DNA of 55,071 bases from Candidatus Pacearchaeota archaeon (GTDB lineage Archaea; Nanobdellota; Nanobdellia; Pacearchaeales; GW2011-AR1). The notes beneath the pieces were generated by a model. It was not told the origin of the DNA. It ran no database searches and worked only from the letters and a program-made list of their open reading frames with translations. The position numbers and the translations under genes were made by a program. This document shows, one piece after another, positions 1-55,071 of this stretch. Location: contig JACOWL010000009.1 of assembly GCA_016176815.1 (NCBI GenBank), forward strand, positions 1 to 55,071, in the 5' to 3' direction. The number at the start of each line of letters is the position of its first letter. Within the stretch, counting starts at the first letter, position 1.

Positions 1-153
1 GCTTAATATTCCCCTGCATATTTCTATGCCATTTTTAAAACCACAGGACAAATCTCAGGATTCCAAACAAACCCAGAATTATTCTAAGACGGATTAAAAT
101 TATTTCTTAGGGAAATTCAAATTAAATTAAGATTGTTATAAGCGAGCCAAACC

Positions 154-852
154 TTACTCGCGCCTAACGGCGCGTACCCCGAGATAAGAATACGTGATAG
201 ACGGATTCCACTTGCAGTTAAAGGAAGCCTCAGAGTAGCCAACACAGAACCACGCGACTGAACGATTGTTGTTTCCTGGATACCGATAATGTAAAATTCC
301 AGAGCTAACATTTTTATTTGGAAGTCCTTGACTCGTAATATTTTTACCTTTAACAAAATCATCTAAACTAATTCCAGGAGTTTTATCTTGCATTAAACAT
401 TCTTCTAATCTTTCTTCTTTATTTTCATTTTCAGTTAAAATATATAATCCATCATCTCTTTTTTTGAAATTTGCATCAAGCCATTCTCCTTTATCAGAAT
501 AACCTCCAAATTCTGTAATGTTTCGGTAAAGTTTTCTGTCATTTTCTTTAGAATATTTTAGCAATTCAATAAATTCCGGAATTGTAGGCATTCTCTCTCC
601 ATTTTCCTGAAGCTTTTTATGAGAAATAAACCAATCCTCTCCCAAAAATTTTCTTTCTCTTGAAAAATAAAGATTAATTGATGGGACATAAATAAAATCA
701 GAATTATTTTTATTTGATGTTTTATTTTCTAAATTTTCTTTGAAATCAGAATTATTTTTATTTGATGTTTTATTTTCTAAATTTTCTTTGAATTGATAAG
801 AAATTTCCAACCATTTCAAAACTTCATTAGCTACTCCAATTATTGTTTTCAT
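154..852 (-). CDS. DUF1566 / Lcl-C-terminal-like (C-type-lectin-fold-like) domain protein with an internal 16-aa tandem duplication
   Basis: 232-aa ORF. 'RMPTIPEFIELL' and the C-terminal '...AWFCVGYSEASF...YLGVRAVRRE*' match my memory of the DUF1566 pattern (LPT..EL ... VRxVR). The last ~110 nt are GC-rich and A-poor. Confidence 0.5.
   Translation of the reverse strand: MKTIIGVANEVLKWLEISYQFKENLENKTSNKNNSDFKENLENKTSNKNNSDFIYVPSINLYFSRERKFLGEDWFISHKKLQENGERMPTIPEFIELLKYSKENDRKLYRNITEFGGYSDKGEWLDANFKKRDDGLYILTENENKEERLEECLMQDKTPGISLDDFVKGKNITSQGLPNKNVSSGILHYRYPGNNNRSVAWFCVGYSEASFNCKWNPSITYSYLGVRAVRRE
697..792. repeat. Perfect 48-bp x2 tandem duplication inside the CDS (FKENLENKTSNKNNSD x2)
   Basis: Units 697-744 and 745-792 read identically. 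Confidence 0.9.
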
Positions 853-969
853 AATAAGTATAGAGAAACATGATTTATAAATTTTATTGTTGTATTAATT
901 TTATAAAAGTAACACAAGTTAAAGGAATAAAAACCCTAAATTTAATAACTCTTTATTATTTTATTTCAT

Positions 970-1191
970 ATGGAAATATCAGAGAAAAATAAACAAAAAA
1001 TTTCAGAGCAGATATTAGCGCATCTTTTTGCAAGAGATGAAGAATTTGTAAAACAGCTTCTGATTAATCTAAAAGAAAAAGGGCTTGTGATAGATATTAA
1101 TAAAAATTCAAAAGGAACTCCCTATCTTAAAAGAATAAGATGGAAGTTGAGTGATAAAGCTTACAGCGCGTATAAATCAAACCAAATTTAA
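970..1191 (+). CDS. Small winged-helix-like DNA-binding protein (hypothetical)
   Basis: 73-aa ORF; '...LLINLKEKGLVIDINKNSKGTPYLKRIRWKLSDKAY' looks like a wHTH wing. Weak call. Confidence 0.35.
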   Translation: MEISEKNKQKISEQILAHLFARDEEFVKQLLINLKEKGLVIDINKNSKGTPYLKRIRWKLSDKAYSAYKSNQI

Positions 1192-1290
1192 TTTTTACCG
1201 AAGATTTCCTCCATAAAAGAGAAAATACATAAAAGATTAATTATAATGAATCATCTTAAAGTTTTTATACTAAAAGATTTTACTTTTTGA

Positions 1291-1938
1291 ATGGATTATA
1301 TAAAAGAGGCATTTAATAAAGTAAAACAAGACATAGATTTTTTAAAAGACGAATTAAATAATTTAAAAAAAGAATTAAAAGAAAATAGAGAATTGATGAT
1401 TAAAATTTGTGAAAATGTCCAGGAAATGTTTAGCCAATTAAACCAGACACATACGCAGTTAAGTCCAGCGCATAGAGAGAATATTCCAGCAGATAATTCT
1501 TTTTTTGAGCATTCTAACACAGGAAATTTAAGAATTTCCACTGGAAATGAAGGGGTTCCAGCAGACAGACAGACAAACCAGCAGACAGACAGACAAACAA
1601 AAAACAGCATAGAAAACGCCGTGGAAATGTATAAGTCTCTTGATAATTTAAAAAAAGAGATTTATACAAAATTTAAAAAACTTACAGAACAGGAATGGCT
1701 GGTTTTTTCAACAATATACCAATTTGATGAGGAAAATGGTTATTCAGATTATCGGATTCTGGCTGAAAAATTAAACCTTACAGAAAGTTCTATACGAGAC
1801 TATGTTTCAAGATTAATAAACAAGGGGATTCCCATAGATAAAACAAAGCTGAATAATAAGAACATAAGATTGAACATTTCTCAATCTCTTAAGCAAATAG
1901 CTTCTTTATCTAATTTACTTTATTTAAGAGATCTTTAG
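1291..1938 (+). CDS. Coiled-coil / low-complexity linker / C-terminal wHTH protein (hypothetical regulator or replication-type protein)
   Basis: 215-aa ORF. Heptad-like N-terminus (FLKDELNNLKKELKENREL), ADRQTNQQTDRQT linker, C-terminal 'LTESSIRDYVSRLINKGIPI' HTH-like segment. Confidence 0.5.
   Translation: MDYIKEAFNKVKQDIDFLKDELNNLKKELKENRELMIKICENVQEMFSQLNQTHTQLSPAHRENIPADNSFFEHSNTGNLRISTGNEGVPADRQTNQQTDRQTKNSIENAVEMYKSLDNLKKEIYTKFKKLTEQEWLVFSTIYQFDEENGYSDYRILAEKLNLTESSIRDYVSRLINKGIPIDKTKLNNKNIRLNISQSLKQIASLSNLLYLRDL
1558..1597. repeat. 20-nt x2 tandem repeat (CCAGCAGACAGACAGACAAA) built on a (CAGA)n microsatellite
   Basis: Read directly. The period is not a multiple of 3, so the two units are translated in different frames. 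Confidence 0.85.
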
Positions 1939-2016
1939 AATAAATTGTAGTGCTTAAGAACAGTTTAAGTTTTATCGTCGAGAAAATCTTTTGTTTGTAG
2001 TGTATATCTATTAAAA

Positions 2017-2305
2017 TTTAAACTCTCTAATTAAGACTTAGTTATGTCTTTTTAATTCTCTTGAAATTTAGTTCTTTCTAATATGTTCGTCCAACCGAAC
2101 AACTATTTTTAACTCTCTCTTTTCGACTTTGAAGAGCTATTAATTTTTAATTATTTAATAATCCCTACTTTTTACATTTATTTTCTTAATTTTTCGTTGT
2201 TTTTAACTCTCACTTTTTGAATTTTGAGGCATTTTTTAGCCAAGTTTTTGGTTAATTTAAGTGAAATTCTTTAATTTTCTTCTTTTTTAATCCTCACTTT
2301 TGTCT
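2017..2305. repeat. Iteron-like direct repeats, consensus TTTTTAACTCTC-N-CTTTT-N-GA-N-TTTGARG
   Basis: Best copies are 2106-2137 and 2200-2230. Weaker copies are at 2017-2032, 2048-2069 and 2284-2305. They lie in the convergent intergenic region between the two coiled-coil/wHTH genes. Confidence 0.6.
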
Positions 2306-2651
2306 TTTTTAACAATTTTTCGCGTATTTTTTCAGGAATAAACACTCTTTTTTTGCCGTTTCTTTCCACTACTTCTTCTATTAATCCTTCACTTTTAGAT
2401 TTTATATTATTTATTTGGCCCCTTATTGTTGATCTTTCTTTCCCTAAATCATCATAACTTAATTTCATTTCTGAATTTAACAAAACCCAAATGATTGCTC
2501 TTTCAGTTATAGAAAATTGGTCTAAATTCGGTGTTTGAACAGCTGTTTGAACAGCTGTTTGAACAGCATAAACAGCTGTTTGTTTATTCAACAGCTGTTT
2601 AGGTGTTTTAAAATTTGATTTTGGCTTTAATTCAGTTACTATAGAAAGCAC
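2271..2651 (-). CDS. Coiled-coil/wHTH protein, paralogous in architecture to 1291..1938; the true 5' end is probably near 2853
   Basis: The frame stays open upstream to 2861 and encodes '...KKDVEQLKEETKKGFDAVKKDISSVGEWIKHL...EIENLKNVLSIV'. An ATG at 2851-2853 is one frame off across a T6 run. TAVQTAVQTAVQT linker. C-terminal 'ERSTIRGQINNIKSKSEGLIEEV' is HTH-like. Confidence 0.5.
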   Translation of the reverse strand: MLSIVTELKPKSNFKTPKQLLNKQTAVYAVQTAVQTAVQTPNLDQFSITERAIIWVLLNSEMKLSYDDLGKERSTIRGQINNIKSKSEGLIEEVVERNGKKRVFIPEKIREKLLKKTKVRIKKEEN

Positions 2652-3018
2652 ATTTTTTAGATTTTCAATTTCATCATTTACCGACGATAAAAACTCTTTT
2701 AATTCTTTAATCTCTTCATCTTGTTTATTTTCTTTGGAATTAAGATGTTTTATCCATTCTCCAACAGAAGAAATATCTTTTTTAACAGCATCAAATCCTT
2801 TTTTTGTTTCTTCTTTGAGCTGTTCAACATCTTTTTTTCTAAAAAACCAGCATAATTTTTTTCAAATTTTTAATCTCAAAAGCACCTCAAAAAAGGTATT
2901 TTTTAATGAAAAACACCTACAAACAGCTGTTTAAAACACCCGCAAACAGCCGTTTGTTTTTTTCAACAACATAAGGTTTGCTCTTTTTATCGACGGAAAT
3001 TCTGGTTAAACAGCCGTT
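2533..3018. repeat. Array of the 10-bp palindrome AACAGCTGTT (5 exact, 2 AACAGCCGTT variants, 1 partial inverted copy)
   Basis: Exact copies at 2538, 2550, 2571, 2590 and 2922. Variants at 2945 and 3009. Partial copy at 2817-2827. The array includes a 12-nt x3 tandem (GTTTGAACAGCT) at 2533-2568 and a 23-nt x2 tandem at 2911-2955. Confidence 0.85.
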
Positions 3019-3050
3019 TAACTGACGATTAATGCTTTCATGATAATAAC

Positions 3051-3070
3051 TAAGCTAACCTAAGTGCACA
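3051..3070 (+). repeat. Copy A of the 20-bp site TAAGCTAACCTAAGTGCACA
   Basis: Shares the core with copies B and C: 6-bp inverted arms around a 5-bp YTAAC spacer, followed by GCA. Confidence 0.8.
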
Positions 3071-3151
3071 ACTTCCGGAAAAAAGAAAATTATTCAAAAA
3101 AATTTACCGGGAAAATATATAAATAGCTAACCTGTTGTTTAATTATAAGGC

Positions 3152-3388
3152 ATGGTTAATTTTAAAAGAGAATTCAGAAAACAAATTAGATTGGCTTTAG
3201 CCGCAGCCGTAGGATTCATTATCGCATTTGCCTGAAAAGATTTTGTCCTTAAATTAACCGGAGATGCTTTGTCAAAATTTTTAGAATTAAATCCCATAAC
3301 TTCTGCTCTTGCGATTGCAATAGTTATTACCCTTATCGGAGTTTTAATAATTTTAATGAGCTCTAGAGTCTTGAAAGAACTTAGTTAA
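3152..3388 (+). pseudogene. Small two-TM membrane protein (DUF5654-like from memory) with an in-frame TGA at codon 28
   Basis: MVNFKREFRKQIRLALAAAVGFIIAFA[TGA]KDFVLKL...ITSALAIAIVITLIGVLIILMSSRVLKELS*. The frame stays open for 50 further sense codons after the TGA (3233-3235). Homologs as I recall them carry W at that position. Confidence 0.5.
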
Positions 3389-3400
3389 CCTAAGTGCATT
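3381..3400 (+). repeat. Copy B of the 20-bp site TTAGTTAACCTAAGTGCATT
   Basis: ACTTAG-TTAAC-CTAAGT inverted arms. It contains the stop codon of ORF 3152..3388. Confidence 0.8.
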
Positions 3401-3456
3401 AAAAACTTGTTTTTAAGAATATAAATAATTAAAAAGAAATAGAATTTTAACTGATA

Positions 3457-3729
3457 ATGGCAATGAAAAGATTAGTAGATTATATTTTAGGGGGTGGAAT
3501 CAAAGGCAAAGTATTTGTTGCGCGCAAAAAACCAGAAAATCTACTTTATCGTGTTGAGAATCTTTCAAAGGATAAATTGTATGTAACGGAATATAATGAA
3601 GGCCAATTTAAGCAAACTAAATATAATTTAATCAAACATTTAATGGATATTGAGGGAGATTTTAATCAAAAAGTTTTTATCAAAGAAAATATGGATGAGC
3701 ATTCATTTGTTTCAAAATATGAATCTTAA
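3457..3729 (+). CDS. Hypothetical protein (90 aa), second cassette-like unit
   Basis: Clean ORF with an ATG start, bracketed by site copies B and C. No motif recognised. Confidence 0.45.
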   Translation: MAMKRLVDYILGGGIKGKVFVARKKPENLLYRVENLSKDKLYVTEYNEGQFKQTKYNLIKHLMDIEGDFNQKVFIKENMDEHSFVSKYES

Positions 3730-3738
3730 AAAATTAAC

Positions 3739-3758
3739 TTAGCTAACCTAAGTGCATA
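3739..3758 (+). repeat. Copy C of the 20-bp site TTAGCTAACCTAAGTGCATA
   Basis: ACTTAG-CTAAC-CTAAGT inverted arms, 10 nt after the stop of ORF 3457..3729. Confidence 0.8.
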
Positions 3759-3825
3759 AAATTCTTTAAAAATTTCTAAAAATCCATATATTTATTCATT
3801 TTAACATAAGATTTATATACTAAGG

Positions 3826-3844
3826 GCACGTTAAAATAACGTGC
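3826..3844. promoter_or_regulatory. Perfect 8-bp-arm palindrome GCACGTTA-AAA-TAACGTGC upstream of the recombinase gene
   Basis: Read directly. Degenerate half-sites of the 20-bp motif flank it (CTAAGGGCAC, CCCTAAGTTTACG, GCACTAAGG, AAGTGCACA) across 3820-3905. Confidence 0.6.
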
Positions 3845-3919
3845 ACCGCGTTGTCAATACCCTAAGTTTACGACGAAACATGCACTAAGGATATAAAGTG
3901 CACAGATAAAAAAAAGAAA

Positions 3920-4675
3920 ATGATTATTAATAAACCTCTATCGGCAATTTACATTCGCGTCTCAACAGAAGACCAGGTAAAACACGGGATTTCTTTGCAA
4001 GCTCAGGAAGACTCACTAAAAAATTATGCTAAGGCCCTGGGATATGAAATTTTTAAAATTTATAGAGATGAAGGCAAGTCTGCAAAAGACATTGCGCACA
4101 GGCCGGAAATGGTCCAAATGCTGGCAGATGCAGAAGCCAAAAAATTCCAGGCAATTTTTATATATAAACTTGACAGATTTTCCAGAAGCTTAATGGATTT
4201 AATCAGCACAATTGAAAAACTTAAGGAATGGGGAATTGATTTTGTAAGCATGCAGGATAAAATAGAAACCACAAGCGCGTCAGGAAAATTAATGTTCCAC
4301 ATTATAAGCGCCTTTGCAGAATTTGAAAGAAATGTTACAAGTGAAAGAACAAAATTTACAATGAAAGCCAAATTTCAAAACGGGGGACTGGTAACCCGGG
4401 CTCCGCTTGGCTATAAAATTATAAATAAAGAACTATTCCCTGCTGAGAACTCTTATATTGTCCAGGAAATTTATCAAAATTATTTAAATTCAGATATTTC
4501 ATTAACTCAATTAGCTAAAAAATATAATTTAAGTGTGAATGGACTGAAAAAAGTCTTGGTAAATAAAACATATCTTGGCAAGCTAAAATTTGCAGGAGAA
4601 ATTATTCAAGGCAAGCACAATTCATTAATCTCACAGGAACTTTTTAATAAAGTTCAGGATAAATTAAAAAAATAA
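3920..4675 (+). CDS. Serine recombinase (resolvase/invertase catalytic domain plus a short recombinase domain)
   Basis: 'AIYIRVSTEDQ' catalytic-serine motif, 'YKLDRFSRS', 'SASGKLMFHIISAFAEFERNVTSERT'. Confidence 0.85.
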   Translation: MIINKPLSAIYIRVSTEDQVKHGISLQAQEDSLKNYAKALGYEIFKIYRDEGKSAKDIAHRPEMVQMLADAEAKKFQAIFIYKLDRFSRSLMDLISTIEKLKEWGIDFVSMQDKIETTSASGKLMFHIISAFAEFERNVTSERTKFTMKAKFQNGGLVTRAPLGYKIINKELFPAENSYIVQEIYQNYLNSDISLTQLAKKYNLSVNGLKKVLVNKTYLGKLKFAGEIIQGKHNSLISQELFNKVQDKLKK

Positions 4676-4695
4676 AAAATTCAGCAAGATTTAAA

Positions 4696-4845
4696 ATGAA
4701 CCTCAAAGTAACAATTTTTTCAATAATTGCATTAGGATTTTTAGCCTTGACTTTTTTAGTTAACTGGATGTTTATAATCGGCGCAGTTATTTTAATGATT
4801 TTAAACCAGAGGGAGTTGTTGAAACCAAATAAAAAAATTAAATAA
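4696..4845 (+). CDS. Small hydrophobic protein (49 aa, two predicted TM segments), hypothetical
   Basis: MNLKVTIFSIIALGFLALTFLVNWMFIIGAVILMILNQRELLKPNKKIK*. Below the ORF-track length cut-off; found by reading. Confidence 0.3.
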   Translation: MNLKVTIFSIIALGFLALTFLVNWMFIIGAVILMILNQRELLKPNKKIK

Positions 4846-4875
4846 ATATTTAAAAGAGATTGTATGATTCTTTAG

Positions 4876-5523
4876 ATGAAAAAATGGCAAATCAGAGCAA
4901 TTCTGCTTGATGTTGGCGGAGTTCTTGCTTTAGGCGGAAATTCTAAATGGAAAAAAGGAAAATTTATTCCATCCGGAGTCCATTTAAACATGGCTAAAAA
5001 ATTAAAGGTTTCCATTGATCAGTATCTTGATTCAATTGATACTGCTTATGTTTATGCGATTACAGGGAAACTTTCCCCAAAAAAAGTTCTTGAAATTCTT
5101 TCACAAAATTTTGGAATTTCTTCAAAAAAATTAAAAAAATTTTATTTAGATTCATATAAAAAAAATTTCAAACAAAATAAAAAGCTTTTCAATAAATTAT
5201 TTGAACTAAAAAAACAAGGCTATAAAATTGCAGTTTTATCTGACCAATGGTTTTTGTCCAAGGAAGCATTAATGCCTGAAAAACTTTATAAAAACTTTGA
5301 TGAGCTTATCGTTTCATGCGACGTCGGAGTTAGAAAGCCAAATCAAAAAATTTACCAATTGGCTGTTAAAAAATTAAATCTCTCTTCTAAAGAAATTTTA
5401 TTTATTGATAATCAGAAATGGAATCTTGAACCGGCTAAAAAATTTGGGATAAATGTAATTTTATTTAAGAGCAATAAGCAATTATTTAAAGAAAAAATTT
5501 GGAGAAATTTATTTAAAAAATGA
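4876..5523 (+). CDS. HAD-superfamily hydrolase (subfamily IA-like)
   Basis: 'ILLDVGGVLA' motif I variant, 'VLSDQW', 'KPNQKIY', 'FIDNQ'. Confidence 0.6.
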   Translation: MKKWQIRAILLDVGGVLALGGNSKWKKGKFIPSGVHLNMAKKLKVSIDQYLDSIDTAYVYAITGKLSPKKVLEILSQNFGISSKKLKKFYLDSYKKNFKQNKKLFNKLFELKKQGYKIAVLSDQWFLSKEALMPEKLYKNFDELIVSCDVGVRKPNQKIYQLAVKKLNLSSKEILFIDNQKWNLEPAKKFGINVILFKSNKQLFKEKIWRNLFKK

Positions 5524-5924
5524 TTTGCCCGCATTGTAAAAAAGAGATTAAACTTGAAAGAGGAGAAAAACAAAAATTAGGAATGATTAAGCGGGCTTCA
5601 AAAGGAAACCATGTTTCAAGAGTTCCATTTGGATATAAATGGGATTATGAAAATAAAAAAATTATTCCGGCTCAAAATTATCAGGAAGTTGAAGAAATTT
5701 TTAATGAATTTTTGCAGGAAGATATGAAATTAACGGCTCTTGCAAAAAAGCGAACTTTTTCTGTAAATGGCTTGAAAAAAATCCTGAAAAATTTTGCGTA
5801 TGTCGGCAAAGTAAAATTTGACGGACAAATTCACAACGGAAATCACAAGCCGATTATTTCGTCAATTTTATTCAATAAAGTTCAGGACAAATTGGAAAGG
5901 TTGAAAAGGAAAAAAAATTATTAA
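5520..5924 (+). CDS. Recombinase-domain-only paralog of the serine recombinase (no catalytic domain), N-terminal CPHC
   Basis: 'VPFGYKWDYENKKIIP...LTALAKKRTFSVNGLKKILKNFAYVGKVKFDGQIHNGNHKPIISSILFNKVQDKL' aligns by eye with residues ~160-250 of 3920..4675. Its start overlaps the HAD stop (ATGA). Confidence 0.6.
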   Translation: MICPHCKKEIKLERGEKQKLGMIKRASKGNHVSRVPFGYKWDYENKKIIPAQNYQEVEEIFNEFLQEDMKLTALAKKRTFSVNGLKKILKNFAYVGKVKFDGQIHNGNHKPIISSILFNKVQDKLERLKRKKNY

Positions 5925-5972
5925 TATTTTAAAGAAATTTTATATTTCTAAACATAGACTTAAATCCGCCCT

Positions 5973-6398
5973 TTACTTTTTTTCGTCGCCTTTAATTTGT
6001 AATTTTAAAGATTTATTTTCATTTCTAACTGCTTCAAGATCTGTGCTTAGAGTTTTGACATTTTCTTCAAGGTTTGCTTTTTGGGTCTTGCATCCTTCGT
6101 AATCTTTTAATTCATTTTCATATTGCTCTCTTTCAATTTCATATTGATTTGACAGCATTTGCCAAACTCTATTTTTAGTTCTTTCATCTAAAGAATCAAA
6201 AGGAATAGAAGTAGGAGTTGTATAAACATTTGATACTGCAAAATTTTTAGTTGCATTATCCAGCTCTCTTGATTTTTTTTCTACTGTTTCAATTTTAACA
6301 TAAGTTTCTTTAGTCTGTGAATAAGAATTTTCTGCGGCTAACACTGCTCCAAAAATTCCAACAGCGTAAAACAAATTTTTCATAATGTTTTCAAGCAA
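5973..6398 (-). CDS. Secreted or membrane-anchored coiled-coil protein, hypothetical
   Basis: N-terminal hydrophobic segment 'LFYAVGIFGAVLAA', then a charged heptad-like C-terminus. Confidence 0.4.
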   Translation of the reverse strand: MLENIMKNLFYAVGIFGAVLAAENSYSQTKETYVKIETVEKKSRELDNATKNFAVSNVYTTPTSIPFDSLDERTKNRVWQMLSNQYEIEREQYENELKDYEGCKTQKANLEENVKTLSTDLEAVRNENKSLKLQIKGDEKK

Positions 6399-6459
6399 AA
6401 AGGGTATTTAAATCTTTTGCTTGTTACTTTTTAAAAATTACTACAACATTAGAATAAAA

Positions 6460-6918
6460 TTATCTGTAAGAAGTTTGCCTCTTAGACCTGGCTTTTGAAT
6501 CGCCGGGTTTGTAAGCTTCTTTTTGTCTGACATCTGCAACAAGCAAATTTCTGTCATATTTCAAATAAGCTTCTTTTAATTCCTTAGGTTTTTCCTTGGA
6601 AAAATGTTTGGTTTCAGCTTTTGATTTTGTAAACTGAATAATTGCTCTCGCTAAAGCGAGCCTCGCAGCTTCAACCTGAGATTTTTCTCCGCCGCTTTTA
6701 ATTTTTATAGCAACGTCAAATTTCATATTGTCTTTGCCTAAAAGCTCTTCAGCAATTCTTATTGGTTCTTCAATTTTTAGTTTATCAAATAGCTGCAGAC
6801 TTTCGTAATTTTTATTATTTAAACTGACTTTTCCGGAGCCGTCTGTCAAAATTGCTCTTGCAACAGCAGTTTTTCTTTTTCCAGAGGTTATTATTTTATC
6901 GTTTGCCTTTTGCGTCAT
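6460..6918 (-). CDS. rps9: 30S ribosomal protein uS9
   Basis: 'GKRKTAVARA...', C-terminal '...KARSKRQTSYR'. Operon context L18e-L13-S9. Confidence 0.9.
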   Translation of the reverse strand: MTQKANDKIITSGKRKTAVARAILTDGSGKVSLNNKNYESLQLFDKLKIEEPIRIAEELLGKDNMKFDVAIKIKSGGEKSQVEAARLALARAIIQFTKSKAETKHFSKEKPKELKEAYLKYDRNLLVADVRQKEAYKPGDSKARSKRQTSYR

Positions 6919-7307
6919 TTTATGAATTCCTTTATTTTATTGGTTTTTATTTTGTTTTCTTTTTTTAATAAGATTAATTTTTTTTCTTCAAATTCTTTTG
7001 GAATTTTATCGTAGCATCTAATTCTTTTCCAGGCTTCACGGCCTCTGCCTTCCCGATAATTTGGCAGCATGCCCCTTATAGTTCTTTTTACAATTTTTTC
7101 AGTTTTACGGGGGTGTTTTGGACCTTTTTGGCTGCTTCCAAATCTTGATCTTTTTTCTAAAAATTCTTTTTCAATCCTCTTTCTATTTCCAGTAATAAGT
7201 ATATCAGAACAATTTACAATTGCAATTTCTTCGCCTTTTAAAGATTCTTTAGCGGCGTAACTTGCCAACCTTCCCAAAACCATTCCGGAGCCGTCAATTA
7301 TTTTCAT
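6915..7307 (-). CDS. rpl13: 50S ribosomal protein uL13
   Basis: 'IDGSGMVLGRLASYAAK...', 'IRGMLP'. 4-nt overlaps with both neighbours. Confidence 0.9.
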   Translation of the reverse strand: MKIIDGSGMVLGRLASYAAKESLKGEEIAIVNCSDILITGNRKRIEKEFLEKRSRFGSSQKGPKHPRKTEKIVKRTIRGMLPNYREGRGREAWKRIRCYDKIPKEFEEKKLILLKKENKIKTNKIKEFIK

Positions 7308-7672
7308 TTTAAAATCCTGATTCCTTCTGCAGAAGGATTTGATTTAATTTCCGTTAGGATGTTTGAAAATTCGCATCCCGATTTTTTTAATTTTTCTTTT
7401 GCCTTTTCAGAAAAACTTAATGCAATAACGTTTATTTTTTTATTAATTTCCCCTTGCGACAAAACTTTTCCCGGAACAATAACTTTTTCCTTTTCTTTTG
7501 TTTGGTTATTTATTTCGTTAAGATTTAAATTAATTCTTTTTCTTCGGGGGCCTGAAATAATTCCCGCAACCTCCAGCCAACTGTTTTTTTTCTTTGCAGA
7601 AAGCAGAGTTTCAATTAATTCAGGATTATTCTTTTTCTGCATTTGTTTTTCAATTTGTGTTTTCGATTTCAT
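7304..7672 (-). CDS. rpl18e: 50S ribosomal protein eL18 (L18e)
   Basis: 'ISGPRRKR...VIVPGKVLSQGEI.K.I.VIALSFSEKAKEKLKKSG' and its position in the archaeal L18e-L13-S9 cluster. Confidence 0.8.
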   Translation of the reverse strand: MKSKTQIEKQMQKKNNPELIETLLSAKKKNSWLEVAGIISGPRRKRINLNLNEINNQTKEKEKVIVPGKVLSQGEINKKINVIALSFSEKAKEKLKKSGCEFSNILTEIKSNPSAEGIRILK

Positions 7673-7792
7673 TTTATATTAACGAGAAGCAATAATAACC
7701 CACTTCTCGCTTGCGCTCGCAGGTAAAATTTTGAGCAATTAATCATTTATAAACTTTTCTTGAAGTTTTTAATTTAGAATTTTTATTTTCTA

Positions 7793-7804
7793 AATGCGCG
7801 AGCC
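7793..7804. repeat. 12-nt exact copy (AATGCGCGAGCC) of the tRNA-Gly 3' end plus trailer
   Basis: Identical to 7855-7866, 62 bp away. GC-rich within an AT-rich spacer. Confidence 0.7.
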
Positions 7805-7856
7805 CGAGCGTTTTGGCTTTGACAAATTTTTATTATTTTATTAATAACAAAGACAA

Positions 7857-7927
7857 TGCGCGAGCCGGGAATCGAACCCGGGCCAACTGCTTGGAAGGCA
7901 GTGATCATGCCATTAGACCACTCACGC
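7857..7927 (-). tRNA. tRNA-Gly (anticodon UCC), no encoded CCA
   Basis: Hand fold: acceptor GCGTGAG/CTCGCGC, anticodon arm ACTGC-CTTCCAA-GCAGT, T arm CCGGG-TTCGATT-CCCGG. Confidence 0.85.
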
Positions 7928-7950
7928 AAGGCATTACTTTTGATAGTTTT

Positions 7951-7994
7951 ATTCCTGTATAGCTTTAACTATATTCCTGTATAGCTTTAGCTAT
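7951..7994. repeat. 22-bp x2 tandem repeat (ATTCCTGTATAGCTTTARCTAT) between tRNA-Leu and tRNA-Gly
   Basis: Units 7951-7972 and 7973-7994 differ at one position. Contains the TATAGCT..AGCTATA inverted motif. Confidence 0.8.
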
Positions 7995-8029
7995 AAACTT
8001 TTTTAAATGTTGTGAAAAGAAGATTAAAA

Positions 8030-8113
8030 TGCGGAATAAAGGGTTCGAACCTTTGCAGGCACTAAGCCACGAGAGCCTTAATCTCGCCCGTTTGACCACT
8101 CCGGCAATTCCGC
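8030..8113 (-). tRNA. tRNA-Leu (type II, long variable arm); hand-folded anticodon AAG (alternative register UAA)
   Basis: Acceptor GCGGAAT/ATTCCGC, T arm AAAGG-TTCGAAC-CCTTT, anticodon arm CGAGA-TTAAGGC-TCTCG. Confidence 0.8.
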
Positions 8114-8189
8114 ATAAAAATTTGTGGTCAAACTTGTTTAAATCTTTTCTGGAAGGAAAAGTTTAGGCGAAAATTTCCAGTTTTCAGCC

Positions 8190-8213
8190 TGACCACTCCG
8201 GCAATTCCGCATA
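8190..8213. repeat. 24-nt exact copy (TGACCACTCCGGCAATTCCGCATA) of the tRNA-Leu 5' 21 nt plus 3 nt of leader
   Basis: Identical to 8093-8116, 97 bp away. Confidence 0.9.
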
Positions 8214-8312
8214 TATTTAATATTAAATAGATATATAAAAAACTTTATTTATTTTCTTCTACTCCCAACCCCGATTTCTATTTTCTATAAATGCCTTCGT
8301 GATTGATTGAAA

Positions 8313-9044
8313 TCAAAGTCGCTCGATCCACCCATATCCTTTTTTTTCCAATTTTTTAACCAACTCATTCCCGCCTTCAATGGCGATTTTTCCATTAATC
8401 ATAACAAATAATTTGTCCGGCGTTAAATACTCTAAAATTCTTTTGTAATGAGTTATAACAATAATTATTTTTTCTTTATTCATTAATTTATTCACTCCGG
8501 AAGAAATTATTTTTAAGGCGTCAATATCAAGCCCGGAATCTGTTTCATCTAAAATTGCCGCTTTTGGATTTAATATATTTAATTGCAAGATTTCAGATTT
8601 CTTTTTTTCTCCTCCCGAAAAACCCTGATTTAAATATCTTTCAGAAAAATTTTCAGGCATTTTTAAAAGCTTTAATTTTTCTTTTAGAAGTTTGTGAAAA
8701 TCCAAAACAGAAATTTTTTGGTTTTTTGAATTATTTAGAGCTATTCTTAAAAAATTAGAAATTGTAACTCCATCAATTTCACTTGGATTTTGAAAACTTA
8801 AAAAAATTCCCCTCTTTGCCCTTTCATTTGGATTTAAATTTGTAATATCTTCGCCATTAAAAAAGATTTTTCCTCTCGTTATTTTATATCCGGGGTCCCC
8901 CATTATAATTTTTGCCAGTGTTGATTTGCCGCTTCCATTTGGACCCATTAAAGCATAAATTTTGCCTTTTTTGAATTTTAAATTAATTCCCTTGATAATT
9001 TCTTTTTCACCGACTTTAACATGCAAGTTTTTTATTTCAAGCAT
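8313..9044 (-). CDS. sufC: Fe-S cluster assembly ATPase SufC
   Basis: Walker A 'GPNGSGKST', 'LSGGEKK'-type signature 'FSGGEKKKSE', and suf context. Confidence 0.9.
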   Translation of the reverse strand: MLEIKNLHVKVGEKEIIKGINLKFKKGKIYALMGPNGSGKSTLAKIIMGDPGYKITRGKIFFNGEDITNLNPNERAKRGIFLSFQNPSEIDGVTISNFLRIALNNSKNQKISVLDFHKLLKEKLKLLKMPENFSERYLNQGFSGGEKKKSEILQLNILNPKAAILDETDSGLDIDALKIISSGVNKLMNKEKIIIVITHYKRILEYLTPDKLFVMINGKIAIEGGNELVKKLEKKGYGWIERL

Positions 9045-9405
9045 TTTCTAAAACTCCTTTCATAGCTTCAAGAGGCAATAAAGCGCATTTTAATCTGGCG
9101 TGAGAAATTGGAATATGAATCATTTCTAAAATATCTTCTTTCGTTAATTTCTTTGCGCTTTCCACTTTCATATTTTTTATTTTGTCCGTTAACAAAGAAG
9201 CTGAAGCCTGAGAAATTGCGCATCCAATTCCGTTAAACTTAATATTCGTTATTTTATTATTTTTTGCAATAATCTGGATTTTAATTTCATCTCCGCAAAG
9301 AGGATTGTTTTTTGAAAATTCATAAGTTGGATTTTCTAAATTTCCTTTATTATGCGGATTTTTATAAAGATCCAGAATATGTTCTTTGTACATTTCAAGA
9401 CTCAT
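9037..9405 (-). CDS. sufU: SufU/IscU-type Fe-S scaffold or sulfur acceptor
   Basis: 'NPLCGDEI', 'GIGCAISQASASL', 'RLKCALLP' conserved Cys motifs. Confidence 0.8.
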   Translation of the reverse strand: MSLEMYKEHILDLYKNPHNKGNLENPTYEFSKNNPLCGDEIKIQIIAKNNKITNIKFNGIGCAISQASASLLTDKIKNMKVESAKKLTKEDILEMIHIPISHARLKCALLPLEAMKGVLENA

Positions 9406-10536
9406 TTTTTAAAGACCTCTTTGACCTTTTTTATTCCTTTAATTAATTTATCAACGTCTTCTTTAGAATTATAAATAGAAAAACTTATTCTGCAAGTTCC
9501 CGGAATTCCTAATTTTTTCATCAAAGGCATACAGCAATGATGCCCGGCGCGGATGCATATTTTGTTGTCGTTTAAAATTTGCGCGACATCATGAGGATGG
9601 ACGTCTTCAATGTTGAAAGATATCAGAGAAATGCTTTTTTCTTTTTCAGAATTATATATTTTTATTTTTTTAATTTCAGATAATTTTTTTAAAGCATATT
9701 GCAAAAGTTCTTTTTCATACTTCTCAATATTCCCTATTTTTATTTTTTTTATATACTTTATTGCCTCTGCAAGACTTATTGCTCCTGCAATATTTTGTGT
9801 TCCGGCTTCAAATTTTTCCGGAATATCTAAAAAAATTGCATCTTCATAACTCACTGAATTTATCATCCCGCCTCCGAATAAAAAAGGAGGAAGTTTTTCT
9901 AAAAGCTCTTTTTTTCCATAAAGAACGCCAATTCCAAGAGGACCAAACATTTTATGACCGGAGAAAGCAAAAAATCACAGCCAATTTTTTTAACATCTAT
10001 TTTAAGGTGTTGAATACTTTGAGCGGCATCAATTATTGCGATGGCTTTTTTTTCTTTTGCAAGAGAAACTAAAAATTTAATGTTGTTTATTGTTCCAAAA
10101 ACATTTGAAATATGCGTGACTGCAAGAATCGCGGTTTTATCCCGAATAATTTTTTTTGCTTTTTTATAATCCAATTCATAGTTTTTGGTTATTGGAATAA
10201 ATTTTAGTTTAAAATTATTTTTTTTTGCAAATTCCTGCCAAGGAATTAGATTAGAGTGGTGTTCCATTTCTGTCAAGACAATTTCATTTCATTTGTTTCA
10301 GCGTTAATAAATCTTGCAATAGTTTTTCTGGCTTGATTGTATTTTTCTGATGCCTTTTCTGTAAGAGTGTAAATCCCGCGGCCAACATTTGCATTTTCTT
10401 TTTCATAAAAATTTGTTATAGATTTAATTACCTGTTTTGGTTTTTGAGAAGTTGAAGCGCTGTCTAAATAAACTAAATGCGGGTTATTTTTAAATATAGG
10501 AAAATCTTTTTTATAATTCATCTTTAATATTAACAA
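9402..10536 (-). pseudogene. sufS: Cysteine desulfurase SufS, decayed into three ORF fragments
   Basis: Fragments 10273..10536, 9899..10276 and 9402..9950. About 27 codons are missing between 'FINAETNE' and 'EIVLTEMEHHSN'. A -1 frameshift sits in a T6 run just before the PLP-lysine motif (restored reading '[24 protein letters not shown]'). Confidence 0.8.
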
Positions 10537-11945
10537 ACAGAATTTTCTATTTCTAATTCAATAAGCCTGTTTAATTCAACTGCATATTCTAATGGAAGAG
10601 CTTTTATCAATGGCTCTATAAATCCGGAAACAATAAGTTTGATTGCTTCATCTTCACTTAATCCTCTCGACATTAAATAAAATAATTGCTCCTCTTCTAT
10701 TTTTCCAACAGCCGCTTCATGCGCGACTTTAACGTCATTTTCATGCACATCCATTGACGGAAAAGTCAGCGCTTTTGAAGAATTGTCAAGCATTAAACCG
10801 TCGCACCTGACATTTGATTTAGAATTTATTGCCCCATTTTTTATTTGAACTAATCCCCTATAAGAACTTATTCCTCCGGACATGCTGATGCCCTTGCTTA
10901 AAATTGAAGAGCTCGTATTTTCAGCTAAATGATAAACTTTGCATCCGGTATCTTGATATTGGTTTTTCCCAGCATAAGCAATTCCGATATAATCTGTTTT
11001 TGCATTTTTTCCAATTAAAATACTGCAAGGATAAAGCATTGTAATTTTAGAGCCGAGATTTCCATTGACCCATTCCATAATTGCATTTTCATGAACAATT
11101 GCGCGTTTGGTATTTAAATTATAAACATTTTTAGACCAATTTTCAATGCTTGTATATCTTGCTCTTGCATTTTTTAAAACATGTATTTCAACGCATCCTG
11201 CATGAAGAGAATTTTCTGAATATGTCGGGCTTGAACATCCTTCAATATAATGTATTTCAGCGCCTTCATCTACAACGATTAAAGTGTGTTCAAATTGCCC
11301 CCCTTTTTTTGCATTCATCCTAAAATAAGCCTGCAAAGGAATATCAACTTTAACATTTTTTGGAATATAAATAAAAGTTCCGCCTGACCAAACAGCAGCG
11401 TGCAGAGCAGAAAATTTATGCAGATTTATTGGGATGCAGTTAGTCATAAAATATTTTTTTACAAGTTCCGGATATTTTTGAACAGCCTCGTCCATATTTA
11501 AAAAAACAACCCCTTTTTTTTCCAAGTCTTTTTTTAGATTATGGTAAATAATTTCTGATTCATATTGCGCCCCGACACCTCCCAGTGCGGTTCTTTCTGC
11601 TTGAGGAATTCCAAGTTTTTCATAAGTTTTTCTAATTTCTTCCGGAACTTCTTTCCAAGAATTTGAATTTCTTTTTGCGTCTGGCCTCATATAATAGATT
11701 ATTTTGTTTAAATCTAATTCATTTAAACTTGGCCCCCAATTTGGAATTTTTTTTTCATTAAATATTTTCAAACCTAAAAGTCTTTTTTCAAGCATCCATT
11801 TTGGTTCTCTTTTATCTTTAGAAATTTGTCTCACGAGCTTTTCTGTTATGCCCGGCTCTGCTTTGAAGGCGAGGTTTTCGGGATTATAATAATCATAATT
11901 TTCTCTATTTATTTCTATTTTTTCTTTGATATTTTGGTTAGACAT
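10530..11945 (-). CDS. sufB: Fe-S cluster assembly protein SufB
   Basis: 471 aa with typical SufB blocks ('GGVGAQYESE', 'HTLIVVDEGA', 'EGCSSP', 'DAIKLIVSGF'). Confidence 0.9.
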   Translation of the reverse strand: MSNQNIKEKIEINRENYDYYNPENLAFKAEPGITEKLVRQISKDKREPKWMLEKRLLGLKIFNEKKIPNWGPSLNELDLNKIIYYMRPDAKRNSNSWKEVPEEIRKTYEKLGIPQAERTALGGVGAQYESEIIYHNLKKDLEKKGVVFLNMDEAVQKYPELVKKYFMTNCIPINLHKFSALHAAVWSGGTFIYIPKNVKVDIPLQAYFRMNAKKGGQFEHTLIVVDEGAEIHYIEGCSSPTYSENSLHAGCVEIHVLKNARARYTSIENWSKNVYNLNTKRAIVHENAIMEWVNGNLGSKITMLYPCSILIGKNAKTDYIGIAYAGKNQYQDTGCKVYHLAENTSSSILSKGISMSGGISSYRGLVQIKNGAINSKSNVRCDGLMLDNSSKALTFPSMDVHENDVKVAHEAAVGKIEEEQLFYLMSRGLSEDEAIKLIVSGFIEPLIKALPLEYAVELNRLIELEIENSVC

Positions 11946-11960
11946 CTTAACTATTGTTAA
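11944..11960. promoter_or_regulatory. 17-nt box ATCTTAACTATTGTTAA (palindrome TTAAC-N4-GTTAA) abutting the sufB start codon
   Basis: An identical 17-mer occurs at 15754-15770 in front of sod. Confidence 0.6.
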
Positions 11961-12019
11961 GTTTATAGATTTTTAAGATTTATGGTAATGCTTAAATATT
12001 CATTTACCTTAAATTTTTT

Positions 12020-12379
12020 ATGAACCCTCTCCCGCAAGAACTTGAAATTTGGTATTTAATTCCTGCTTTAAGACGGGAATTAACAAAAATTTTTATTTCA
12101 GATTTTAAATTTAGTCAAAAACAAATTTCAAAAATTCTTGGAATTACTGAAAGCGCGGTTTCCCAGTATTTAAGTTCAAAAAGAGGAAATGAATTAAAAT
12201 TTTCAAAAAAAGAAATTAGGGAAATTAAAAAAACCGCTAAAAAAATAATTAAATCTAAAAAAGCAAATGAAGAATTTTATAAGCTTTGTATAAAATTGCG
12301 AGGCACTGAAAGTTTGTGCAAGCTGCATAGAAAACATGACAAAAATATTTCAAAAAATTGCGATTTGTGCAATTGTTGA
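12020..12379 (+). CDS. HTH transcriptional regulator with a Cys-rich C-terminus, divergent from sufB
   Basis: 'SQKQISKILGITESAVSQYLSSKRG' HTH. Cysteines at 'LCIK', 'LCKLH' and 'CDLCNC*'. Confidence 0.55.
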   Translation: MNPLPQELEIWYLIPALRRELTKIFISDFKFSQKQISKILGITESAVSQYLSSKRGNELKFSKKEIREIKKTAKKIIKSKKANEEFYKLCIKLRGTESLCKLHRKHDKNISKNCDLCNC

Positions 12380-13450
12380 TTATTCATTCGGCTGAATTAT
12401 TTTAGAACAATAATCTTCTGCTTTAAATTTTTCTCCTTTCTCAACCATCTCTGCAAACTTAGGAAAATTAATCCAGCATTTTCTTTTTAAAGATTTTTTA
12501 ATTAAAAGAATTGCTCTTGATGGAAGATGCTCCCGCATATATTCGTATTCCGGAAGTTTTTCTAATAATATTTTCATAAATTCTTTCATGTCTTCTATCG
12601 TCGGCATATTTTCAACCTTATAATATCCCTGGCTTGCTCCAACCCAAACATAAGATTTCAGTTCTAAAAAATCAGGGTTTCCTCTTCTTATTAATTTAGC
12701 ATATCCGTCTTCATCACACATATTTTCATTTTTTATCATCGTTAATCTAATGCAGGTTCTGTAATCGCGGGTTTTTAGCAAATCCAAACATTCCAACATT
12801 CTTTCCCAAAAATCAGGAAATAATGGCCTGTCAATTTTTTTCATAAGCTCTTTATTTGGCGCATCTATGCTTAAATATAATTGAGTAACTTTGTCAATTT
12901 TTTTAATTTGTTCGGGATATTGCGAATTTGTAACTAAAAAAGTTGAGATTTTTCTTTTATGAAATGCTTTTAATATTTCATTTATTAACGGATAAGTAAT
13001 CGGCTCACCGGTTAAAGAAAGCGCAACGTGGCGGACATTTTTCATTTCTGAAATTGCTTTTTTATTATGTTTTTCAGAACCCATCCCTTTAAATCCCTGC
13101 AGTAATTTAATGTGCTCGTCAATTGAATGATTAATTATATGTTCCGGAGAATCTATTGGGCCATACCATTCTGAAGCAACAGGAGCTTTTTGTCCTCGCC
13201 AGCAGAATTTGCATCTTGAAGCGCAAAACATTGAAGTAGTCATTTGCAAACACTGGTGAGAACGAATTCCGTAAAAAATAAATTTGTAGCATCCGCCCTT
13301 TCCTCTTATCATATTTCTTGTCCATTCGCAAATCTTGACGGCAGAATGGTTGCCGACTAAACGATAGCCTTGTTTTTTTAAAGAATTTTGCTGATCAGCT
13401 GTTAATTGAGTTTCTAATTCTGGCTGGATGGCTTTTTTTTGAAATTCCAA
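12380..13450 (-). CDS. taw1: tRNA wyosine-derivative biosynthesis radical SAM enzyme Taw1/TYW1
   Basis: 'CYKFIFYGIRSHQCLQMT', 'CASRCKFCWRG', 'LSLTGEPITYP'. Confidence 0.8.
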   Translation of the reverse strand: MEFQKKAIQPELETQLTADQQNSLKKQGYRLVGNHSAVKICEWTRNMIRGKGGCYKFIFYGIRSHQCLQMTTSMFCASRCKFCWRGQKAPVASEWYGPIDSPEHIINHSIDEHIKLLQGFKGMGSEKHNKKAISEMKNVRHVALSLTGEPITYPLINEILKAFHKRKISTFLVTNSQYPEQIKKIDKVTQLYLSIDAPNKELMKKIDRPLFPDFWERMLECLDLLKTRDYRTCIRLTMIKNENMCDEDGYAKLIRRGNPDFLELKSYVWVGASQGYYKVENMPTIEDMKEFMKILLEKLPEYEYMREHLPSRAILLIKKSLKRKCWINFPKFAEMVEKGEKFKAEDYCSKIIQPNE

Positions 13451-13499
13451 TAATTGATTATCTAATTCTGGATTGATTATTTTTAAAGAAATTTTATTT

Positions 13500-14249
13500 T
13501 TAATTTTCTAATTCCTCCAATGCTTTAATAGGATTAAAAGCTTCTTTCAAATTTATTATTGGCTGTTCAACGTTTACGATATCATCGGTTCCTATTCTTG
13601 GGCAGGCAGTATTTACCCAGCAGTGTATAAAAGGATAATTTTCTAATTGAGAGAGATTTATATTATTATCAATAAAAATATATGATTTTTTCCCATTCTC
13701 TTTTAATTTTTCTTTTAAATTTTTAGCTGAATTAAAATATTGCTGTCCGGGTTTTATCGTCACTAAAATTCCAATGGTTTTTGAATTAATGAACATTTTT
13801 AAATTTCTTTTCTTTTTTTGAATTTGTTTATCTATATCTTTTTTATTTATTTCATTTATTTTGTTTGAAATTGGGTCGAAAATTATCACTGGTTTAAAAC
13901 TTTCTTTCTTTTCTTTTATTTGTGAAAGCAACAACGCTTTTGGATGAAACAATCCGTCGCCAACATATAAAATTAAATCAGAATTTTTAATTATTTGGTC
14001 TTTAAAAGAATCCCCATCGCAATCACATCCCAAAATTTGCATATTTTTATTTGTTCTCTTTGCTTTTGTAATATTAACTTTAATCTTATTTTTTTCCAGT
14101 TCTTTAATAAAATCATTTAAATTTGTAAATTGCACAGAAGCAAAAAGCGCAATAGATTTAATATTTTTTTCTTTAAGATATTTTTTAAGATTGTTTGTTA
14201 AAAAGATTTTTCCTTTCCATTTAGCATCTATTAATAATAATCTTGGCAT
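13500..14249 (-). CDS. dph2: Diphthamide synthase Dph2, C-terminal 249-aa part
   Basis: 'ILGCDC', 'VNTACPRIG' cluster-ligand motifs. Its ATG lies one codon after the TAA that ends 14253..14513, in the same frame. Confidence 0.75.
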   Translation of the reverse strand: MPRLLLIDAKWKGKIFLTNNLKKYLKEKNIKSIALFASVQFTNLNDFIKELEKNKIKVNITKAKRTNKNMQILGCDCDGDSFKDQIIKNSDLILYVGDGLFHPKALLLSQIKEKKESFKPVIIFDPISNKINEINKKDIDKQIQKKKRNLKMFINSKTIGILVTIKPGQQYFNSAKNLKEKLKENGKKSYIFIDNNINLSQLENYPFIHCWVNTACPRIGTDDIVNVEQPIINLKEAFNPIKALEELEN

Positions 14250-14252
14250 TTT

Positions 14253-14513
14253 TTACCATTCCTCTTTGTTGAATTTATTGTGTCCCCACTGAATTATCAA
14301 ATCAATTCCCAGAATGTCCATTCCTAAAGGTAAGTCACAAGCCCCGTAACAATCTCCAAACCAGATAAACGCTTTTGCATTTGTTTTACTTTCAATAAAA
14401 TCAACTATTTCATTTGAGCCTTTTTTCAAACCATCAGGTAATTGAATTAAAACCTGCTTTGACGCGCTTTTTTTTATTTCTTGAATAATTTTTTCTAATT
14501 CTAAGCTATACAT
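14253..14513 (-). CDS. dph2: Diphthamide synthase Dph2, N-terminal 86-aa part
   Basis: 'VLIQLPDGLKK', 'GDCYGACDLP', 'DLIIQWGH' match the Dph2 N-terminal domain. Ends with TAA at 14253-14255. Confidence 0.75.
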   Translation of the reverse strand: MYSLELEKIIQEIKKSASKQVLIQLPDGLKKGSNEIVDFIESKTNAKAFIWFGDCYGACDLPLGMDILGIDLIIQWGHNKFNKEEW

Positions 14514-14536
14514 TTTATTTATATTCAGAATTATGG

Positions 14537-15130
14537 CTAATTAAAACTTTTCCCGCACCCGCATTCTTTTTTGGAATTTGGATTATTAAATTTAAATCCG
14601 GATTCGTTTAAATTATCCACAAAATCAATTTCAACACCATCCAACTTTTCCATCCCCTTTTTATCCACTGAAACATTTATCCCGGATTTTTTAAAATTTA
14701 AATCTGATTTTATTAGTTTGTTTATTATTTCAAGATTGTAGACAGAACCGGAACATCCTCCAGAAAGAACTGAAATTCTTAAAATTGCGTTTTTTCTTTT
14801 TTCCTGTTTCATTATCTGTTTTATTTTTTCTATCGCTGTTTTTGTAAAATTTAATGAAAAATTTTTTATATTTTTAGGCCCAGTAGATTTTGAATTTTCT
14901 TCTAAGAGCTCATTTATCTGTTTAACAAGCTTGTTTAAATCATCTTCTGAATATCCGTGCCCTAAAACTCCTTGCTCTAATGTTTCAAAACTTGACGCTC
15001 CGCAACCAACACAATGAATTCCAAAATCAATCATAATTTCTGAGAGCAATTGCGCTTTTTCCGGGTTTTCTGCAAGAATTTCTGCAATGAGCATATTTTT
15101 TGTTATTTTTTGTATTTGTTTTGCTTTCAT
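14537..15130 (-). CDS. DUF1858 (redox-disulfide-like) domain fused to a HesB/IscA-type Fe-S carrier
   Basis: N-terminal 'IHCVGCGAS'. C-terminal 'GGCSGSVY' and 'CGCGKSF' IscA motifs. Confidence 0.75.
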   Translation of the reverse strand: MKAKQIQKITKNMLIAEILAENPEKAQLLSEIMIDFGIHCVGCGASSFETLEQGVLGHGYSEDDLNKLVKQINELLEENSKSTGPKNIKNFSLNFTKTAIEKIKQIMKQEKRKNAILRISVLSGGCSGSVYNLEIINKLIKSDLNFKKSGINVSVDKKGMEKLDGVEIDFVDNLNESGFKFNNPNSKKECGCGKSFN

Positions 15131-15135
15131 TTTAA

Positions 15136-15750
15136 TTATTTTTTATTCGCTTCTTTAAAAAATTGTTCAACTTTTTTCCAATTTATAACATTCCACCAAT
15201 TTTCTATATATTCTGGTCTTCGGTTTTGATATTTTAAATAATATGCATGTTCCCAAACATCTAATCCTAAAATCGGCTTCAAATTATTCATCAATGGAGA
15301 GTCCTGATTTTTTGTGAAAATAATTTCTAATTTTCCGTTGCTGTTTATAACTAACCAAGCCCATCCGCTTCCAAAAACTTTCAAAGCAGCATCTGTAAAT
15401 TGTTTTTTAAATTCATCAAAATTTCCAAATGTTTTTTTTATTTCTTCCGCAATTTTTCCTTTAAACTCTCTTTTCTTTGCATCAGAAGTCATTATCTCCC
15501 AAAACAAAGAATGATTTGCATGTCCTCCCCCGTGATTAATAACTGCCTGCTTTTTTTCCTGCGGAATTTTATTTATATTTTTAAGCAATTCATTTATTTC
15601 AATATTTTCAAATTCTGTTCCTTTAATAGCTTCATTTAATTTATCAACATAAGTCTGATGATGTTTATTGTGATGAATTTCCATCGTTTTAGCGTCTATA
15701 TACGGCTCTAATGCATCAAAAGAGTAAGGCAAATTTGGCAGTTTGAACAT
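15136..15750 (-). CDS. sod: Fe/Mn superoxide dismutase
   Basis: 'HHNKHHQTYV', 'GSGWAWL', 'DVWEHAYYLKYQNRRPEY'. Confidence 0.95.
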   Translation of the reverse strand: MFKLPNLPYSFDALEPYIDAKTMEIHHNKHHQTYVDKLNEAIKGTEFENIEINELLKNINKIPQEKKQAVINHGGGHANHSLFWEIMTSDAKKREFKGKIAEEIKKTFGNFDEFKKQFTDAALKVFGSGWAWLVINSNGKLEIIFTKNQDSPLMNNLKPILGLDVWEHAYYLKYQNRRPEYIENWWNVINWKKVEQFFKEANKK

Positions 15751-15753
15751 TTT

Positions 15754-15770
15754 ATCTTAACTATTGTTAA
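15754..15770. promoter_or_regulatory. Second copy of the ATCTTAACTATTGTTAA box, 3 nt upstream of the sod start codon
   Basis: Exact 17/17 match to 11944-11960. Confidence 0.6.
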
Positions 15771-15794
15771 TATTTGGGATATATAAATTTTCTG

Positions 15795-15804
15795 ATGCCC
15801 GAGA
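15795..15804. repeat. 10-nt exact copy (ATGCCCGAGA) of the tRNA-Arg 3' end plus trailer
   Basis: Identical to 15931-15940, 136 bp away. Further degenerate T-arm/acceptor-like pieces lie at 15855-15897. Confidence 0.5.
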
Positions 15805-15931
15805 CTGCTCCCGACCCCGCTCGGTAATTTAATTTTATTATTTGTAAAATTTTGTCCTCCGCGAAGTCGCTCGGGATTTGACACCAAGGTTCAAATCAAA
15901 AATTTAAATGCTGTTTAACAACAGCGCAAAA

Positions 15932-16006
15932 TGCCCGAGATAGGATTTGAACCTACGACCTAAAGGTTAGGAACCTTTCGCTCTATCCAAGCTGAGCTAC
16001 CCGGGC
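15932..16006 (-). tRNA. tRNA-Arg (anticodon CCU)
   Basis: Acceptor GCCCGGG/CTCGGGC (one G-U), D arm GCTC..GAGC, anticodon arm AAAGG-TTCCTAA-CCTTT, T arm GTAGG-TTCAAAT-CCTAT. Confidence 0.9.
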
Positions 16007-16056
16007 AAAAAATATTTTTTATGTAAGAAATTCATTTTTATAAATTATTTTGTAAA

Positions 16057-16140
16057 TGTGGGTGCTAGGATTCGAACCTAGGTAAGCACTAAGCTATCAG
16101 ATTTTGAGTCTGACCCGTTTGACCGCTCCGGCACACCCAC
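16057..16140 (-). tRNA. tRNA-Leu (anticodon CAA), type II
   Basis: Acceptor GTGGGTG/CACCCAC, anticodon arm TCAGA-CTCAAAA-TCTGA, T arm CTAGG-TTCGAAT-CCTAG. Confidence 0.9.
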
Positions 16141-16279
16141 TTAAAAATAAAAAATTCAAAGACATTTTAAAGTTATTGATTTTATTTCGCGGAGTGGGAA
16201 AACTAGTTTGACCCGAGCATTTACGTTTGATTTTATCCCGAAGGTAAAACTTTTATCTCAAACGTGGGTGCGAGTTCTT

Positions 16280-16298
16280 CGGCACATCCACTTAAAAA
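16280..16298. repeat. 19-nt copy (1 mismatch) of the tRNA-Leu(CAA) 5' end plus leader (CGGCACAYCCACTTAAAAA)
   Basis: Matches 16129-16147, 151 bp away. The adjacent sequence on the minus strand (GTGGATG...CACCCAC) can form an acceptor-like mini-helix. Confidence 0.7.
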
Positions 16299-16364
16299 AA
16301 TTAAGTTCAATAACATTTTAAAACTTACCATAAAAAATATAAAGCATGAATTTTATTTTTTATC

Positions 16365-16442
16365 ATGAAAAAAAATTGGCTGGAAATAATTTTGGATTTA
16401 ACCATGAAAAAAAATTGGCTGGAAATAATTTTGGATTTAACC
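16365..16442. repeat. Perfect 39-bp x2 tandem duplication that includes the start codon (MKKNWLEIILDLT x2)
   Basis: Units 16365-16403 and 16404-16442 are identical. Confidence 0.9.
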
Positions 16443-16796
16443 CTGACAAAGGAAGAAAGAATTCAGGCAGCATTTCACTTAGAAAATGCGGGCGACGACG
16501 AATCTGTTAAAATAATGGGAAAAGCATTATTTAGCGAACCCTCTCCGATTGTGAGGCATGAAATTGCTTTTTCCCTAGGAGAATCCTGCAATCCAAAACT
16601 TGCATCTAAATATTTAATGAAAGCAATTGAAGAAGATGAAAATATTTTTGTCAGACATGAAGCAATTTTAGCGTTGGCAACTTTAGGGAAAAAAGAATTT
16701 ATTCCTTTTATTAAAAGATATATTAATTCCCCCGAGTTAGAAATTGCCGAATCTGCGGAAATTGCTTTGCAAAGAATAAAGCAAACCGGCTCTTAG
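16365..16796 (+). CDS. HEAT/PBS-lyase-like repeat protein
   Basis: 'VRHEIAFSLGE' and 'VRHEAILALATLG' repeat motifs. The first 26 codons are a duplicated 13-codon unit, so the real start may be 16404. Confidence 0.6.
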   Translation: MKKNWLEIILDLTMKKNWLEIILDLTLTKEERIQAAFHLENAGDDESVKIMGKALFSEPSPIVRHEIAFSLGESCNPKLASKYLMKAIEEDENIFVRHEAILALATLGKKEFIPFIKRYINSPELEIAESAEIALQRIKQTGS

Positions 16797-16820
16797 AAAG
16801 TTTTAAAAGTATTAAAATCT

Positions 16821-16940
16821 CTGATTTTTTGAAGACGGTCTTAGTAATCGTGTCATACCTGATCTCATTCCGAACTCAGAAGTCAAGGCGATTACGCTGC
16901 CTGCGTTAGTAACGCCTTATTCTGGAAATGAAAAAATTAG
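16821..16940 (+). rRNA. 5S rRNA (stand-alone)
   Basis: 'CCTGATCTCATTCCGAACTCAGAAGTCAAG' is the conserved loop B/C core. Helix II GTAATCG/CGATTAC. An all-A/U helix I (CTGATTTTTT with AAAAAATTAG) gives a 120-nt molecule. Ends are approximate. Confidence 0.7.
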
Positions 16941-17051
16941 AATAAAAAATGGAATAAAATCAGTTGAATGTTTAAATTGCGGAAAAATAAATAGGTGGGG
17001 AATTAAAAAGATTCGACAATATTTTTTTATTTAATTTACTAATTTGTAATT

Positions 17052-17465
17052 CTATTTTGGGAGTTCATGACCTGCATTATAACTTTCCATGTAAATTTTA
17101 TCGGCCGCGAAGAGAACATTTCTAATTTTCTTATTTTTTAATCCATCATAGAATCCGTAGATTTGTTTTTCAAGTTCTGATAAATTCTGCGGGTCTCCTA
17201 ATTTACTTTTGATTTTATTCGCTGTTTCTTTATTATATAGAAAACCAAAACCCAAGCCAGCAAAACCTACATCTTCTTCCATTTTATACTTTTCTTTAAA
17301 AATAGCGGATATCTTTTTTATAACCAAGTATTTTGTAAAAATATTTACTTTTGGCTTAGAGTAAGCAATATATCTTTCAACCATGTCTGAAATTTCTCGT
17401 TCGTTTGTCATTTTATTTCTTTCCTCCTTTAAATTTAATTGTAAAATCACAGCTAAGCTGTTCAT
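17052..17465 (-). CDS. Hypothetical protein (the start is more likely the internal Met at 17411)
   Basis: ORF only; no motif recognised. Confidence 0.35.
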   Translation of the reverse strand: MNSLAVILQLNLKEERNKMTNEREISDMVERYIAYSKPKVNIFTKYLVIKKISAIFKEKYKMEEDVGFAGLGFGFLYNKETANKIKSKLGDPQNLSELEKQIYGFYDGLKNKKIRNVLFAADKIYMESYNAGHELPK

Positions 17466-17611
17466 TCTTGATTTTTAATTTTTTATTTTGTTTTATCATT
17501 TTATCTTCTTTATTGTTTGTCATGATAAAGTAATAATAATATGGTTCTTATATCTTTAGGGTATCTTATTACTACCATAATATTTATATAATCAAAATAA
17601 AATATTCTTTA

Positions 17612-18343
17612 ATGGAAGTAAAATTACTCAAAGAAATTGGCTTAACAGAAACCGAAATAAAGATTTATGTGGCATTGCTTTCTCTTGGCGCAACATCTGC
17701 TGGAAAAATATTTGATGAAACGGGGATACATAGAAAAAATTTATATGATGCTTTAAATAAACTCATTAGTAAAGGATTAGCAACATATGTCAAGGAAAAT
17801 AAAATTAAATTTTTCCAGGCAAAAAACCCTAAAAATCTCCTTAATTATATAGAAGAACAAAAATCAAGAATTGAAGAAAAGAAAACCGCAATTCAAAAAA
17901 TCATCCCGGAATTAACCGAGAAATTTAATTCTCTAACGCCTGAAATTGAAGCAGAGATTTACAGAGGAGAAGAAGGAATTAAAACAATTCTAAAAGATTG
18001 CCTGAATTATAAAGAAATATTAATGATTGGAGCAACTGGGGATGTTGAAAATCGGCTTCCATATTTTTGGCCCCAATATAACAAAAAAAGAGAAAAATTA
18101 AAATGCAAGTGGAAATTGCTTCTTGTTCATGAAGCAAAAGAAAAATCAATCACAAAGTCAAAATATTATGAATATAAAGTTCTTCCAAAAATATTAAGCG
18201 GATTAAATGTAATTTATATTTATGGAGATTATGTCGCAAATATATTATGGTTAGAAAAGCCTCTCGCGTTTGTAATCAAACATAAAGAACTTGCAAAAAA
18301 TTATAGAAAATATTTTGATTATTTATGGAAAACTATAAAATAA
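17612..18343 (+). CDS. TrmB-family transcriptional regulator
   Basis: 'GLTETEIKIYVALLSLGATSAGKIFDETGIHRKNLYDALNKLISKGL' is the typical TrmB N-terminal wHTH. Confidence 0.8.
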   Translation: MEVKLLKEIGLTETEIKIYVALLSLGATSAGKIFDETGIHRKNLYDALNKLISKGLATYVKENKIKFFQAKNPKNLLNYIEEQKSRIEEKKTAIQKIIPELTEKFNSLTPEIEAEIYRGEEGIKTILKDCLNYKEILMIGATGDVENRLPYFWPQYNKKREKLKCKWKLLLVHEAKEKSITKSKYYEYKVLPKILSGLNVIYIYGDYVANILWLEKPLAFVIKHKELAKNYRKYFDYLWKTIK

Positions 18344-18347
18344 AATT

Positions 18348-18545
18348 TTAACTTTTCTTAAACTTGCTTACTAATTCAATAGTATCTGTTTGCCCCAAAA
18401 ATACCGAGCGACAGCACATTCTTTCCAATCCAAGTTCATCAAGAACTTTTTTTTGGTTTTCTCCGGATGCAACTCTCTGTTTGAATTGCTCCCACAACTG
18501 ACCAACTGGCTTTCCACATCCAAAACATCTCACAGGTATTATCAT
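18348..18545 (-). CDS. rpoN: DNA-directed RNA polymerase subunit N (Rpo10)
   Basis: 'MIIPVRCFGCGKPVG..W..F' and 'CCR' zinc motif. 65 aa. Confidence 0.9.
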   Translation of the reverse strand: MIIPVRCFGCGKPVGQLWEQFKQRVASGENQKKVLDELGLERMCCRSVFLGQTDTIELVSKFKKS

Positions 18546-18665
18546 ATTATTATCTCTCTAAATTCTTTTTTAAAGCTTTTGATTTGCAAAATTATTTAAA
18601 TTATATTCCTTATTCATGCAAATATTTAAAAAGAATTTAAATATTAATTTTTAATAAAAAAGAAG

Positions 18666-18851
18666 ATGATAAAAAGATGTGTTTATTGTCGGCAGGATAT
18701 TCAGGATAAAAGAGCGGTAGATGTTTGCAATAAATGCGGAGTCGGCGTTTGGGGCGAAAGAATGTTTAATGCAATTCTTCAGGGCATGAATCAAGCAGAT
18801 GCAAAAGGAGATTTAGGCATTGAACACACTCTTCCAGAGGACAAAATTTAG
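18666..18851 (+). CDS. Small zinc-ribbon protein, hypothetical
   Basis: CxxC...CxxC ('CVYC...CNKC'). 61 aa. Confidence 0.4.
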   Translation: MIKRCVYCRQDIQDKRAVDVCNKCGVGVWGERMFNAILQGMNQADAKGDLGIEHTLPEDKI

Positions 18852-18921
18852 CAGTTAAATTCTTTTTTCTAAAGGATAGATTTTTAAATTAGTCTTTTTT
18901 TGGTATTTATAGAATATTAAA

Positions 18922-19191
18922 ATGGTAAAACGAAAAAATATAAGAGAAGCCGGAAAAATCAGTTTTAGCAGGGCTTTTCAGGATTTTAAAGCGGGAGATT
19001 CTGTTTCAGTTGTTATAGAAAAAGCAAGACCCATGAGTTTTCCTAAAAGGATTCAGGGACGATGCGGAGTTATTGAAGAAAGACGCGGAAATTCATTTGT
19101 TGTCAGCATAAATGATTTGGAAAAAGAGAAAAAATTTATAATTAATCCCTTGCATTTAAAGAAAATAAATGCGGTTAAATCTTTACAATGA
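18922..19191 (+). CDS. rpl21e: 50S ribosomal protein eL21 (L21e)
   Basis: 'FKAGDSVSVVIEKA...FPKRIQGRCGVIEERRGNSFVV'. Conserved L21e-rpoF-DUF655 gene order. Confidence 0.85.
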   Translation: MVKRKNIREAGKISFSRAFQDFKAGDSVSVVIEKARPMSFPKRIQGRCGVIEERRGNSFVVSINDLEKEKKFIINPLHLKKINAVKSLQ

Positions 19192-19484
19192 TAATAAAAA
19201 GCGCGCCATTAAGCGCATCAGAATCAAAAGAATATCTTGGAAAAGAACATGAAACTCTAAAAAGTTTTATTAACAAATTTACAGAATTAAACGCAAAACA
19301 GGCAAAAGATTTTAGGAAAAAATTAGAAGATTTGAATTTAATGAAGCTAAATGCAAAAAATATTTCAAAAGTAATAGACATTATGCCTGCTAATTTAGAA
19401 GAAATAAATAAAATATTTACCGATATAAGTTTAGACGAAAATGAGGCAAATAAAATACTTGACATCGTTAAGCAATTTGAATAA
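19188..19484 (+). CDS. rpoF: RNA polymerase subunit F (Rpo4)-like
   Basis: Size, helical content and conserved position between L21e and the DUF655 gene. Confidence 0.6.
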   Translation: MIIKSAPLSASESKEYLGKEHETLKSFINKFTELNAKQAKDFRKKLEDLNLMKLNAKNISKVIDIMPANLEEINKIFTDISLDENEANKILDIVKQFE

Positions 19485-19492
19485 TAATCAAA

Positions 19493-20026
19493 ATGAAAGA
19501 AGAAACAGCAATAATCTTAGAATATCTGCCAAATGGGTATCCATTGGAGAAAAAAATGATGCCGCTAGCCCAGGCTATAGGGGAAAATAATTATACACTT
19601 CTGGAACTTGCTCCAAGAAGAGGAGTTTTATTAGAGCCCGGCGAAGCAGTGTATATTGGTCCTGCAAAGAGAGATAAAATATATTATATTCTTGGAAAAT
19701 TGCCAAAAGAAAAATTAACCGAATCTGCAAAACAGCAATTAGGAGAATTTATAAAGAAGGTTGTTGAAAAAAAAGAACAAGAATTTGTGAATTTTTTTAA
19801 CAAGTCAGAAGCAATTAATAAAAGATTCCATCAAATAGAATTGCTTCCCGGATTAGGAAAAAAACATATGAAAGAAATAATCAAGCAAAGACAAGAAAAG
19901 CAATTTGAATCATTTGAAGATATGAAAAAAAGAATTTCAAATTTGCCCGACCCTAAAAAAGCAATTGAAAAAAGAATGTTCAAAGAATTAACCGAAGAAG
20001 AAAGACACAACCTTTTTGTAAAATAA
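19493..20026 (+). CDS. DUF655 / COG1491 putative RNA-binding protein
   Basis: 'ILEYLPNGYP...AQAIGENNYTLLEL.PR' and 'LLPGLGKKHMKEII..R' helix-hairpin-helix-like segment. Confidence 0.7.
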   Translation: MKEETAIILEYLPNGYPLEKKMMPLAQAIGENNYTLLELAPRRGVLLEPGEAVYIGPAKRDKIYYILGKLPKEKLTESAKQQLGEFIKKVVEKKEQEFVNFFNKSEAINKRFHQIELLPGLGKKHMKEIIKQRQEKQFESFEDMKKRISNLPDPKKAIEKRMFKELTEEERHNLFVK

Positions 20027-20033
20027 AAATAAA

Positions 20034-20567
20034 ATGGCAGAACAAAAACAAAAAACTAAAGATAATCCTCATTATCCAAATCCTAAAGATAAGAAAGAAG
20101 CTGTAAAAAAAATCCCGCAAAAATTTGAACTGGAAGATCGCGGAAGAATTATCAGAATTATGCAGAAAGATATAGAAGGAAGAATGAAACTTTATCCGGG
20201 ATTAACAAAAATAAAAGGAATTTCATGGAGTTTGTCAAATGCTGTCTGCAAAAAGTTAGGATTTGATAAAAATAGAAAAATAGAATCTCTTTCAGAATCT
20301 GAAATAAAAAAACTTGAAGAATTTTTAAAAGCTCCGGAAATTCCAAAATTTTTGAAAAACAGGCAAAAAGATTTTGAAACCGGCGAAGACGGGCATTTAA
20401 TCGGCTCTAATTTGGAATTAAGAAAAGAATTTGATATTAAAAGAATGAAAAAAATAAAATCCTATAAAGGATACAGGCACGTTGCCGGGCTTCCTGTAAG
20501 AGGCCAGAGAACAAGAGCCCATTTTAGAAAAAACAGATCAAGAGGGGCAGGAATTAAAAAGAAATAA
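20034..20567 (+). CDS. rps13: 30S ribosomal protein uS13
   Basis: 'YKGYRHVAGLPVRGQRTRAHFRKN'. Confidence 0.9.
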   Translation: MAEQKQKTKDNPHYPNPKDKKEAVKKIPQKFELEDRGRIIRIMQKDIEGRMKLYPGLTKIKGISWSLSNAVCKKLGFDKNRKIESLSESEIKKLEEFLKAPEIPKFLKNRQKDFETGEDGHLIGSNLELRKEFDIKRMKKIKSYKGYRHVAGLPVRGQRTRAHFRKNRSRGAGIKKK

Positions 20568-20691
20568 AATAAAAAATGAAAAATGAACAAAAAATAAATT
20601 TTTTGACGCATTCGTCAAATGGGAACGAAAAGCAGGAAACTTTTCGACAAATTTGCCCAAGCGCGGTCAAATTAAACAGGAAATTTGCCAA

Positions 20692-21192
20692 ATGAAACGC
20701 AAACATAAATTATATTCAAATCCAAAAAAACCTTTTGATAAACTAAGAATTGATGAAGAAAAAAAAATTACGGAAGAATTTGGCTTAAAAAATAAAAAGG
20801 AAATTTGGAAAGCTGCAGCAAAAGTTAAATTAGTTAGGGAGAAAGCCAGAAAATTAATCAAAAGTTCTCCCGAAAAACAGAAAGTTTTATTTGATCAATT
20901 AAGAGAGATAGGCATAAAAGCGGACTCGCTTACAGACGCTTTTGCTTTAGACACCAAAAATTATTTAGAAAGGCGGCTGCAAACAGTTGTTTTTAAAAAA
21001 AAGCTTGCAAATACAATAAAAGAAGCAAGACAAAAAATTGTCCACAGAAAAGTTTTAGTTGACGGGAAAGTTCTTAACAAACCTTCATATCTTGTTCCTG
21101 TTGAACTAGAAAATAAAATCACAATTAAGGAAAAACAAAAACCGCAGTTTAAAAAAGAAGTTTCAGAAAATAAAATAGAAGCAGAATCTTAA
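20692..21192 (+). CDS. rps4: 30S ribosomal protein uS4
   Basis: 'RLQTVVFKKKLANTIKEARQKIVHRKVLVDGKVLNKPSYLV' S4 domain. ATG at 20692 preferred over the track's TTG at 20653. Confidence 0.85.
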   Translation: MKRKHKLYSNPKKPFDKLRIDEEKKITEEFGLKNKKEIWKAAAKVKLVREKARKLIKSSPEKQKVLFDQLREIGIKADSLTDAFALDTKNYLERRLQTVVFKKKLANTIKEARQKIVHRKVLVDGKVLNKPSYLVPVELENKITIKEKQKPQFKKEVSENKIEAES

Positions 21193-21194
21193 AT

Positions 21195-21722
21195 ATGGAA
21201 AATAAAAAAATAAAAACCCAGCAAAAAATTTCAGAAGAGAATATAGATTCGCCAAAAGAAAAAAATATTGAAGCTGATGAAAATATTCAGGAAATAAGTT
21301 TAGATTCTGAAGATGACGGCGTAAGCGGGACAAAAATACATAAAGTTAAAGAAATAGAAGCGATTGTTCATGTTTATACTTCTTATAATAATACAATTGT
21401 TCACGTCACAGATATGTCTGGCAGAACAATTATAAAAATTTCAGGAGGAATGATTACCAAGCAGGACAGGTTAAAAGCAAACCCGACTATTGCAATGTTT
21501 ATTGCTAAAAGAATTTCTGAGAAAATGAAAGAAGAGAAAATTAAAAACTTATATTTAAGGGTTCGGGCGAAAACAGGAAATCCTGCTCCCGGACCCGGCG
21601 CAAATGCAATAGTAAAAAGTTTGTCCAGAGAAGGATTCAAAATAATTAACATTCTTGATACTACAAGAATCCCGCGCGGAGGTCCAAAGATTAAAGGCGG
21701 CAGAAGGGGCAGGAGACCTTAA
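21195..21722 (+). CDS. rps11: 30S ribosomal protein uS11 with a ~50-aa acidic N-terminal extension
   Basis: 'VHVYTSYNNTIVHVTD', 'LYLRVRA..G...PGPGA'. Confidence 0.85.
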   Translation: MENKKIKTQQKISEENIDSPKEKNIEADENIQEISLDSEDDGVSGTKIHKVKEIEAIVHVYTSYNNTIVHVTDMSGRTIIKISGGMITKQDRLKANPTIAMFIAKRISEKMKEEKIKNLYLRVRAKTGNPAPGPGANAIVKSLSREGFKIINILDTTRIPRGGPKIKGGRRGRRP

Positions 21723-21760
21723 ATAAATAGTTTTAAAAAACAATTTCAATAAATATTAAT

Positions 21761-22447
21761 ATGAAACTAATAAAGAAAAAAACAGATAAATTAATTTTTT
21801 CAGCAGAAGTTGATAATAGTCTGGCAAATGCAATCAGGAGATATATAAGCCAGATACCAATTGTTGCCGTCGATGAAGTGGAGATTTCAAAAAACGATTC
21901 TGCATTATACGATGAAACTCTTGCGCATAGGATTGGACTGATTCCGCTGAAAGCAAAAAAACAAACCGGAAAAATAAAATTAGACTCAAAAAAAGAAGGA
22001 ATTGTTTATTCAGGTGAATTAAAAGGGGATGCGGAAGTTGTTTATGATAAAATTCCAATTACTCTGCTGGACAAAGGTCAGGAATTAGAAATAAAAGCAA
22101 CACTGAAATCTGGAAGAGGTTTCGAACACGCTAAATTTTCTCCGGGATTAATGTTTTTTAGAAATATTGCTGAATTAAAAATAGACAAGAAATTTAAAGA
22201 CAAAATTAAAAAGATTTGCCCTAATGCAAATATAAAAGAAAGCGGAAATCAAATCATCATTATTGACGACGGAGAAGAAGAAATCTCGGATGTTTGCGCA
22301 GGCATCGCTGAAAAAGCTGGCGAAAAACCGGAGATGAAGGAAAATTCTGAATTAATAATTAAGTTGGAAAGTTTTGGACAGATTTCTCTGGAAGCGCTTT
22401 TTGAGAAATCAATTGATGAATTGAGAAAAGATTTTCATGCTGTTTAG
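21761..22447 (+). CDS. rpoD: DNA-directed RNA polymerase subunit D (Rpo3)
   Basis: 'LANAIRRYI..IP..AVDEVEI..N.S.L.DE.LAHRIGLIPL'. Confidence 0.85.
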   Translation: MKLIKKKTDKLIFSAEVDNSLANAIRRYISQIPIVAVDEVEISKNDSALYDETLAHRIGLIPLKAKKQTGKIKLDSKKEGIVYSGELKGDAEVVYDKIPITLLDKGQELEIKATLKSGRGFEHAKFSPGLMFFRNIAELKIDKKFKDKIKKICPNANIKESGNQIIIIDDGEEEISDVCAGIAEKAGEKPEMKENSELIIKLESFGQISLEALFEKSIDELRKDFHAV

Positions 22448-22460
22448 GATGACATTTTAA

Positions 22461-22490
22461 ATAAATCCGAGTTGCGAAAGCAACGAGCAA
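22461..22490 (-). terminator. GC-rich hairpin CTCGTTGC-TTTC-GCAACTCGGATTT (minus-strand reading) between convergent genes
   Basis: 5-bp GC stem followed by a T-rich tract. Family member of 51614-51640. Confidence 0.5.
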
Positions 22491-22493
22491 TTT

Positions 22494-22976
22494 CTAAATA
22501 TTTCTCGCAATCACAAAACTAACTAACCCTAAAACAAAAAGCCCTGCTCCGATAATACCAGAAGAATTTGGCGTTGCTGTAAGAATCGCATTTCCCGTTA
22601 TATTATTTGAAAGAAAAAACGCGCTTGCTAAAACAGAAGCGATTGAAATTATTGAGAGAGAGCTTTCTAAGCCTTTATGTTTGATATATTTTTTGAGAAT
22701 TGGATTTTTTTCTATTTCTTCGTAGGAAAATGTTTTTTTGATTGGATTTTTATAATCTCCTTTAAGAAAATGGGTTTCAGTTAGATATAATTCAAAAGAT
22801 ATTCCTTTTTTCTCTTTTTTAGTATCTAACTTTCCATAAGCAACATCAGTATACTTATCCATTATGTGAGAAAAAACATTTTTATAAAATTCTTTGGATT
22901 TTTCGAGAGCAAAAATTAACTCATCTAACTCATCTCCCTCAATCTTTTTCTTAAACAATCTCTTTATCCGGTTCAT
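22494..22976 (-). CDS. Hypothetical protein with C-terminal TM segments
   Basis: Hydrophobic 'LSIISIASVLASAFFL' and 'GIIGAGLFVLGLVSFVIA'. Confidence 0.4.
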   Translation of the reverse strand: MNRIKRLFKKKIEGDELDELIFALEKSKEFYKNVFSHIMDKYTDVAYGKLDTKKEKKGISFELYLTETHFLKGDYKNPIKKTFSYEEIEKNPILKKYIKHKGLESSLSIISIASVLASAFFLSNNITGNAILTATPNSSGIIGAGLFVLGLVSFVIARNI

Positions 22977-22991
22977 ATTCTCTTAATAAAA

Positions 22992-23017
22992 AATAACTAT
23001 TTAATCTTTTTGTTTTT
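22992..23017. repeat. Left copy of a 25/26-bp direct repeat AATAACTATTTAATCTTTT(T)TGTTTT flanking the HEPN/MNT pair
   Basis: Matches 24192-24217 apart from a one-T length difference. Confidence 0.8.
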
Positions 23018-23055
23018 ATGAATTCAGAATCAAAAAGTTTATATATCTCATAAAT

Positions 23056-23071
23056 GAGATAATATTATCTC
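23056..23071. promoter_or_regulatory. Perfect 16-bp palindrome GAGATAATATTATCTC, 3 nt upstream of the MNT start codon
   Basis: Read directly. Candidate autoregulatory operator. Confidence 0.55.
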
Positions 23072-23074
23072 AAA

Positions 23075-23686
23075 ATGGAAATACTTGCAAAAAATGAGCT
23101 AAAAATATTGAAGTTATATAAAAAAAATATTTTTCTAAAAATTAGTATAAGAGAAATAATGAGAAAAATTAACAGCAAATCTTATCAGAGAGTTTATGAA
23201 GCGGTTGATAAACTAAATAAAAAAAATATTTTGGGTTTGGAAAAAATTGGAAATACTAATTTAATAAGTTTGAAATTATCAAGGGAATCTATTTTACTTT
23301 TAAGTTTTTTAGATGAAAAAGAAGCGGATAAAATTCCCAATTACTCAAATATTATAAATATTAAAGAGATTTCAGATTTCCTCATCGTAGTAACCGGGAG
23401 CTATGCTAAAGGAAATTTTAATAAAAAGTCAGATATGGATTTAGTCATAATTATTCCGGAAAAAGAAAATGTTGTTTCTGTTCAGAAATTAGTTGAAAAT
23501 ATGACTATGCTTTTTGTCCCCCAAATTCATTTATATGTTTTAAGAAAAAAAGACTTTTTAGAAATGCTTAGAAGCAAAGAAGGGAATTACGGAAAAGAAA
23601 TTGTAAAAAATAAGATAATCTTAAAAAATGCGCAAATGTTTTATGAATTAGTCAAGGAGGCAATAGAAAATGGATATAATGGTTAA
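23075..23686 (+). CDS. Nucleotidyltransferase (MNT-type antitoxin-like) with an N-terminal wHTH
   Basis: 'VTGSYAKGNFNKKSDMDLVIII' is the G-S-x(n)-D-x-D NTase motif. Confidence 0.7.
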   Translation: MEILAKNELKILKLYKKNIFLKISIREIMRKINSKSYQRVYEAVDKLNKKNILGLEKIGNTNLISLKLSRESILLLSFLDEKEADKIPNYSNIINIKEISDFLIVVTGSYAKGNFNKKSDMDLVIIIPEKENVVSVQKLVENMTMLFVPQIHLYVLRKKDFLEMLRSKEGNYGKEIVKNKIILKNAQMFYELVKEAIENGYNG

Positions 23687-24164
23687 AGGTTATCTTGACA
23701 GAGCAGAAAATGAACTTGTTTTAGCTAATGCTAATTTTTCGCTTTCAACAAATGATGAAATAAAAGTTAAATTAGGGATTAGTCCGAATAAAACCTTTTT
23801 TAATAACGTCATATCTGAGAGCTATTATGCAATATTCTATTCTGCAAAAGCATTTCTTTTATCCTTGGGAATCAAAACAAAAACTCCAAAAGAACATAAA
23901 AAAACATATGAAGAGTTTAAGAAAATAATTGAATCTAAAAATTTAGATAAGCAGTTGGCTGAAATTTACGAGGAAGAATCAAGCAAAGCAGAAACTCTTT
24001 TAAAAATATTTTTTGATGAGAAAAGAAACAGGGGAAGATTCACTTACAATATCAATGCAAATGCAAACAAACCATTTGCAGAAACCTCAATAAAAAATGC
24101 AAGATTCTTTACATCTGCAATTAAATATTTGATAGAAAATAAACAAAAACAAAACAAGGATTAG
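23670..24164 (+). CDS. HEPN-domain protein (toxin-like partner of the MNT)
   Basis: Overlaps the MNT gene by 17 nt. 'SESYYAIFYSAKAFLLSLGI' is a HEPN-like helix. I could not see the canonical R-x4-6-H motif. Confidence 0.55.
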   Translation: MDIMVKGYLDRAENELVLANANFSLSTNDEIKVKLGISPNKTFFNNVISESYYAIFYSAKAFLLSLGIKTKTPKEHKKTYEEFKKIIESKNLDKQLAEIYEEESSKAETLLKIFFDEKRNRGRFTYNINANANKPFAETSIKNARFFTSAIKYLIENKQKQNKD

Positions 24165-24191
24165 CCAAAAGATAGAATTTGATTATTCAAG

Positions 24192-24217
24192 AATAACTAT
24201 TTAATCTTTTTTGTTTT
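24192..24217. repeat. Right copy of the direct repeat flanking the HEPN/MNT pair
   Basis: See 22992-23017. Confidence 0.8.
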
Positions 24218-24385
24218 CCATAAACAACAAATAATTTTAAAAGCATTCTTTATTATCTCTTTTAATGGAATCAGAACAGAACACAAATATTCAGAATAAA
24301 AATTGGCATGATAAATATTACAAAATTTTATTAATAATTCCCGCAATTTTAATTCTTTTTAGAGGTTCTTGAATTAAAGCAAGGA

Positions 24386-25060
24386 TTGCAGGATAAATTG
24401 CGGGATGTAAATGTTCGGGAAGTTTATGATTTAATTACTAAAGAACAAAAAGCGGTAATTATTGAAACAACTTCCGGCGCTGATGAAACAAAAAAAGTTT
24501 TAGAAGATTATTTAAAATATGAATTAACCGACGAGAACAGCAGTTTTGAATTTACCGGCTCAAGTTTAAGCCAGGGGTTCTATAAACAATTATTAATTGC
24601 AATTTTAGTCGCGTTTGTTGCTATGGGGCTCGTTATTTTTATAATTTTTAGGACATTTGTGCCGTCTGTTGCTGTAATAGCTGCTGCTTTTGCGGATATT
24701 TTAATGACTTTAGTTGCAGTTAATCTTCTTGGCATTGAAGTTTCAACTGCAGGCATCGTCGCCTTTTTAATGTTAATTGGATATTCGGTAGATACGGATA
24801 TTTTGCTGACATCAAGAGTTTTAAAACGCGAAGGTGATTCACTAAACAAAAAAATTTTTGATTCTTTTAAAACAGGAATGACAATGACTCTCACAGCTTT
24901 ATTCTCGGTGTTAGTGGCGTTGTTTATTGTGAAATCATTTTCAAGCGTCCTTGCCCAAATTTTTACTATCCTGGCAATTGGTTTAACATTTGATATATTT
25001 AACACCTGGGTTACAAATGTTTCAATAATTAAATGGTATATGAAAAGCAAACATGGCTAA
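24386..25060 (+). CDS. secF: Protein-export membrane protein SecF; the N-terminal TM1 is encoded separately at 24265-24372 in another frame
   Basis: 'LLIAILVAFVAMGLVIF', 'GYSVDTDILLTSR'. Removing one T from the T5 run at 24356-24360 joins MESEQ...YYKILLIIPAILIL to LEVLELKQGLQDKL... Confidence 0.8.
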   Translation: MQDKLRDVNVREVYDLITKEQKAVIIETTSGADETKKVLEDYLKYELTDENSSFEFTGSSLSQGFYKQLLIAILVAFVAMGLVIFIIFRTFVPSVAVIAAAFADILMTLVAVNLLGIEVSTAGIVAFLMLIGYSVDTDILLTSRVLKREGDSLNKKIFDSFKTGMTMTLTALFSVLVALFIVKSFSSVLAQIFTILAIGLTFDIFNTWVTNVSIIKWYMKSKHG

Positions 25061-26576
25061 ATTAACTTTCAGAATCTGGGTTTTAATAATTGTTTTAATA
25101 TTATCCTTGATTTCAATTTTTGGATTACCTCCTTCTTTTTTGGAAAAAGGAATTTTAATTACAAGTGTTGAACAAAATTCCAGCGCCTTTGAGCAGGGAT
25201 TAAGACAGGGGCAGATAATAACCGCAATAGACGGCAAATCAGTTGAAACTATTGATGATTTTTCAAAAATTATTCAGGAAAAATATCCTTCTGATTTAGA
25301 TATTAAAACAATTATCCAGACAAAAGATTCTGAAATAATTTTCTTTTCCAAACAAGTTCCGGAAATAACCTTTTCAAATATTCCAAAAACTAAGCTTAAG
25401 GCGGGGTTGGATATTTCCGGAGGAGCAAGAGCATTAGTTCAGGCTAAGGATAAAGAACTTTCAACAGAAGAAGTAAACGACTTGGTCGCGATTACAAAAA
25501 ATCGTTTTGATGTTTATGGAATTTCAGCTATAGAAGTAAGACCCGTTTCAGATTTAGCCGGAAATCATTTTATGCTTATTGAGATTCCGGGCGCGACTCA
25601 AAAAGGCCTAAAACAATTAATTGAACAGCAGGGAAAATTTGAAGCAAAAATTGGAAATGAAACTGTCTTTATCGGCGGAGAAAGAGATGTGGCATCTGTC
25701 TGCAGAAATGATGCAACCTGCGCGGCAATAACTGCCTGCAGCGATGCCAATGGCGGAAGCGTCTGCAATTTTCAATTTTCAGTTTATTTAAGCAATGTTG
25801 CAGCAGAAAAACATGCAGAGATTACAAAAAAATTAGGAATAAATGAATCAGTTCCCGAGTATCTTTCCAAACCTCTTGACCTTTACGTCGACGATAAACT
25901 TGTTGACACACTATTAATCAGCAAAGACCTTCAGGGGCGCGTTACAACGCAAATTTCTATTTCAGGGTCAGGAATTGGAGCGACGCAGGAAGAGGCATAT
26001 GCTGCAGCAGAAGAAAATATGAATAAATTGCAGACCATTTTAATAACTGGAAGCTTGCCATATAAATTAGAAATTGTTAAATTAGATACAATCTCGCCTA
26101 TTTTAGGAAAACAATTTATAAAAATTATTCTGCTGGCGGGATTGGGCGCTTTGCTTGCAGTTGCGATTGTAATTTTTATCAGATATAGAAAATTCAAAGA
26201 ATCAATGGCGCTGTTATTGACGAGCTTTTCAGAGATCATAATTATTTTAGGAATCGCATCAATGATTGATTGGAATTTAGATTTGCTGAGCATTGCAGGA
26301 ATCTTGGCAACAGTCGGAACCGGAATTGACCAGCAAATTATTATTTTAGACGAGTCAAGAATAAAAGTTGTTTTAAGCGTAAAAGAAAAATTAAAGAGGG
26401 CTTTTACAATTATTTTAAGCGCTTATTTTACAGCGCTGGTTTCTTTGCTTCCGCTTTTATGGGCGGGCGCAGGATTGTTAAAAGGTTTCGCAATAACGAC
26501 AATAATCGGAATTACAATTGGAATTTTAATAACAAGGCCGGCTTTTACAGATATTGTCAAAAAGATTGAAGAATAA
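25053..26576 (+). CDS. secD: Protein-export membrane protein SecD with an N-terminal PDZ-like insert
   Basis: 'LDISGGARALV', 'GTGIDQQIIILDE' and C-terminal TM bundle. 'GILITSVEQNSSAFEQGLRQGQIITAIDGKSVETIDDF' is PDZ-like. Confidence 0.8.
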   Translation: MAKLTFRIWVLIIVLILSLISIFGLPPSFLEKGILITSVEQNSSAFEQGLRQGQIITAIDGKSVETIDDFSKIIQEKYPSDLDIKTIIQTKDSEIIFFSKQVPEITFSNIPKTKLKAGLDISGGARALVQAKDKELSTEEVNDLVAITKNRFDVYGISAIEVRPVSDLAGNHFMLIEIPGATQKGLKQLIEQQGKFEAKIGNETVFIGGERDVASVCRNDATCAAITACSDANGGSVCNFQFSVYLSNVAAEKHAEITKKLGINESVPEYLSKPLDLYVDDKLVDTLLISKDLQGRVTTQISISGSGIGATQEEAYAAAEENMNKLQTILITGSLPYKLEIVKLDTISPILGKQFIKIILLAGLGALLAVAIVIFIRYRKFKESMALLLTSFSEIIIILGIASMIDWNLDLLSIAGILATVGTGIDQQIIILDESRIKVVLSVKEKLKRAFTIILSAYFTALVSLLPLLWAGAGLLKGFAITTIIGITIGILITRPAFTDIVKKIEE

Positions 26577-26622
26577 TTTCAATTGCAATAATCTTTAAAA
26601 AAGAATTGTCTATTTCTTTATT

Positions 26623-27465
26623 ATGAAAATAGGTATAATTGGAATGGGTTTTGTTGGAGGAACGACCGCAAAAGTTTTAGAAAAAGTTCATGAAATTTTT
26701 CCTTATGATAAATACAAAAAACCATATACAAATCCTTCAATTTTAAAAAAATCTGAAGCCGTTTTCATTTCTGTCCCAACTCCAATGAAGCCGAGCGGAG
26801 AAATTGATTATTCTTCAATTAATAATTCTTTAGAGACTCTTTTAGAGAATACTTCTGAGCCAAGACCTTTAGTCGTCATAAGATCAACAGCAGTTTCAGG
26901 AACAACAGATAAGTTGGAGAAAAAATATCCATTTAATTTTGTATTCAATCCGGAATTTTTAAGAGAAAAACATGCGTTAGAAGATATGAAAAATACGGAT
27001 AGAATCATCATTGGAGCAAACAGGAAAAAAGACTGCAAAAAAGTAGAAGAAATTTATAGGCCTCTTTTTCCAAAAGCGAAATATATTTTTGTCGATAGAA
27101 AAACTGCAGAAATGATAAAATATGCTTCAAACGTTATGCTTGCCGGGCAAGTTGCTTTAGCGAATGAAATTTATCAGATTTGCAAATCTTCCGGGATAGA
27201 TTACAATAAAATAAAGGAAACTATTTTATTAGATAAGAGAATTGCCAGAAATATTGATGTTCCTGGTCCGGACGGAGAGTTTGGTTTTGGAGGAAAATGT
27301 TTTCCAAAAGATCTTAATGCTCTTATTTATCTGTCAAGAGAAAAAATGTATCGGCCTTATTTACTTGAGGAGATTTGGAGATTGAATGAAAAAATAAGAA
27401 AAAATAAAGACTGGTTGGAAATTCCGGGAGCAACATCAAGGAATAATAATTTTAAGAAGAAATGA
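26623..27465 (+). CDS. UDP-glucose/GDP-mannose dehydrogenase family protein, short form (no C-terminal domain)
   Basis: 'IGIIGMGFVGG', 'NPEFLREK', 'GGKCFPKDL' catalytic-Cys motif. Only 280 aa. Confidence 0.7.
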   Translation: MKIGIIGMGFVGGTTAKVLEKVHEIFPYDKYKKPYTNPSILKKSEAVFISVPTPMKPSGEIDYSSINNSLETLLENTSEPRPLVVIRSTAVSGTTDKLEKKYPFNFVFNPEFLREKHALEDMKNTDRIIIGANRKKDCKKVEEIYRPLFPKAKYIFVDRKTAEMIKYASNVMLAGQVALANEIYQICKSSGIDYNKIKETILLDKRIARNIDVPGPDGEFGFGGKCFPKDLNALIYLSREKMYRPYLLEEIWRLNEKIRKNKDWLEIPGATSRNNNFKKK

Positions 27466-27986
27466 AAATTGGCATAGATATAGATGGAGTAATTAGGAAT
27501 TGGGCCGGTAAACTTTCTGAAATATATTTTAGGGAAAATCCCGTACATAAACAAATTAGAAATGATACTTATGATGTTGGTTGTTGGTTTCCAATAGGAA
27601 AAGAAATTTATAAATTTGGTTTTGAGGTTCATGCAGAAGAAATTTATACTGAAGCGCAAGTATATCCTGAAGCAAAAGAATTTTTAAAAAAATTACATAA
27701 AGATGATGAATTGGTTTTTGTAACCCATCAGCCAAATAAAAATTTAGAATACTTGACAATTAAATGGATAAATAAAAATGAGTTACCTCACGATTGTATT
27801 CTATTCACAAAAGATAAATCAAAATTTAAAGGCGATTATTTACTTGACGACTATACTAAAAATTTACAGAGAATATCTATGGTGAGAAATAGCATTCCAA
27901 TTTGTTTTAACCAGCCTTGGAATCAAGATTGGAATGGTCAAAGAGTAAATTCTTATGATAAATTTTTGGAGATAATAAATAAATAA
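27462..27986 (+). CDS. HAD-type 5'(3')-deoxyribonucleotidase-like phosphatase
   Basis: 'IGIDIDGVI' motif I. Size and 'LLDDY' motif. Confidence 0.5.
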   Translation: MKIGIDIDGVIRNWAGKLSEIYFRENPVHKQIRNDTYDVGCWFPIGKEIYKFGFEVHAEEIYTEAQVYPEAKEFLKKLHKDDELVFVTHQPNKNLEYLTIKWINKNELPHDCILFTKDKSKFKGDYLLDDYTKNLQRISMVRNSIPICFNQPWNQDWNGQRVNSYDKFLEIINK

Positions 27987-27987
27987 A

Positions 27988-28446
27988 ATGCTTCCAAAAT
28001 ATCATCTTGTTTTAGGATTTTTGTTTTCATTAGTTTTATTTATATTTTTTCCTTTTATTAGTCTGTTGGGATTTTTAATAATCTTTGCGTCTTCAGTTTT
28101 AATTGATGTTGACCACTATTTGTATTATGTTTTTAAAAATAAAATTTTCAGCATTAACAAAGCATATAATTCTTTTTTTGAACAGAGAAAAAAATTACTT
28201 GCAAAAAGTTTGGAAGAAAAAAGAACAAAAATTGCAAATCCTTTAATGTACCTTTTTCATGGAATAGAAGTTTTATTAATTATTTTTATTCTTGGAATTT
28301 TCGTAAATAAAATCTTTTTATTTATTTTTATTGGATTTAGTTTTCATTTATTTTTGGATATAGTTGAACAGATTTATTATGGGTTTAGAATTGCTAAAGT
28401 TTCTTTAATTTTTGATTTTGTTAAAAAAATTAATGAAAAATTTTAA
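27988..28446 (+). CDS. Membrane protein, DUF457/YdjM-like putative metal-dependent hydrolase
   Basis: 'KYHLVLGFL' and 'LIDVDHYLY' motifs. 4 hydrophobic segments. Confidence 0.4.
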   Translation: MLPKYHLVLGFLFSLVLFIFFPFISLLGFLIIFASSVLIDVDHYLYYVFKNKIFSINKAYNSFFEQRKKLLAKSLEEKRTKIANPLMYLFHGIEVLLIIFILGIFVNKIFLFIFIGFSFHLFLDIVEQIYYGFRIAKVSLIFDFVKKINEKF

Positions 28447-28494
28447 TTTTTCTTTAGTGTATGATTTTATAAAGTTAAGAACTTAATTCTTTTT

Positions 28495-29838
28495 ATGTTA
28501 AAAAAAGGAAGAGTGTTTATTAAAGAAGAAGAAAAAGACATAAAAAATATTTATAGAAGATTTTGGAAAAGAGATTTTTCCGGAAATACTGGTCAGGCAA
28601 TTAAAAATAGTACATATAGTTTTTCAACAACTCTTGTTCAAAAAATAGGCGCAATAATATTTACAATAATAATTGCGAGATTATTAATGCCGGAACTTTT
28701 TGGATTATACTCTCTTGCTCTTACAACCATAGGGATTTTTGCAGTTATTTCGGATTTGGGAATTAGTTCAACTTTAATTAGATTTCTTTCAAAAGAACTT
28801 GCTAAAAAGAAACCAAATACTCGAGGTTATTACAATTATTTATTAAAGATAAAATTTCTCTTAACTTTATTTGCTTCTTTAATTTTAATTTTATCATCCT
28901 ATTGGATAGCAAATCTCTATTATAATAAGCCAATTTTTTATGCTCTTTTAGCTGGAGGGCTATATCTTTTCATAACGAGTTTTTTGGGTTTTTTTGGATC
29001 AATTTACCAATCATTTAATAATTTTAAAAAATCTTTAGTAATGGAATCTATTTTTCAAGTATCAAGATTAATCATTATTCCTTTAATTATAGTTTTTTCT
29101 TTAAAATTTTCTGATAATATATTATTGTTAAATATTATTTTAGGACTTTCTTTTTGTTATTTGATTGCTTTAATCTTTTTATTTATTAAAAAGCCAATTT
29201 TATTGGGAAAAGAATTAGATAAAAAACAAAAAAAACAAATAAATAAATTTATATTGCCTTTAACTGCAACTGCTATTTCTGGAGCTTTTTTTATAAGTAT
29301 TGATAAAATTATACTTGGTCATTTTGTTAGCGCAGAATTTATCGGTTATTATGCTGCCGCTTTTTCTTTAATAGGGGCCGTAATGGGTTTTTTAAGTTTT
29401 TCAGGAGCTTTATTTCCTATTTTTTCTAGATTAAGGGGGAAAAAATTAGAAAGAGGTTTTAGAAAATCTATTCAAATGATTTTACCGGCTTCTTTTATTA
29501 TAATTTTAATAACTCTTATTTTTTCGCCGTTAATAATTAAAATTATTTATGGCGCGCAGTATTCTTTATCTATTAATCTTTTAAGAGTATTATCTATATT
29601 GATAATTTCGGAACCTATAGCCGCAGTTTATTCAAATTATTATATTTCAATAGGAAAAACTGGAAAAATGGTAAAATTATTAATTTCAACAGCTATATTG
29701 AATATAATCTTAAATTATATTTTAATTGTTGCATTGTTGCCAATGGGAAATTTAGCTGCAGTTTTTGGAGCAATTATTGCAACATTAATTAGCAGATATC
29801 TTTTTTTATTTGGACTTATTATTTTTAGAAGAAAATAA
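28495..29838 (+). CDS. Polysaccharide flippase (Wzx/MOP superfamily)
   Basis: 447 aa, about 12 hydrophobic segments, glycan-cluster context. Confidence 0.65.
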   Translation: MLKKGRVFIKEEEKDIKNIYRRFWKRDFSGNTGQAIKNSTYSFSTTLVQKIGAIIFTIIIARLLMPELFGLYSLALTTIGIFAVISDLGISSTLIRFLSKELAKKKPNTRGYYNYLLKIKFLLTLFASLILILSSYWIANLYYNKPIFYALLAGGLYLFITSFLGFFGSIYQSFNNFKKSLVMESIFQVSRLIIIPLIIVFSLKFSDNILLLNIILGLSFCYLIALIFLFIKKPILLGKELDKKQKKQINKFILPLTATAISGAFFISIDKIILGHFVSAEFIGYYAAAFSLIGAVMGFLSFSGALFPIFSRLRGKKLERGFRKSIQMILPASFIIILITLIFSPLIIKIIYGAQYSLSINLLRVLSILIISEPIAAVYSNYYISIGKTGKMVKLLISTAILNIILNYILIVALLPMGNLAAVFGAIIATLISRYLFLFGLIIFRRK

Positions 29839-29839
29839 T

Positions 29840-30364
29840 TTATTCGCAATCATATAATTCTCTTTTTTCTATGATTAAAACAGGATTTTCAAATTTTTTT
29901 ACTTCATTATAACATTCTAAAATTTGTTTTGAATTTAATGGCTCATAAACTGGAAAACTAACAATTTTTTTGAAGATTTCTGTATAATTTTGAGTGTGTT
30001 GTACTCCTGGCATTAATGGTTTTTTTGAACCAATGGTAGCCCTAATAATTACAGGAGTTTTAAATTGTCCATAAGACATTTTTTCAATTTTGTCTAAATG
30101 ATTAACAATAGCATCTAAGCTATTAAGCATAAAATCATGTCTTTCAAAGAAAACTAGGGGTTTATATCCTTCTAAGGAAATTCCAATTGCTAAACCAATC
30201 ATTAAATTTTCTGCTACGGGAGTCTCAATGCATTTCTCTTTCGGGATATCGCTTAAAGTGCCATAAGCTCTTGAGCCATAATTTATATTATACCCTAAAA
30301 ATCTTACTTTGTCCAACTTTGCAAGTTCTTCCATAGATTTTTTTATCGCATCTTTGTATTTCAT
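29840..30364 (-). CDS. E1-beta-like TPP enzyme subunit, Pyr domain only (174 aa)
   Basis: 'AIKKSMEELAKLDKVRFLGYN...CIETPVAENLMIGLAIGISLEGYKPL' follows the E1-beta N-terminal pattern. The C-terminal domain is absent. Confidence 0.65.
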   Translation of the reverse strand: MKYKDAIKKSMEELAKLDKVRFLGYNINYGSRAYGTLSDIPKEKCIETPVAENLMIGLAIGISLEGYKPLVFFERHDFMLNSLDAIVNHLDKIEKMSYGQFKTPVIIRATIGSKKPLMPGVQHTQNYTEIFKKIVSFPVYEPLNSKQILECYNEVKKFENPVLIIEKRELYDCE

Positions 30365-30388
30365 GGTGTTAATTATTTATTTTTAATT

Positions 30389-31012
30389 TTAAAATGAATT
30401 TTTAATTTCAGTTCCCGAAAAATTTACAAATTTTTCTGTTCCTACATGCAGGGAAGTTGATTTATACGAATATCTCTTAACGCATTTCGGCCATTCCATT
30501 TTTGATTTTCCATATCTATCTGATTTTGGAGTTTCAACAGATCTATCATTATCTTCAACTATAAATGTACAAGGCAAATCCCATCCATCAACATACCTCA
30601 CAGCTTCGTAAAAATGTCCCTCGTCTTCCACACCATCTCCTCCAAAACACCAAACTTTTCTTTTACTGCCTTGATTTTTTAAAGCATATGCAGTTCCTGC
30701 AGCAATGCAAGACACTCCAGCAACAATAGCCGAAGTAAAAAAATTAATTTCTTTGTCAAAAACATACATGCTATCCCCCCTCAAAATCATTTTTTCAAGT
30801 TTTTCAGGAGAGCCGCCTTTAAGCAAATAATGATAATGAGAACGGTGATTTGAAAAAACATAGTCTTCAGGATTAATCTTTTTAAAAATTTCAATTAAAG
30901 GCTCTTCATTTCCACCCGAAAAATGTACGGGATATGGAATTTTTGCGTCTTCCCATAATCTTTTTATTTTATTTTCAAATTCAATTAATTTTTCTTTTGT
31001 TATTTTTTCCAT
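30389..31012 (-). CDS. E1-alpha-like TPP-binding subunit, short (207 aa)
   Basis: 'HRSHYHYLLKGG' and 'GGDGVEDEGHFYEAVRYVDGWDLPCTFIVEDNDRS' is the GDG...NN TPP motif. Confidence 0.65.
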   Translation of the reverse strand: MEKITKEKLIEFENKIKRLWEDAKIPYPVHFSGGNEEPLIEIFKKINPEDYVFSNHRSHYHYLLKGGSPEKLEKMILRGDSMYVFDKEINFFTSAIVAGVSCIAAGTAYALKNQGSKRKVWCFGGDGVEDEGHFYEAVRYVDGWDLPCTFIVEDNDRSVETPKSDRYGKSKMEWPKCVKRYSYKSTSLHVGTEKFVNFSGTEIKNSF

Positions 31013-31137
31013 TTTATCTTATTTTAAGTACAAGTTTTTAAAGATTTAGCTTTTATAATCTTTATTTTCTCGGATGCATCCCCTAAATCTTTCTAAATCA
31101 TTTTTACAAAATTTCAGTATACTCGAACATATATTTT

Positions 31138-31193
31138 AAATTATCACAAGAAGATTTTTAAATCTCTTAATTTTTGTCGGTGATACAATGAAA
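31138..31193 (+). promoter_or_regulatory. 56-nt promoter/leader box, copy 1 (53/56 identical to 40530-40585), runs into the ATG
   Basis: AAATTATCACAAGAAGATTTTTAAATCTCTTAATTTTTGTCGGTGATACAATGAAA. Contains the TATA-like TTTTTAAAT about 30 nt before the ATG. Confidence 0.65.
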
Positions 31194-32285
31194 GTAAAAT
31201 TTTCATATTTAGAAGAACAATTCAAGAATCCTGAACCAATTTTTAAAGATATAAAAAAGTTAGTGAAGAGTGGCGATTTTACTCTTGGGAAAGAGGTTTT
31301 TGAATTTGAAAAACAATTTGCAAAACTTTGTCAAACCAAATATGCGGTAGGAGTAGGCACAGGAACAGATGCGATTAGATTAAGTCTTATTGCTTTGAAT
31401 GTTGGATCAGGCGATGAGGTTATAACTGTTCCAAATACTTTTTATTCTACGGTTGAAGCAATTGTGACTGCTGGAGCAAAGCCAGTTTTTGTTGACGCTG
31501 ATGATGACTATAATATAAATCCTAATTTAATTGAAAAGGCAATAACAAAAAAAACAAAAGCAATTTTGCCGGTTCATCTTTATGGTTGTCCAGCTAAAAT
31601 ACCTGAAATTATAAAAATTGCTAACAAACATAATCTTTTAATTATTGAAGATGCTTGTCAGGCGATAAATTCTGCAATAAATAAAAAGAAAGCTGGCTCT
31701 TTTGGAATTACAGGATGTTTTTCACTGCATCCATTAAAGGGAATTAATGTTTGGGGGGATGGCGGAATTATTACAACAAATTCCCAAGAAGTCAGAGACA
31801 AACTTTACATGCTAAGAAATAATGGGCTCAAAAACAGGGACGAATGCGCAATATACTCTTATAATTGCAGGCTCGATACTCTGCAGGCAATTGTTGCTTT
31901 ACATGTAATAAAAGATATTGACTGGATAACAAACAAAAGAATTGAAAATGCAAAATTTTACGACGAAGAACTTTCAAAATTTTCTCAAATACTAATTCCA
32001 GAAAGAGCAAGAAATGTAAAACAAGTTTATCATACTTATGTTGTAAAAGCGGAAAACAGAGACGAACTTTATAATTTTTTATTGAAAAGCGAAATTGAAG
32101 CAAAAATTCATTATCCTGTTCCATTGCACTTGCAAGAAGCAAGCAAATATCTTAATTATAAAAAAGGAGATTTTCCAAAAACTGAAGAGCAGGTAAAATC
32201 GATAATAACGCTTCCAGCCCATCAGCATTTAAAAAAAGGACAGCTGGAATATGTTGTCAAAAAAATAAAGGAATTCTACAAATGA
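31188..32285 (+). CDS. DegT/DnrJ/EryC1/StrS-family sugar aminotransferase
   Basis: 'GTGTDAI', 'DEVITVPNTF', 'FSLHPLKGIN' PLP-lysine region. Confidence 0.85.
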   Translation: MKVKFSYLEEQFKNPEPIFKDIKKLVKSGDFTLGKEVFEFEKQFAKLCQTKYAVGVGTGTDAIRLSLIALNVGSGDEVITVPNTFYSTVEAIVTAGAKPVFVDADDDYNINPNLIEKAITKKTKAILPVHLYGCPAKIPEIIKIANKHNLLIIEDACQAINSAINKKKAGSFGITGCFSLHPLKGINVWGDGGIITTNSQEVRDKLYMLRNNGLKNRDECAIYSYNCRLDTLQAIVALHVIKDIDWITNKRIENAKFYDEELSKFSQILIPERARNVKQVYHTYVVKAENRDELYNFLLKSEIEAKIHYPVPLHLQEASKYLNYKKGDFPKTEEQVKSIITLPAHQHLKKGQLEYVVKKIKEFYK

Positions 32286-33385
32286 ACAAAATCTTAGTTA
32301 AATATATAAATTTTCCTCTTCAATATAAAAAAATAAAAAAAGAATTGCTTGGGACTATTGAAAACGTTTTTGAATCCGGCAATTTTGTGCTTGGTCCAGA
32401 AGTAGAAAAATTTGAGAAAAATTTTGCTAAATCTTGCCAAACTAAATATGCTCTTGGAGTTGGAGATGGAACAAGCGCGCTATTTTTAGTGATGAAAGCG
32501 CTTGGAATTGGAACTGGAGATGAAGTCATAACCGTTCCTAATTCTTTTATCGCAACTGCTGGTGCAATAGCGGCAACAGGAGCAAAACCAGTTTTTGTTG
32601 ACGCTGACGATGATTATAACATAAATCCTCGTTTAATTGAAGAAGCGATAACAAAAAAAACAAAAGCAATTCTACCAGTTCATCTTACTGGAAGACCTGC
32701 AAATTTAGATAAGATTTTAGAAATTTCAGATAAAAATAAAATTTATTTAATTGAAGATGCTGCTCAGGCTGTTGGCGCAAAATATAATGGAAAAAAAGTA
32801 GGTTCTTTTGGAATTGCCGGTTGTTTTAGTTTGCATCCGCTTAAGAATTTAAATGCTTATGGAGATAGCGGAATAATAACAACTCAAGATAAACAACTTT
32901 ATGAAAATTTAAAAAAAATGCGCAATCATGGTCTCAAAAACAGAGATGAATGTGATTTTTTTGCTTTCAATTCAAGACTGGATGAGTTGCAAGCAGCAAT
33001 GCTTAATGTTAAAATGAAATATTTAGACAAATGGACAAAAAGAAAGCGTGAAATAGCGTCATTTTATCAAAAAAAACTTTCTGACATTATAAAAGTTCCG
33101 CTTGATAAACCAAATGAAGAGGCAGTCTATCATACATTTATAATTCAAGCAAACAAAAGAGATGATTTACAAAAGTTTTTGTTGCAAAAAGGAATTGAAA
33201 CAAAAATCCATTATCCAATTCCGATTCATTTGCAAAAAGCAGCTCAATATCTTGGCTATAAAAAAGGAGATTTTCCAAAGACAGAAGAACAAACAAAAAA
33301 AATACTTAGTTTGCCAATATATCCCGAACTTAAAAAAGAGCAATTGGAACTTGTTGTAAATGAAATAAGAAAATTTTATTCTTAA
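32282..33385 (+). CDS. DegT-family sugar aminotransferase (tandem paralog)
   Basis: Same motifs ('DEVITVPNSF', 'FSLHPLKNLN'). Long nearly identical nucleotide patches with the upstream gene. Confidence 0.85.
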   Translation: MNKILVKYINFPLQYKKIKKELLGTIENVFESGNFVLGPEVEKFEKNFAKSCQTKYALGVGDGTSALFLVMKALGIGTGDEVITVPNSFIATAGAIAATGAKPVFVDADDDYNINPRLIEEAITKKTKAILPVHLTGRPANLDKILEISDKNKIYLIEDAAQAVGAKYNGKKVGSFGIAGCFSLHPLKNLNAYGDSGIITTQDKQLYENLKKMRNHGLKNRDECDFFAFNSRLDELQAAMLNVKMKYLDKWTKRKREIASFYQKKLSDIIKVPLDKPNEEAVYHTFIIQANKRDDLQKFLLQKGIETKIHYPIPIHLQKAAQYLGYKKGDFPKTEEQTKKILSLPIYPELKKEQLELVVNEIRKFYS

Positions 33386-34650
33386 ACAAAATTAACATGC
33401 ATCGGTGTTTTTTTTCCAGAAACATCTTGAAGAGGGATATTTTTTTCCCTAAGATCAAACAAAACTTCATTTACTTTATCTTGCAAACATAATGTCCCGC
33501 ATCTATGTCTTGGATCAAATTTATCCGAACCTAAATAACCCATTACTTCCCAATATCTATCGCTTGCCCAAATATCTTTAAATCGTTGTTGAGAAAAATT
33601 GCCGATATGAAAATTTTTATAATCCGTGTGAAAAAACATTCCGCATGGCGCTACAAGACATGTGCCGGAGGTTTGTAATAGAATTGGCGGTCCAAAACAT
33701 TTCGAATATCTTCTATCTCTGCCTGTTCTGATTTTTGACCATTTTGCCTGCGTTGAATAATCTTTTGTTGAAAGCGCTTCAGCTATTTTTAAGAGTCCCA
33801 GAGCCTCTGGAGTTTTGTACCAATTATAATCAACTCCAAGCCTGCCATTTTCATCATCACTGCAGTGTTTTATAATTGTGTAATCAATTCCAATATTTCT
33901 TCCAAGAAGAGCTAAAGGAATAATTTGATCTGCGCATTCTGGAAGCAAAACCATTTGCGCTCCGATTGTTACATCAAAATTATTTTCTTTTTTTATTTTG
34001 ACGCATTCTTTCATTGTATCAATTACTTTATGAAAATTTTTTTCATTAGTCCCCATAATTTTTGCATATGCTTCAGGTTCTCCAGCAGAAATATTAAAAC
34101 GAAGATATGTCAATTCAGAGAGCAGCTCTTCAAGTTTCTCGCGTTTTAATGCCTGCCCATTAGTTCCAGATGCCATATCAAATCCATTTTGTTTTCCTTT
34201 TTTTACAAAATCATAAAAATGAGGATTTAAAGTGCTTTCACCATCGCTAACAAGGCTTATTGCTTTTACTCCTTCTCCGGTTTTATGCCCTATTTCAACG
34301 CAATCATCAAGAAAATTAGAATAAACCTCCCATGTCGCCGGAGAATCTGGATTGAACTGCAAGCCAGCATAACAATAAGTGCAGGCATATTGGCATTTTT
34401 GAGTAAGCGCCATATCTATTGTAATAGGCGCAATTTTTTCTCCTCTAAACCAGGCATCTACCCTATCTTTATGAAAAGCGATTTTTGTTGTATCGAGATT
34501 AAATTTTTCTCTTGGATTTATATCAAAATTTAGCAGAGGTTTTATGCGCTCAATATCACTTTTTATTTTTTCCCAATTTGTAGTTTGATTAGAACCATTG
34601 TTGCTAATCTCATATTTTCCTTCAAGCAATTGAGATAATTCGGTTTCCAT
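33382..34650 (-). CDS. Radical SAM enzyme with a Cys-rich C-terminal region
   Basis: 'CQYACTYC' CX3CX2C motif. Additional Cys motifs 'HCSDDENG', 'TCLVAPCG', 'RCGTLC'. Confidence 0.7.
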   Translation of the reverse strand: METELSQLLEGKYEISNNGSNQTTNWEKIKSDIERIKPLLNFDINPREKFNLDTTKIAFHKDRVDAWFRGEKIAPITIDMALTQKCQYACTYCYAGLQFNPDSPATWEVYSNFLDDCVEIGHKTGEGVKAISLVSDGESTLNPHFYDFVKKGKQNGFDMASGTNGQALKREKLEELLSELTYLRFNISAGEPEAYAKIMGTNEKNFHKVIDTMKECVKIKKENNFDVTIGAQMVLLPECADQIIPLALLGRNIGIDYTIIKHCSDDENGRLGVDYNWYKTPEALGLLKIAEALSTKDYSTQAKWSKIRTGRDRRYSKCFGPPILLQTSGTCLVAPCGMFFHTDYKNFHIGNFSQQRFKDIWASDRYWEVMGYLGSDKFDPRHRCGTLCLQDKVNEVLFDLREKNIPLQDVSGKKTPMHVNFV

Positions 34651-34716
34651 TTTTATAATTAAAGTATATAATCAGAAATAATAAACTATAAAAACTTATG
34701 CTTTTATCAGAATTTT

Positions 34717-35088
34717 ATGAAACAAATTCCAAACATTTTAGAGAAGACGGGCATAAGCAGAGATTATATTTTAGCATTTGGGAGCATAGATAATTATATT
34801 AGAAGAATAGAAAAAAAAGAAGAATTTAGATGGATAAGATTAGCTGAAAATTCTTATCTCAATCGACCAATTCTTAAATATGAAGCATACTTTAGTCAGG
34901 CAGAATATGAACAAGTTGTTACAGATAAAAATCGTGAAATAATAAAAAATCTTGATAGACTTGTAGAAGAGGTAAATAAAATGAGAGAGAATAAACAAAA
35001 AGATTATGAAAAGCTTTCTAAATTATGGAAAAAAGCAAAAGAAATTATTTTTGGTAAGGCGCAAGAACTTTTAGAAGACAAAATTTAA
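34717..35088 (+). CDS. Hypothetical protein
   Basis: ORF only. Confidence 0.35.
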   Translation: MKQIPNILEKTGISRDYILAFGSIDNYIRRIEKKEEFRWIRLAENSYLNRPILKYEAYFSQAEYEQVVTDKNREIIKNLDRLVEEVNKMRENKQKDYEKLSKLWKKAKEIIFGKAQELLEDKI

Positions 35089-35175
35089 TTATTTTTTGCT
35101 TTCATTTGAGTGTATGGATATCCTGAAAAAATAATTTTGTTATTTTTTTATTCTTGTCCTGTCTGTTTTTGTTTT

Positions 35176-36273
35176 TTATAAGAAATTCGACTCTTGTATT
35201 AGTTTATTAAAATCTTTTTTGCCCGAATCAATATATGGTGCCTTTAGATTAACTGCCAGTTGTTTGTCATCTTCACTATTCCCGATTACAATAACCCTCT
35301 TAAAATCTTTTAGTTCTGTATTTAATTCTTTTAATGAGTCATCAACCATTTTTGTACATGGTTTTCTTTTTGTTTTTTCTTTTACATACTTATAATTAAA
35401 ATTTAAATGAGAATTTTTTTTCGCATAAGGTATATCGATATCTGGGCAATACTGCCAATTATCTATCACAGCATCATCTTCTTTCAATTTTTCACTAATA
35501 AAATTATTAATTTCATTGATTCTTTTGCAATCAAAGAACTTTCTTGCTACTCCTGATTGATTAGAGATGCATATGATTTTTGATGTAAACTTATTCTGAA
35601 GGTATTTTAAAAATCTGACTACCTCTTTATTTATTTTTAACTCTTTCTCCCATGTTTCGTACCTCCCAAGAAAATCGTCATTGTAAATAATTGTTCCATC
35701 CCTGTCAATAATTATCAAGAGTTCGTATCCTTGCTCCCATTTCTTATCCTTGTCAAGCTTCACTTTGGTTTGGATGTAATTAATTATCTCAGTGGTAGAT
35801 AATTTTTCATCAACAGTGTATTTAATCTCTTCACCCACTTCTGAAATTGTATTTCTTTCAGAGATTATTCCCGGGGTTGTTTTATTTATATAATCCGGAC
35901 CCTTGATGTAATAATTTGGTTTTAGCAATCTAATTGCTTCTACAGCTTTTTTATAATTGCATATAAATGCATAATCTACACAACTTAATTGTGAAACAGA
36001 AAATGCTCTTAATAGTTCATTATATACTGGCCTGCCTTCTCCTTTTCTTTTTGAATTATACTTATCACAAGTTATTCCAATTATCAATATATCACAAAAT
36101 TCTTTTGCAGATCTAAGATGAATCATCTGTCCAGGGTGAAGCAAATCATATCCTCCAACACATAACCCAATTTTCTTCCCATATTTTTTAAATTCTTCAA
36201 CTTTTTTTATTATTTTTCCTTCAGATAATATTTTTTCAGATTTATAGTTTTCTGGATTTTTTATTGAAATCAT
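35176..36273 (-). CDS. Fusion of a cytidylyl/adenylyl-transferase-like domain (RfaE domain II type) with a GmhB-like HAD phosphatase
   Basis: N-terminal 'VGGYDLLHPGQMIHL'. C-terminal 'IIDRDGTIIY', 'ISNQSGVAR', 'YCPD', 'KPCTKM'. Confidence 0.65.
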   Translation of the reverse strand: MISIKNPENYKSEKILSEGKIIKKVEEFKKYGKKIGLCVGGYDLLHPGQMIHLRSAKEFCDILIIGITCDKYNSKRKGEGRPVYNELLRAFSVSQLSCVDYAFICNYKKAVEAIRLLKPNYYIKGPDYINKTTPGIISERNTISEVGEEIKYTVDEKLSTTEIINYIQTKVKLDKDKKWEQGYELLIIIDRDGTIIYNDDFLGRYETWEKELKINKEVVRFLKYLQNKFTSKIICISNQSGVARKFFDCKRINEINNFISEKLKEDDAVIDNWQYCPDIDIPYAKKNSHLNFNYKYVKEKTKRKPCTKMVDDSLKELNTELKDFKRVIVIGNSEDDKQLAVNLKAPYIDSGKKDFNKLIQESNFL

Positions 36274-36300
36274 TTTTTCACTTTATCTTTATCCTTTTAT

Positions 36301-37299
36301 TCATTTCAAATTAATCTCCTGCATAAGTTTAATATTATGATATAATGGATTAGACAGCCCATCTTTTATCAAGCCGTTATTATATGCCTCAACAAGACTT
36401 TGCACAGCATTTTCTAATGTATATTTTGGTTCAAAATTCAAAATGCGTTTTATTTTATCAGAATTAATATGATAAGACCTCATATCTGTCGTAGGAAGAT
36501 ATTCAAATTCAAGAGAATTATCATCAATAACACCTTTTACTATTTTAGCAATATCCTCTACAGATTTATTTTGATATCCGATGTTAAAGATTTCTTTGTT
36601 AATTTTTTCTCCTGGCGCTTCCAAAATAATTTCATATGCTTTTACCATATCTTTTATATTTATATTTGGTCTAAGCTGTTTTCCTCCAAAAATTTTTATT
36701 TTTTTATTTATCAGAGCATTCAGCGTCAATATATTTACAGTCAAATCTATTCTTAAACGCGGAGCATAACCACATACTGTTGCAGGTCTTGCTATAACGC
36801 ATTCTAGACCATTGAAATTTGAGTTTAGTAAAACTTTTTCACATTCAAGTTTGTATTTTGAGTAATCTGTCAAAGGTTCAGGAGAAGTTTCTTCTGTAAC
36901 ATTTTTTTCTTTTTTCACTCCATAAACGCTGGAAGAACTGACATAAATAACTCTTTTAACATTATTTTTTTCTGCAGCTTCTAAAACATTAAAAAAAGCA
37001 TCATAATTTATAGATTTTCCAAGCGTAGGATTAAGTTCATAGCTTGGATCATTTGAAATACATGCTAAATGCAGAATCGCGTCTGAATTTTTTGCAGATT
37101 CTATTAATTTTTTTTTGTCTCTGATGTCTCCTCTTATTTGATTTAAATTTGGATTGCTTTTTAAATCAGAGAAAATCTCTCCATACAAATATAAATCATA
37201 AACAGAAACATTATAATCTTTTTTCAAGAGGTTTGGGACTAGGGCGCTGCCAACATAACCCGCCCCTCCCGTAATAAAAATATTTTTGAATTGTGTCAT
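36301..37299 (-). CDS. NAD-dependent epimerase/dehydratase (SDR); candidate heptose 6-epimerase by position
   Basis: 'ITGGAGYVGSAL', 'YSKYK' YxxxK motif. Confidence 0.7.
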   Translation of the reverse strand: MTQFKNIFITGGAGYVGSALVPNLLKKDYNVSVYDLYLYGEIFSDLKSNPNLNQIRGDIRDKKKLIESAKNSDAILHLACISNDPSYELNPTLGKSINYDAFFNVLEAAEKNNVKRVIYVSSSSVYGVKKEKNVTEETSPEPLTDYSKYKLECEKVLLNSNFNGLECVIARPATVCGYAPRLRIDLTVNILTLNALINKKIKIFGGKQLRPNINIKDMVKAYEIILEAPGEKINKEIFNIGYQNKSVEDIAKIVKGVIDDNSLEFEYLPTTDMRSYHINSDKIKRILNFEPKYTLENAVQSLVEAYNNGLIKDGLSNPLYHNIKLMQEINLK

Positions 37300-37300
37300 C

Positions 37301-38827
37301 TTACCAGCTCATCAAAGATTTAAGATATTTATAAAGCGCAATTTTTTCTATAGGTTCTTTGTTTCCTACTGTTTTAACTTTCAATGCGCCGATAGCATTT
37401 CCAATAAAACCTATAATTTCCAGAGGAACATTTAAGGCCACAAGCGGAGAAGTTATAGAAAGAAAAGCATCTCCGGCACCCATGGTATCCACAACATGAT
37501 TTGAAAAAGCAGGTATTTTTTTTATGCTATTTGAAGAGAAAATTATACAGCCCTGATTGCCCTGAGTAACAAGAATTTTATCGCAAAAAACTCTTTTTGC
37601 TACAATTGGAAGAAGTTCCGTTAATTCACTTTTTTTATTTAAACACTCTAAACGCAACTCACGCTCATCAAGACAAATATAATCCGCTTTGGAATATTTG
37701 GAAATAACATTATAGCCCATATTTCCGGCGTTTACTTGAGTATTAACCGCAAGAAATTTTGATTTTGTAATAATTAAGTTAATTAATTCAGTATTTAACA
37801 TTCCATGTCCAAAATCTGCAACAATAACTACATCATAATCTGGAAGTATTTTTTCTAAATGTATAGATAACTCTTTTGTCTGTTCATAATCAAGATCATT
37901 ATCATTAAATTCGTAAAATTCTAAAAGTTTTTTTAAATCGGGAATTTCTTCAATGAATCTTTTTTTTACTATAGTTGGAGAGTCTTTTTTATGATGAAAA
38001 GCTCTTTTTATTTTTTTATTCAGATGTTCCTCAATAAAATCTTTATGAGTATTTATTTCTCCAAGCAGTGTAAAAAGAGTTACATTGTCGCAAAAATCTG
38101 CTAAATGATTTGCTATTGCAAGAGTGCCGCCGGCAAATTTTTCTGTCTTTAGATATTTTAGCGCAAGAATAGGTTCTTTGCCAGCTTTTCCAATAGACTT
38201 GCCATAGCAATATTCATCTATGATTGCTTCGCCGATAACTAATATTTTTAAATTTTTTATCTGTTCAATATAATTTATTATTTCTTTCTGATGATATTTT
38301 TTGGAAAGTTCAATAAGAAAATTTTCCGTTTCTTTTGTAAAAACATTCATATAGCGGTTGATAAGCGCTGAAGAACTGAAAACTAAATCATCAGTAAATT
38401 TTAACTGTCCGCCAACTTCTTTTATTGCGTTTTCTTCTGCAATTATGCCCTGAGAATAATCATTTTCAATATTTCTGTATTCTATGCCCTTGACATAAAA
38501 ATTTGGTTTGAGAAATTTTATTATTTCCACTGCAGTGGGCCATTTATTGAGAGCAACATAATCAACTATATCTAAAGAAGCAAGCACTTCTGTTCTAATA
38601 TTGTGATGAAATACCGGATTATGGGGGCCTTTTTTTACAAATTCATCAGGAGTTAAAGTGACAATAAGTATGTCTCCGCATTTTTTTGCTTGTTCAAAAT
38701 GTCTAATATGCCCTATGTGCAATAAATCAAAAACGCCATGGCAATGCACGATTTTTTTTCCTTCTGTTTTTAAATTTGAAATTATATTTTGTAACTCTTC
38801 TAAACTTACTAATTTATTGTTTATCAT
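37301..38827 (-). CDS. Bifunctional nucleotidyltransferase (N-terminal) plus PfkB-family sugar kinase (C-terminal); HldE-like with inverted domain order
   Basis: N-terminal 'HGVFDLLHIGHIRHF'. C-terminal 'DTMGAGDAFLS' PfkB signature. Confidence 0.7.
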   Translation of the reverse strand: MINNKLVSLEELQNIISNLKTEGKKIVHCHGVFDLLHIGHIRHFEQAKKCGDILIVTLTPDEFVKKGPHNPVFHHNIRTEVLASLDIVDYVALNKWPTAVEIIKFLKPNFYVKGIEYRNIENDYSQGIIAEENAIKEVGGQLKFTDDLVFSSSALINRYMNVFTKETENFLIELSKKYHQKEIINYIEQIKNLKILVIGEAIIDEYCYGKSIGKAGKEPILALKYLKTEKFAGGTLAIANHLADFCDNVTLFTLLGEINTHKDFIEEHLNKKIKRAFHHKKDSPTIVKKRFIEEIPDLKKLLEFYEFNDNDLDYEQTKELSIHLEKILPDYDVVIVADFGHGMLNTELINLIITKSKFLAVNTQVNAGNMGYNVISKYSKADYICLDERELRLECLNKKSELTELLPIVAKRVFCDKILVTQGNQGCIIFSSNSIKKIPAFSNHVVDTMGAGDAFLSITSPLVALNVPLEIIGFIGNAIGALKVKTVGNKEPIEKIALYKYLKSLMSW

Positions 38828-39834
38828 TTTTTGTCTAAATATTTAAACCAATCTTTGGTTGCTTTGTATATAGAGTTTTCATTCCAGACAGGAGCAGTTT
38901 TCCAGTAGTCTATATTGTTGAGCATTATTTTAACTCCTTCTTCAAAACTAATCTTTGGCTGCCAGCCTATTTTTTTCTTTATCTGAGTTATATCTGCCAA
39001 TGTTCTATCTGGCTCTCCAGGCCGTTTAGGAATATAAATTTTTTTCTTCCCCCCTAAAAGATTTGCTAATTTATTTATGCTCTGGCTTTCTCCACAACCA
39101 ACATTAAAAATTTCTCCTTTCAAATCTGATTTTGCTGATAGTATATAAGCTTTTACAACGTCGCTGACAAATACGAAATCTCTTGTCTGATTTCCATCTC
39201 CGACGATTGTAAAAGGTTTTCCCGCAATTTTCTGAGCCAAAAAAACTCCAAACACTGCGCCATAAGCCCCGGAAGTTCTGGATTTTGGACCATAAACATT
39301 AAACATTCTTAAAGATAAAGAAGGCAAGTCATAAACTTTATTCCAATGCATTACATATTGTTCAGCTAAATATTTTGTAAGAGCATAAGGACATTGCGGA
39401 TTTGTTGGACTTTTTTCGGGGGTGGGATATTTGTCCGGAATACCATAGCAAGATGAAGAAGCTGCATAAATAAAACGCTTTACATTGTTTATGCGGGATG
39501 CTTCTAAAACTGAAATTGTTCCTTCTACATTTGAATGATGGTAAGATAAAGGATTTTTTATTGAAGGAACAAGATCTGCAAGAGCAGCAAGATGAAAAAC
39601 ATAATCTATTCCGTTAAAATATTTTTTGATTTTATTAAAATCAGCAACATCTGAATTTACAATTCTTAAATTTTTATTTTTCTTGTGTTGAGCAAGATTT
39701 TCTATTCTGCCGGAAGAAAAATTATCAATAACTGTAACTTTGTAATCTTCTTTTAGCAAATAATCCACTAAATGACTTCCTATAAATCCTGCGCCTCCGG
39801 TTACAAGGGTATTTTCTAATTTTGATTTTTTCAT
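38824..39834 (-). CDS. NAD-dependent sugar epimerase/dehydratase (UDP-glucuronate decarboxylase / 4-epimerase-like SDR)
   Basis: 'VTGGAGFIGSHLVD', 'YALTKYLAE'. Confidence 0.75.
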   Translation of the reverse strand: MKKSKLENTLVTGGAGFIGSHLVDYLLKEDYKVTVIDNFSSGRIENLAQHKKNKNLRIVNSDVADFNKIKKYFNGIDYVFHLAALADLVPSIKNPLSYHHSNVEGTISVLEASRINNVKRFIYAASSSCYGIPDKYPTPEKSPTNPQCPYALTKYLAEQYVMHWNKVYDLPSLSLRMFNVYGPKSRTSGAYGAVFGVFLAQKIAGKPFTIVGDGNQTRDFVFVSDVVKAYILSAKSDLKGEIFNVGCGESQSINKLANLLGGKKKIYIPKRPGEPDRTLADITQIKKKIGWQPKISFEEGVKIMLNNIDYWKTAPVWNENSIYKATKDWFKYLDKK

Positions 39835-39885
39835 TTTGTTTTACATTTAAATATTCGTTGATTAATAATTATTTCTAATATTTAA

Positions 39886-40455
39886 TTATATTCTTTTTTC
39901 AAGACATTCTATAACTTTATGGCAAATTTGCAGATGAATGTCTTCAACAATCCTATATTCTTTTTTAGCAGTTTGAACTAAAATATAATCGTCTAATATA
40001 TTTTTAGCCTCGCCCCCATCAAAGCCAAGCAACCCAAAAGTATATGCGCCGATATCTTTTGCAGTTTTTATTGCCTTTAAAATATTTGGAGAATTTCCAC
40101 TTGCGCTAATGACTATTTCCAGTCCGCCTTTAGACAAATAATTAATTGATTGTTGTGAAAATACTTCGTCGTAGGAAATGTCGTTTCCATAAGCTGTTAT
40201 CGCTGCGATATCATTTAAACTCATTGATTTGAATCTTTTTTCATTAATTGCATTTAAATTTTTGACTGTGCTTTTATTTAAATCTAAACTAAAATGAGAA
40301 GCGGTTGTTGAACTTCCCCCATTTCCCATAATTAAAATCTGCTTGCGTTTATCACGCGCTTTTTGAAGCAAGAAAGCAAGTTTCTCTATTTTAGTGTTGT
40401 CAACAGATTTTCTCGCATCTTCAAATCTGGAGTCATACTCTTTTAAACAATTCAT
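39886..40455 (-). CDS. gmhA: SIS-domain phosphoheptose isomerase (GmhA-like)
   Basis: 'ILIMGNGGSSTTASHFSLDL', 'ISASGNSPNIL'. Confidence 0.7.
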   Translation of the reverse strand: MNCLKEYDSRFEDARKSVDNTKIEKLAFLLQKARDKRKQILIMGNGGSSTTASHFSLDLNKSTVKNLNAINEKRFKSMSLNDIAAITAYGNDISYDEVFSQQSINYLSKGGLEIVISASGNSPNILKAIKTAKDIGAYTFGLLGFDGGEAKNILDDYILVQTAKKEYRIVEDIHLQICHKVIECLEKRI

Positions 40456-40529
40456 TTTAAATTTTAAGATATCAGCTTTTTAAAGGTTATATTTTCTTGA
40501 ATTATTATGTTTTTATATACTCTTTTTCC

Positions 40530-40585
40530 AAATTATCACAATAATATTTTTAAATCTCTTAATTTTTGTCGTTGATACAATGAAA
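40530..40585 (+). promoter_or_regulatory. 56-nt promoter/leader box, copy 2
   Basis: AAATTATCACAATAATATTTTTAAATCTCTTAATTTTTGTCGTTGATACAATGAAA. Confidence 0.65.
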
Positions 40586-41719
40586 AAACAAATAGTTTTT
40601 ATAGAATATTTTCCAACAATACATGGTTATAAGGTAGCTAAAGGTCTTAGAAAGAGTGGAAGATATGAAACGGTTCTAATTTCTTTTAATAAAGTTGATA
40701 GAAAATTTTTTGGGACAGGTTATGATAAAATTATTAATTTAGAAGTAAGTCAAAAGATTAATTTCAAAAATTTATTCTTTTTTATTAGAAAAATGTTTAG
40801 TAAAGAATGGTCAAAGTTCTTTGCAGAAATAAAATCCCTTAATCCATATATTGTTCAGGTTAATAATCTGGACTTATTAACCCGGCTTTCTCTTTTTTTA
40901 ATTGATGCAAAAGTTCCAAAAATTTATTATGCTTATGATATTCTCGCATTTTATAGGAAAAAGTTCAGTATGCGGGAAAATTTTCTAAAAAAAATTGAAA
41001 AGTATTATTTTAAAAAGATGGATGGAATATTGCATAAAGGTCCCAGAGAAGAGTTGACGCTTTTAGATTATCCGGTAAATGTTCCTGATTTAGCCTTGCT
41101 TCCGGGATGCTTGGAAGATTGGACTTATGTTCCTAAAAAAAAGAATATGAAAGAAATTCATCTTGCCGTTGCTGGACCCCCTCTTGAAAGTGATTATTAC
41201 ATTAATCCATTTAAAAACATAATAAGAGAAATTACTTTTCAAAAAATTCATTTACATATTTATGGAAAATCTCTCCTCAATAACAAGTATTTTTTAAAGG
41301 AAGAAAAAAATAATTCCTATTTCCACTATCACGATAAGGTTAGTCCGGATGAACTGAATAAAGAAATTTCTAATTATCACTATGGGTTAGTCTCCGATTT
41401 TTTTAACAAATTAATTAATCCGTTATGGCTAAAAACTTCTATTGGCAATAAAATGTATAATTATTTAGAAGCAGGGCTGCCAATAATAATGACTAATGAT
41501 CTCCAAGCTATGGCAGATATTGTTAAAAAACATAAAATTGGGATTTGTATAGATTACAAGGATATTAAAGAACTAAAAAATATTTTAAAGGGAATAGATT
41601 ATGAAAAACTTCAGAAAAATATAAAGGTAGCTCAAAAAGAATTGAACATTAGTAATCTTATTAAAGACTTGGAAAGTTTTTATGAAAAAGTAGCCGAAAT
41701 AAAAACTAAATATAGATAA
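40580..41719 (+). CDS. GT-B-like glycosyltransferase (family 1/4-like), tentative
   Basis: C-terminal 'NKMYNYLEAGLPIIMTN' resembles the GT1 donor-binding helix. Weak call. Confidence 0.45.
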   Translation: MKKQIVFIEYFPTIHGYKVAKGLRKSGRYETVLISFNKVDRKFFGTGYDKIINLEVSQKINFKNLFFFIRKMFSKEWSKFFAEIKSLNPYIVQVNNLDLLTRLSLFLIDAKVPKIYYAYDILAFYRKKFSMRENFLKKIEKYYFKKMDGILHKGPREELTLLDYPVNVPDLALLPGCLEDWTYVPKKKNMKEIHLAVAGPPLESDYYINPFKNIIREITFQKIHLHIYGKSLLNNKYFLKEEKNNSYFHYHDKVSPDELNKEISNYHYGLVSDFFNKLINPLWLKTSIGNKMYNYLEAGLPIIMTNDLQAMADIVKKHKIGICIDYKDIKELKNILKGIDYEKLQKNIKVAQKELNISNLIKDLESFYEKVAEIKTKYR

Positions 41720-41764
41720 TATATATTAAGAAAGATTAAAAACTCTAATATTCATAAAAATTTT

Positions 41765-42643
41765 ATGAAAAAAATATTAATTACCGGAGGCAGTGGATTC
41801 ATTGGTTCTCACTTGTCTGAATTTCTTTTAAGTCAAAATTACAAACCAGTAATCTTTGATGCTATAGACTCAAAGTATAATGGAACAGATTTTTTTACTG
41901 GAGATATAACTCAAAAAGATTCATTAAAAAACATTTTAGATGTTGATGGTATTGTTCATCTTTGCGCAATAAGCAGAGTTAGAGATGCTATTGATAATCC
42001 TGTTCGCTGTGTGGATGTTAATTTAATGGGCACTCTAAATGTTCTTGAATTTGCAAGAACTTCTGGGAAAAAACCCTGGGTTTTGCTTGGAAGCACAACT
42101 GAACCTCCTAAAAATATTTATGGGGTTTCAAAACATCTTGCTGAACTTTGCGCAGAAACATATTCACGAGAATATGGCTTAAATGTTTTTGCATTAAGAT
42201 TTAGCACAGTTTATGGTTCGCCAAAAGATAATAAAGAGAAATTAATACCGCGCTGGATAGAAAGTGCCAAATCTGGCAAGGAACTCAAAGTGGATAATCC
42301 TGCAAGGCAATTTGATTTTATTTATATTAATGATGTAATTGAAGGAATCTTTGCAGGAATAAATTACGCAAAGTCAGGAAAACCTTTTGAATCAATCCCA
42401 ATATGTACTGGAGTTTCGACTAACCTGAGGGAACTAGCTAAAATAATAGTTGAAGAAACACAGTCACCATCTAAAATTATTTCCAAAGACGCGCATCAAG
42501 AATATTTTATTCAGCCAGATTCGGAAAAGGCAAAAAGATTGTTAGAATTTGAAACAAAAACTTCTATTCGCGAGGGAATTGAGAAATTGCTAACTATTCA
42601 GAAAAATTCTAAAATAATGGAATTAATACCGCGTTATGTTTAA
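41765..42643 (+). CDS. NAD-dependent epimerase/dehydratase (SDR)
   Basis: 'ITGGSGFIGSHL', 'YGVSKHLAE'. Confidence 0.75.
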   Translation: MKKILITGGSGFIGSHLSEFLLSQNYKPVIFDAIDSKYNGTDFFTGDITQKDSLKNILDVDGIVHLCAISRVRDAIDNPVRCVDVNLMGTLNVLEFARTSGKKPWVLLGSTTEPPKNIYGVSKHLAELCAETYSREYGLNVFALRFSTVYGSPKDNKEKLIPRWIESAKSGKELKVDNPARQFDFIYINDVIEGIFAGINYAKSGKPFESIPICTGVSTNLRELAKIIVEETQSPSKIISKDAHQEYFIQPDSEKAKRLLEFETKTSIREGIEKLLTIQKNSKIMELIPRYV

Positions 42644-42660
42644 AACTAATTTTATATAAA

Positions 42661-43080
42661 ATGGAAAAATATAAAAAATCAGTCATTGCAATTTTAGTTA
42701 ATTCTAAAAAACAAATTCTTCTTCATCTTAGAGATGATAAACCCGGAATTCTCGCTCCTGGGTGTTGGGCATTTATTGGCGGTAGTGTCGAGGATGGAGA
42801 AAGTGAATTAGAGGGAATTAAAAGAGAAGTAAAAGAAGAAATAAATTATTCAATAAATAATTTTCAATATCTTGATAAATTTCATCTTAGAAAAGATGAC
42901 CTTAATGTTTTAGTTTATATTGGAAGACTAGATGTCCCAGAAGAGGAAATTAAACTTACTGAAGGTCAGTGCGTAAGATTTTTTTATCCGACTGAAATAA
43001 AGAACCTTAAAATGTCTAACGTTCTTAAGAAAGTAACTTTTAGAAATTTAAAGAAGATTATCTCTATAGCAAATAATTAA
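42661..43080 (+). CDS. Nudix hydrolase
   Basis: Nudix box 'GGSVEDGESELEGIKREVKEEINY'. Confidence 0.8.
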   Translation: MEKYKKSVIAILVNSKKQILLHLRDDKPGILAPGCWAFIGGSVEDGESELEGIKREVKEEINYSINNFQYLDKFHLRKDDLNVLVYIGRLDVPEEEIKLTEGQCVRFFYPTEIKNLKMSNVLKKVTFRNLKKIISIANN

Positions 43081-43246
43081 AAAATAAAAAACATATTTTT
43101 ATCAAACTTCAGAATATTGCGATTTAAGCGATGAAAAAGATGGTTTTTAATCACAGCAATATTTTTAAACAATTTTTGCCCAAAAATTAAGTTTATAAAT
43201 AAAAAATGAAAAATCATAAACTCTTTATTATAATTTTTTAAAGAAA

Positions 43247-44956
43247 ATGGCTGCAAAGAATAATCTTTTGGGAATTTGTGCTGGAGGTCCTAGCGGGGTT
43301 GCATTATTTCAAAATGAAAAATTAATATTAGCAGTCAATGAGGAAAGGTTTACTGGAATAAAATTAGATAGGGCTTATCCCCATAATTCAATAAATTGGT
43401 GTCTTAAAGAATCAGGATTGTTTCCTAAAGAGATAGACGCTATTTGTTATGGTTTTTCAAATGGAATTGAACAAGGAAATTTTGTGGCATCAATGATAAA
43501 AAGAATTTATGAATATTCTACGGACCCTAAATCTTTAAAAGCAATATGTGAAAGACTTAGCATCGAAGCTGAAGTTGATTCTAAAAAAAGAAAAAGTTTT
43601 TATGAAGAAACATCTAAAATATTTCCAGAAATTCCTATTTATTCTTGCTCTCATCATCAAGCGCATCAGGCCTGCGCATATATGGCCTCTCCTTTTAAGA
43701 AAGCGCTTGTAATAACTTCTGATGGAAGGGGAGATTTTGAATCATTTACAGTTAGCGCTGCTAATTCAAAAGGAATTAATAAAATTTATAGCGCTTTTAG
43801 TTGGGAAAGTTTAGGATATTTTTATGGACGAATAACTCATTTGTGCGGGTTCAAACCAGAACGGCACGAAGGAAAAATTCTCGGATTATCTGCGCACGGA
43901 AATCCAAAATTAGCAAAGCAGTTAGTAGATAAAATGGTAGAGGTTAAAGATGGAAAAATACATACTTTTCCAGGAGATTTTTATACGCCTTTTTTTACAA
44001 ACTATTCCAAACGATTAAAAAATGAAGCTTCTAAATTTTCTAAAGAAGATTTGGCAGCAGCCGCTCAACTAAAATTAGAGGATATTGTTTGCAAGATTGT
44101 TTCAAATAATATTCATAAAACTGGTTTGAAAAATATTTGTCTTGCCGGAGGCGTGTTTTCAAATGTAAGATTAAATCAGAAAATTAAAAATCTCCCGAAA
44201 GTTAATGATGTTTTTATTTATCCAAATATGGGAGATGATGGTCTATGTGCCGGAGCAGTCTATCATAAATTATTATATGAACATAAAACTCTTAGCAGCC
44301 CAATAAAATCTCTTTATCTTGGCCCTAAAATTTCTAATAATGCTCTTTTATCTACTTTGCGCAAAAAAGAATTTAAAGTTGAAAAACCTATCAATTTGCA
44401 TGAAGAGGTTGTCAAGCTTTTAGCTAAGGAAAAAGTAATAGCTTTAGTGCAGGGAAGAACAGAATTTGGGCCAAGAGCGTTGGGAAATCGAAGCATCTTA
44501 CTAACTCCCGATTCAAAATCTTTAAGTGACTCTTTAAATGCACGTTTAAATAGAAATGATTTTATGCCGTTTGCGCCGGTTATTGCTTCTAATCTTGCGG
44601 AACGTTGTCTTGTGAATTATTCTAAATCACAATTTTCAGCTCGTCATATGGTGATTACATATGATGTCTCTTCGGAATTTAAAAAAAATTCTCCGGCAGT
44701 AGTGCATGTCGACGGCAGTGTCCGCCCCCAAGTAGTTTTTAAGGAAGATAATTTCTTTTTATACGAATTATTAAATCATTGGTATAATAAAACAGGAAAA
44801 TTGTGTCTTATCAATACTTCATTTAACTTGCATGAAAATCCAATCGCTTCTCTGGAAAAAGATGTAATTCATAGTTTTGAATCAAATGCTGTTGATTGTC
44901 TTTTATTTCCGCCGTATATATCTTATCAAAAAGAAATGGAGTTGTCTCTTTATTAA
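43247..44956 (+). CDS. Carbamoyltransferase (NodU/CmcH/TobZ family)
   Basis: 'CSHHQAHQACAY', 'GRGDFESFT', 'GGVFSNVRLN', 'GPRALGNRSIL'. Confidence 0.85.
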   Translation: MAAKNNLLGICAGGPSGVALFQNEKLILAVNEERFTGIKLDRAYPHNSINWCLKESGLFPKEIDAICYGFSNGIEQGNFVASMIKRIYEYSTDPKSLKAICERLSIEAEVDSKKRKSFYEETSKIFPEIPIYSCSHHQAHQACAYMASPFKKALVITSDGRGDFESFTVSAANSKGINKIYSAFSWESLGYFYGRITHLCGFKPERHEGKILGLSAHGNPKLAKQLVDKMVEVKDGKIHTFPGDFYTPFFTNYSKRLKNEASKFSKEDLAAAAQLKLEDIVCKIVSNNIHKTGLKNICLAGGVFSNVRLNQKIKNLPKVNDVFIYPNMGDDGLCAGAVYHKLLYEHKTLSSPIKSLYLGPKISNNALLSTLRKKEFKVEKPINLHEEVVKLLAKEKVIALVQGRTEFGPRALGNRSILLTPDSKSLSDSLNARLNRNDFMPFAPVIASNLAERCLVNYSKSQFSARHMVITYDVSSEFKKNSPAVVHVDGSVRPQVVFKEDNFFLYELLNHWYNKTGKLCLINTSFNLHENPIASLEKDVIHSFESNAVDCLLFPPYISYQKEMELSLY

Positions 44957-44958
44957 AA

Positions 44959-46059
44959 ATGATCTGGAAAGTGCCGTATATAAATCTTGGAAAACAATTT
45001 AAAAATTTAGAAAAAGAATTAATTGTGGAATTTAAAAGGGTGATGAGTGAAGGAAGTTTTATTTTAAGACAAGATGTTAAAAGATTTGAAGAAAATTTAG
45101 CAAATTATTTAGGAGTTCGGGAAGTAATCGGAGTAAATAGCGGAACTGATGCGCTTTATCTTGCAATTGAAGCAATTGGAATAAATAAAAAAGATGAAAT
45201 TATTACTGTAGCTCATTCTTTTGTAGCGCCAATATCTGCAATAATTCGGCGAGGAGCAAAACCTATTTTTGTTGATATACAGAATGATTTTAATATGGAT
45301 GTTAGTCAAGTAGAAAAAAAAATTACCAATAAAACAAAAGCAATATTGCCTGTTCATTTAAATGGAAGATGTTGCGATATGGCTCCTCTAAATGAATTAT
45401 CTAAAAAATATAATCTTCCAATAATTGAAGACGCTGCTCAAGCTATTGGAGCAAAATATAATAAAAAAAGAGCAGGAAGTTTTGGGTTGGCAGGATGTTT
45501 TTCACTGCATCCAATGAAAACATTAAGTTGCGCAGGAGATGGGGGGGCTATTTCTACAAATGATGTTTATTTAGCGGAAAAATTAAGGGTTCTTAGGGAT
45601 CATGGGCAAAAAATAAAAGGAGAATTTTTAGGTGTTGGATATAATTCCCGTCTTGATAATTTACAAGCAGCAATATTAAATGTTAAATTTAAACATCTGG
45701 ATGAATATATAAAAAAAAGAAGAAAAATTGCTGAAATTTATAACGAAGAATTATCTTCACTGCCAATAATTCTTCCTCCTGCTCCTTCTAAAGAAAAATA
45801 TTTTGATACTTACACCTCTTATGTTATCAGAACAGATAAGCAGGAAAAATTAATTAAATTTTTAAGAGAAAATGGAATTGAAGTTTTTGTTCATGTAATT
45901 AAACCCTTGGATAAACATCAAGGATTGGGATTGGAACAAATAGTTTTGCCTAAAAATGAATTAATTTGTTCTCAGAATGTTTCTATTCCAATATATCCTG
46001 AAATGGAAAAAAGGCAAATTAAAGAAGTAATAGATAATCTTAAAAAATTTTATAAATAG
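44959..46059 (+). CDS. DegT-family sugar aminotransferase (third copy)
   Basis: 'NSGTDALYLA', 'DEIITVAHSF', 'FSLHPMKTLS'. Start moved to the ATG at 44959, just after the carbamoyltransferase stop. Confidence 0.85.
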   Translation: MIWKVPYINLGKQFKNLEKELIVEFKRVMSEGSFILRQDVKRFEENLANYLGVREVIGVNSGTDALYLAIEAIGINKKDEIITVAHSFVAPISAIIRRGAKPIFVDIQNDFNMDVSQVEKKITNKTKAILPVHLNGRCCDMAPLNELSKKYNLPIIEDAAQAIGAKYNKKRAGSFGLAGCFSLHPMKTLSCAGDGGAISTNDVYLAEKLRVLRDHGQKIKGEFLGVGYNSRLDNLQAAILNVKFKHLDEYIKKRRKIAEIYNEELSSLPIILPPAPSKEKYFDTYTSYVIRTDKQEKLIKFLRENGIEVFVHVIKPLDKHQGLGLEQIVLPKNELICSQNVSIPIYPEMEKRQIKEVIDNLKKFYK

Positions 46060-46087
46060 ATTATTCTGATGAATAAAATGATCAAAG

Positions 46088-47512
46088 ATGAATAAAGAAA
46101 AAGTAATGTTAATGTATCCCAATTTTAAATGGACTGATTGGAAAGAAGGAACCGCTTGGTCTCCTCAGCCTGCTAATTTATGTATTCTTGCAAAAACAAT
46201 TGAGCATAAATATGATGTAAGTATTTTTGATGGAAATTTAGAAGATACTTCAAAAGAAGAGTTTTATAATATAATAAAAAGAGAAAACCCCAGTATACTT
46301 GGAATATCTGTTCTTACAAATGAGTATGGTATTGCGGGCTCTGTAGGGGCAGGAATTGCAAAAAAAGTTAATCCTAATATTAAGATAGTTATGGGGGGAG
46401 TTCATCCAACATCATTACCAAATATTGTCGCTGGGGATTCCAATATTGATTATGCCTTTATTGGAGAAGGTGAAGAAATCTTTGGAGATTTTTGCGATTT
46501 TCTGACTGGAAAAGGAAATATTCCATCAAAAGGTTTAGCTTTTAAAAAAGATGGAAGAATAATAAATACTGGAAGAACAGATTTTATTAAAGATTTGGAT
46601 AAAATTCCTTTTCCTGCATATCATCTGGTCGATTTTATGCGTTATGCCACAAGAGTAGAAAGGGAAGAAGTTGGACAGGCAACTGAAATGCCCTATGCCC
46701 ATGTGCTGACCTCAAGAGGATGTCCTTATGGTTGCTGTTTTTGTGAGGTTGAAAATATTTCTGGAAGAAGACCAAGACTTAGAAGTGTTGAAAATGTTAT
46801 TAGTGAAATAGAAAGATTAATTGGAGATTATGGTATAAAAACAATCCTCTTTGACGATGATAATCTTCTTATAAATAAAAAAAGAGCAAAAGATTTATTT
46901 CAGATAATGATTAATAGAAAATACAATTTAAAATGGAACGCGGGGTCTTTATCTTTATTTAGATTAGATGAAGAACTGATAGAATTAATGGAAGGAAGCG
47001 GGTGTTCTTTTGTCTCTTGTGCATTTGAAAGTGGAGTTCAAAAAACTTTAGACGAAATTATTCATAAACCTCTTCAATTAGATCATGCAAAAAAAATGAT
47101 AAAAAAATTAAAAACTACATCTATTTTTTTATCTTCTGCATGGATTATTGGATTTCCAAATGAATCTTGGGACGATATAAGAGAAACAATTAGATTCGCT
47201 GAAGAAATGGATTTAGATTATGTTAAAATAAATATTGCAACCCCTCTTCCAAATACAGAACTATATTATCAAGCAAAAGAAAAGGATTATCTTGTTGATG
47301 GATTTAGGTTTGATAGACATCTTTGGTCAGATGGCTGGATAAAAACAAAAGAATTTAGTCCAAAATCTTTGAAGATTTTAAGGGCATATGAATGGGATAG
47401 AATAAATTTCACAAATCCAGATAAAAGAGAAAAAATAATAAAAAGAATGAACATTACCGAAGAAAGATTAAATGAAATAAGAAAAAATACCATAAAAAAC
47501 GCACACGAATAA
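46088..47512 (+). CDS. B12-binding-domain radical SAM enzyme (class B, methyltransferase-like)
   Basis: N-terminal 'LGISVLTNEY...VMGGVHPT'. 'CPYGCCFC' CX3CX2C motif. Confidence 0.75.
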   Translation: MNKEKVMLMYPNFKWTDWKEGTAWSPQPANLCILAKTIEHKYDVSIFDGNLEDTSKEEFYNIIKRENPSILGISVLTNEYGIAGSVGAGIAKKVNPNIKIVMGGVHPTSLPNIVAGDSNIDYAFIGEGEEIFGDFCDFLTGKGNIPSKGLAFKKDGRIINTGRTDFIKDLDKIPFPAYHLVDFMRYATRVEREEVGQATEMPYAHVLTSRGCPYGCCFCEVENISGRRPRLRSVENVISEIERLIGDYGIKTILFDDDNLLINKKRAKDLFQIMINRKYNLKWNAGSLSLFRLDEELIELMEGSGCSFVSCAFESGVQKTLDEIIHKPLQLDHAKKMIKKLKTTSIFLSSAWIIGFPNESWDDIRETIRFAEEMDLDYVKINIATPLPNTELYYQAKEKDYLVDGFRFDRHLWSDGWIKTKEFSPKSLKILRAYEWDRINFTNPDKREKIIKRMNITEERLNEIRKNTIKNAHE

Positions 47513-47514
47513 AA

Positions 47515-48129
47515 ATGATTTATCAATATAAAAATATAAAAATGCATTATGAACCAAATCTTGACGGAGGAGGGAGAGAATGCTATCCTGAATTTTTAAG
47601 AATAATAAAAGAAAAAATAGGAAAGGTAAATAGCGCATTTGAATTTTGCGCTGGAACAGCTTTTATTGGTTTTTCATTATTAGCAGATAAAATTTGTGAA
47701 AAATTAACATTAGCAGATATAGAAAAAGAGTCTGTTGAATGTTGCAACAAAACTATAAAAGAAAATAATTTAGAAGATAGAGTATTTGCATATCATTCTA
47801 ATTGTTTAAAACAAATACCGAATCAAAAATGGGATTTAGTAGTTGGCAATCCTCCTCACTTTTCAGAACCTCAAGCCAATCTGCCCCAAACAACTATAAT
47901 CAATGTAGATAAAAATTGGGATATTCATAGAAGTTTTTATACAAATGTTAGCAAATATTTAAAACCAAATGGTTCAATACTTCTTGTGGAAAATGGTCGA
48001 GGTTCTAGCCCAGAAGTTTTTTATGATATGATTGAAAAAAATGGATTAAGGGTTGCAGACGTCATTAAATGTAATTTAAATAGACCTTCAAAATTTTATT
48101 TTATGCTGGTTCAGAAAAATAAATTATAA
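47515..48129 (+). CDS. Class I SAM-dependent methyltransferase with an NPPH/NPPY-type motif
   Basis: 'FEFCAGTAFIG', 'VVGNPPHF'. Confidence 0.65.
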   Translation: MIYQYKNIKMHYEPNLDGGGRECYPEFLRIIKEKIGKVNSAFEFCAGTAFIGFSLLADKICEKLTLADIEKESVECCNKTIKENNLEDRVFAYHSNCLKQIPNQKWDLVVGNPPHFSEPQANLPQTTIINVDKNWDIHRSFYTNVSKYLKPNGSILLVENGRGSSPEVFYDMIEKNGLRVADVIKCNLNRPSKFYFMLVQKNKL

Positions 48130-48156
48130 TAACAAAAATATTTTTTATTTATTTTG
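48043..48156 (+). repeat. Copy 1 of a ~110-bp repeat (3' end of the methyltransferase gene plus downstream flank)
   Basis: Aligns by eye at roughly 85-90% with 50483-50589. Confidence 0.8.
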
Positions 48157-48267
48157 AGATACAAATCTTTATTGAAAGGTTAGTTTAGTGTCGAATTTTA
48201 CTAATCGCCTTCTTCTATAAAACGATTTATTCCTTTCAGAGCCCCCTCTATAATCTTTCTTTTGAAG

Positions 48268-48798
48268 TTACTTTTTTTCTAATAAATATTCTTTTCCTAA
48301 ATTAACCACTTCTGTTAAATTTCTAACATTTTTGAAATTAGCACCCCCGAAGTAAGAACCCTTAAGGTAGGCCCCCTCGAAGTTAGCGCCCTCTAAGTTA
48401 GCACTCCTGAAGTTAGCAATCCAGAGATCAGCATTAACGAAGCAAGCGTCCTTGAGATTAGCCCCCTTGAAGTTAACATTTCCGAGGTTAGCGCTCTCGA
48501 AGTTAGCGCCATCAAATTTAGCGCTCTCGAAGTTAGCGCCTCGGAGATTGACATTTCTTCCAACTGTGAAGGGCAAATATAATTCTCTTGCTCTTAAATA
48601 TCGAAATTGGGAATTACTAATATCAACAGGCGTCTTTTGTAAATCTTGTGTTTTCAAATATGTTTTTAATTCTTGAAATGATCCATGCCCGCTTAAATCA
48701 AATCTTTCTTCAAGAAATATTTTAGAAAAATCTCTTTCTCCACCTAATAGTTTTACTATAAATTCTTCTCCTGAAACTTTGGTTAAAATTTCTGCCAT
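48268..48798 (-). CDS. Pentapeptide-repeat protein
   Basis: 'GANFESAKFDGANFESANLGNVNFKGANLKDACFVNADLWIANFRSANLEGANFEGAYLKGSYFGGANF'. Start moved to the internal 'MAEILTK', because the upstream 39 codons look like AT-rich promoter sequence. Locally GC-rich. Confidence 0.8.
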   Translation of the reverse strand: MAEILTKVSGEEFIVKLLGGERDFSKIFLEERFDLSGHGSFQELKTYLKTQDLQKTPVDISNSQFRYLRARELYLPFTVGRNVNLRGANFESAKFDGANFESANLGNVNFKGANLKDACFVNADLWIANFRSANLEGANFEGAYLKGSYFGGANFKNVRNLTEVVNLGKEYLLEKK

Positions 48799-49094
48799 AA
48801 TTTTCAAAAAACAAATGACATTTAAAAATTTATATATATTCTGATATTGTAAAATTAAAGCAATATAATTGTTTCTGACAAAGATAATTAAACCCCGTAA
48901 TTTATTTCTTTTCAACGGTAAAATTATCTCTGTTACTTCACTTATAGACGAGAAACTAAGTCCAAAATGATTAACACGCCCATTTTAAACTCCTTGCTGT
49001 AAGATTATAATTGTAAATGTAACATAATTACGATTAAGCGCAATTCAAATAAAAATTCGAAAGATATAAATATACTATTTTATTAAAAATTCTA

Positions 49095-50489
49095 ATGGTT
49101 GAAGAGAATAATAAAATGGTAATAAATGGTGCAGGACATCTCTCCTTAGGGATTTCAGATTTAGATAAAAATAAATCAGTTTCCCCAACATCTAAATCTA
49201 AAAAAATTGTGTTTGCGACGATGCCAAATGATAAATGCCCTAAAGACTGGAGGGCTCCAGATTATTATAAAACTGTAATAGATCCAGCAAAACATATGCC
49301 TTTAGGACTTTTATCTTTAGCTACAAATCTTAGACCGGGACATGAAGTAAAAATCGTAGACGCAAGAAGCGATCGATTCACACTTGAAGAGACTATTCAG
49401 CGTATTGAGCAAGAAAAACCAGATGTCTTAGGAATTACTGCCCAGAGCATGAGAGCTTATGCTTTAAAAGAAATTCTTCAAAAAACTAGTGTACCTTATA
49501 AAGTTGTGGTTGGAGGTCATGCAAATGAACATCCTGAATTAATTTTAAGTCAGGGAGCAGATGCAGTTTTAGTTGGGCAACTCGTTGACGTAGAATTTAG
49601 AGATGCAGTAGAGACAATGCCAAAAGGAATTATAGTATGCAACAAGACAAAATTTGAAGATATAAAATTCCCCGATAGAACTTTTGTGGATGATTATAAA
49701 ACTTATTATCCGAAAGATTTTGTTTTTTTCAAAACTAAAAATAGATTGCATATGATCAGTAGTGTTGGATGCTATCAACATTGTAATTTTTGTTACATGC
49801 CATTTCATAAGATGAAAAGAAAAACCCCCTCAGCGACTGTTGATGAAATGCAGCATTTATATAATCTTGGCGCAAGGAGTGTTCATATTCTGGATGACAA
49901 CTTTTGCGTTAGCGCAGGATGGCTTAATCAAGTATTGGATGAGATGGATAAAAGGAATTTTGAAGTAGAATGGAGCGGTAGAGGAGAGATAAGGATGGAT
50001 GACGCCTTAGCAAAAAGAATGTATGAGCATGGTTTTAAGAGAATTCATGCAGGAATTGAATCACTAGATGATAATGTATTAACAAATTTTTTCCAAAAAA
50101 ATTCGTCTGAAAAAAGAATTTATGAGTTTTGTAATACTATGAATAAAAATAATATTGATGTGCTTGGATTTTTCATTGTTGGAACCCCTCTAGAAACAGA
50201 TGAATATTTAAATGCTTTGCCGGGAAAAATTAAAGAATTAGGAATAAAACATCCGTATATTCAAATTCTTTCTCCAACTCCTCATACAAAATATTATCGA
50301 GACTTGGTAGCGCAAGGGATATTCAAAAAAGATTTTTGGGCAGAATATTTTAAGAATCCAGTTCCAGATTTCCAGATACCTTCTCCCCATTCTATAGAAA
50401 GATTAATGGAATTAAGAGATTATGTTGATAGTATAGAAAAAGGATATGTGTTGGAAAATGTGGATGGGGATTATGCCTCTGTGGATTAA
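49095..50489 (+). CDS. B12-binding-domain radical SAM enzyme (second copy)
   Basis: 'LGITAQSMRAY...VVGGHANEHP', 'CYQHCNFC'. Confidence 0.75.
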   Translation: MVEENNKMVINGAGHLSLGISDLDKNKSVSPTSKSKKIVFATMPNDKCPKDWRAPDYYKTVIDPAKHMPLGLLSLATNLRPGHEVKIVDARSDRFTLEETIQRIEQEKPDVLGITAQSMRAYALKEILQKTSVPYKVVVGGHANEHPELILSQGADAVLVGQLVDVEFRDAVETMPKGIIVCNKTKFEDIKFPDRTFVDDYKTYYPKDFVFFKTKNRLHMISSVGCYQHCNFCYMPFHKMKRKTPSATVDEMQHLYNLGARSVHILDDNFCVSAGWLNQVLDEMDKRNFEVEWSGRGEIRMDDALAKRMYEHGFKRIHAGIESLDDNVLTNFFQKNSSEKRIYEFCNTMNKNNIDVLGFFIVGTPLETDEYLNALPGKIKELGIKHPYIQILSPTPHTKYYRDLVAQGIFKKDFWAEYFKNPVPDFQIPSPHSIERLMELRDYVDSIEKGYVLENVDGDYASVD

Positions 50490-50589
50490 GAATTGCAGAT
50501 GTTCTTAAGTGTAATTTAAACAGGCCTTCAAAATTTTATTTTATGTTGGTTAAGAAAAATAATAAAAAAAATATTTTTTATTTATTTTG
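50483..50589 (+). repeat. Copy 2 of the ~110-bp repeat: orphan remnant of a methyltransferase 3' end
   Basis: Would encode GLRIADVLKCNLNRPSKFYFMLVKKN, compared with GLRVADVIKCNLNRPSKFYFMLVQKN in 47515..48129. Confidence 0.8.
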
Positions 50590-51537
50590 TTTGCCTTTGA
50601 TAAATCCATTTATAGCGCCGATTGTCTGGATCATCAATATAAATATTCCGATGAATGGATATAAAAATAAACCCGGAAGCCATTTTGTTCTGATAAAAGG
50701 ATAAATAGTTTGCATTATTGAAGCAAGAAAAAATGGCAAAAGAAAAAATAAACTTATTATTGGATTAATAAACAAACTAATTAAAAATCCAAGCAGAAAT
50801 AAAATGCGTATTTCAAAATCAAATAACCCTATTCTTCTAAGCAGACCGTATTCTCTTTTAATAGCTCCATGCGCCTCGCCATAACGCTGTTCTTTTTTTA
50901 GCGCGCTTGAAAACTTGCTGTTTTTATCATAATGCACATGAATAATTTTATCTTCTACGCGTTCTAATTTATATCCCTGTTTTTTTATTCTAACATGCAT
51001 ATCACAATCTTCTCCTGCAAACGCGTAATTTTTGGGATTGAAAAGACCAACTTTATCAAATACTTCTTTTTTGTAATTTCCTCCGCCATATTGTGGTTTT
51101 GAAATATGCCTGAATGTAAGCAACCTTATAAGGAAAGGATATTTTTGCCAGGCTTTCACAGGCCAGACAATAGGAGAGACAACACATCCTATTTTATCGT
51201 CTGAATAAAGTTTTTTTATGACGTTGCTGAGCCAACTTTTATTTTCAGGAAAATAATCTCTGCAAAGAATTGAGACAACTTGTGTTTTTGAAGCTTTGAT
51301 GCCTAAATTGAGGCTCTCTGAAATTCCTTTGTTTATCGGATTATTTATTAATTTAATTTTATTAGCTTTAATGAATTTAAGCATTGAATCCGAAGGTTTT
51401 GAATTTGGATTGTCATTAACGACGATGATTTCCATTTTAGGATAATCCTGTTTAAGAATATGCCTTAGAGCTTCTTCACTTTTGTCAATCTCAAATGTAG
51501 GCATGATTATTGTAACGGAGATTTTTTTGTTTGTCAT
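50578..51537 (-). CDS. Family 2 glycosyltransferase with a C-terminal TM region
   Basis: 'VTIIMPTF', 'VNDNPNS', 'AGEDCDMHVR'. Confidence 0.75.
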   Translation of the reverse strand: MTNKKISVTIIMPTFEIDKSEEALRHILKQDYPKMEIIVVNDNPNSKPSDSMLKFIKANKIKLINNPINKGISESLNLGIKASKTQVVSILCRDYFPENKSWLSNVIKKLYSDDKIGCVVSPIVWPVKAWQKYPFLIRLLTFRHISKPQYGGGNYKKEVFDKVGLFNPKNYAFAGEDCDMHVRIKKQGYKLERVEDKIIHVHYDKNSKFSSALKKEQRYGEAHGAIKREYGLLRRIGLFDFEIRILFLLGFLISLFINPIISLFFLLPFFLASIMQTIYPFIRTKWLPGLFLYPFIGIFILMIQTIGAINGFIKGKQNK

Positions 51538-51613
51538 TATATTAATTAAAGGATATCCAAGCTTTTAAGTTTGGTGGGAATTGCCACATCTCATTAAATT
51601 TAATTCTGAAATT

Positions 51614-51640
51614 ACTCGTCGCAAGGCGACTCGGATTTTT
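51614..51640 (+). other. GC-rich hairpin ACTCGTCGC-AAG-GCGACTCGGATTTTTT; same family as 22461-22490
   Basis: Shared flanks CTCG.../...CTCGGATTT. One stem pair differs compensatorily (C:G versus T:A). Confidence 0.5.
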
Positions 51641-51996
51641 TAATAAATGGGTAAAACCGCTTTTTAATGATAAATTGGTTTAACATTTTACTGGATTAAT
51701 TAAGCTCCTTAGAGTTAGTGGCGACGACAATTTCCCTAAAATTTTTCCTTGACAAATGTCTGGAAAAATTCAAATTAATTCTGCGAATGAAATGAGCAGG
51801 TATTTGTTTGCTATTATCCAGATTTTTTAATAATTTATTATCCGCAAAAGTTTTTCTTATCCCCAATTTTTTTAGTTTTAACATTTTTTTAATGTCTCGC
51901 CCATTTGAGCGGGATTATTTCTCTTTGATTAATTTCATTATAGTTTAAAAATTTAATTACAATAAAAATTATAAATCCTCTTTTCCAGCTTAAAAC

Positions 51997-52719
51997 ATGA
52001 TAGATATAGTTACAGGAAGAAGTAAAAAATTGCAGTTTTTTATTAATTTGATTCCAAAAAATTTTAGATTAATTTTTAATCCAAACAGGCGATGCATTGA
52101 AAAGTTTATTGAGAGAAGCGCCAAAAAAATGGAAAAAGGCGCTAAAATTTTAGATGCAGGAGCGGGGCCCTGTCCATATAAAAAATTATTTTCACATTGC
52201 GATTATGAAGCAACTGATTTTATAGATAAGTATAAAATTCTTGATTTTGTATGTCAGTTAGATAATATTCCTAAAAAGAAAGAGAGTTATGACGCTATAC
52301 TCTGCACAGAAGTTTTAGAGCATGTAGAATATCCTCAAAAAGTTCTTAATGAACTTTATAGGGTATTAAAAAAAGATGGAAAATTATTTTTGACTCTTCC
52401 GCAAGGATGGATGATTCATCAGGAGCCTTATAACTTTTATTATTTTACTAAATACGGGCTTGCAAGTTTATTAAAAAATTCAGGATTTAAGGAATTTAAA
52501 ATCATTCCAAAAGGAGGATATTTTTGGTTTTTAGCAGACGCTATTAGATTTAATGGAATTGCTCAGCAATATAAAAAATATCCTTTGATATATTATCCCT
52601 TAAAAATTTTAGGATTTCCTTTTACTTCAATAATATTTCCATTTATTTTATTTTACTTGGATTTTTTAGACAAAGAAAAGAAATGGACAATGGGTTATGT
52701 AATTGAAGCTAAAAAATAA
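51997..52719 (+). CDS. Class I SAM-dependent methyltransferase with a C-terminal hydrophobic tail
   Basis: 'ILDAGAGPCPY', 'DAILCTEVLEHV', 'LKKDGKLFLT'. Confidence 0.75.
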   Translation: MIDIVTGRSKKLQFFINLIPKNFRLIFNPNRRCIEKFIERSAKKMEKGAKILDAGAGPCPYKKLFSHCDYEATDFIDKYKILDFVCQLDNIPKKKESYDAILCTEVLEHVEYPQKVLNELYRVLKKDGKLFLTLPQGWMIHQEPYNFYYFTKYGLASLLKNSGFKEFKIIPKGGYFWFLADAIRFNGIAQQYKKYPLIYYPLKILGFPFTSIIFPFILFYLDFLDKEKKWTMGYVIEAKK

Positions 52720-52748
52720 ACGATATAAAATCAATTAGAATAATTTTT

Positions 52749-53552
52749 TTAAATCGTCTGCTTCCCGCTCAAAAAACCTTTCCAAAATCCGTAAAGATAA
52801 TAAAAATGATCTAAGAAAGAGCTTAATATATAAACTGGAAATAATTTTGTTTCTTTCTTATTAAATGGAAAAGAAAAAATTGTTGCAACTATTCCAAATA
52901 TGGGAATTGCTTTTATTAAAAAAGAATGCCACCCGCGCATTCTCAAACCATAAATTCTAAAAATTGTTCCTCCTCCGTTGGCATACTGGCGGGTTTTTTT
53001 TAATCTTTTTATATAAGTTGTTGGATGATAGTGCAATATTTCTGCTTTTGGATAAGCAATTAACCCCTTGTTTTTTATTTTCATATATAAGTCTAAATCT
53101 TCCCCGCCTGTTTTAAAAGTTTTTTCATCAAAATAATTAACTGATTTTAAAATGCTTTTTCTGTATGCGCCGCCTTTTCCGTCTAACAGGGAAGTTATCA
53201 CTCCTTTTTCTTTTATGTTGGCCGCTTTAGCAAATATACTCAAATTTTTCCAGATAAAATCCGGAAGGCGAATTTTAGAAACAGAAGCAATTACCTTTTT
53301 ATTCTCAAATGGTTCAACTAAATTTTTTAACCAATATTTATTTGCAGGAATGCAATCCTGCGGCAGCTCAACAACAATTTCATATTTTGATTTCTTTACA
53401 CCAAGATTTATTTGTTTTGCAAAACCCATATTTTCTTCTATTTTTAATATTTCAATTTTTCCATTGAATTTTTGTTCTTTTACTGCTTGAATAAGTTTTT
53501 TCAGCACATTTCTGTCTGGGTTAAATATTGGGATGATAACTGAAACATTCAT
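52749..53552 (-). CDS. Family 2 glycosyltransferase with a C-terminal TM region
   Basis: 'VSVIIPIFNP', 'GGEDLDLYMK'. Confidence 0.75.
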   Translation of the reverse strand: MNVSVIIPIFNPDRNVLKKLIQAVKEQKFNGKIEILKIEENMGFAKQINLGVKKSKYEIVVELPQDCIPANKYWLKNLVEPFENKKVIASVSKIRLPDFIWKNLSIFAKAANIKEKGVITSLLDGKGGAYRKSILKSVNYFDEKTFKTGGEDLDLYMKIKNKGLIAYPKAEILHYHPTTYIKRLKKTRQYANGGGTIFRIYGLRMRGWHSFLIKAIPIFGIVATIFSFPFNKKETKLFPVYILSSFLDHFYYLYGFWKGFLSGKQTI

Positions 53553-53684
53553 TAATTTTTGATATTTTTCTAGTTTAAGTCTTTTTCGTTTAGAAAAAGC
53601 TTATGCGAAAAATTTACCATTTTTCTTTTTAGAAGCGATTATTTGCATTTTTTAATTCTTCAAAATCGTAGATTTTGACAAGAT

Positions 53685-54116
53685 TTAACTTAAATATTTC
53701 TTGATGAAGATTTTGTGGGCAGAAACTATCTTCCTCGGCGGTTTTTTGAAAAATTTTATTTCATCTGCCTGCCAGCTTCCCTTTATTTTTCCTGATTTCT
53801 TTTTTACCAAAAAAGCCAAACTAATGGGGTGACCAAAGATCTCTTTTTTCTGGGGAAATTCTATAATTCCTAAAAGTTTAACGATTTCTACATTTAAGTT
53901 AATTTCTTCTTTAGCAGTTCTTTTTACAGCTTGTTTCAGTGTTTCACCGAAGAGAACACCGCTCCCGGGAAAATGCCATCTTCCTTTTGAAGGCGGAATT
54001 AATCTCTTCGTCAATAATACGCCGTCTTTTGTTTTCAGAATTACTTCAACGCACAATCTCGGAACTTGACTATAAATCCAGCTAAATTTTTTCTGAGAAA
54101 TTTTTCTAGGAGTCAT
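53685..54116 (-). CDS. Nudix hydrolase (GDP-mannose mannosyl hydrolase-like size)
   Basis: Nudix box 'GSGVLFGETLKQAVKRTAKEEINL'. Confidence 0.75.
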   Translation of the reverse strand: MTPRKISQKKFSWIYSQVPRLCVEVILKTKDGVLLTKRLIPPSKGRWHFPGSGVLFGETLKQAVKRTAKEEINLNVEIVKLLGIIEFPQKKEIFGHPISLAFLVKKKSGKIKGSWQADEIKFFKKPPRKIVSAHKIFIKKYLS

Positions 54117-54150
54117 GAAAATTTTTAGTCAAAGAAACTTTAAAAAGGTT

Positions 54151-54929
54151 TTATTTTTTATAAAAGTCTATTGTTTTTTTTATTCCTTCTTCTAATGATA
54201 CTCTTGGAGTCCAACCGAGTTTTTTCAGCTCTGAATTATCGCAGACGAAATCAACGATTCCAACGTTTTTATGAAAATCCGGAGGAGTTATTGCTTTAAC
54301 TTTTGTATTCGGAATTTGTTCCTTTATAATATCTATTAATTTTCTGAATTTTGTGAATTCTCCTCTTCCAACATAATAGGTTTTATTTGTCTTTCCTTTT
54401 TCTGCAATAGTTCTGCAAGCATCTGCAACATCGTCGACATAAATATAATCTCTAATAAAATTTCCATTATTATAAAGTTGAATTTCTTCGCCCTTTACAG
54501 CTTGGTTTATCATAAAATTAAATCCTGCCTTTTTTTTATTATTTCCATCTTCAAATGGACCAAAGACATTAGTAAATCTGGCAATTATTACATCCAAATT
54601 AAAAACATTATGATAAATATGGCAAAAATGTTCTGCAGCAAGTCTTGTAGCCGGATATAAACCTTGAGGATTGCAGGGAGAATCTGCATTAACAGGGAGT
54701 TTATCCGCATTGCCGTTGACAAAAAAAGTGCTTCCAAAAATAATTCTTGCTTTAGGATTATATTTTTTGCATGCTTCTAATAGAGCAATTGTTCCATTGC
54801 AGTTTATTTCTATATCTTTATACGGCTCGCCTTCTTTGATAGCATAATTATCAACAGTTCCCGCTAAATGAAAAATATAATCTTTATCAGCAACGTCGCT
54901 TTTTTTTATATTTCTTACATCTTTTACCT
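54151..54929 (-). pseudogene. NAD-dependent epimerase/dehydratase lacking its N-terminal Rossmann (GxxGxxG) segment
   Basis: The frame is open from 54929 ('VKDVRNIKKSDVADKDYIFHLAGTVDNYA...YPATRLAAEH...') with no start codon before the TTG at 54597. It is preceded by in-frame TAG codons, and no glycine-rich loop is present. Confidence 0.6.
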
Positions 54930-55071
54930 AAAAATTTTTCTAATATATTATAATAATCTTTTTTTTGATTTTCAGGCATACCCCAGCATGGAATAAAGAG
55001 TGATCTTTTTTCAATATCGTCGCCAATTGGGAAAATTCCTTTGTTGAGGGAAAGCCATTCTGCTCTTTCAA
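54887..55071 (-). CDS. 3' end of an unidentified ORF running off the window edge
   Basis: Open frame '...ERAEWLSLNKGIFPIGDDIEKRSLFIPCWGMPENQKKDYYNILEKFLGKRCKKYKKKRRC*'. It overlaps the truncated SDR frame by about 40 nt. Confidence 0.3.
   Translation of the reverse strand, partial: ERAEWLSLNKGIFPIGDDIEKRSLFIPCWGMPENQKKDYYNILEKFLGKRCKKYKKKRRC

What the first reader, a model, noticed from the sequence alone, without database searches (positions are those of the whole stretch)
3051..3910. Cassette-like array: a 20-bp inverted-repeat site closes each of two small promoter+ORF units and leads into a serine recombinase gene
Three copies of TTAGYTAACCTAAGTGCA sit at 3051, 3381 and 3739, spaced 330 and 358 bp. 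Each has 6-bp inverted arms (ACTTAG / CTAAGT) around a 5-bp YTAAC spacer, which is the geometry of a recombinase core site. Each interval holds an AT-rich promoter-like stretch plus one small ORF. One ORF's stop codon lies inside the site. Between the last site and the recombinase start (3920) there are degenerate half-sites and a perfect 8-bp-arm palindrome. The layout recalls integron cassettes and attC sites, but with a serine rather than a tyrosine recombinase, and in an archaeon. I know of no described equivalent. Alternatives are res-type accessory sites or a local terminator family.
Basis: partly seen in the sequence, partly recalled or inferred. Interest (0 to 1): 0.72.

Follow-up and report, generated by a model that had tools for sequence, protein, structure and literature searches.

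The report
Archaeal gene-cassette array beside serine recombinase
A 25-base DNA site repeated after each of several small genes, next to a recombinase gene, marks one conserved spot in the chromosomes of tiny DPANN archaea where small gene modules differ between close strains; the layout recalls bacterial integrons but is built from different parts.

Summary
The three repeats are real: 3 hits against 0.09 expected, and none elsewhere in the 55 kb. They are copies of a 25-bp site, TAAC-W-AAGCTAACCTAAGTGCACAA. This site is conserved at one chromosomal locus of Pace-/Woesearchaeota (DPANN). It occurs in at least 120 metagenome contigs and in 16 of 22 recombinase-anchored species genomes. Orientation is 214:2, with 1-4 copies per locus. 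Arrays start beside a conserved wHTH gene. They end at a dif-like site and/or a 250-aa serine recombinase gene.

The intervals are modules of one promoter plus small genes. Close strains with colinear flanks carry different modules. In the window's own clade, four genomes share module 1 and each has a different recombinase-proximal module. About half of the break points coincide with site edges. The recombinase promoter is built from the same half-site. Viruses and plasmid-like elements carry single copies, two of them next to their own integrase.

The hairpin is not conserved, so the site is neither a terminator nor attC-like.

Best reading: a site-specific-recombination cassette locus. The enzyme assignment is inferred. 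Arrays also occur next to a XerA-like gene, three left break points lie outside the sites, and the site geometry is atypical for a serine recombinase. I found no description in the searchable literature.

The parts
2271..2870 (-). Left boundary gene F0 (coiled coil + QTAV repeats + winged helix). It is conserved directly to the left of every chromosomal array. In the window it has lost its start codon.
   Evidence: F0 lies on the minus strand upstream of the first site in 47 of 53 site-ascertained loci that have enough upstream DNA (maps). The window lacks 83 bp at 2851|2852, which hold the ATG in L151-L153 and L003.
2907..3025 (.). Intergenic AAACAGCYGTTT palindromic boxes between F0 and the first site. 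They form the conserved left border region and are not part of the repeated site.
   Evidence: Repeat family D1/D6. Two to five such boxes lie in the same place in about 50 other loci.
3047..3071 (+). Site 1: TAACTAAGCTAACCTAAGTGCACAA
   Evidence: It matches the 25-nt consensus built from 239 distinct sites.
3072..3376 (+). Module 1: TATA-like box at about 3113-3124 and a DUF5654 small membrane protein ORF at 3152-3388. The ORF has a nonsense TGA at 3233-3235, and its stop codon lies inside site 2.
   Evidence: PF18898, E = 1.5e-10 with W placed at the TGA. L003 has TGG there. Homologous module in L003, L165, L011, L102, L127 and L131.
3377..3401 (+). Site 2: GAACTTAGTTAACCTAAGTGCATTA
   Evidence: Homology with L003 and with L165 ends exactly at 3398, the right edge of the site core.
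3402..3734 (+). Module 2 (recombinase-proximal, variable): TATA-like box at about 3419-3428 and a 90-aa ORF at 3457-3729. The ORF has no Pfam, PHROG or PADLOC match.
   Evidence: Replaced by unrelated DNA in L003 (80-aa ORF), L165 (64-aa + 68-aa ORFs) and L011 (f15 family). The 5.8-billion-protein search returned only its own cluster; a likely distant relative (111-aa ORF, L040) was seen by eye. No family hits.
3735..3759 (+). Site 3: TAACTTAGCTAACCTAAGTGCATAA
   Evidence: Homology with L003 resumes inside its left arm.
3808..3919 (+). Recombinase promoter/operator region. Contents: TATA box (TTTATATA, 3812-3819), ACTAAGGGCAC (3819-3829), CGTGCAC (3840-3846), CCCTAAGTTTAC (3860-3871), TGCACTAAGG (3881-3890, inverted) and AAGTGCAC (3897-3904). 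The local palindrome GCACGTTAAAATAACGTGC (3826-3844) replaces the right half of the family-wide palindrome ACTTAGGG-CA-CCCTAAGT.
   Evidence: The layout TATAT-ACTTAGGGCACCCTAAGT-N3-CGTGAAC-N14-CCCTAAGTTCAC-SD-ATG appears in about 20 loci. Gap-free alignment of the window with L011. CCCTAAGT precedes a full-length recombinase gene in 27 of 78 occurrences, against 14 occurrences in total for the reversed control word.
3920..4675 (+). REC: 251-aa serine recombinase with a catalytic domain plus 'Recombinase' domain. It has no zinc-ribbon or coiled-coil part.
   Evidence: PF00239, 1.1e-41, and PF07508, 1.3e-08. PHROG 95 'integrase', profile positions 91-357 of 651. Closest solved structure: TP901-1 integrase catalytic domain 3bvp, 7.5e-26. 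The homologue search returned 1573 proteins with E <= 0.001; the best 120 are 73-91% identical.
5520..5924 (+). RD-only paralogue: the Recombinase DNA-binding domain without a catalytic domain. It is a candidate second protein able to read the same half-site.
   Evidence: PF07508, 1.8e-07. 48.7% identical to REC residues 141-251. Present in most loci, where its identity tracks host divergence, unlike REC. No half-site in front of its own gene.

Best explanation
The three repeats are copies of a 25-bp protein-recognition site. It has a strongly conserved right arm (CCTAAGTGCAC), a weaker inverted left arm (CACWAAG) and the centre CTAA. The site marks a site-specific recombination locus that is conserved in the chromosomes of Pace-/Woesearchaeota.

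Shown:
- The site occurs in one orientation, 1-4 times, in the interval between the F0 gene and the dif-like site/recombinase gene.
- It cuts that interval into modules of one promoter and one or two small genes.
- Module content differs between close strains with colinear flanks.
- Many break points sit at the site edges.
- The same site occurs singly in virus and plasmid-like contigs.

Inferred:
- A recombinase pairs two sites. Recombination between a chromosomal site and a site on a circular DNA (an excised module, or a virus or plasmid genome) inserts that DNA. Recombination between two direct chromosomal sites deletes the interval as a circle.
- The slot next to the recombinase gene turns over fastest.
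- The adjacent 251-aa serine recombinase (a large-serine-recombinase derivative reduced to catalytic domain + Recombinase domain) is the most likely enzyme. It probably also represses its own promoter, which carries a palindrome of the same half-site over the TATA/start region.
For: Locus specificity:
- There are 3 hits in the window and none elsewhere.
- In 22 recombinase-anchored species genomes there are 30 hits in 16 loci. All lie 26-2516 bp upstream of the recombinase gene, and 29 are on its strand.
- In 120 site-anchored metagenome loci, orientation is 214:2. F0 lies directly upstream in 47 of the 53 loci that have room for it. Of the six exceptions, three are mobile elements, two look like chance hits and one is uncharacterised.

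Module structure:
- Modular maps in more than 50 loci.
- Homologous modules in different neighbourhoods align from site to site and no further.

Strain comparisons:
- Window vs L003 (95% DNA identity): module 2 is swapped. The breaks are at the right edge of site 2 and inside the left arm of site 3.
- Window vs L165: the same two break points.
- L047/L123 and L031/L107: the break is exactly at the right edge of the last site.
- Window, L003, L165 and L011 share module 1, and each has a different recombinase-proximal module.

Link to the recombinase:
- Adjacency.
- The promoter architecture built from CCTAAGT half-sites.
- CCCTAAGT lies within 130 bp upstream of full-length REC 27 times.
- The catalytic motifs read as intact in the translated sequence (YIRVST, DRFSR, EFER).

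Mobile elements with the site:
- Tailed-virus contigs L105/L146, L148, L096, L036, L150 and L157 carry one copy each.
- L116/L163 has one copy 370 bp from its own serine recombinase gene.
- L142 has two tandem copies 140 bp from a tyrosine integrase gene.

Not a structured RNA:
- No Rfam match, and hairpins are no better than shuffles.
- No arm covariation.
Against: - In L040/L124, L053/L145 and window/L011 the left break lies 55-110 bp to the right of the site, just past the next TATA box.
- The two CTWAG cores are 5 bp apart in array sites, 6 bp in the recombinase promoter palindrome and 4 bp in virus L157. Only the 6-bp form has the 2-bp centre that a serine recombinase dimer cuts.
- Intact arrays stand next to a XerA-like gene (L031, L074, L124, L131, L141, L111, L073), or next to no recombinase within 6 kb (L048, L089, L138, L134).
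- Genomes L169 and L170 have the recombinase and F0 but no array sites.
- The divergent REC2 clade has a different promoter palindrome, yet its arrays keep the standard site.
- Module proteins are not more alike than F0 between distant hosts, so turnover is local and slow compared with mobile integrons.
- No circular junction or clean deletion allele was found. The five extra population contigs were identical in the array.
Confidence: 0.5

Rival explanations
1. The sites are only binding sites (operators, insulators or road-blocks) for Recombinase-domain DNA-binding proteins. These would be REC itself and the vertically inherited RD-only paralogue, which often has an N-terminal coiled coil. 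Module shuffling would then come from ordinary homologous or illegitimate recombination between the conserved 25-70-bp linkers.
For: - In the REC and HAD-REC promoters the half-site abuts the TATA box, a typical repressor position.
- RD-only is present in nearly all loci, including those without REC, and tracks host phylogeny.
- Three break points lie after a shared promoter rather than at the site.
- Core spacing varies from 4 to 6 bp, which binding tolerates more easily than catalysis does.
Against: - Array sites lie at gene 3' ends, at variable distance (about 17-110 bp) from the next TATA box. That is not a fixed operator or activator geometry.
- Strict co-orientation of 214:2 is not needed for binding of a near-palindrome.
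- Break points fall exactly at site edges in five junctions.
- Viruses and integrase-bearing elements carry single copies.
- RD-only genes have no half-site in their own upstream regions.
Confidence: 0.2
2. The site is the attachment site of mobile elements that bring or use tyrosine (XerA-like) integrases. The array is a row of scars from successive integrations next to dif, and the serine recombinase is a bystander that happens to sit in the same hot spot.
For: - Element L142 has a 313-aa tyrosine integrase gene 140 bp from two tandem perfect sites.
- Arms of 8-9 bp around a 5-7-bp asymmetric spacer fit a tyrosine-recombinase core.
- A XerA-like gene replaces REC at the same position in many loci, and a dif-like site lies 37-383 bp from the last site in 32 of 112 loci.
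- Full sequence identity between element and host sites is what tyrosine integrases need.
Against: - The chromosomal XerA-like gene has its own, different site (ACTTCGCACAA-N6-TTGTGCGAAGT), and a half-dif lies at its promoter rather than the array half-site.
- Modules are single small genes with promoters and belong to recurrent host-co-diverging families. They are not decaying integrase-bearing elements.
- A related element (L116/L163) pairs the site with a serine recombinase.
- REC promoters are built from the array half-site.
Confidence: 0.15
3. The sites are part of a res-like multimer/chromosome-dimer resolution system. The last site plus the promoter-proximal elements would form a res, REC would be a resolvase, and the extra upstream copies would be duplications without a function of their own.
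For: - About 160 bp upstream of REC hold a full site, a palindrome and a third element with inverted GTGAAC/GTTCAC ends. The gene lies directly downstream, as in Tn3-family res/tnpR autoregulation.
- The locus lies next to dif and about 3-4 kb from an Orc1/Cdc6-like gene (identified by eye from its sequence).
- REC is more conserved than ribosomal proteins.
Against: - This does not explain why every module ends in a site.
- It does not explain the arrays without REC.
- It does not explain the site in viruses.
- It does not explain module replacement at site edges.
Confidence: 0.08
4. A local family of transcription terminators or RNA hairpins at gene 3' ends.
For: - Sites follow ORFs.
- Copies 2 and 3 in the window can form a 6-bp stem.
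Against: - Folding energies are -1.8 to -4.7 kcal/mol, no better than shuffles, and there is no T-run.
- The arm pair -3/+7 is complementary in 28% of sites, with no compensatory change.
- The first site of every array follows no co-oriented gene.
- Tandem sites and empty intervals exist.
- The site is absent from the other 50 kb of the window.
- No Rfam family matches.
Confidence: 0.03

Closest known systems
Integrons (IntI tyrosine recombinase, attI, attC gene cassettes), including the archaeal integrons reported in PMC9668308
   Same: - A recombinase gene sits beside an array of co-oriented small gene cassettes.
- Each cassette ends in a copy of a recombination-type site.
- The slot nearest the recombinase gene is the most variable.
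- The recombinase promoter overlaps site-like elements.
   Different: - The recombinase is a serine enzyme, not IntI.
- The site is 25 bp of conserved sequence, without the conserved folded structure of attC.
- The cassettes carry their own TATA-like promoters.
- The recombinase gene is co-oriented with the array rather than divergent.
- Turnover appears slow, and cassette families co-diverge with the host.
Staphylococcal cassette chromosome (SCC) elements and composite SCC islands (Ccr large serine recombinases; my own knowledge, not checked here)
   Same: - A serine recombinase of the large-serine lineage.
- Tandem cassettes at one fixed chromosomal site, separated by short direct repeats.
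- Some cassettes lack a recombinase and would need one in trans.
   Different: - SCC units are kilobases to tens of kilobases long and carry ccr genes inside.
- Ccr proteins have the full zinc-ribbon/coiled-coil C-terminus.
- The SCC target is the 3' end of rlmH.
- Here the units are 0.2-1.2 kb, the enzyme is truncated to 250 aa, and the target is intergenic.
Xer/dif-dependent modules (IMEX elements at dif; pdif modules on Acinetobacter plasmids; my own knowledge)
   Same: - A host-encoded housekeeping-type recombinase would be exploited by small modules and by viruses that carry only the site.
- The result is arrays of site-module-site.
- The array lies beside a dif-like site in many relatives.
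   Different: - The repeated site is not the dif-like sequence.
- XerA and dif are absent from the window.
- The candidate enzyme is a serine recombinase.
Tn3/gamma-delta res-resolvase autoregulation
   Same: - Several recombinase-binding elements are packed in about 150 bp immediately upstream of the recombinase gene and overlap its promoter.
   Different: - REC has a Recombinase domain instead of the small HTH_7 domain.
- The additional sites are spread over 0.3-2.5 kb, with genes between them.
- No transposase or transposon ends are present.
Large serine recombinases (phage integrases TP901-1, A118/LI, phiC31, Bxb1)
   Same: - REC matches their catalytic domain and Recombinase domain best.
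   Different: - The zinc-ribbon domain and the coiled-coil that set attP x attB directionality are missing.
- The partner sites here are near-identical copies, not distinct attP and attB.

Membership tests
Integron | IntI-type tyrosine recombinase next to the array | tested here: not met
   The adjacent gene is PF00239/PF07508, a serine recombinase. tblastn with two tyrosine recombinases finds nothing in the 55-kb window.
Integron | attC sites: imperfect inverted repeats that act as folded single strands, with structure conserved but not sequence | tested here: not met
   Here the sequence is conserved and the structure is not. The arm pair -3/+7 is complementary in 49 of 173 sites, with no compensation. 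Folding is no better than shuffles.
Integron | Co-oriented cassettes, each bounded by one site, with variable content | tested here: met
   Orientation 214:2, 1-4 sites per locus, and modules differ between close strains.
Integron | Mostly promoterless cassettes expressed from a common Pc promoter | tested here: inconclusive
   Each window module has its own TATA-like box 25-35 bp before the ATG. No transcript data are available.
Large serine recombinase (phage-type integrase) | Resolvase catalytic domain with the catalytic serine motif | tested here: met
   PF00239, 1.1e-41. YIRVSTEDQ, DRFSR and EFER are present in the translated sequence. 3bvp, 7.5e-26.
Large serine recombinase (phage-type integrase) | Recombinase domain (PF07508) after helix E | tested here: met
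   PF07508, 1.3e-08, residues 177-251.
Large serine recombinase (phage-type integrase) | Zinc-ribbon domain with embedded coiled coil; length above about 400 aa | tested here: not met
   The protein is 251 aa and ends with the Recombinase domain. It covers only positions 91-357 of the 651-position PHROG 95 profile. Relatives are 249-275 aa.
Small serine resolvase/invertase (Tn3, gamma-delta, Hin, Gin) | Catalytic domain followed by a short C-terminal helix-turn-helix (HTH_7 type) | tested here: not met
   The C-terminal part matches PF07508, and no HTH_7 hit appears. Matches to invertase and resolvase structures cover the catalytic domain and helix E only.
Small serine resolvase/invertase (Tn3, gamma-delta, Hin, Gin) | res with three dimer-binding subsites in about 120 bp, or inverted crossover sites with an enhancer | tested here: inconclusive
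   Three site-like elements lie in about 160 bp upstream of REC in about 20 loci. The array sites are all direct and far apart. Binding was not tested.
Xer/dif module (IMEX, pdif) | Modules flanked by dif-like 11-6-11 sites recognised by Xer recombinases | tested here: not met
   A dif-like ACTTCGCACAA-N6-TTGTGCGAAGT lies beside many arrays, but it is a different sequence from the repeated site. Neither it nor XerA is in the window.
Intrinsic terminator / structured RNA | Stable conserved hairpin (plus a T-run) at transcript ends, or an Rfam family match | tested here: not met

The most novel reading that the evidence does not exclude
Pace-/Woesearchaeota keep a chromosomal, integron-like gene-cassette platform run by a minimal serine recombinase, a large-serine-recombinase derivative without the zinc-ribbon/coiled-coil module. 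Small promoter-bearing cassettes, mostly small membrane proteins, are inserted and removed at a 25-bp site next to dif. The viruses and plasmids of these archaea carry the same site so that they can dock there using the host enzyme.
Probability: 0.35. Interest if true: 0.85.

Novelty: new variant of a known kind. Interest (0 to 1): 0.66.

Why it matters
- DPANN archaea have tiny genomes, live on other cells and cannot yet be manipulated genetically. How they vary their surface and membrane repertoire is an open question.
- A conserved locus where small, mostly membrane-protein genes are exchanged, tied to a very conserved 250-aa recombinase and to sites carried by their viruses, would be a defined and testable mechanism of genome plasticity in this lineage.
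- It would also be a second, independently built cassette-array system besides tyrosine-recombinase integrons.
- A short serine recombinase that works on a 25-bp site, if it is active without host factors, would be of interest as a compact genome-engineering tool.
- Even the weaker reading matters: a fixed hot spot bounded by F0 and dif gives a marker for strain typing and for linking DPANN viruses to their hosts.

Tried and rejected
- TGA recoding in ORF 1: rejected. L003 has TGG at that codon and nothing else points to recoding.
- Duplicated 3' end of a tRNA or ncRNA gene as integration target: rejected. The sequence left of the first site is not conserved apart from the AACAGCTGTTT boxes, the tRNAs are 4 kb away, and there is no Rfam hit.
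- Terminator, RNA hairpin or attC-like folding: rejected.
- The chromosomal XerA-like gene f8 as the enzyme for the array site: unlikely, because it has its own dif-like site and a half-dif at its promoter.
- Autoregulated RD-only protein: no half-sites upstream of its gene.
- Fast horizontal spread of cassettes: not seen. Cassette identity tracks F0 identity.
- Population variants of the window's own array: five further Logan contigs are 100% identical in the array, so they gave no information.
- Homologues of the module 2 protein: the 5.8-billion-protein search returned only its own cluster.
- REC in IMG/VR: none found.
- Defence-system models: no PADLOC hit for any locus protein.
- Literature searches for the system (serine recombinase + DPANN/Woesearchaeota/Pacearchaeota, archaeal integrons, hypervariable islands): only the tyrosine-IntI archaeal integron paper turned up.
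- Not possible: genome-wide co-occurrence of REC and arrays.
Full report
OBSERVATION. The pattern TTAGYTAACCTAAGTGCA, allowing up to three mismatches, hits the 55-kb window three times. The hits are at 3051, 3381 and 3739, all on the + strand. The chance expectation is 0.09, and no shuffle reached three hits.

Read in register, the copies extend to 25 nt: 3047-3071, 3377-3401 and 3735-3759. Copy 1 has ACTAAG where copies 2 and 3 have ACTTAG, so the 6-bp inverted arms are perfect in two copies only.

Interval 1 holds a TATA-like box and an ORF at 3152-3388. This ORF is a DUF5654 small membrane protein if the in-frame TGA at 3233 is read as Trp, and its stop codon lies in site 2. Interval 2 holds a TATA-like box and a 90-aa ORF (3457-3729) with no family match.

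Between site 3 and the ATG at 3920 lie several half-site-like elements and the palindrome GCACGTTAAAATAACGTGC.

The gene at 3920-4675 encodes a 251-aa serine recombinase, here called REC. It has a Resolvase catalytic domain plus a Recombinase domain. It matches the first 40% of phage large-serine-integrase profiles, and its closest solved structure is the TP901-1 integrase catalytic domain.

WHERE THE WINDOW COMES FROM. The recombinase protein occurs identically on a Woesearchaeota/DPANN MAG contig. Its relatives are named Pacearchaeota, Woesearchaeota or Nanoarchaeota. The ribosomal protein genes S9-L13-L18e and the tRNAs follow downstream.

THE SITE IS A CONSERVED FEATURE OF ONE LOCUS. I fetched 22 further loci from species-representative genomes by searching with the recombinase only (64-79% identity).
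- The 14-mer CTAACCTAAGTGCA with up to 2 mismatches occurs 30 times in 16 of these loci.
- Every hit lies 26-2516 bp upstream of the recombinase gene, and 29 are on its strand.
- No hit lies downstream or further away.

Among these:
- The sites are co-oriented 214:2.
- There are 1-4 per locus, with a median spacing of 410 bp.
- In 47 of the 53 loci with enough upstream DNA, the first site is preceded by the same minus-strand gene, here called F0 (coiled coil, QTGV repeats, winged helix).

Two of the six exceptions look like chance hits inside unrelated genes (L094, L026), three are mobile elements (L105, L116, L142), and one (L083) was not characterised.

The gene maps show a syntenic region. 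It runs: Orc1/Cdc6-like (assigned by eye from the sequence), PRC-barrel, f5, F3, F2, F0(-), then the array, then REC or other genes, then S9-L13-L18e and further conserved genes (f20, f22, f23, f30). I read these last four as an RNA polymerase subunit D-like protein and ribosomal proteins S11, S4 and S13, from sequence appearance and gene order; I did not test this.

The consensus from 239 distinct sites is TAAC-W-AAGCTAACCTAAGTGCACAA. The right arm CCTAAGTGCAC is nearly invariant and the left arm is weaker.

THE INTERVALS BEHAVE AS MODULES. Intervals hold one or two small genes, usually on the site strand. The recurrent families are DUF5654, DUF3096-like f24, other small membrane proteins (f12, f32, f33) and small soluble proteins (f15, f35, f57, f61, f81). 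The same family sits in different slots and beside different neighbours. When homologous modules from different contexts are aligned with 150-bp flanks, the alignments typically start at the left site and stop at, or a few bases after, the right site.

STRAIN COMPARISONS. L003 is 94-96% identical to the window in DNA. It has the same site 1, module 1 and site 2, but 358 unrelated bp with a different 80-aa ORF in place of module 2. Homology stops at 3398, the right edge of site 2, and resumes in the left arm of site 3.

L165 (REC 91% identical) has the same three-site layout and module 1. It carries a third version of module 2, and the homology again breaks at 3398 and near the left edge of site 3. 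L011 has a fourth version. So in this clade the recombinase-proximal slot is the variable one.

Other pairs give a mixed picture:
- L047/L123 and L031/L107 break exactly at the right edge of the last site. What follows is REC in one genome and a XerA-like gene or other genes in the other.
- L040/L124 (99.6% identical flanks), L053/L145 and window/L011 break on the left 55-110 bp after the site, just past the next TATA box. The promoter is kept and the ORF is replaced.

Of eleven scorable junctions, six lie at a site edge, where roughly 5% would be expected for random breaks. Three left junctions clearly do not. The remaining two are right junctions that fall at other landmarks outside the sites.

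LINK TO THE RECOMBINASE. Where REC has its own promoter (about 20 loci), the upstream 110 bp follow one plan. The order is:
1. TTTATAT.
2. The palindrome ACTTAGGG-CA-CCCTAAGT.
3. CGTGAAC.
4. About 14 nt.
5. CCCTAAGTTCAC.
6. A Shine-Dalgarno-like AAAGAGG.
7. ATG.

In loci where REC follows the HAD gene, the operon promoter is TTTATAAA directly followed by CCTTAGTGCAC.

The word CCCTAAGT occurs 78 times in all held loci, against 14 for its reversed control. In 27 cases it lies within 130 bp upstream of a full-length REC gene.

The window fits this plan without gaps, but the right half of its palindrome has mutated. The placement over the TATA/start region is what autorepression would look like, and it argues that REC reads the CCTAAGT half-site. 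This step is inference; nothing here shows binding.

WHAT SPEAKS AGAINST A SIMPLE 'SERINE INTEGRON'.
- First, geometry. The two CTWAG cores are 5 bp apart in array sites, 6 bp apart in the REC promoter palindrome and 4 bp apart in virus L157. Only the 6-bp form offers the central dinucleotide a serine recombinase cuts.
- Second, intact arrays occur where the next gene is a XerA-like tyrosine recombinase (PF00589), or where no recombinase lies within 6 kb. I could not check whether REC lies elsewhere in those genomes.
- Third, a divergent REC clade (42-44% identity) has another promoter palindrome while its arrays keep the standard site.
- Fourth, L169 and L170 have REC and F0 but no array sites.
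- Fifth, module proteins are no more similar between distant hosts than F0 is. This is not a fast horizontal cassette pool.

A DNA-binding paralogue, RD-only (window 5520-5924), consists of the Recombinase domain only and often has an N-terminal coiled coil or zinc-finger-like motif. It is present in most loci and tracks host phylogeny. REC instead stays at 64-91% identity whatever the host divergence. RD-only could read the same half-site.

THE NEIGHBOURING DIF-LIKE SITE. In 32 of 112 loci an 11-6-11 palindrome, ACTTCGCACAA-N6-TTGTGCGAAGT, lies 37-383 bp to the right of the last array site. The XerA-like gene carries a half copy at its own promoter. So each of the two recombinase genes has its own kind of site at its promoter. 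This argues against the chromosomal XerA-like enzyme acting on the array site. The window has neither dif nor XerA.

MOBILE ELEMENTS CARRY THE SITE.
- Tailed-virus contigs with terminase, portal and capsid genes have one full site a few hundred bp upstream of the terminase gene (L105=L146=L156, L148, L096, L036, L150; variant in L157).
- L116=L147=L163, a 26-kb IMG/VR contig, has one site 370 bp from a small resolvase-type serine recombinase gene.
- The related element L142 has two tandem perfect sites 140 bp from a 313-aa tyrosine integrase gene.

A single site next to an integrase gene is the usual look of an attachment site. Together with the chromosomal arrays, this makes 'recombination site' more likely than 'operator only'. 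It leaves open which enzyme class acts on it.

ALTERNATIVES TESTED.
- RNA hairpin or terminator. Folding energies are -1.8 to -4.7 kcal/mol and no better than shuffles. There is no Rfam hit, no T-run, no compensatory change between the arms, and the first site of each array follows no co-oriented gene.
- attC-like folding: the same evidence applies.
- Duplicated end of a tRNA or ncRNA target: nothing is conserved to the left of the first site except the AACAGCTGTTT boxes.
- Defence island: no PADLOC hits.

VERDICT. The repeated site is real, conserved and locus-specific, and it bounds gene modules that turn over between close strains.
- Best-supported mechanism: site-specific insertion and deletion of small modules, and docking of site-bearing viruses or plasmids, with the adjacent short serine recombinase as the most likely enzyme and as repressor of its own gene. 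I put this at about 0.5.
- Binding-only function with homologous shuffling: about 0.2.
- Attachment site for tyrosine-integrase elements with REC as bystander: about 0.15.
- res-like resolution system: about 0.08.
- Terminator: about 0.03.

The system works like an integron or an SCC island in layout, but it fails the defining tests of both families. REC is a large-serine-recombinase derivative that lacks the zinc-ribbon/coiled-coil part. Five literature searches found only tyrosine-IntI integrons in Archaea (PMC9668308) and nothing on this locus. I therefore rate it a new variant of a known kind, with interest 0.66.

Noticed in passing
window 3233-3235: An in-frame TGA interrupts the DUF5654 ORF (3152-3388) at a conserved Trp. 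Strain L003 has TGG. Five Logan contigs from sister samples are 100% identical to the window across this position. It is a real nonsense allele in this population, not stop-codon recoding.
   Followed up: yes
window 2851|2852: The window lacks 83 bp that L151-L153 have at this point (L003 has about 93 bp). The missing piece contains the ATG (MFGWFF...) and the 5' region of the conserved F0 gene. As a result the F0 reading frame at 2271-~2870 (minus strand) has no start codon here. This is either a deletion allele or an assembly collapse.
   Followed up: partly
window 2535-2600 and 2907-3025; same place in about 50 loci: Palindromic AAACAGCTGTTTAAACA boxes, 2-5 copies, plus a CGTCGAYAAA box, fill the gap between the F0 start and the first array site in nearly all genomes. 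The same DNA word, repeated in frame, encodes the QTAV/QTGV repeats inside F0. They look like iterons or operators for the F0/F2 winged-helix proteins. An Orc1/Cdc6-like gene (assigned by eye from its sequence) lies 3-4 kb away.
   Followed up: partly
window 5735-5839: A 105-bp in-frame segment of the RD-only ORF (5520-5924) is absent from the otherwise 99.8-99.96% identical MAG contig L001, which encodes 99 aa instead of 134 aa.
   Followed up: no
L068 2698, L111 535, L137 949, L125 926, L059 401, L090 1186 and others: A dif-like 11-6-11 palindrome, ACTTCGCACAA-N6-TTGTGCGAAGT, lies 37-383 bp to the right of the last array site in 32 of 112 loci. The XerA-like gene at this locus has a half copy (AAGTTCGCACAAT) between its TATA box and its ATG. 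Neither is in the window.
   Followed up: partly
loci L004-L025, L165-L170 compared with window 3920-4675 and 6460-7672: REC stays at 64-91% amino-acid identity to the window whatever the host divergence. It is often more conserved than ribosomal proteins S9, L13 and L18e (38-93%). The nearest host relative, L011, has only 70%. This suggests strong constraint plus exchange between lineages. The RD-only paralogue instead tracks the host.
   Followed up: partly
L040 vs L124/L074; L047 vs L123: In populations with 99.6% (or 90-94%) identical flanks, the whole island including the recombinase gene is swapped. Full-length REC appears in one genome. In the other the slot holds a XerA-like gene, followed in L124/L074 by a 98-aa HNH endonuclease ORF.
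   Followed up: partly
L156-L162, L148 (IMG/VR): Eight related tailed-virus contigs all begin 200-800 bp upstream of the terminase large-subunit gene. In four viral contigs the array-type site (or a palindromic variant, GCACTAAGG-TA-CCTTAGTGC in L157) lies in that stretch (L156, L157, L148, L096). Of these, L156 and L157 have it within about 200 bp of the contig end. L096 has ORB-like inverted repeats (TTCCAGTGGAA) next to the site.
   Followed up: partly
L142 7104-7150, L028, L082: Two complete sites stand in tandem with 23-bp spacing and nothing between them. 'Empty' intervals of 75-280 bp without an ORF occur in L048, L013 and L049.
   Followed up: no
L011 2650-2680: The counterpart of the window's site 2 is disrupted in L011 by a 6-bp insertion (CCTAA-TTTATA-GTGCA). 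This fuses two modules into one interval and looks like an example of site decay.
   Followed up: no
window 1291-1938 and 2271-2651: F2 and F0 are paralogous in architecture: an N-terminal coiled coil, a low-complexity repeat (DRQT... or QTAV...) and a C-terminal winged helix with weak DnaD_N/HTH_24 similarity. They are divergently arranged and conserved throughout the lineage. Function unknown.
   Followed up: no

Follow-up and report, generated by a model that had tools for sequence, protein, structure and literature searches.

Gene content and setting

The window (the whole 55,071-nt stretch of DNA analysed) belongs to a Pacearchaeota-type DPANN archaeon, a close relative of archaeon GW2011_AR19 (AR19). 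About half of it, from 26.6 to 55.07 kb, is a dense glycan-biosynthesis island anchored downstream of secF/secD (Table 1). Pfam and NCBIfam profile scans covering all ORFs of 120 aa or more within 26,623-55,071 recovered nearly the whole gene list of the original prediction, including two methyltransferases, two Nudix hydrolases, a short UGDH, three glycosyltransferases and Wzx; missing from that list were the NT5C nucleotidase, the pentapeptide-repeat gene and two conserved unknowns. Four intact SDRs and a truncated one had been predicted; the scans found three intact, plus the truncated one in the window. No island enzyme reaches an equivalog-level NCBIfam cut-off, and because all these scores are under the curated values, assignments are made at the family level. 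Base composition and codon usage are like those of the upstream housekeeping genes. As predicted, the island continues past the window, by at least 10 kb in other assemblies.

Table 1. Genes and other features of the island, in order along the window.
Feature	Position	Strand	Basis and remarks
Short UDP-glucose/NDP-sugar dehydrogenase (UGDH), 280 aa	26623..27465	+	Pfam N and central domains only; TIGR03026 profile positions 71-298 of 413
NT5C-type (HAD) 5'-nucleotidase	27462..27986	+	PF06941, 60 bits; missing in AR19 locus
152-aa membrane protein, 4 TM-like segments	27988..28446	+	Hydropathy; 68% identity to AR19 copy
Wzx-type (MOP) flippase, 12 TM-like segments	28495..29838	+	Polysacc_synt 90 bits; hydropathy; 87% identity to AR19
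Mini-E1 beta subunit, Pyr domain only, 174 aa	29840..30364	-	Transket_pyr 43 bits; PDH E1-beta profile positions 5-178 of 327
Mini-E1 alpha subunit (TPPa), PP domain only, 207 aa	30389..31012	-	E1_dh 65 bits, profile positions 6-171 of 300
Promoter/5' element, TTTTTAAAT box ~29 nt upstream of ATG	31138..31193	+	Shared with 40530-40585
DegT-family sugar aminotransferase 1 (DegT1), Lys retained	31188..32285	+	PF01041 336 bits; FSLHPLK motif
DegT-family sugar aminotransferase 2 (DegT2), Lys retained	32282..33385	+	Profile match; motif read
Radical SAM/SPASM enzyme, signature enzyme of cassette	33382..34650	-	Pfam; CxxxCxxC and 5 further invariant Cys
123-aa partner protein of radical SAM/SPASM enzyme	34717..35088	+	Homologues adjoin radical SAM gene elsewhere
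Heptose-type nucleotidyltransferase (NTase) domain fused to GmhB-type HAD-IIIA phosphatase	35176..36273	-	rfaE_dom_II 94 bits, GmhB 58 bits
SDR332, closest to Cj1427 GDP-heptose C4-dehydrogenase	36301..37299	-	Best solved homologue 6VO6/6VO8
HldE-type bifunctional heptose-1-P nucleotidyltransferase (N-terminal) and heptose-7-P kinase (C-terminal)	37301..38827	-	Pfam CTP_transf_like and PfkB
SDR336, GalE/WbpP-like SDR (epimerase or oxidoreductase), core partner of HldE	38824..39834	-	Profile matches
GmhA-type sedoheptulose-7-P isomerase	39886..40455	-	SIS_2; best match TIGR00441 gmhA, 97 bits
GT-B (GT1/GT4-like) glycosyltransferase, first gene of second operon	40580..41719	+	Weak Pfam matches under gathering score; precomputed Gtf3_C match
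Short SDR, 292 aa, epimerase/dehydratase family	41765..42643	+	Profile matches
Nudix hydrolase	42661..43080	+	PF00293 52 bits
TobZ/NodU/GdmN-type O-carbamoyltransferase	43247..44956	+	Both Pfam domains well over gathering score
DegT aminotransferase 3 (DegT3), Lys retained	44959..46059	+	Profile match; motif
B12-binding-domain radical SAM enzyme, 474 aa	46088..47512	+	Profile matches; CxxxCxxC
HemK/MTS-type methyltransferase, NPPH motif	47515..48129	+	Profile matches; 88% identity to AR19, directly after DegT3 there
115-bp direct repeat, left copy	48042..48156	+	Right copy 50482-50589; 85% identity
Pentapeptide-repeat protein	48268..48798	-	Profile match; 176 aa per gene callers
Second B12-binding-domain radical SAM enzyme, 464 aa	49095..50489	+	Profile matches; 22% identity to 474-aa enzyme
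GT2 glycosyltransferase, C-terminal TM-like segments	50578..51537	-	Profile match; hydropathy
Class I SAM methyltransferase	51997..52719	+	Profile matches
GT2 glycosyltransferase	52749..53552	-	Profile match
Second Nudix hydrolase	53685..54116	-	Profile match
SDR without first ~52 codons (Rossmann motif), this assembly only	54151..54926	-	Intact 310-aa gene in L006-L009
Fourth DegT-family gene, 3' end	54923..55071	-	401 aa in other assemblies; SFYASHH motif

The short UGDH has an incomplete NAD domain and no C-terminal domain at all, and is therefore probably a remnant; the same form is repeated in three other assemblies, and is not at the matching AR19 position. The 152-aa membrane protein, without a match in the Pfam or NCBIfam scans, is kept beside secD; an unannotated 157-aa gene occupies the same spot in locus L098. 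Two promoter/5' elements, 95% identical over 56 bp, head the DegT1 operon and the GT-B operon.

The second operon runs from the GT-B glycosyltransferase through the short SDR, a Nudix hydrolase, the O-carbamoyltransferase, DegT3 and the 474-aa B12 radical SAM to the NPPH methyltransferase. In it, the GT-B glycosyltransferase is 84% identical to its AR19 counterpart, the predicted TobZ/NodU-type carbamoyltransferase has full-length matches to GdmN, NovN and TobZ (E ~1e-55), and the HemK/MTS-type enzyme is likely an N-methyltransferase. Both B12-type radical SAM enzymes hold up, with B12-binding scores of 54 and 51 bits (gathering score 32) and CxxxCxxC in each; their nearest solved core is AprD4. 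The nearest named relatives of the 474-aa enzyme are in Nanoarchaeota and Pacearchaeota. B12 enzymes had been singled out as notable in a genome likely unable to make cobamides, but Nanoarchaeota and Pacearchaeota genomes commonly carry homologues (50-57% identity), making them a trait of the clade rather than of this genome alone.

The third, lineage-specific part of the island holds the 464-aa B12 radical SAM, two GT2 glycosyltransferases, a methyltransferase, a Nudix hydrolase and an SDR. A direct repeat pair flanks the 464-aa B12 radical SAM gene and the pentapeptide gene, which has the most atypical codon usage of the island (r 0.66, GC3 0.31). Near the contig end, the SDR has lost its first codons because 170 bp are missing where the upstream DegT stop meets the SDR start; four contigs of other samples, each assembled independently, lack this deletion. 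Deletions of a similar kind (~100 bp) in the housekeeping genes secF and probably sufS of the window indicate assembly noise. The fourth DegT-family gene has His for the catalytic Lys, as in ColD/E1-type 3-dehydratases. Genes for a ColD-like dehydratase, a cupin, an SDR-C-methyltransferase fusion, a GFO reductase and a GT2 follow beyond the window. Just past its end the island also encodes a secreted protein rich in Cys repeats and Ser/Thr/Asn, with many NxS/T sequons, a candidate glycoprotein.

A probable modified-heptose cassette

At the core of the island lies a cassette that bacteria and archaea share. It consists of GmhA and a domain-swapped HldE, two SDRs (one Cj1427-like, one GalE-like), two aminotransferases, the mini-E1, and a DesII-like radical SAM/SPASM enzyme together with its partner. 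The NDP-heptose pathway is complete, as predicted, with all four steps encoded (GmhA isomerase, HldE kinase domain, GmhB-type phosphatase, HldE nucleotidyltransferase domain). In support of the heptose assignment, HldE, GmhA and GmhB lead the profile matches by a wide margin: HldE scores 171 bits with the HldE profile, 123 with rfaE_dom_I and 106 with rfaE_dom_II, against 40 for the next kinase family. Its NTase domain, which precedes PfkB, has the HIGH motif; in the NTase-GmhB fusion HPGQ replaces HxGH, and this gene is not in the AR19 locus. The STTR5 motif of PMC11573728 is in neither NTase. SDR332 matches 6VO6/6VO8, both titled Cj1427, at E 1.3e-37 (133 bits vs 89 for the next match); Cj1427 chemistry is described in PMC10680097. 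SDR336 has many locus matches at over 50% identity.

All three predicted DegT aminotransferases are present, with the catalytic Lys in each. Thermoplasmatota and bacterial loci hold DegT1 orthologues that are 51-63% identical; DegT2, 57% identical to DegT1, has orthologues at 63% in loci L022 and L064. The DegT1/DegT2 duplication is ancient rather than recent: one Thermoplasmatota locus has a separate orthologue, 63% identical, for each copy.

The radical SAM/SPASM protein is the one predicted in addition to the two B12-type enzymes. It has ~5,900 homologues, the top 120 at least 57% identical. For its AF2 model (pLDDT 84.7), the nearest known structure by Foldseek is DesII (E 2.5e-13, TM 0.57-0.62), although the TM is only ~0.6 and SPASM peptide maturases score close behind. 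The enzyme also has extra conserved Cys that DesII is not known to have. The partner protein contains no Cys and, in profile scans, no known domain; its homologues lie beside a radical SAM gene in AR19 (82%), L100 (43%), a Gemmataceae locus (39%) and L099 (31%).

The E1-alpha/beta-like TPP pair of the original prediction was found (E1_dh and Transket_pyr), in miniature. The alpha subunit has the ThDP motif GDG-X26-EDND and belongs to a family of mostly 195-230-aa proteins. In homologues P0375 and P0383 the beta part is fused to the alpha part, showing that the pair works as one enzyme.

Distribution and selection

Among 81 fetched loci with domain-swapped HldE (two being the same contig), matches to SDR336 are found in 73, SDR332 in 69, mini-E1 alpha in 31, the DegT pair in 22-24 and the radical SAM/SPASM enzyme in 10. 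These cassette subsets occur in Thermoplasmatota, Undinarchaeota, Verrucomicrobiota, Acidobacteriota, Planctomycetota and others. Around the radical SAM/SPASM gene (12 loci with full 10-kb flanks), HldE is present in nine, the ThDP pair in seven and a B12 radical SAM, recurrent in loci of this type, also in seven. The DegT pair accompanies it in only about a third to a half of loci, so a DesI/DesII/DesV-type scheme cannot be general. An 856-kb Pacearchaeota contig likewise has the cassette next to secDF, along with a PMT/STT3-type gene, and an orthologous Undinarchaeota cassette adjoins AglB/STT3.

Synteny with AR19 extends over 20 kb, up to the MTS methyltransferase, after which gene content diverges. 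The predicted evolutionary fluidity is borne out by three segments extra to AR19 (short UGDH with NT5C; NTase-GmhB; the 474-aa B12 radical SAM, not found between DegT3 and MTS there) and by the 115-bp direct repeat; gene gain and loss in the island is thereby confirmed. DegT3 is only 70% identical, with a dS of 0.88 vs ~0.45 in neighbouring genes. Purifying selection acts on each of the 19 shared genes, with dN/dS of 0.08-0.26.

Possible products and function

The product is probably an aminated, deoxygenated and/or C-branched heptose. Sedoheptulose-7-P would be converted to NDP-D-glycero-manno-heptose, its C4 oxidised by SDR332, and the 4-keto heptose transaminated. The DesII-like enzyme may then remove or rearrange a substituent (by desosamine-type deoxygenation, or oxidation), possibly followed by a second transamination. 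The mini-E1 could add a pyruvate-derived two-carbon unit to a keto carbon, as AviB1/B2 or YerE would, or alternatively act as a transketolase. The second operon would provide carbamoyl, amino and methyl tailoring and sugar transfer, and the lineage-specific third part, with the genes beyond the window, a further deoxy or branched sugar. Wzx would flip the lipid-linked product for transfer onto surface proteins or lipids.

A transketolase-type role is equally compatible with the ThDP pair. As a minimal transketolase rather than a sugar-branching enzyme, it could supply sedoheptulose-7-P to a host without a pentose-phosphate pathway, or add a ketol unit to the sugar chain, leaving tailoring to the radical SAM enzymes. 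An Undinarchaeota homologue matches Transketolase_N and DXP_synthase_N besides E1_dh, several others match DXP_synthase_N, one is fused to an APH-type kinase (a hint of phosphorylated substrates), and the pair directly adjoins HldE in several loci. It is also found together with HldE in Acidobacteriota, Verrucomicrobiota and Chloroflexota, however, which have normal pentose-phosphate pathways and so would not need the supply; it is missing from more than half of HldE loci, and its best matches in profile and structure databases alike are E1 alpha and beta. Overall this role seems doubtful.

The original prediction favoured an aminoglycoside- or septacidin-like product over surface glycosylation. 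This natural-product reading finds only partial support. A large sugar-tailoring island is confirmed: NDP-heptose, amination, carbamoyltransferase and class-B-type radical SAM genes are all present. A secondary-metabolite cluster for a diffusible heptose compound of that kind would also fit other antibiotic-sugar-tailoring features, namely the TobZ/GdmN/NovN-like and DegT enzymes, the AprD4- and DesII-like radical SAMs, an AviB1/B2-like ThDP pair (PMC4753412) and the SDR-C-methyltransferase fusion past the window. Such a product is nevertheless improbable. Wzx is accompanied by at least five glycosyltransferases including the extension; the locus yielded no genes for a cyclitol, an aglycone or nucleobase attachment, nor a resistance or exporter gene in profile scans, nor septacidin's tailoring families (GMC oxidase, VOC or TIM epimerases; PMC9978623). 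Further, the locus is conserved and syntenic among related Pacearchaeota in a housekeeping position, its cassette orthologues adjoin AglB/PMT transferases, and it encodes the candidate glycoprotein.

That the island is a decaying, mostly non-functional remnant is scarcely credible: UGDH is truncated in all assemblies, an SDR in the window, and the second NTase has HPGQ, but all other ORFs are intact and identical in at least seven samples, four other assemblies lack the SDR truncation, similar deletions in secF and probably sufS point to assembly noise, and dN/dS is comparable to that of secD (0.09).

The region is thus most likely the clade's surface-glycan locus, given Wzx and the glycosyltransferases, the secDF-adjacent position, AR19 synteny, purifying selection, and related cassettes adjoining AglB/STT3 or PMT-type transferases elsewhere; the window itself encodes no oligosaccharyltransferase (AglB), initiating phosphoglycosyltransferase or Wzy polymerase. 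A heptose is part of the Thermoplasma acidophilum N-glycan (PMC11407970). A standard S-layer glycosylation locus conserved in the clade had been named earlier as counting against the original prediction; the region agrees with that in part, being conserved but elaborate and variable. We consider it probable, then, that this is a surface-glycan locus of a Pacearchaeota-type archaeon, with at its core a modified seven-carbon-sugar gene set common to many uncultivated bacteria and archaea.

Gene content of the window

G+C content is ~30% across the whole window, which is AT-rich throughout. The first 26 kb are archaeal housekeeping sequence: genes for ribosomal proteins S9, L13, L18e, S13, S4, and S11 and RNA polymerase subunit D, for diphthamide and wyosine synthesis, and for Suf iron-sulfur assembly, with four tRNAs, a lone 5S rRNA, secF, and secD. 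From the start of the glycan-biosynthesis island to the window end, profile searches assigned all but a few sizeable ORFs to sugar metabolism, and the gene list in the original prediction was matched nearly item by item by Pfam and NCBIfam families, with corrections. The truncated SDR epimerase/dehydratase it listed is there, with three intact ones rather than four; the E1-alpha/beta-like TPP pair is present, and turned out to be miniature; the heptose kinase is part of an HldE-type fusion, with a nucleotidyltransferase (NTase) on its N-terminal side; and a second NTase domain is fused to a GmhB-type phosphatase. Also in the island are genes for an NT5C nucleotidase and a pentapeptide-repeat protein, and two conserved genes of unknown function encoding 152 and 123 aa. 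None of the NCBIfam equivalog-level scores reaches its curated cut-off, which is to be expected of archaeal proteins this divergent; family-level best matches are nonetheless unambiguous.

Upstream of the island, a serine recombinase is found in two pieces, with a HAD hydrolase gene between them and an HTH/DnaD-like gene nearby; this region may be what is left of an integrated element. Just upstream of secF, an NTP_transf_2 nucleotidyltransferase gene precedes a gene with a HEPN domain, an arrangement resembling a toxin-antitoxin-type pair. The 5S rRNA gene is near two tRNA genes, away from any 16S or 23S gene.

Features of the window and of the sequence beyond it. Positions are window coordinates unless a contig is named.
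Feature	Position	Strand	Remarks
Serine recombinase region	1291-5924		Resolvase + Recombinase, 3920-4675; Recombinase fragment, 5520-5924
sufS (SufS cysteine desulfurase, Aminotran_5)	9402-10536	-	Three ORFs: profile positions 1-61, 94-197, 202-371
39-bp tandem duplication at HEAT-repeat ORF start; solitary 5S rRNA gene	16349-16450; 16831-16920		
NTP_transf_2 and HEPN-domain genes	23075-24164		
Deletion in secF	~24360		101 bp
Glycan-biosynthesis island	26,623-55,071		Part within the window
mini-E1 beta	29840-30364	-	Miniature ThDP pair
mini-E1 alpha	30389-31012	-	Miniature ThDP pair
56-bp element	31138-31193; 40530-40585		95% identical copies
123-aa protein	34717-35088		
NTase-GmhB fusion	35176-36273	-	
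SDR332	36301-37299	-	Cj1427-like SDR
HldE	37301-38827	-	NTase, then kinase
SDR336	38824-39834	-	GalE/WbpP-like SDR
GmhA	39886-40455	-	
GT1	40580-41719	+	GT-B glycosyltransferase
SDR292	41765-42643	+	Short SDR
MTS	47515-48129	+	NPPH-motif methyltransferase
115-bp direct repeat	48042-48156; 50482-50589		85% identity
Deletion in SDR	54,923		170 bp
Fourth DegT-family gene, remainder	Beyond window		His replaces catalytic Lys (SFYASHH), as in ColD/E1-type 3-dehydratases
Cupin	Beyond window		
SDR-C-methyltransferase fusion	Beyond window		770 aa
GFO/IDH/MocA oxidoreductase	Beyond window		
GT2 transferase	Beyond window		
GT1 transferase	Beyond window		
496-aa secreted protein	Contig L005, 805-2295		~7 kb past window end; N-terminal hydrophobic segment, two Cys-rich repeats, long Ser/Thr/Asn tracts, many NxS/T sequons

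Assembly differences and extent of the island

The island is 100% identical to independently assembled contigs from at least seven sequencing runs (SRR12113383-433), and ~99.5% identical to a 44-kb contig of the MAG GCA_016180565.1. The truncated SDR of the original prediction is no biological scar in the population: the window lacks a stretch spanning the upstream DegT stop codon and the first ~52 SDR codons, and the gene is intact, at 310 aa, in four other assemblies. The short UGDH, unlike the SDR, is short in every assembly. The sequence missing from secF is present in the independently assembled contig L013, and its loss, which puts the 5′ portion of the gene in another frame, is probably an assembly artefact of the same kind. 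The split sufS gene, with ~30 profile positions missing, is either a pseudogene or the result of an ~100-bp assembly deletion plus a frameshift. The NCBI MAG carries local deletions of its own; taken with the SDR, secF, and sufS cases, local deletions of such size appear to be a property of the assemblies. That the island runs past the window is borne out by other assemblies, in which further island genes bring its length to at least 38 kb. One of these, for the 496-aa protein, is a candidate surface glycoprotein gene within the island.

NDP-heptose synthesis

A complete predicted NDP-heptose pathway is encoded in the island. GmhA has the SIS isomerase fold (SIS_2, 48 bits), and its best match is gmhA (TIGR00441) at 97 bits, below the equivalog cut-off of 209. 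HldE joins a PfkB-type kinase to a cytidylyltransferase-fold NTase with the HIGH motif (HxGH) present; it scores 171 bits against HldE, 123 against rfaE_dom_I, and 106 against rfaE_dom_II, all below curated cut-offs, vs. 40 for the next kinase family. Compared with E. coli HldE its two domains are swapped, an order shared by thousands of homologues. The closest named homologues are archaeal (Naiadarchaeales, Thermoplasmatales, Heimdallarchaeota, and Methanocellales, at 60-70% identity), with many bacterial homologues at ~50%. The C-terminal half of the NTase-GmhB fusion is a HAD-IIIA phosphatase of the heptose-1,7-bisphosphate type, passing the HAD-SF-IIIA cut-off (51 bits; cut-off 44.6) and scoring 58 bits against GmhB PRK08942 (cut-off 178). 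Its NTase domain has HPGQ in place of the family HxGH, and may be catalytically altered or inactive. On motif reading, both NTase domains lack the STTR5 motif (F/L)xxGRSTT, which has been linked to nucleotide promiscuity (PMC11573728).

The closest solved relative of SDR332 is Cj1427, at 133 bits vs. 89 for the next; PDB entry 6VO6 was identified as Cj1427 by its title in a fold search. The SDR332 model is poor (pLDDT 58.6), and the fold-search ranking is not counted as structural evidence.

Radical SAM, ThDP, and carbamoyltransferase genes

The radical SAM/SPASM enzyme falls outside DesII by sequence (TIGR04426, 30.7 bits; cut-off 450), and a PDB sequence search with it gave no match at E < 0.01. 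The top Foldseek match of its model (pLDDT 84.7) is DesII, with E 2.5e-13 and TM 0.57-0.62 over 367-401 columns, followed by SuiB, SkfB, BlsE, anSME, and viperin at E 1e-10 to 1e-8, with SPASM/twitch peptide maturases among them. DesII (dTDP-4-amino-4,6-dideoxyglucose ammonia-lyase) is a sugar-nucleotide radical lyase in desosamine biosynthesis. Five invariant cysteines besides CxxxCxxC suggest that the island enzyme probably holds an auxiliary cluster. Its family is large and unusually conserved: there are ~5,900 homologues, bearing generic names only, and the best 120 of these are at least 57% identical, with named archaeal and bacterial proteins among them; a Gemmataceae homologue is 67% identical.

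Neighborhoods of this gene were compared in three long contigs and 80 metagenome loci. Twelve loci had full 10-kb flanks, with an HldE-type gene in nine, the mini-E1 pair in seven, a B12 radical SAM gene in seven, and a DegT pair in four. The 123-aa protein, with no cysteines and no known domain, has homologues (31-82% identity) directly beside the radical SAM/SPASM gene in archaeon GW2011_AR19 (AR19), a DPANN contig, a Gemmataceae genome, and a further metagenome contig (loci L018, L071, L099, and L100). It may be a partner, a chaperone, or even a substrate. That it serves the SPASM enzyme as a RiPP-type precursor, or as a recognition element, is not favored because the enzyme tracks heptose genes.

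In the miniature ThDP pair, alpha (207 aa) carries the ThDP motif GGDG-X26-EDND and beta (174 aa) a Transket_pyr domain. Neither is a full-length E1 subunit (alpha ~320-370 aa; beta with a C-terminal Transketolase_C): profile coverage is positions 6-171 of 300 for alpha and 5-178 of 327 for beta, which has the Pyr domain only. The alpha family is mostly 195-230 aa, with 72 representative clusters at E ≤ 1e-30, and it includes alpha-beta fusions, which indicates that the two subunits act as one enzyme. Some alpha homologues (P0421, P0426) have intein or LAGLIDADG insertions, and one (P0371) is fused to an APH-type kinase domain. The ThDP enzymes AviB1/AviB2, Pau11/Pau12 (E1 alpha/beta-like), and YerE are associated with C-4 acetyl branches on ketosugars, a role that has been proposed for AviB1/AviB2 and demonstrated for YerE (PMC4753412). 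Like the AviB and Pau enzymes, the mini-E1 pair is a two-subunit E1-like enzyme with an intact ThDP motif, among nucleotide-sugar tailoring genes and adjoining a ketosugar-forming SDR; unlike them, it is about half size, without the C-terminal half of E1 alpha or the Transketolase_C of E1 beta.

Two B12-type (class B) radical SAM enzymes had been predicted, and both have the expected architecture, a putative B12-binding domain (PF02310, 54.2 and 51.5 bits; gathering threshold 32.1) followed by a radical SAM core (PF04055, 67 and 54 bits) with CxxxCxxC motifs at C212-C216-C219 and C226-C230-C233. Among named families they score highest against P-methyltransferase, BchE, and HpnJ, in each case far under cut-off, and against solved structures there is a good match to the AprD4 core only. 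The class B family includes non-methylating members. The nearest named relatives of the 474-aa enzyme are from Nanoarchaeota and Pacearchaeota (50-57% identity), with bacterial ones at 46-49%. The TobZ/NodU-type carbamoyltransferase also holds up, with Carbam_trans_N (154 bits) and Carbam_trans_C (168 bits) in one chain (Kae1-like and YrdC-like domains) and alignment over its full length with GdmN, NovN, and TobZ (E 1e-49 to 1e-55); it scores 128 bits against the NodU equivalog (cut-off 1000).

Related loci and gene gain and loss

A scan of species-representative genomes for HldE yielded 80 loci, or 81 with L017, which is on the same contig as L019. The best of them (88% identity) is in AR19, which we take to belong to the Pacearchaeota; close homologues are labelled “Candidatus Pacearchaeota.” Synteny between AR19 and the window extends over 20 kb, in the order secD, 152-aa membrane protein, Wzx, mini-E1 beta, mini-E1 alpha, DegT1, DegT2, radical SAM, 123-aa protein, SDR332, HldE, SDR336, GmhA, GT1, SDR292, Nudix, carbamoyltransferase, DegT3, and MTS. 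dN/dS is 0.08-0.26 for all 19 shared genes (0.09 for secD), which argues that the island is functional.

Past MTS the content of the two is completely different, and three window segments are absent in AR19: the short UGDH and NT5C genes; the NTase-GmhB fusion, so that there is no GmhB within 20 kb there; and the 474-aa B12 radical SAM gene. DegT3, which adjoins this last insertion, is 70% identical to its AR19 counterpart, with twice the synonymous divergence of its neighbors. The 115-bp direct repeat brackets a 2.3-kb segment with the pentapeptide gene and the gene for the second, 464-aa B12 radical SAM enzyme; its left copy consists of the MTS gene's 3′ end and downstream sequence, and the right begins at the 464-aa gene's stop codon. 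It resembles the footprint of an insertion or recombination. The bracketed segment is absent from AR19, and no other island gene deviates as far in codon usage as the pentapeptide gene. The description of the island as evolutionarily fluid is thus supported by the segment differences, the repeat, the divergent DegT3, and the pentapeptide gene. The DegT1/DegT2 pair is an old duplication: the two have separate orthologues both in a Thermoplasmatota locus (63% identity) and in a Verrucomicrobiota locus (56-63%).

Among the 81 HldE loci, tblastn matches covering at least half of the query were found for SDR336 in 73 and SDR332 in 69, many SDR matches being weak (~25-30% identity) and possibly paralogues; for GmhA in 38; for mini-E1 alpha in 31 and beta in 19; for DegT1 and DegT2 in 22-24 (up to 63% identity outside AR19); and for the radical SAM/SPASM enzyme in 10 (75% identity in Undinarchaeota, 67% in Gemmataceae, 55% in Thermoplasmatota). 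By these comparisons the cassette is conserved across bacteria and archaea, and the island is no oddity of one genome. The nearest named relatives of HldE, the radical SAM/SPASM enzyme, and the B12 radical SAM enzyme are archaeal, and ancient exchange between bacteria and archaea is evident. Recent transfer of the island from bacteria can be rejected on composition, its GC, GC3, and codon usage matching those of the housekeeping genes.

A surface-glycan locus or a natural-product cluster

Overall, the island probably directs synthesis of a surface glycan containing modified heptose. Its flippase, glycosyltransferase, and sugar-tailoring genes are clustered, and their content varies between close relatives; in this combination of nucleotide-sugar synthesis and tailoring, glycosyltransferases, a Wzx/MOP flippase, and variable content it is like agl loci and bacterial Wzx-dependent O-antigen and S-layer loci. 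Unlike these, it has no AglB, Wzy, or initiating transferase in the stretch examined. AglB/STT3 was searched for in the island, the extension, and all but a few upstream ORFs, and none was found; Wzx is in the window, and there is no family match to Wzy or Wzz there or in the extension. The 496-aa protein, which matches no Pfam family, is not a polymerase: it looks secreted, and its one hydrophobic segment is N-terminal. Radical SAM, B12 radical SAM, and ThDP chemistry have, to our knowledge, been described for no characterized agl pathway. STT3 or PMT-type genes are adjacent in three relatives (L017, L098, and L100); a Pacearchaeota 856-kb contig has a rearranged island, including a PMT/STT3-type GT-C enzyme, at the same place adjoining secD/secF; and in an Undinarchaeota genome the cassette adjoins AglB/STT3. 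The chromosomal position of the cassette is conserved in the clade. Heptose is found in the N-glycan of the archaeon Thermoplasma acidophilum (PMC11407970), and heavily modified heptoses in capsules (PMC10680097).

One close comparison is with the Campylobacter jejuni capsular heptose modification pathway, with GmhA/HddA/GmhB/HddC, the C4-dehydrogenase Cj1427, a C3-dehydratase, epimerases, and reductases (PMC10680097). The island pathway likewise would start at sedoheptulose-7-P, has in SDR332 an enzyme nearest Cj1427 among solved structures, and has a homologue of the PLP-dependent His-type C3-dehydratase at the window edge; C4 oxidation of NDP-heptose by an SDR, and a product in a surface polysaccharide, would also be shared. 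In place of HddA/HddC, activation would be by an HldE-type enzyme (beta-anomer, cytidylyltransferase-fold) with swapped domain order, and the two aminotransferases, radical SAM/SPASM and ThDP enzymes, B12 radical SAM enzymes, and carbamoyltransferase are not in the C. jejuni pathways.

The original prediction had instead likened the island to aminoglycoside or septacidin-type pathways. The resemblance to antibiotic sugar tailoring is real in that the enzyme families are the same, but the context is a glycosylation locus: Pfam scans of all island ORFs and the 10-kb extension found no aglycone or cyclitol core or nucleobase-attachment genes, and no GMC oxidase, VOC and TIM epimerases, or resistance/export genes. 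In the septacidin and hygromycin B heptose pathways (SepB/SepL/SepC, SepI, SepJ, SepA, and SepG; PMC9978623), as proposed for the island, HldE/GmhA-derived NDP-heptose undergoes 4-oxidation and 4-transamination to a heptosamine. The septacidin oxidase, however, is an FAD-dependent GMC enzyme acting after transfer to adenine, and there are VOC and TIM-barrel epimerases (PMC9978623), families absent from the island; its own oxidase is an SDR, presumably acting on the sugar nucleotide, among flippase and glycosyltransferase genes.

A further partial likeness, judging from the structural model, is to the desosamine C4-deoxygenation module DesI/DesII/DesV of Streptomyces venezuelae, with two DegT aminotransferases beside a radical SAM enzyme whose best match is DesII. 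By that logic a 4-keto sugar would be aminated, and radical elimination and a second amination would follow. Unlike DesII, the island enzyme has a SPASM/twitch-like Cys set and a 123-aa partner, and its substrate would be a heptose; the aminotransferases are also missing in many radical SAM loci.

Possible function and implications

If the island makes a modified-heptose surface glycan, NDP-heptose would be oxidized at C4 and then transaminated. The radical SAM/SPASM enzyme could catalyze a DesII-type elimination or an oxidation, after which a second amination would be possible, and the ThDP enzyme could add a two-carbon unit as for AviB1/AviB2 and YerE, or alternatively act as a transketolase; the two specific chemical proposals are each tentative. 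The second operon would add carbamoyl, amino, and methyl groups and transfer sugar, and the variable third part would make a further deoxy or C-methyl sugar. The product, linked to a lipid, would then be flipped by Wzx and attached to proteins or lipids of the surface, with the Ser/Thr/Asn-rich 496-aa secreted protein as an obvious candidate acceptor.

The 56-bp element lies immediately upstream of, and includes, the start codons of DegT1 and GT1, with a TTTTTAAAT box ~29 nt ahead of the ATG. It resembles an archaeal promoter common to both sites, with leaderless or near-leaderless transcripts, which would imply co-regulation of the two plus-strand operons. A scan for promoters and terminators of bacterial type gives no information on an archaeon.

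The combination of swapped HldE, Cj1427-like SDR, DesII-like radical SAM/SPASM enzyme with its partner, mini-E1, and B12 radical SAM was not found described in the literature searched. It is conceivable, although we would hesitate to assume it, that the cassette (swapped HldE, Cj1427-like dehydrogenase, DesII-like radical SAM/SPASM enzyme with its 123-aa partner, and mini-E1, often with the DegT pair and a B12 radical SAM enzyme) makes an undescribed class of heptose-derived sugars decorating surface glycoconjugates in many uncultivated bacterial phyla as well as in archaea, both DPANN and others. These would be aminated, deoxygenated, and/or two-carbon-branched or C-methylated, possibly with a nine-carbon skeleton. 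If so, this would explain why archaea make NDP-heptose at all; it would bring radical, ThDP, and possibly cobalamin-dependent steps into ordinary surface-glycan biosynthesis; and it would place a new family of heptose derivatives on episymbiotic DPANN archaea, whose surface is the interface with their hosts. Should the chemistry be different, the island still serves as a clearly bounded example of a variable glycosylation locus in a reduced genome.

The island provides a handle on an uncharacterized, widespread heptose pathway and on archaeal use of NDP-heptose, an open question (PMC11573728). The authors of that study suggested looking at conserved neighbors, and the island and ~160 related loci supply such a neighborhood: a compact, strongly conserved enzyme set that could be expressed and assayed directly.
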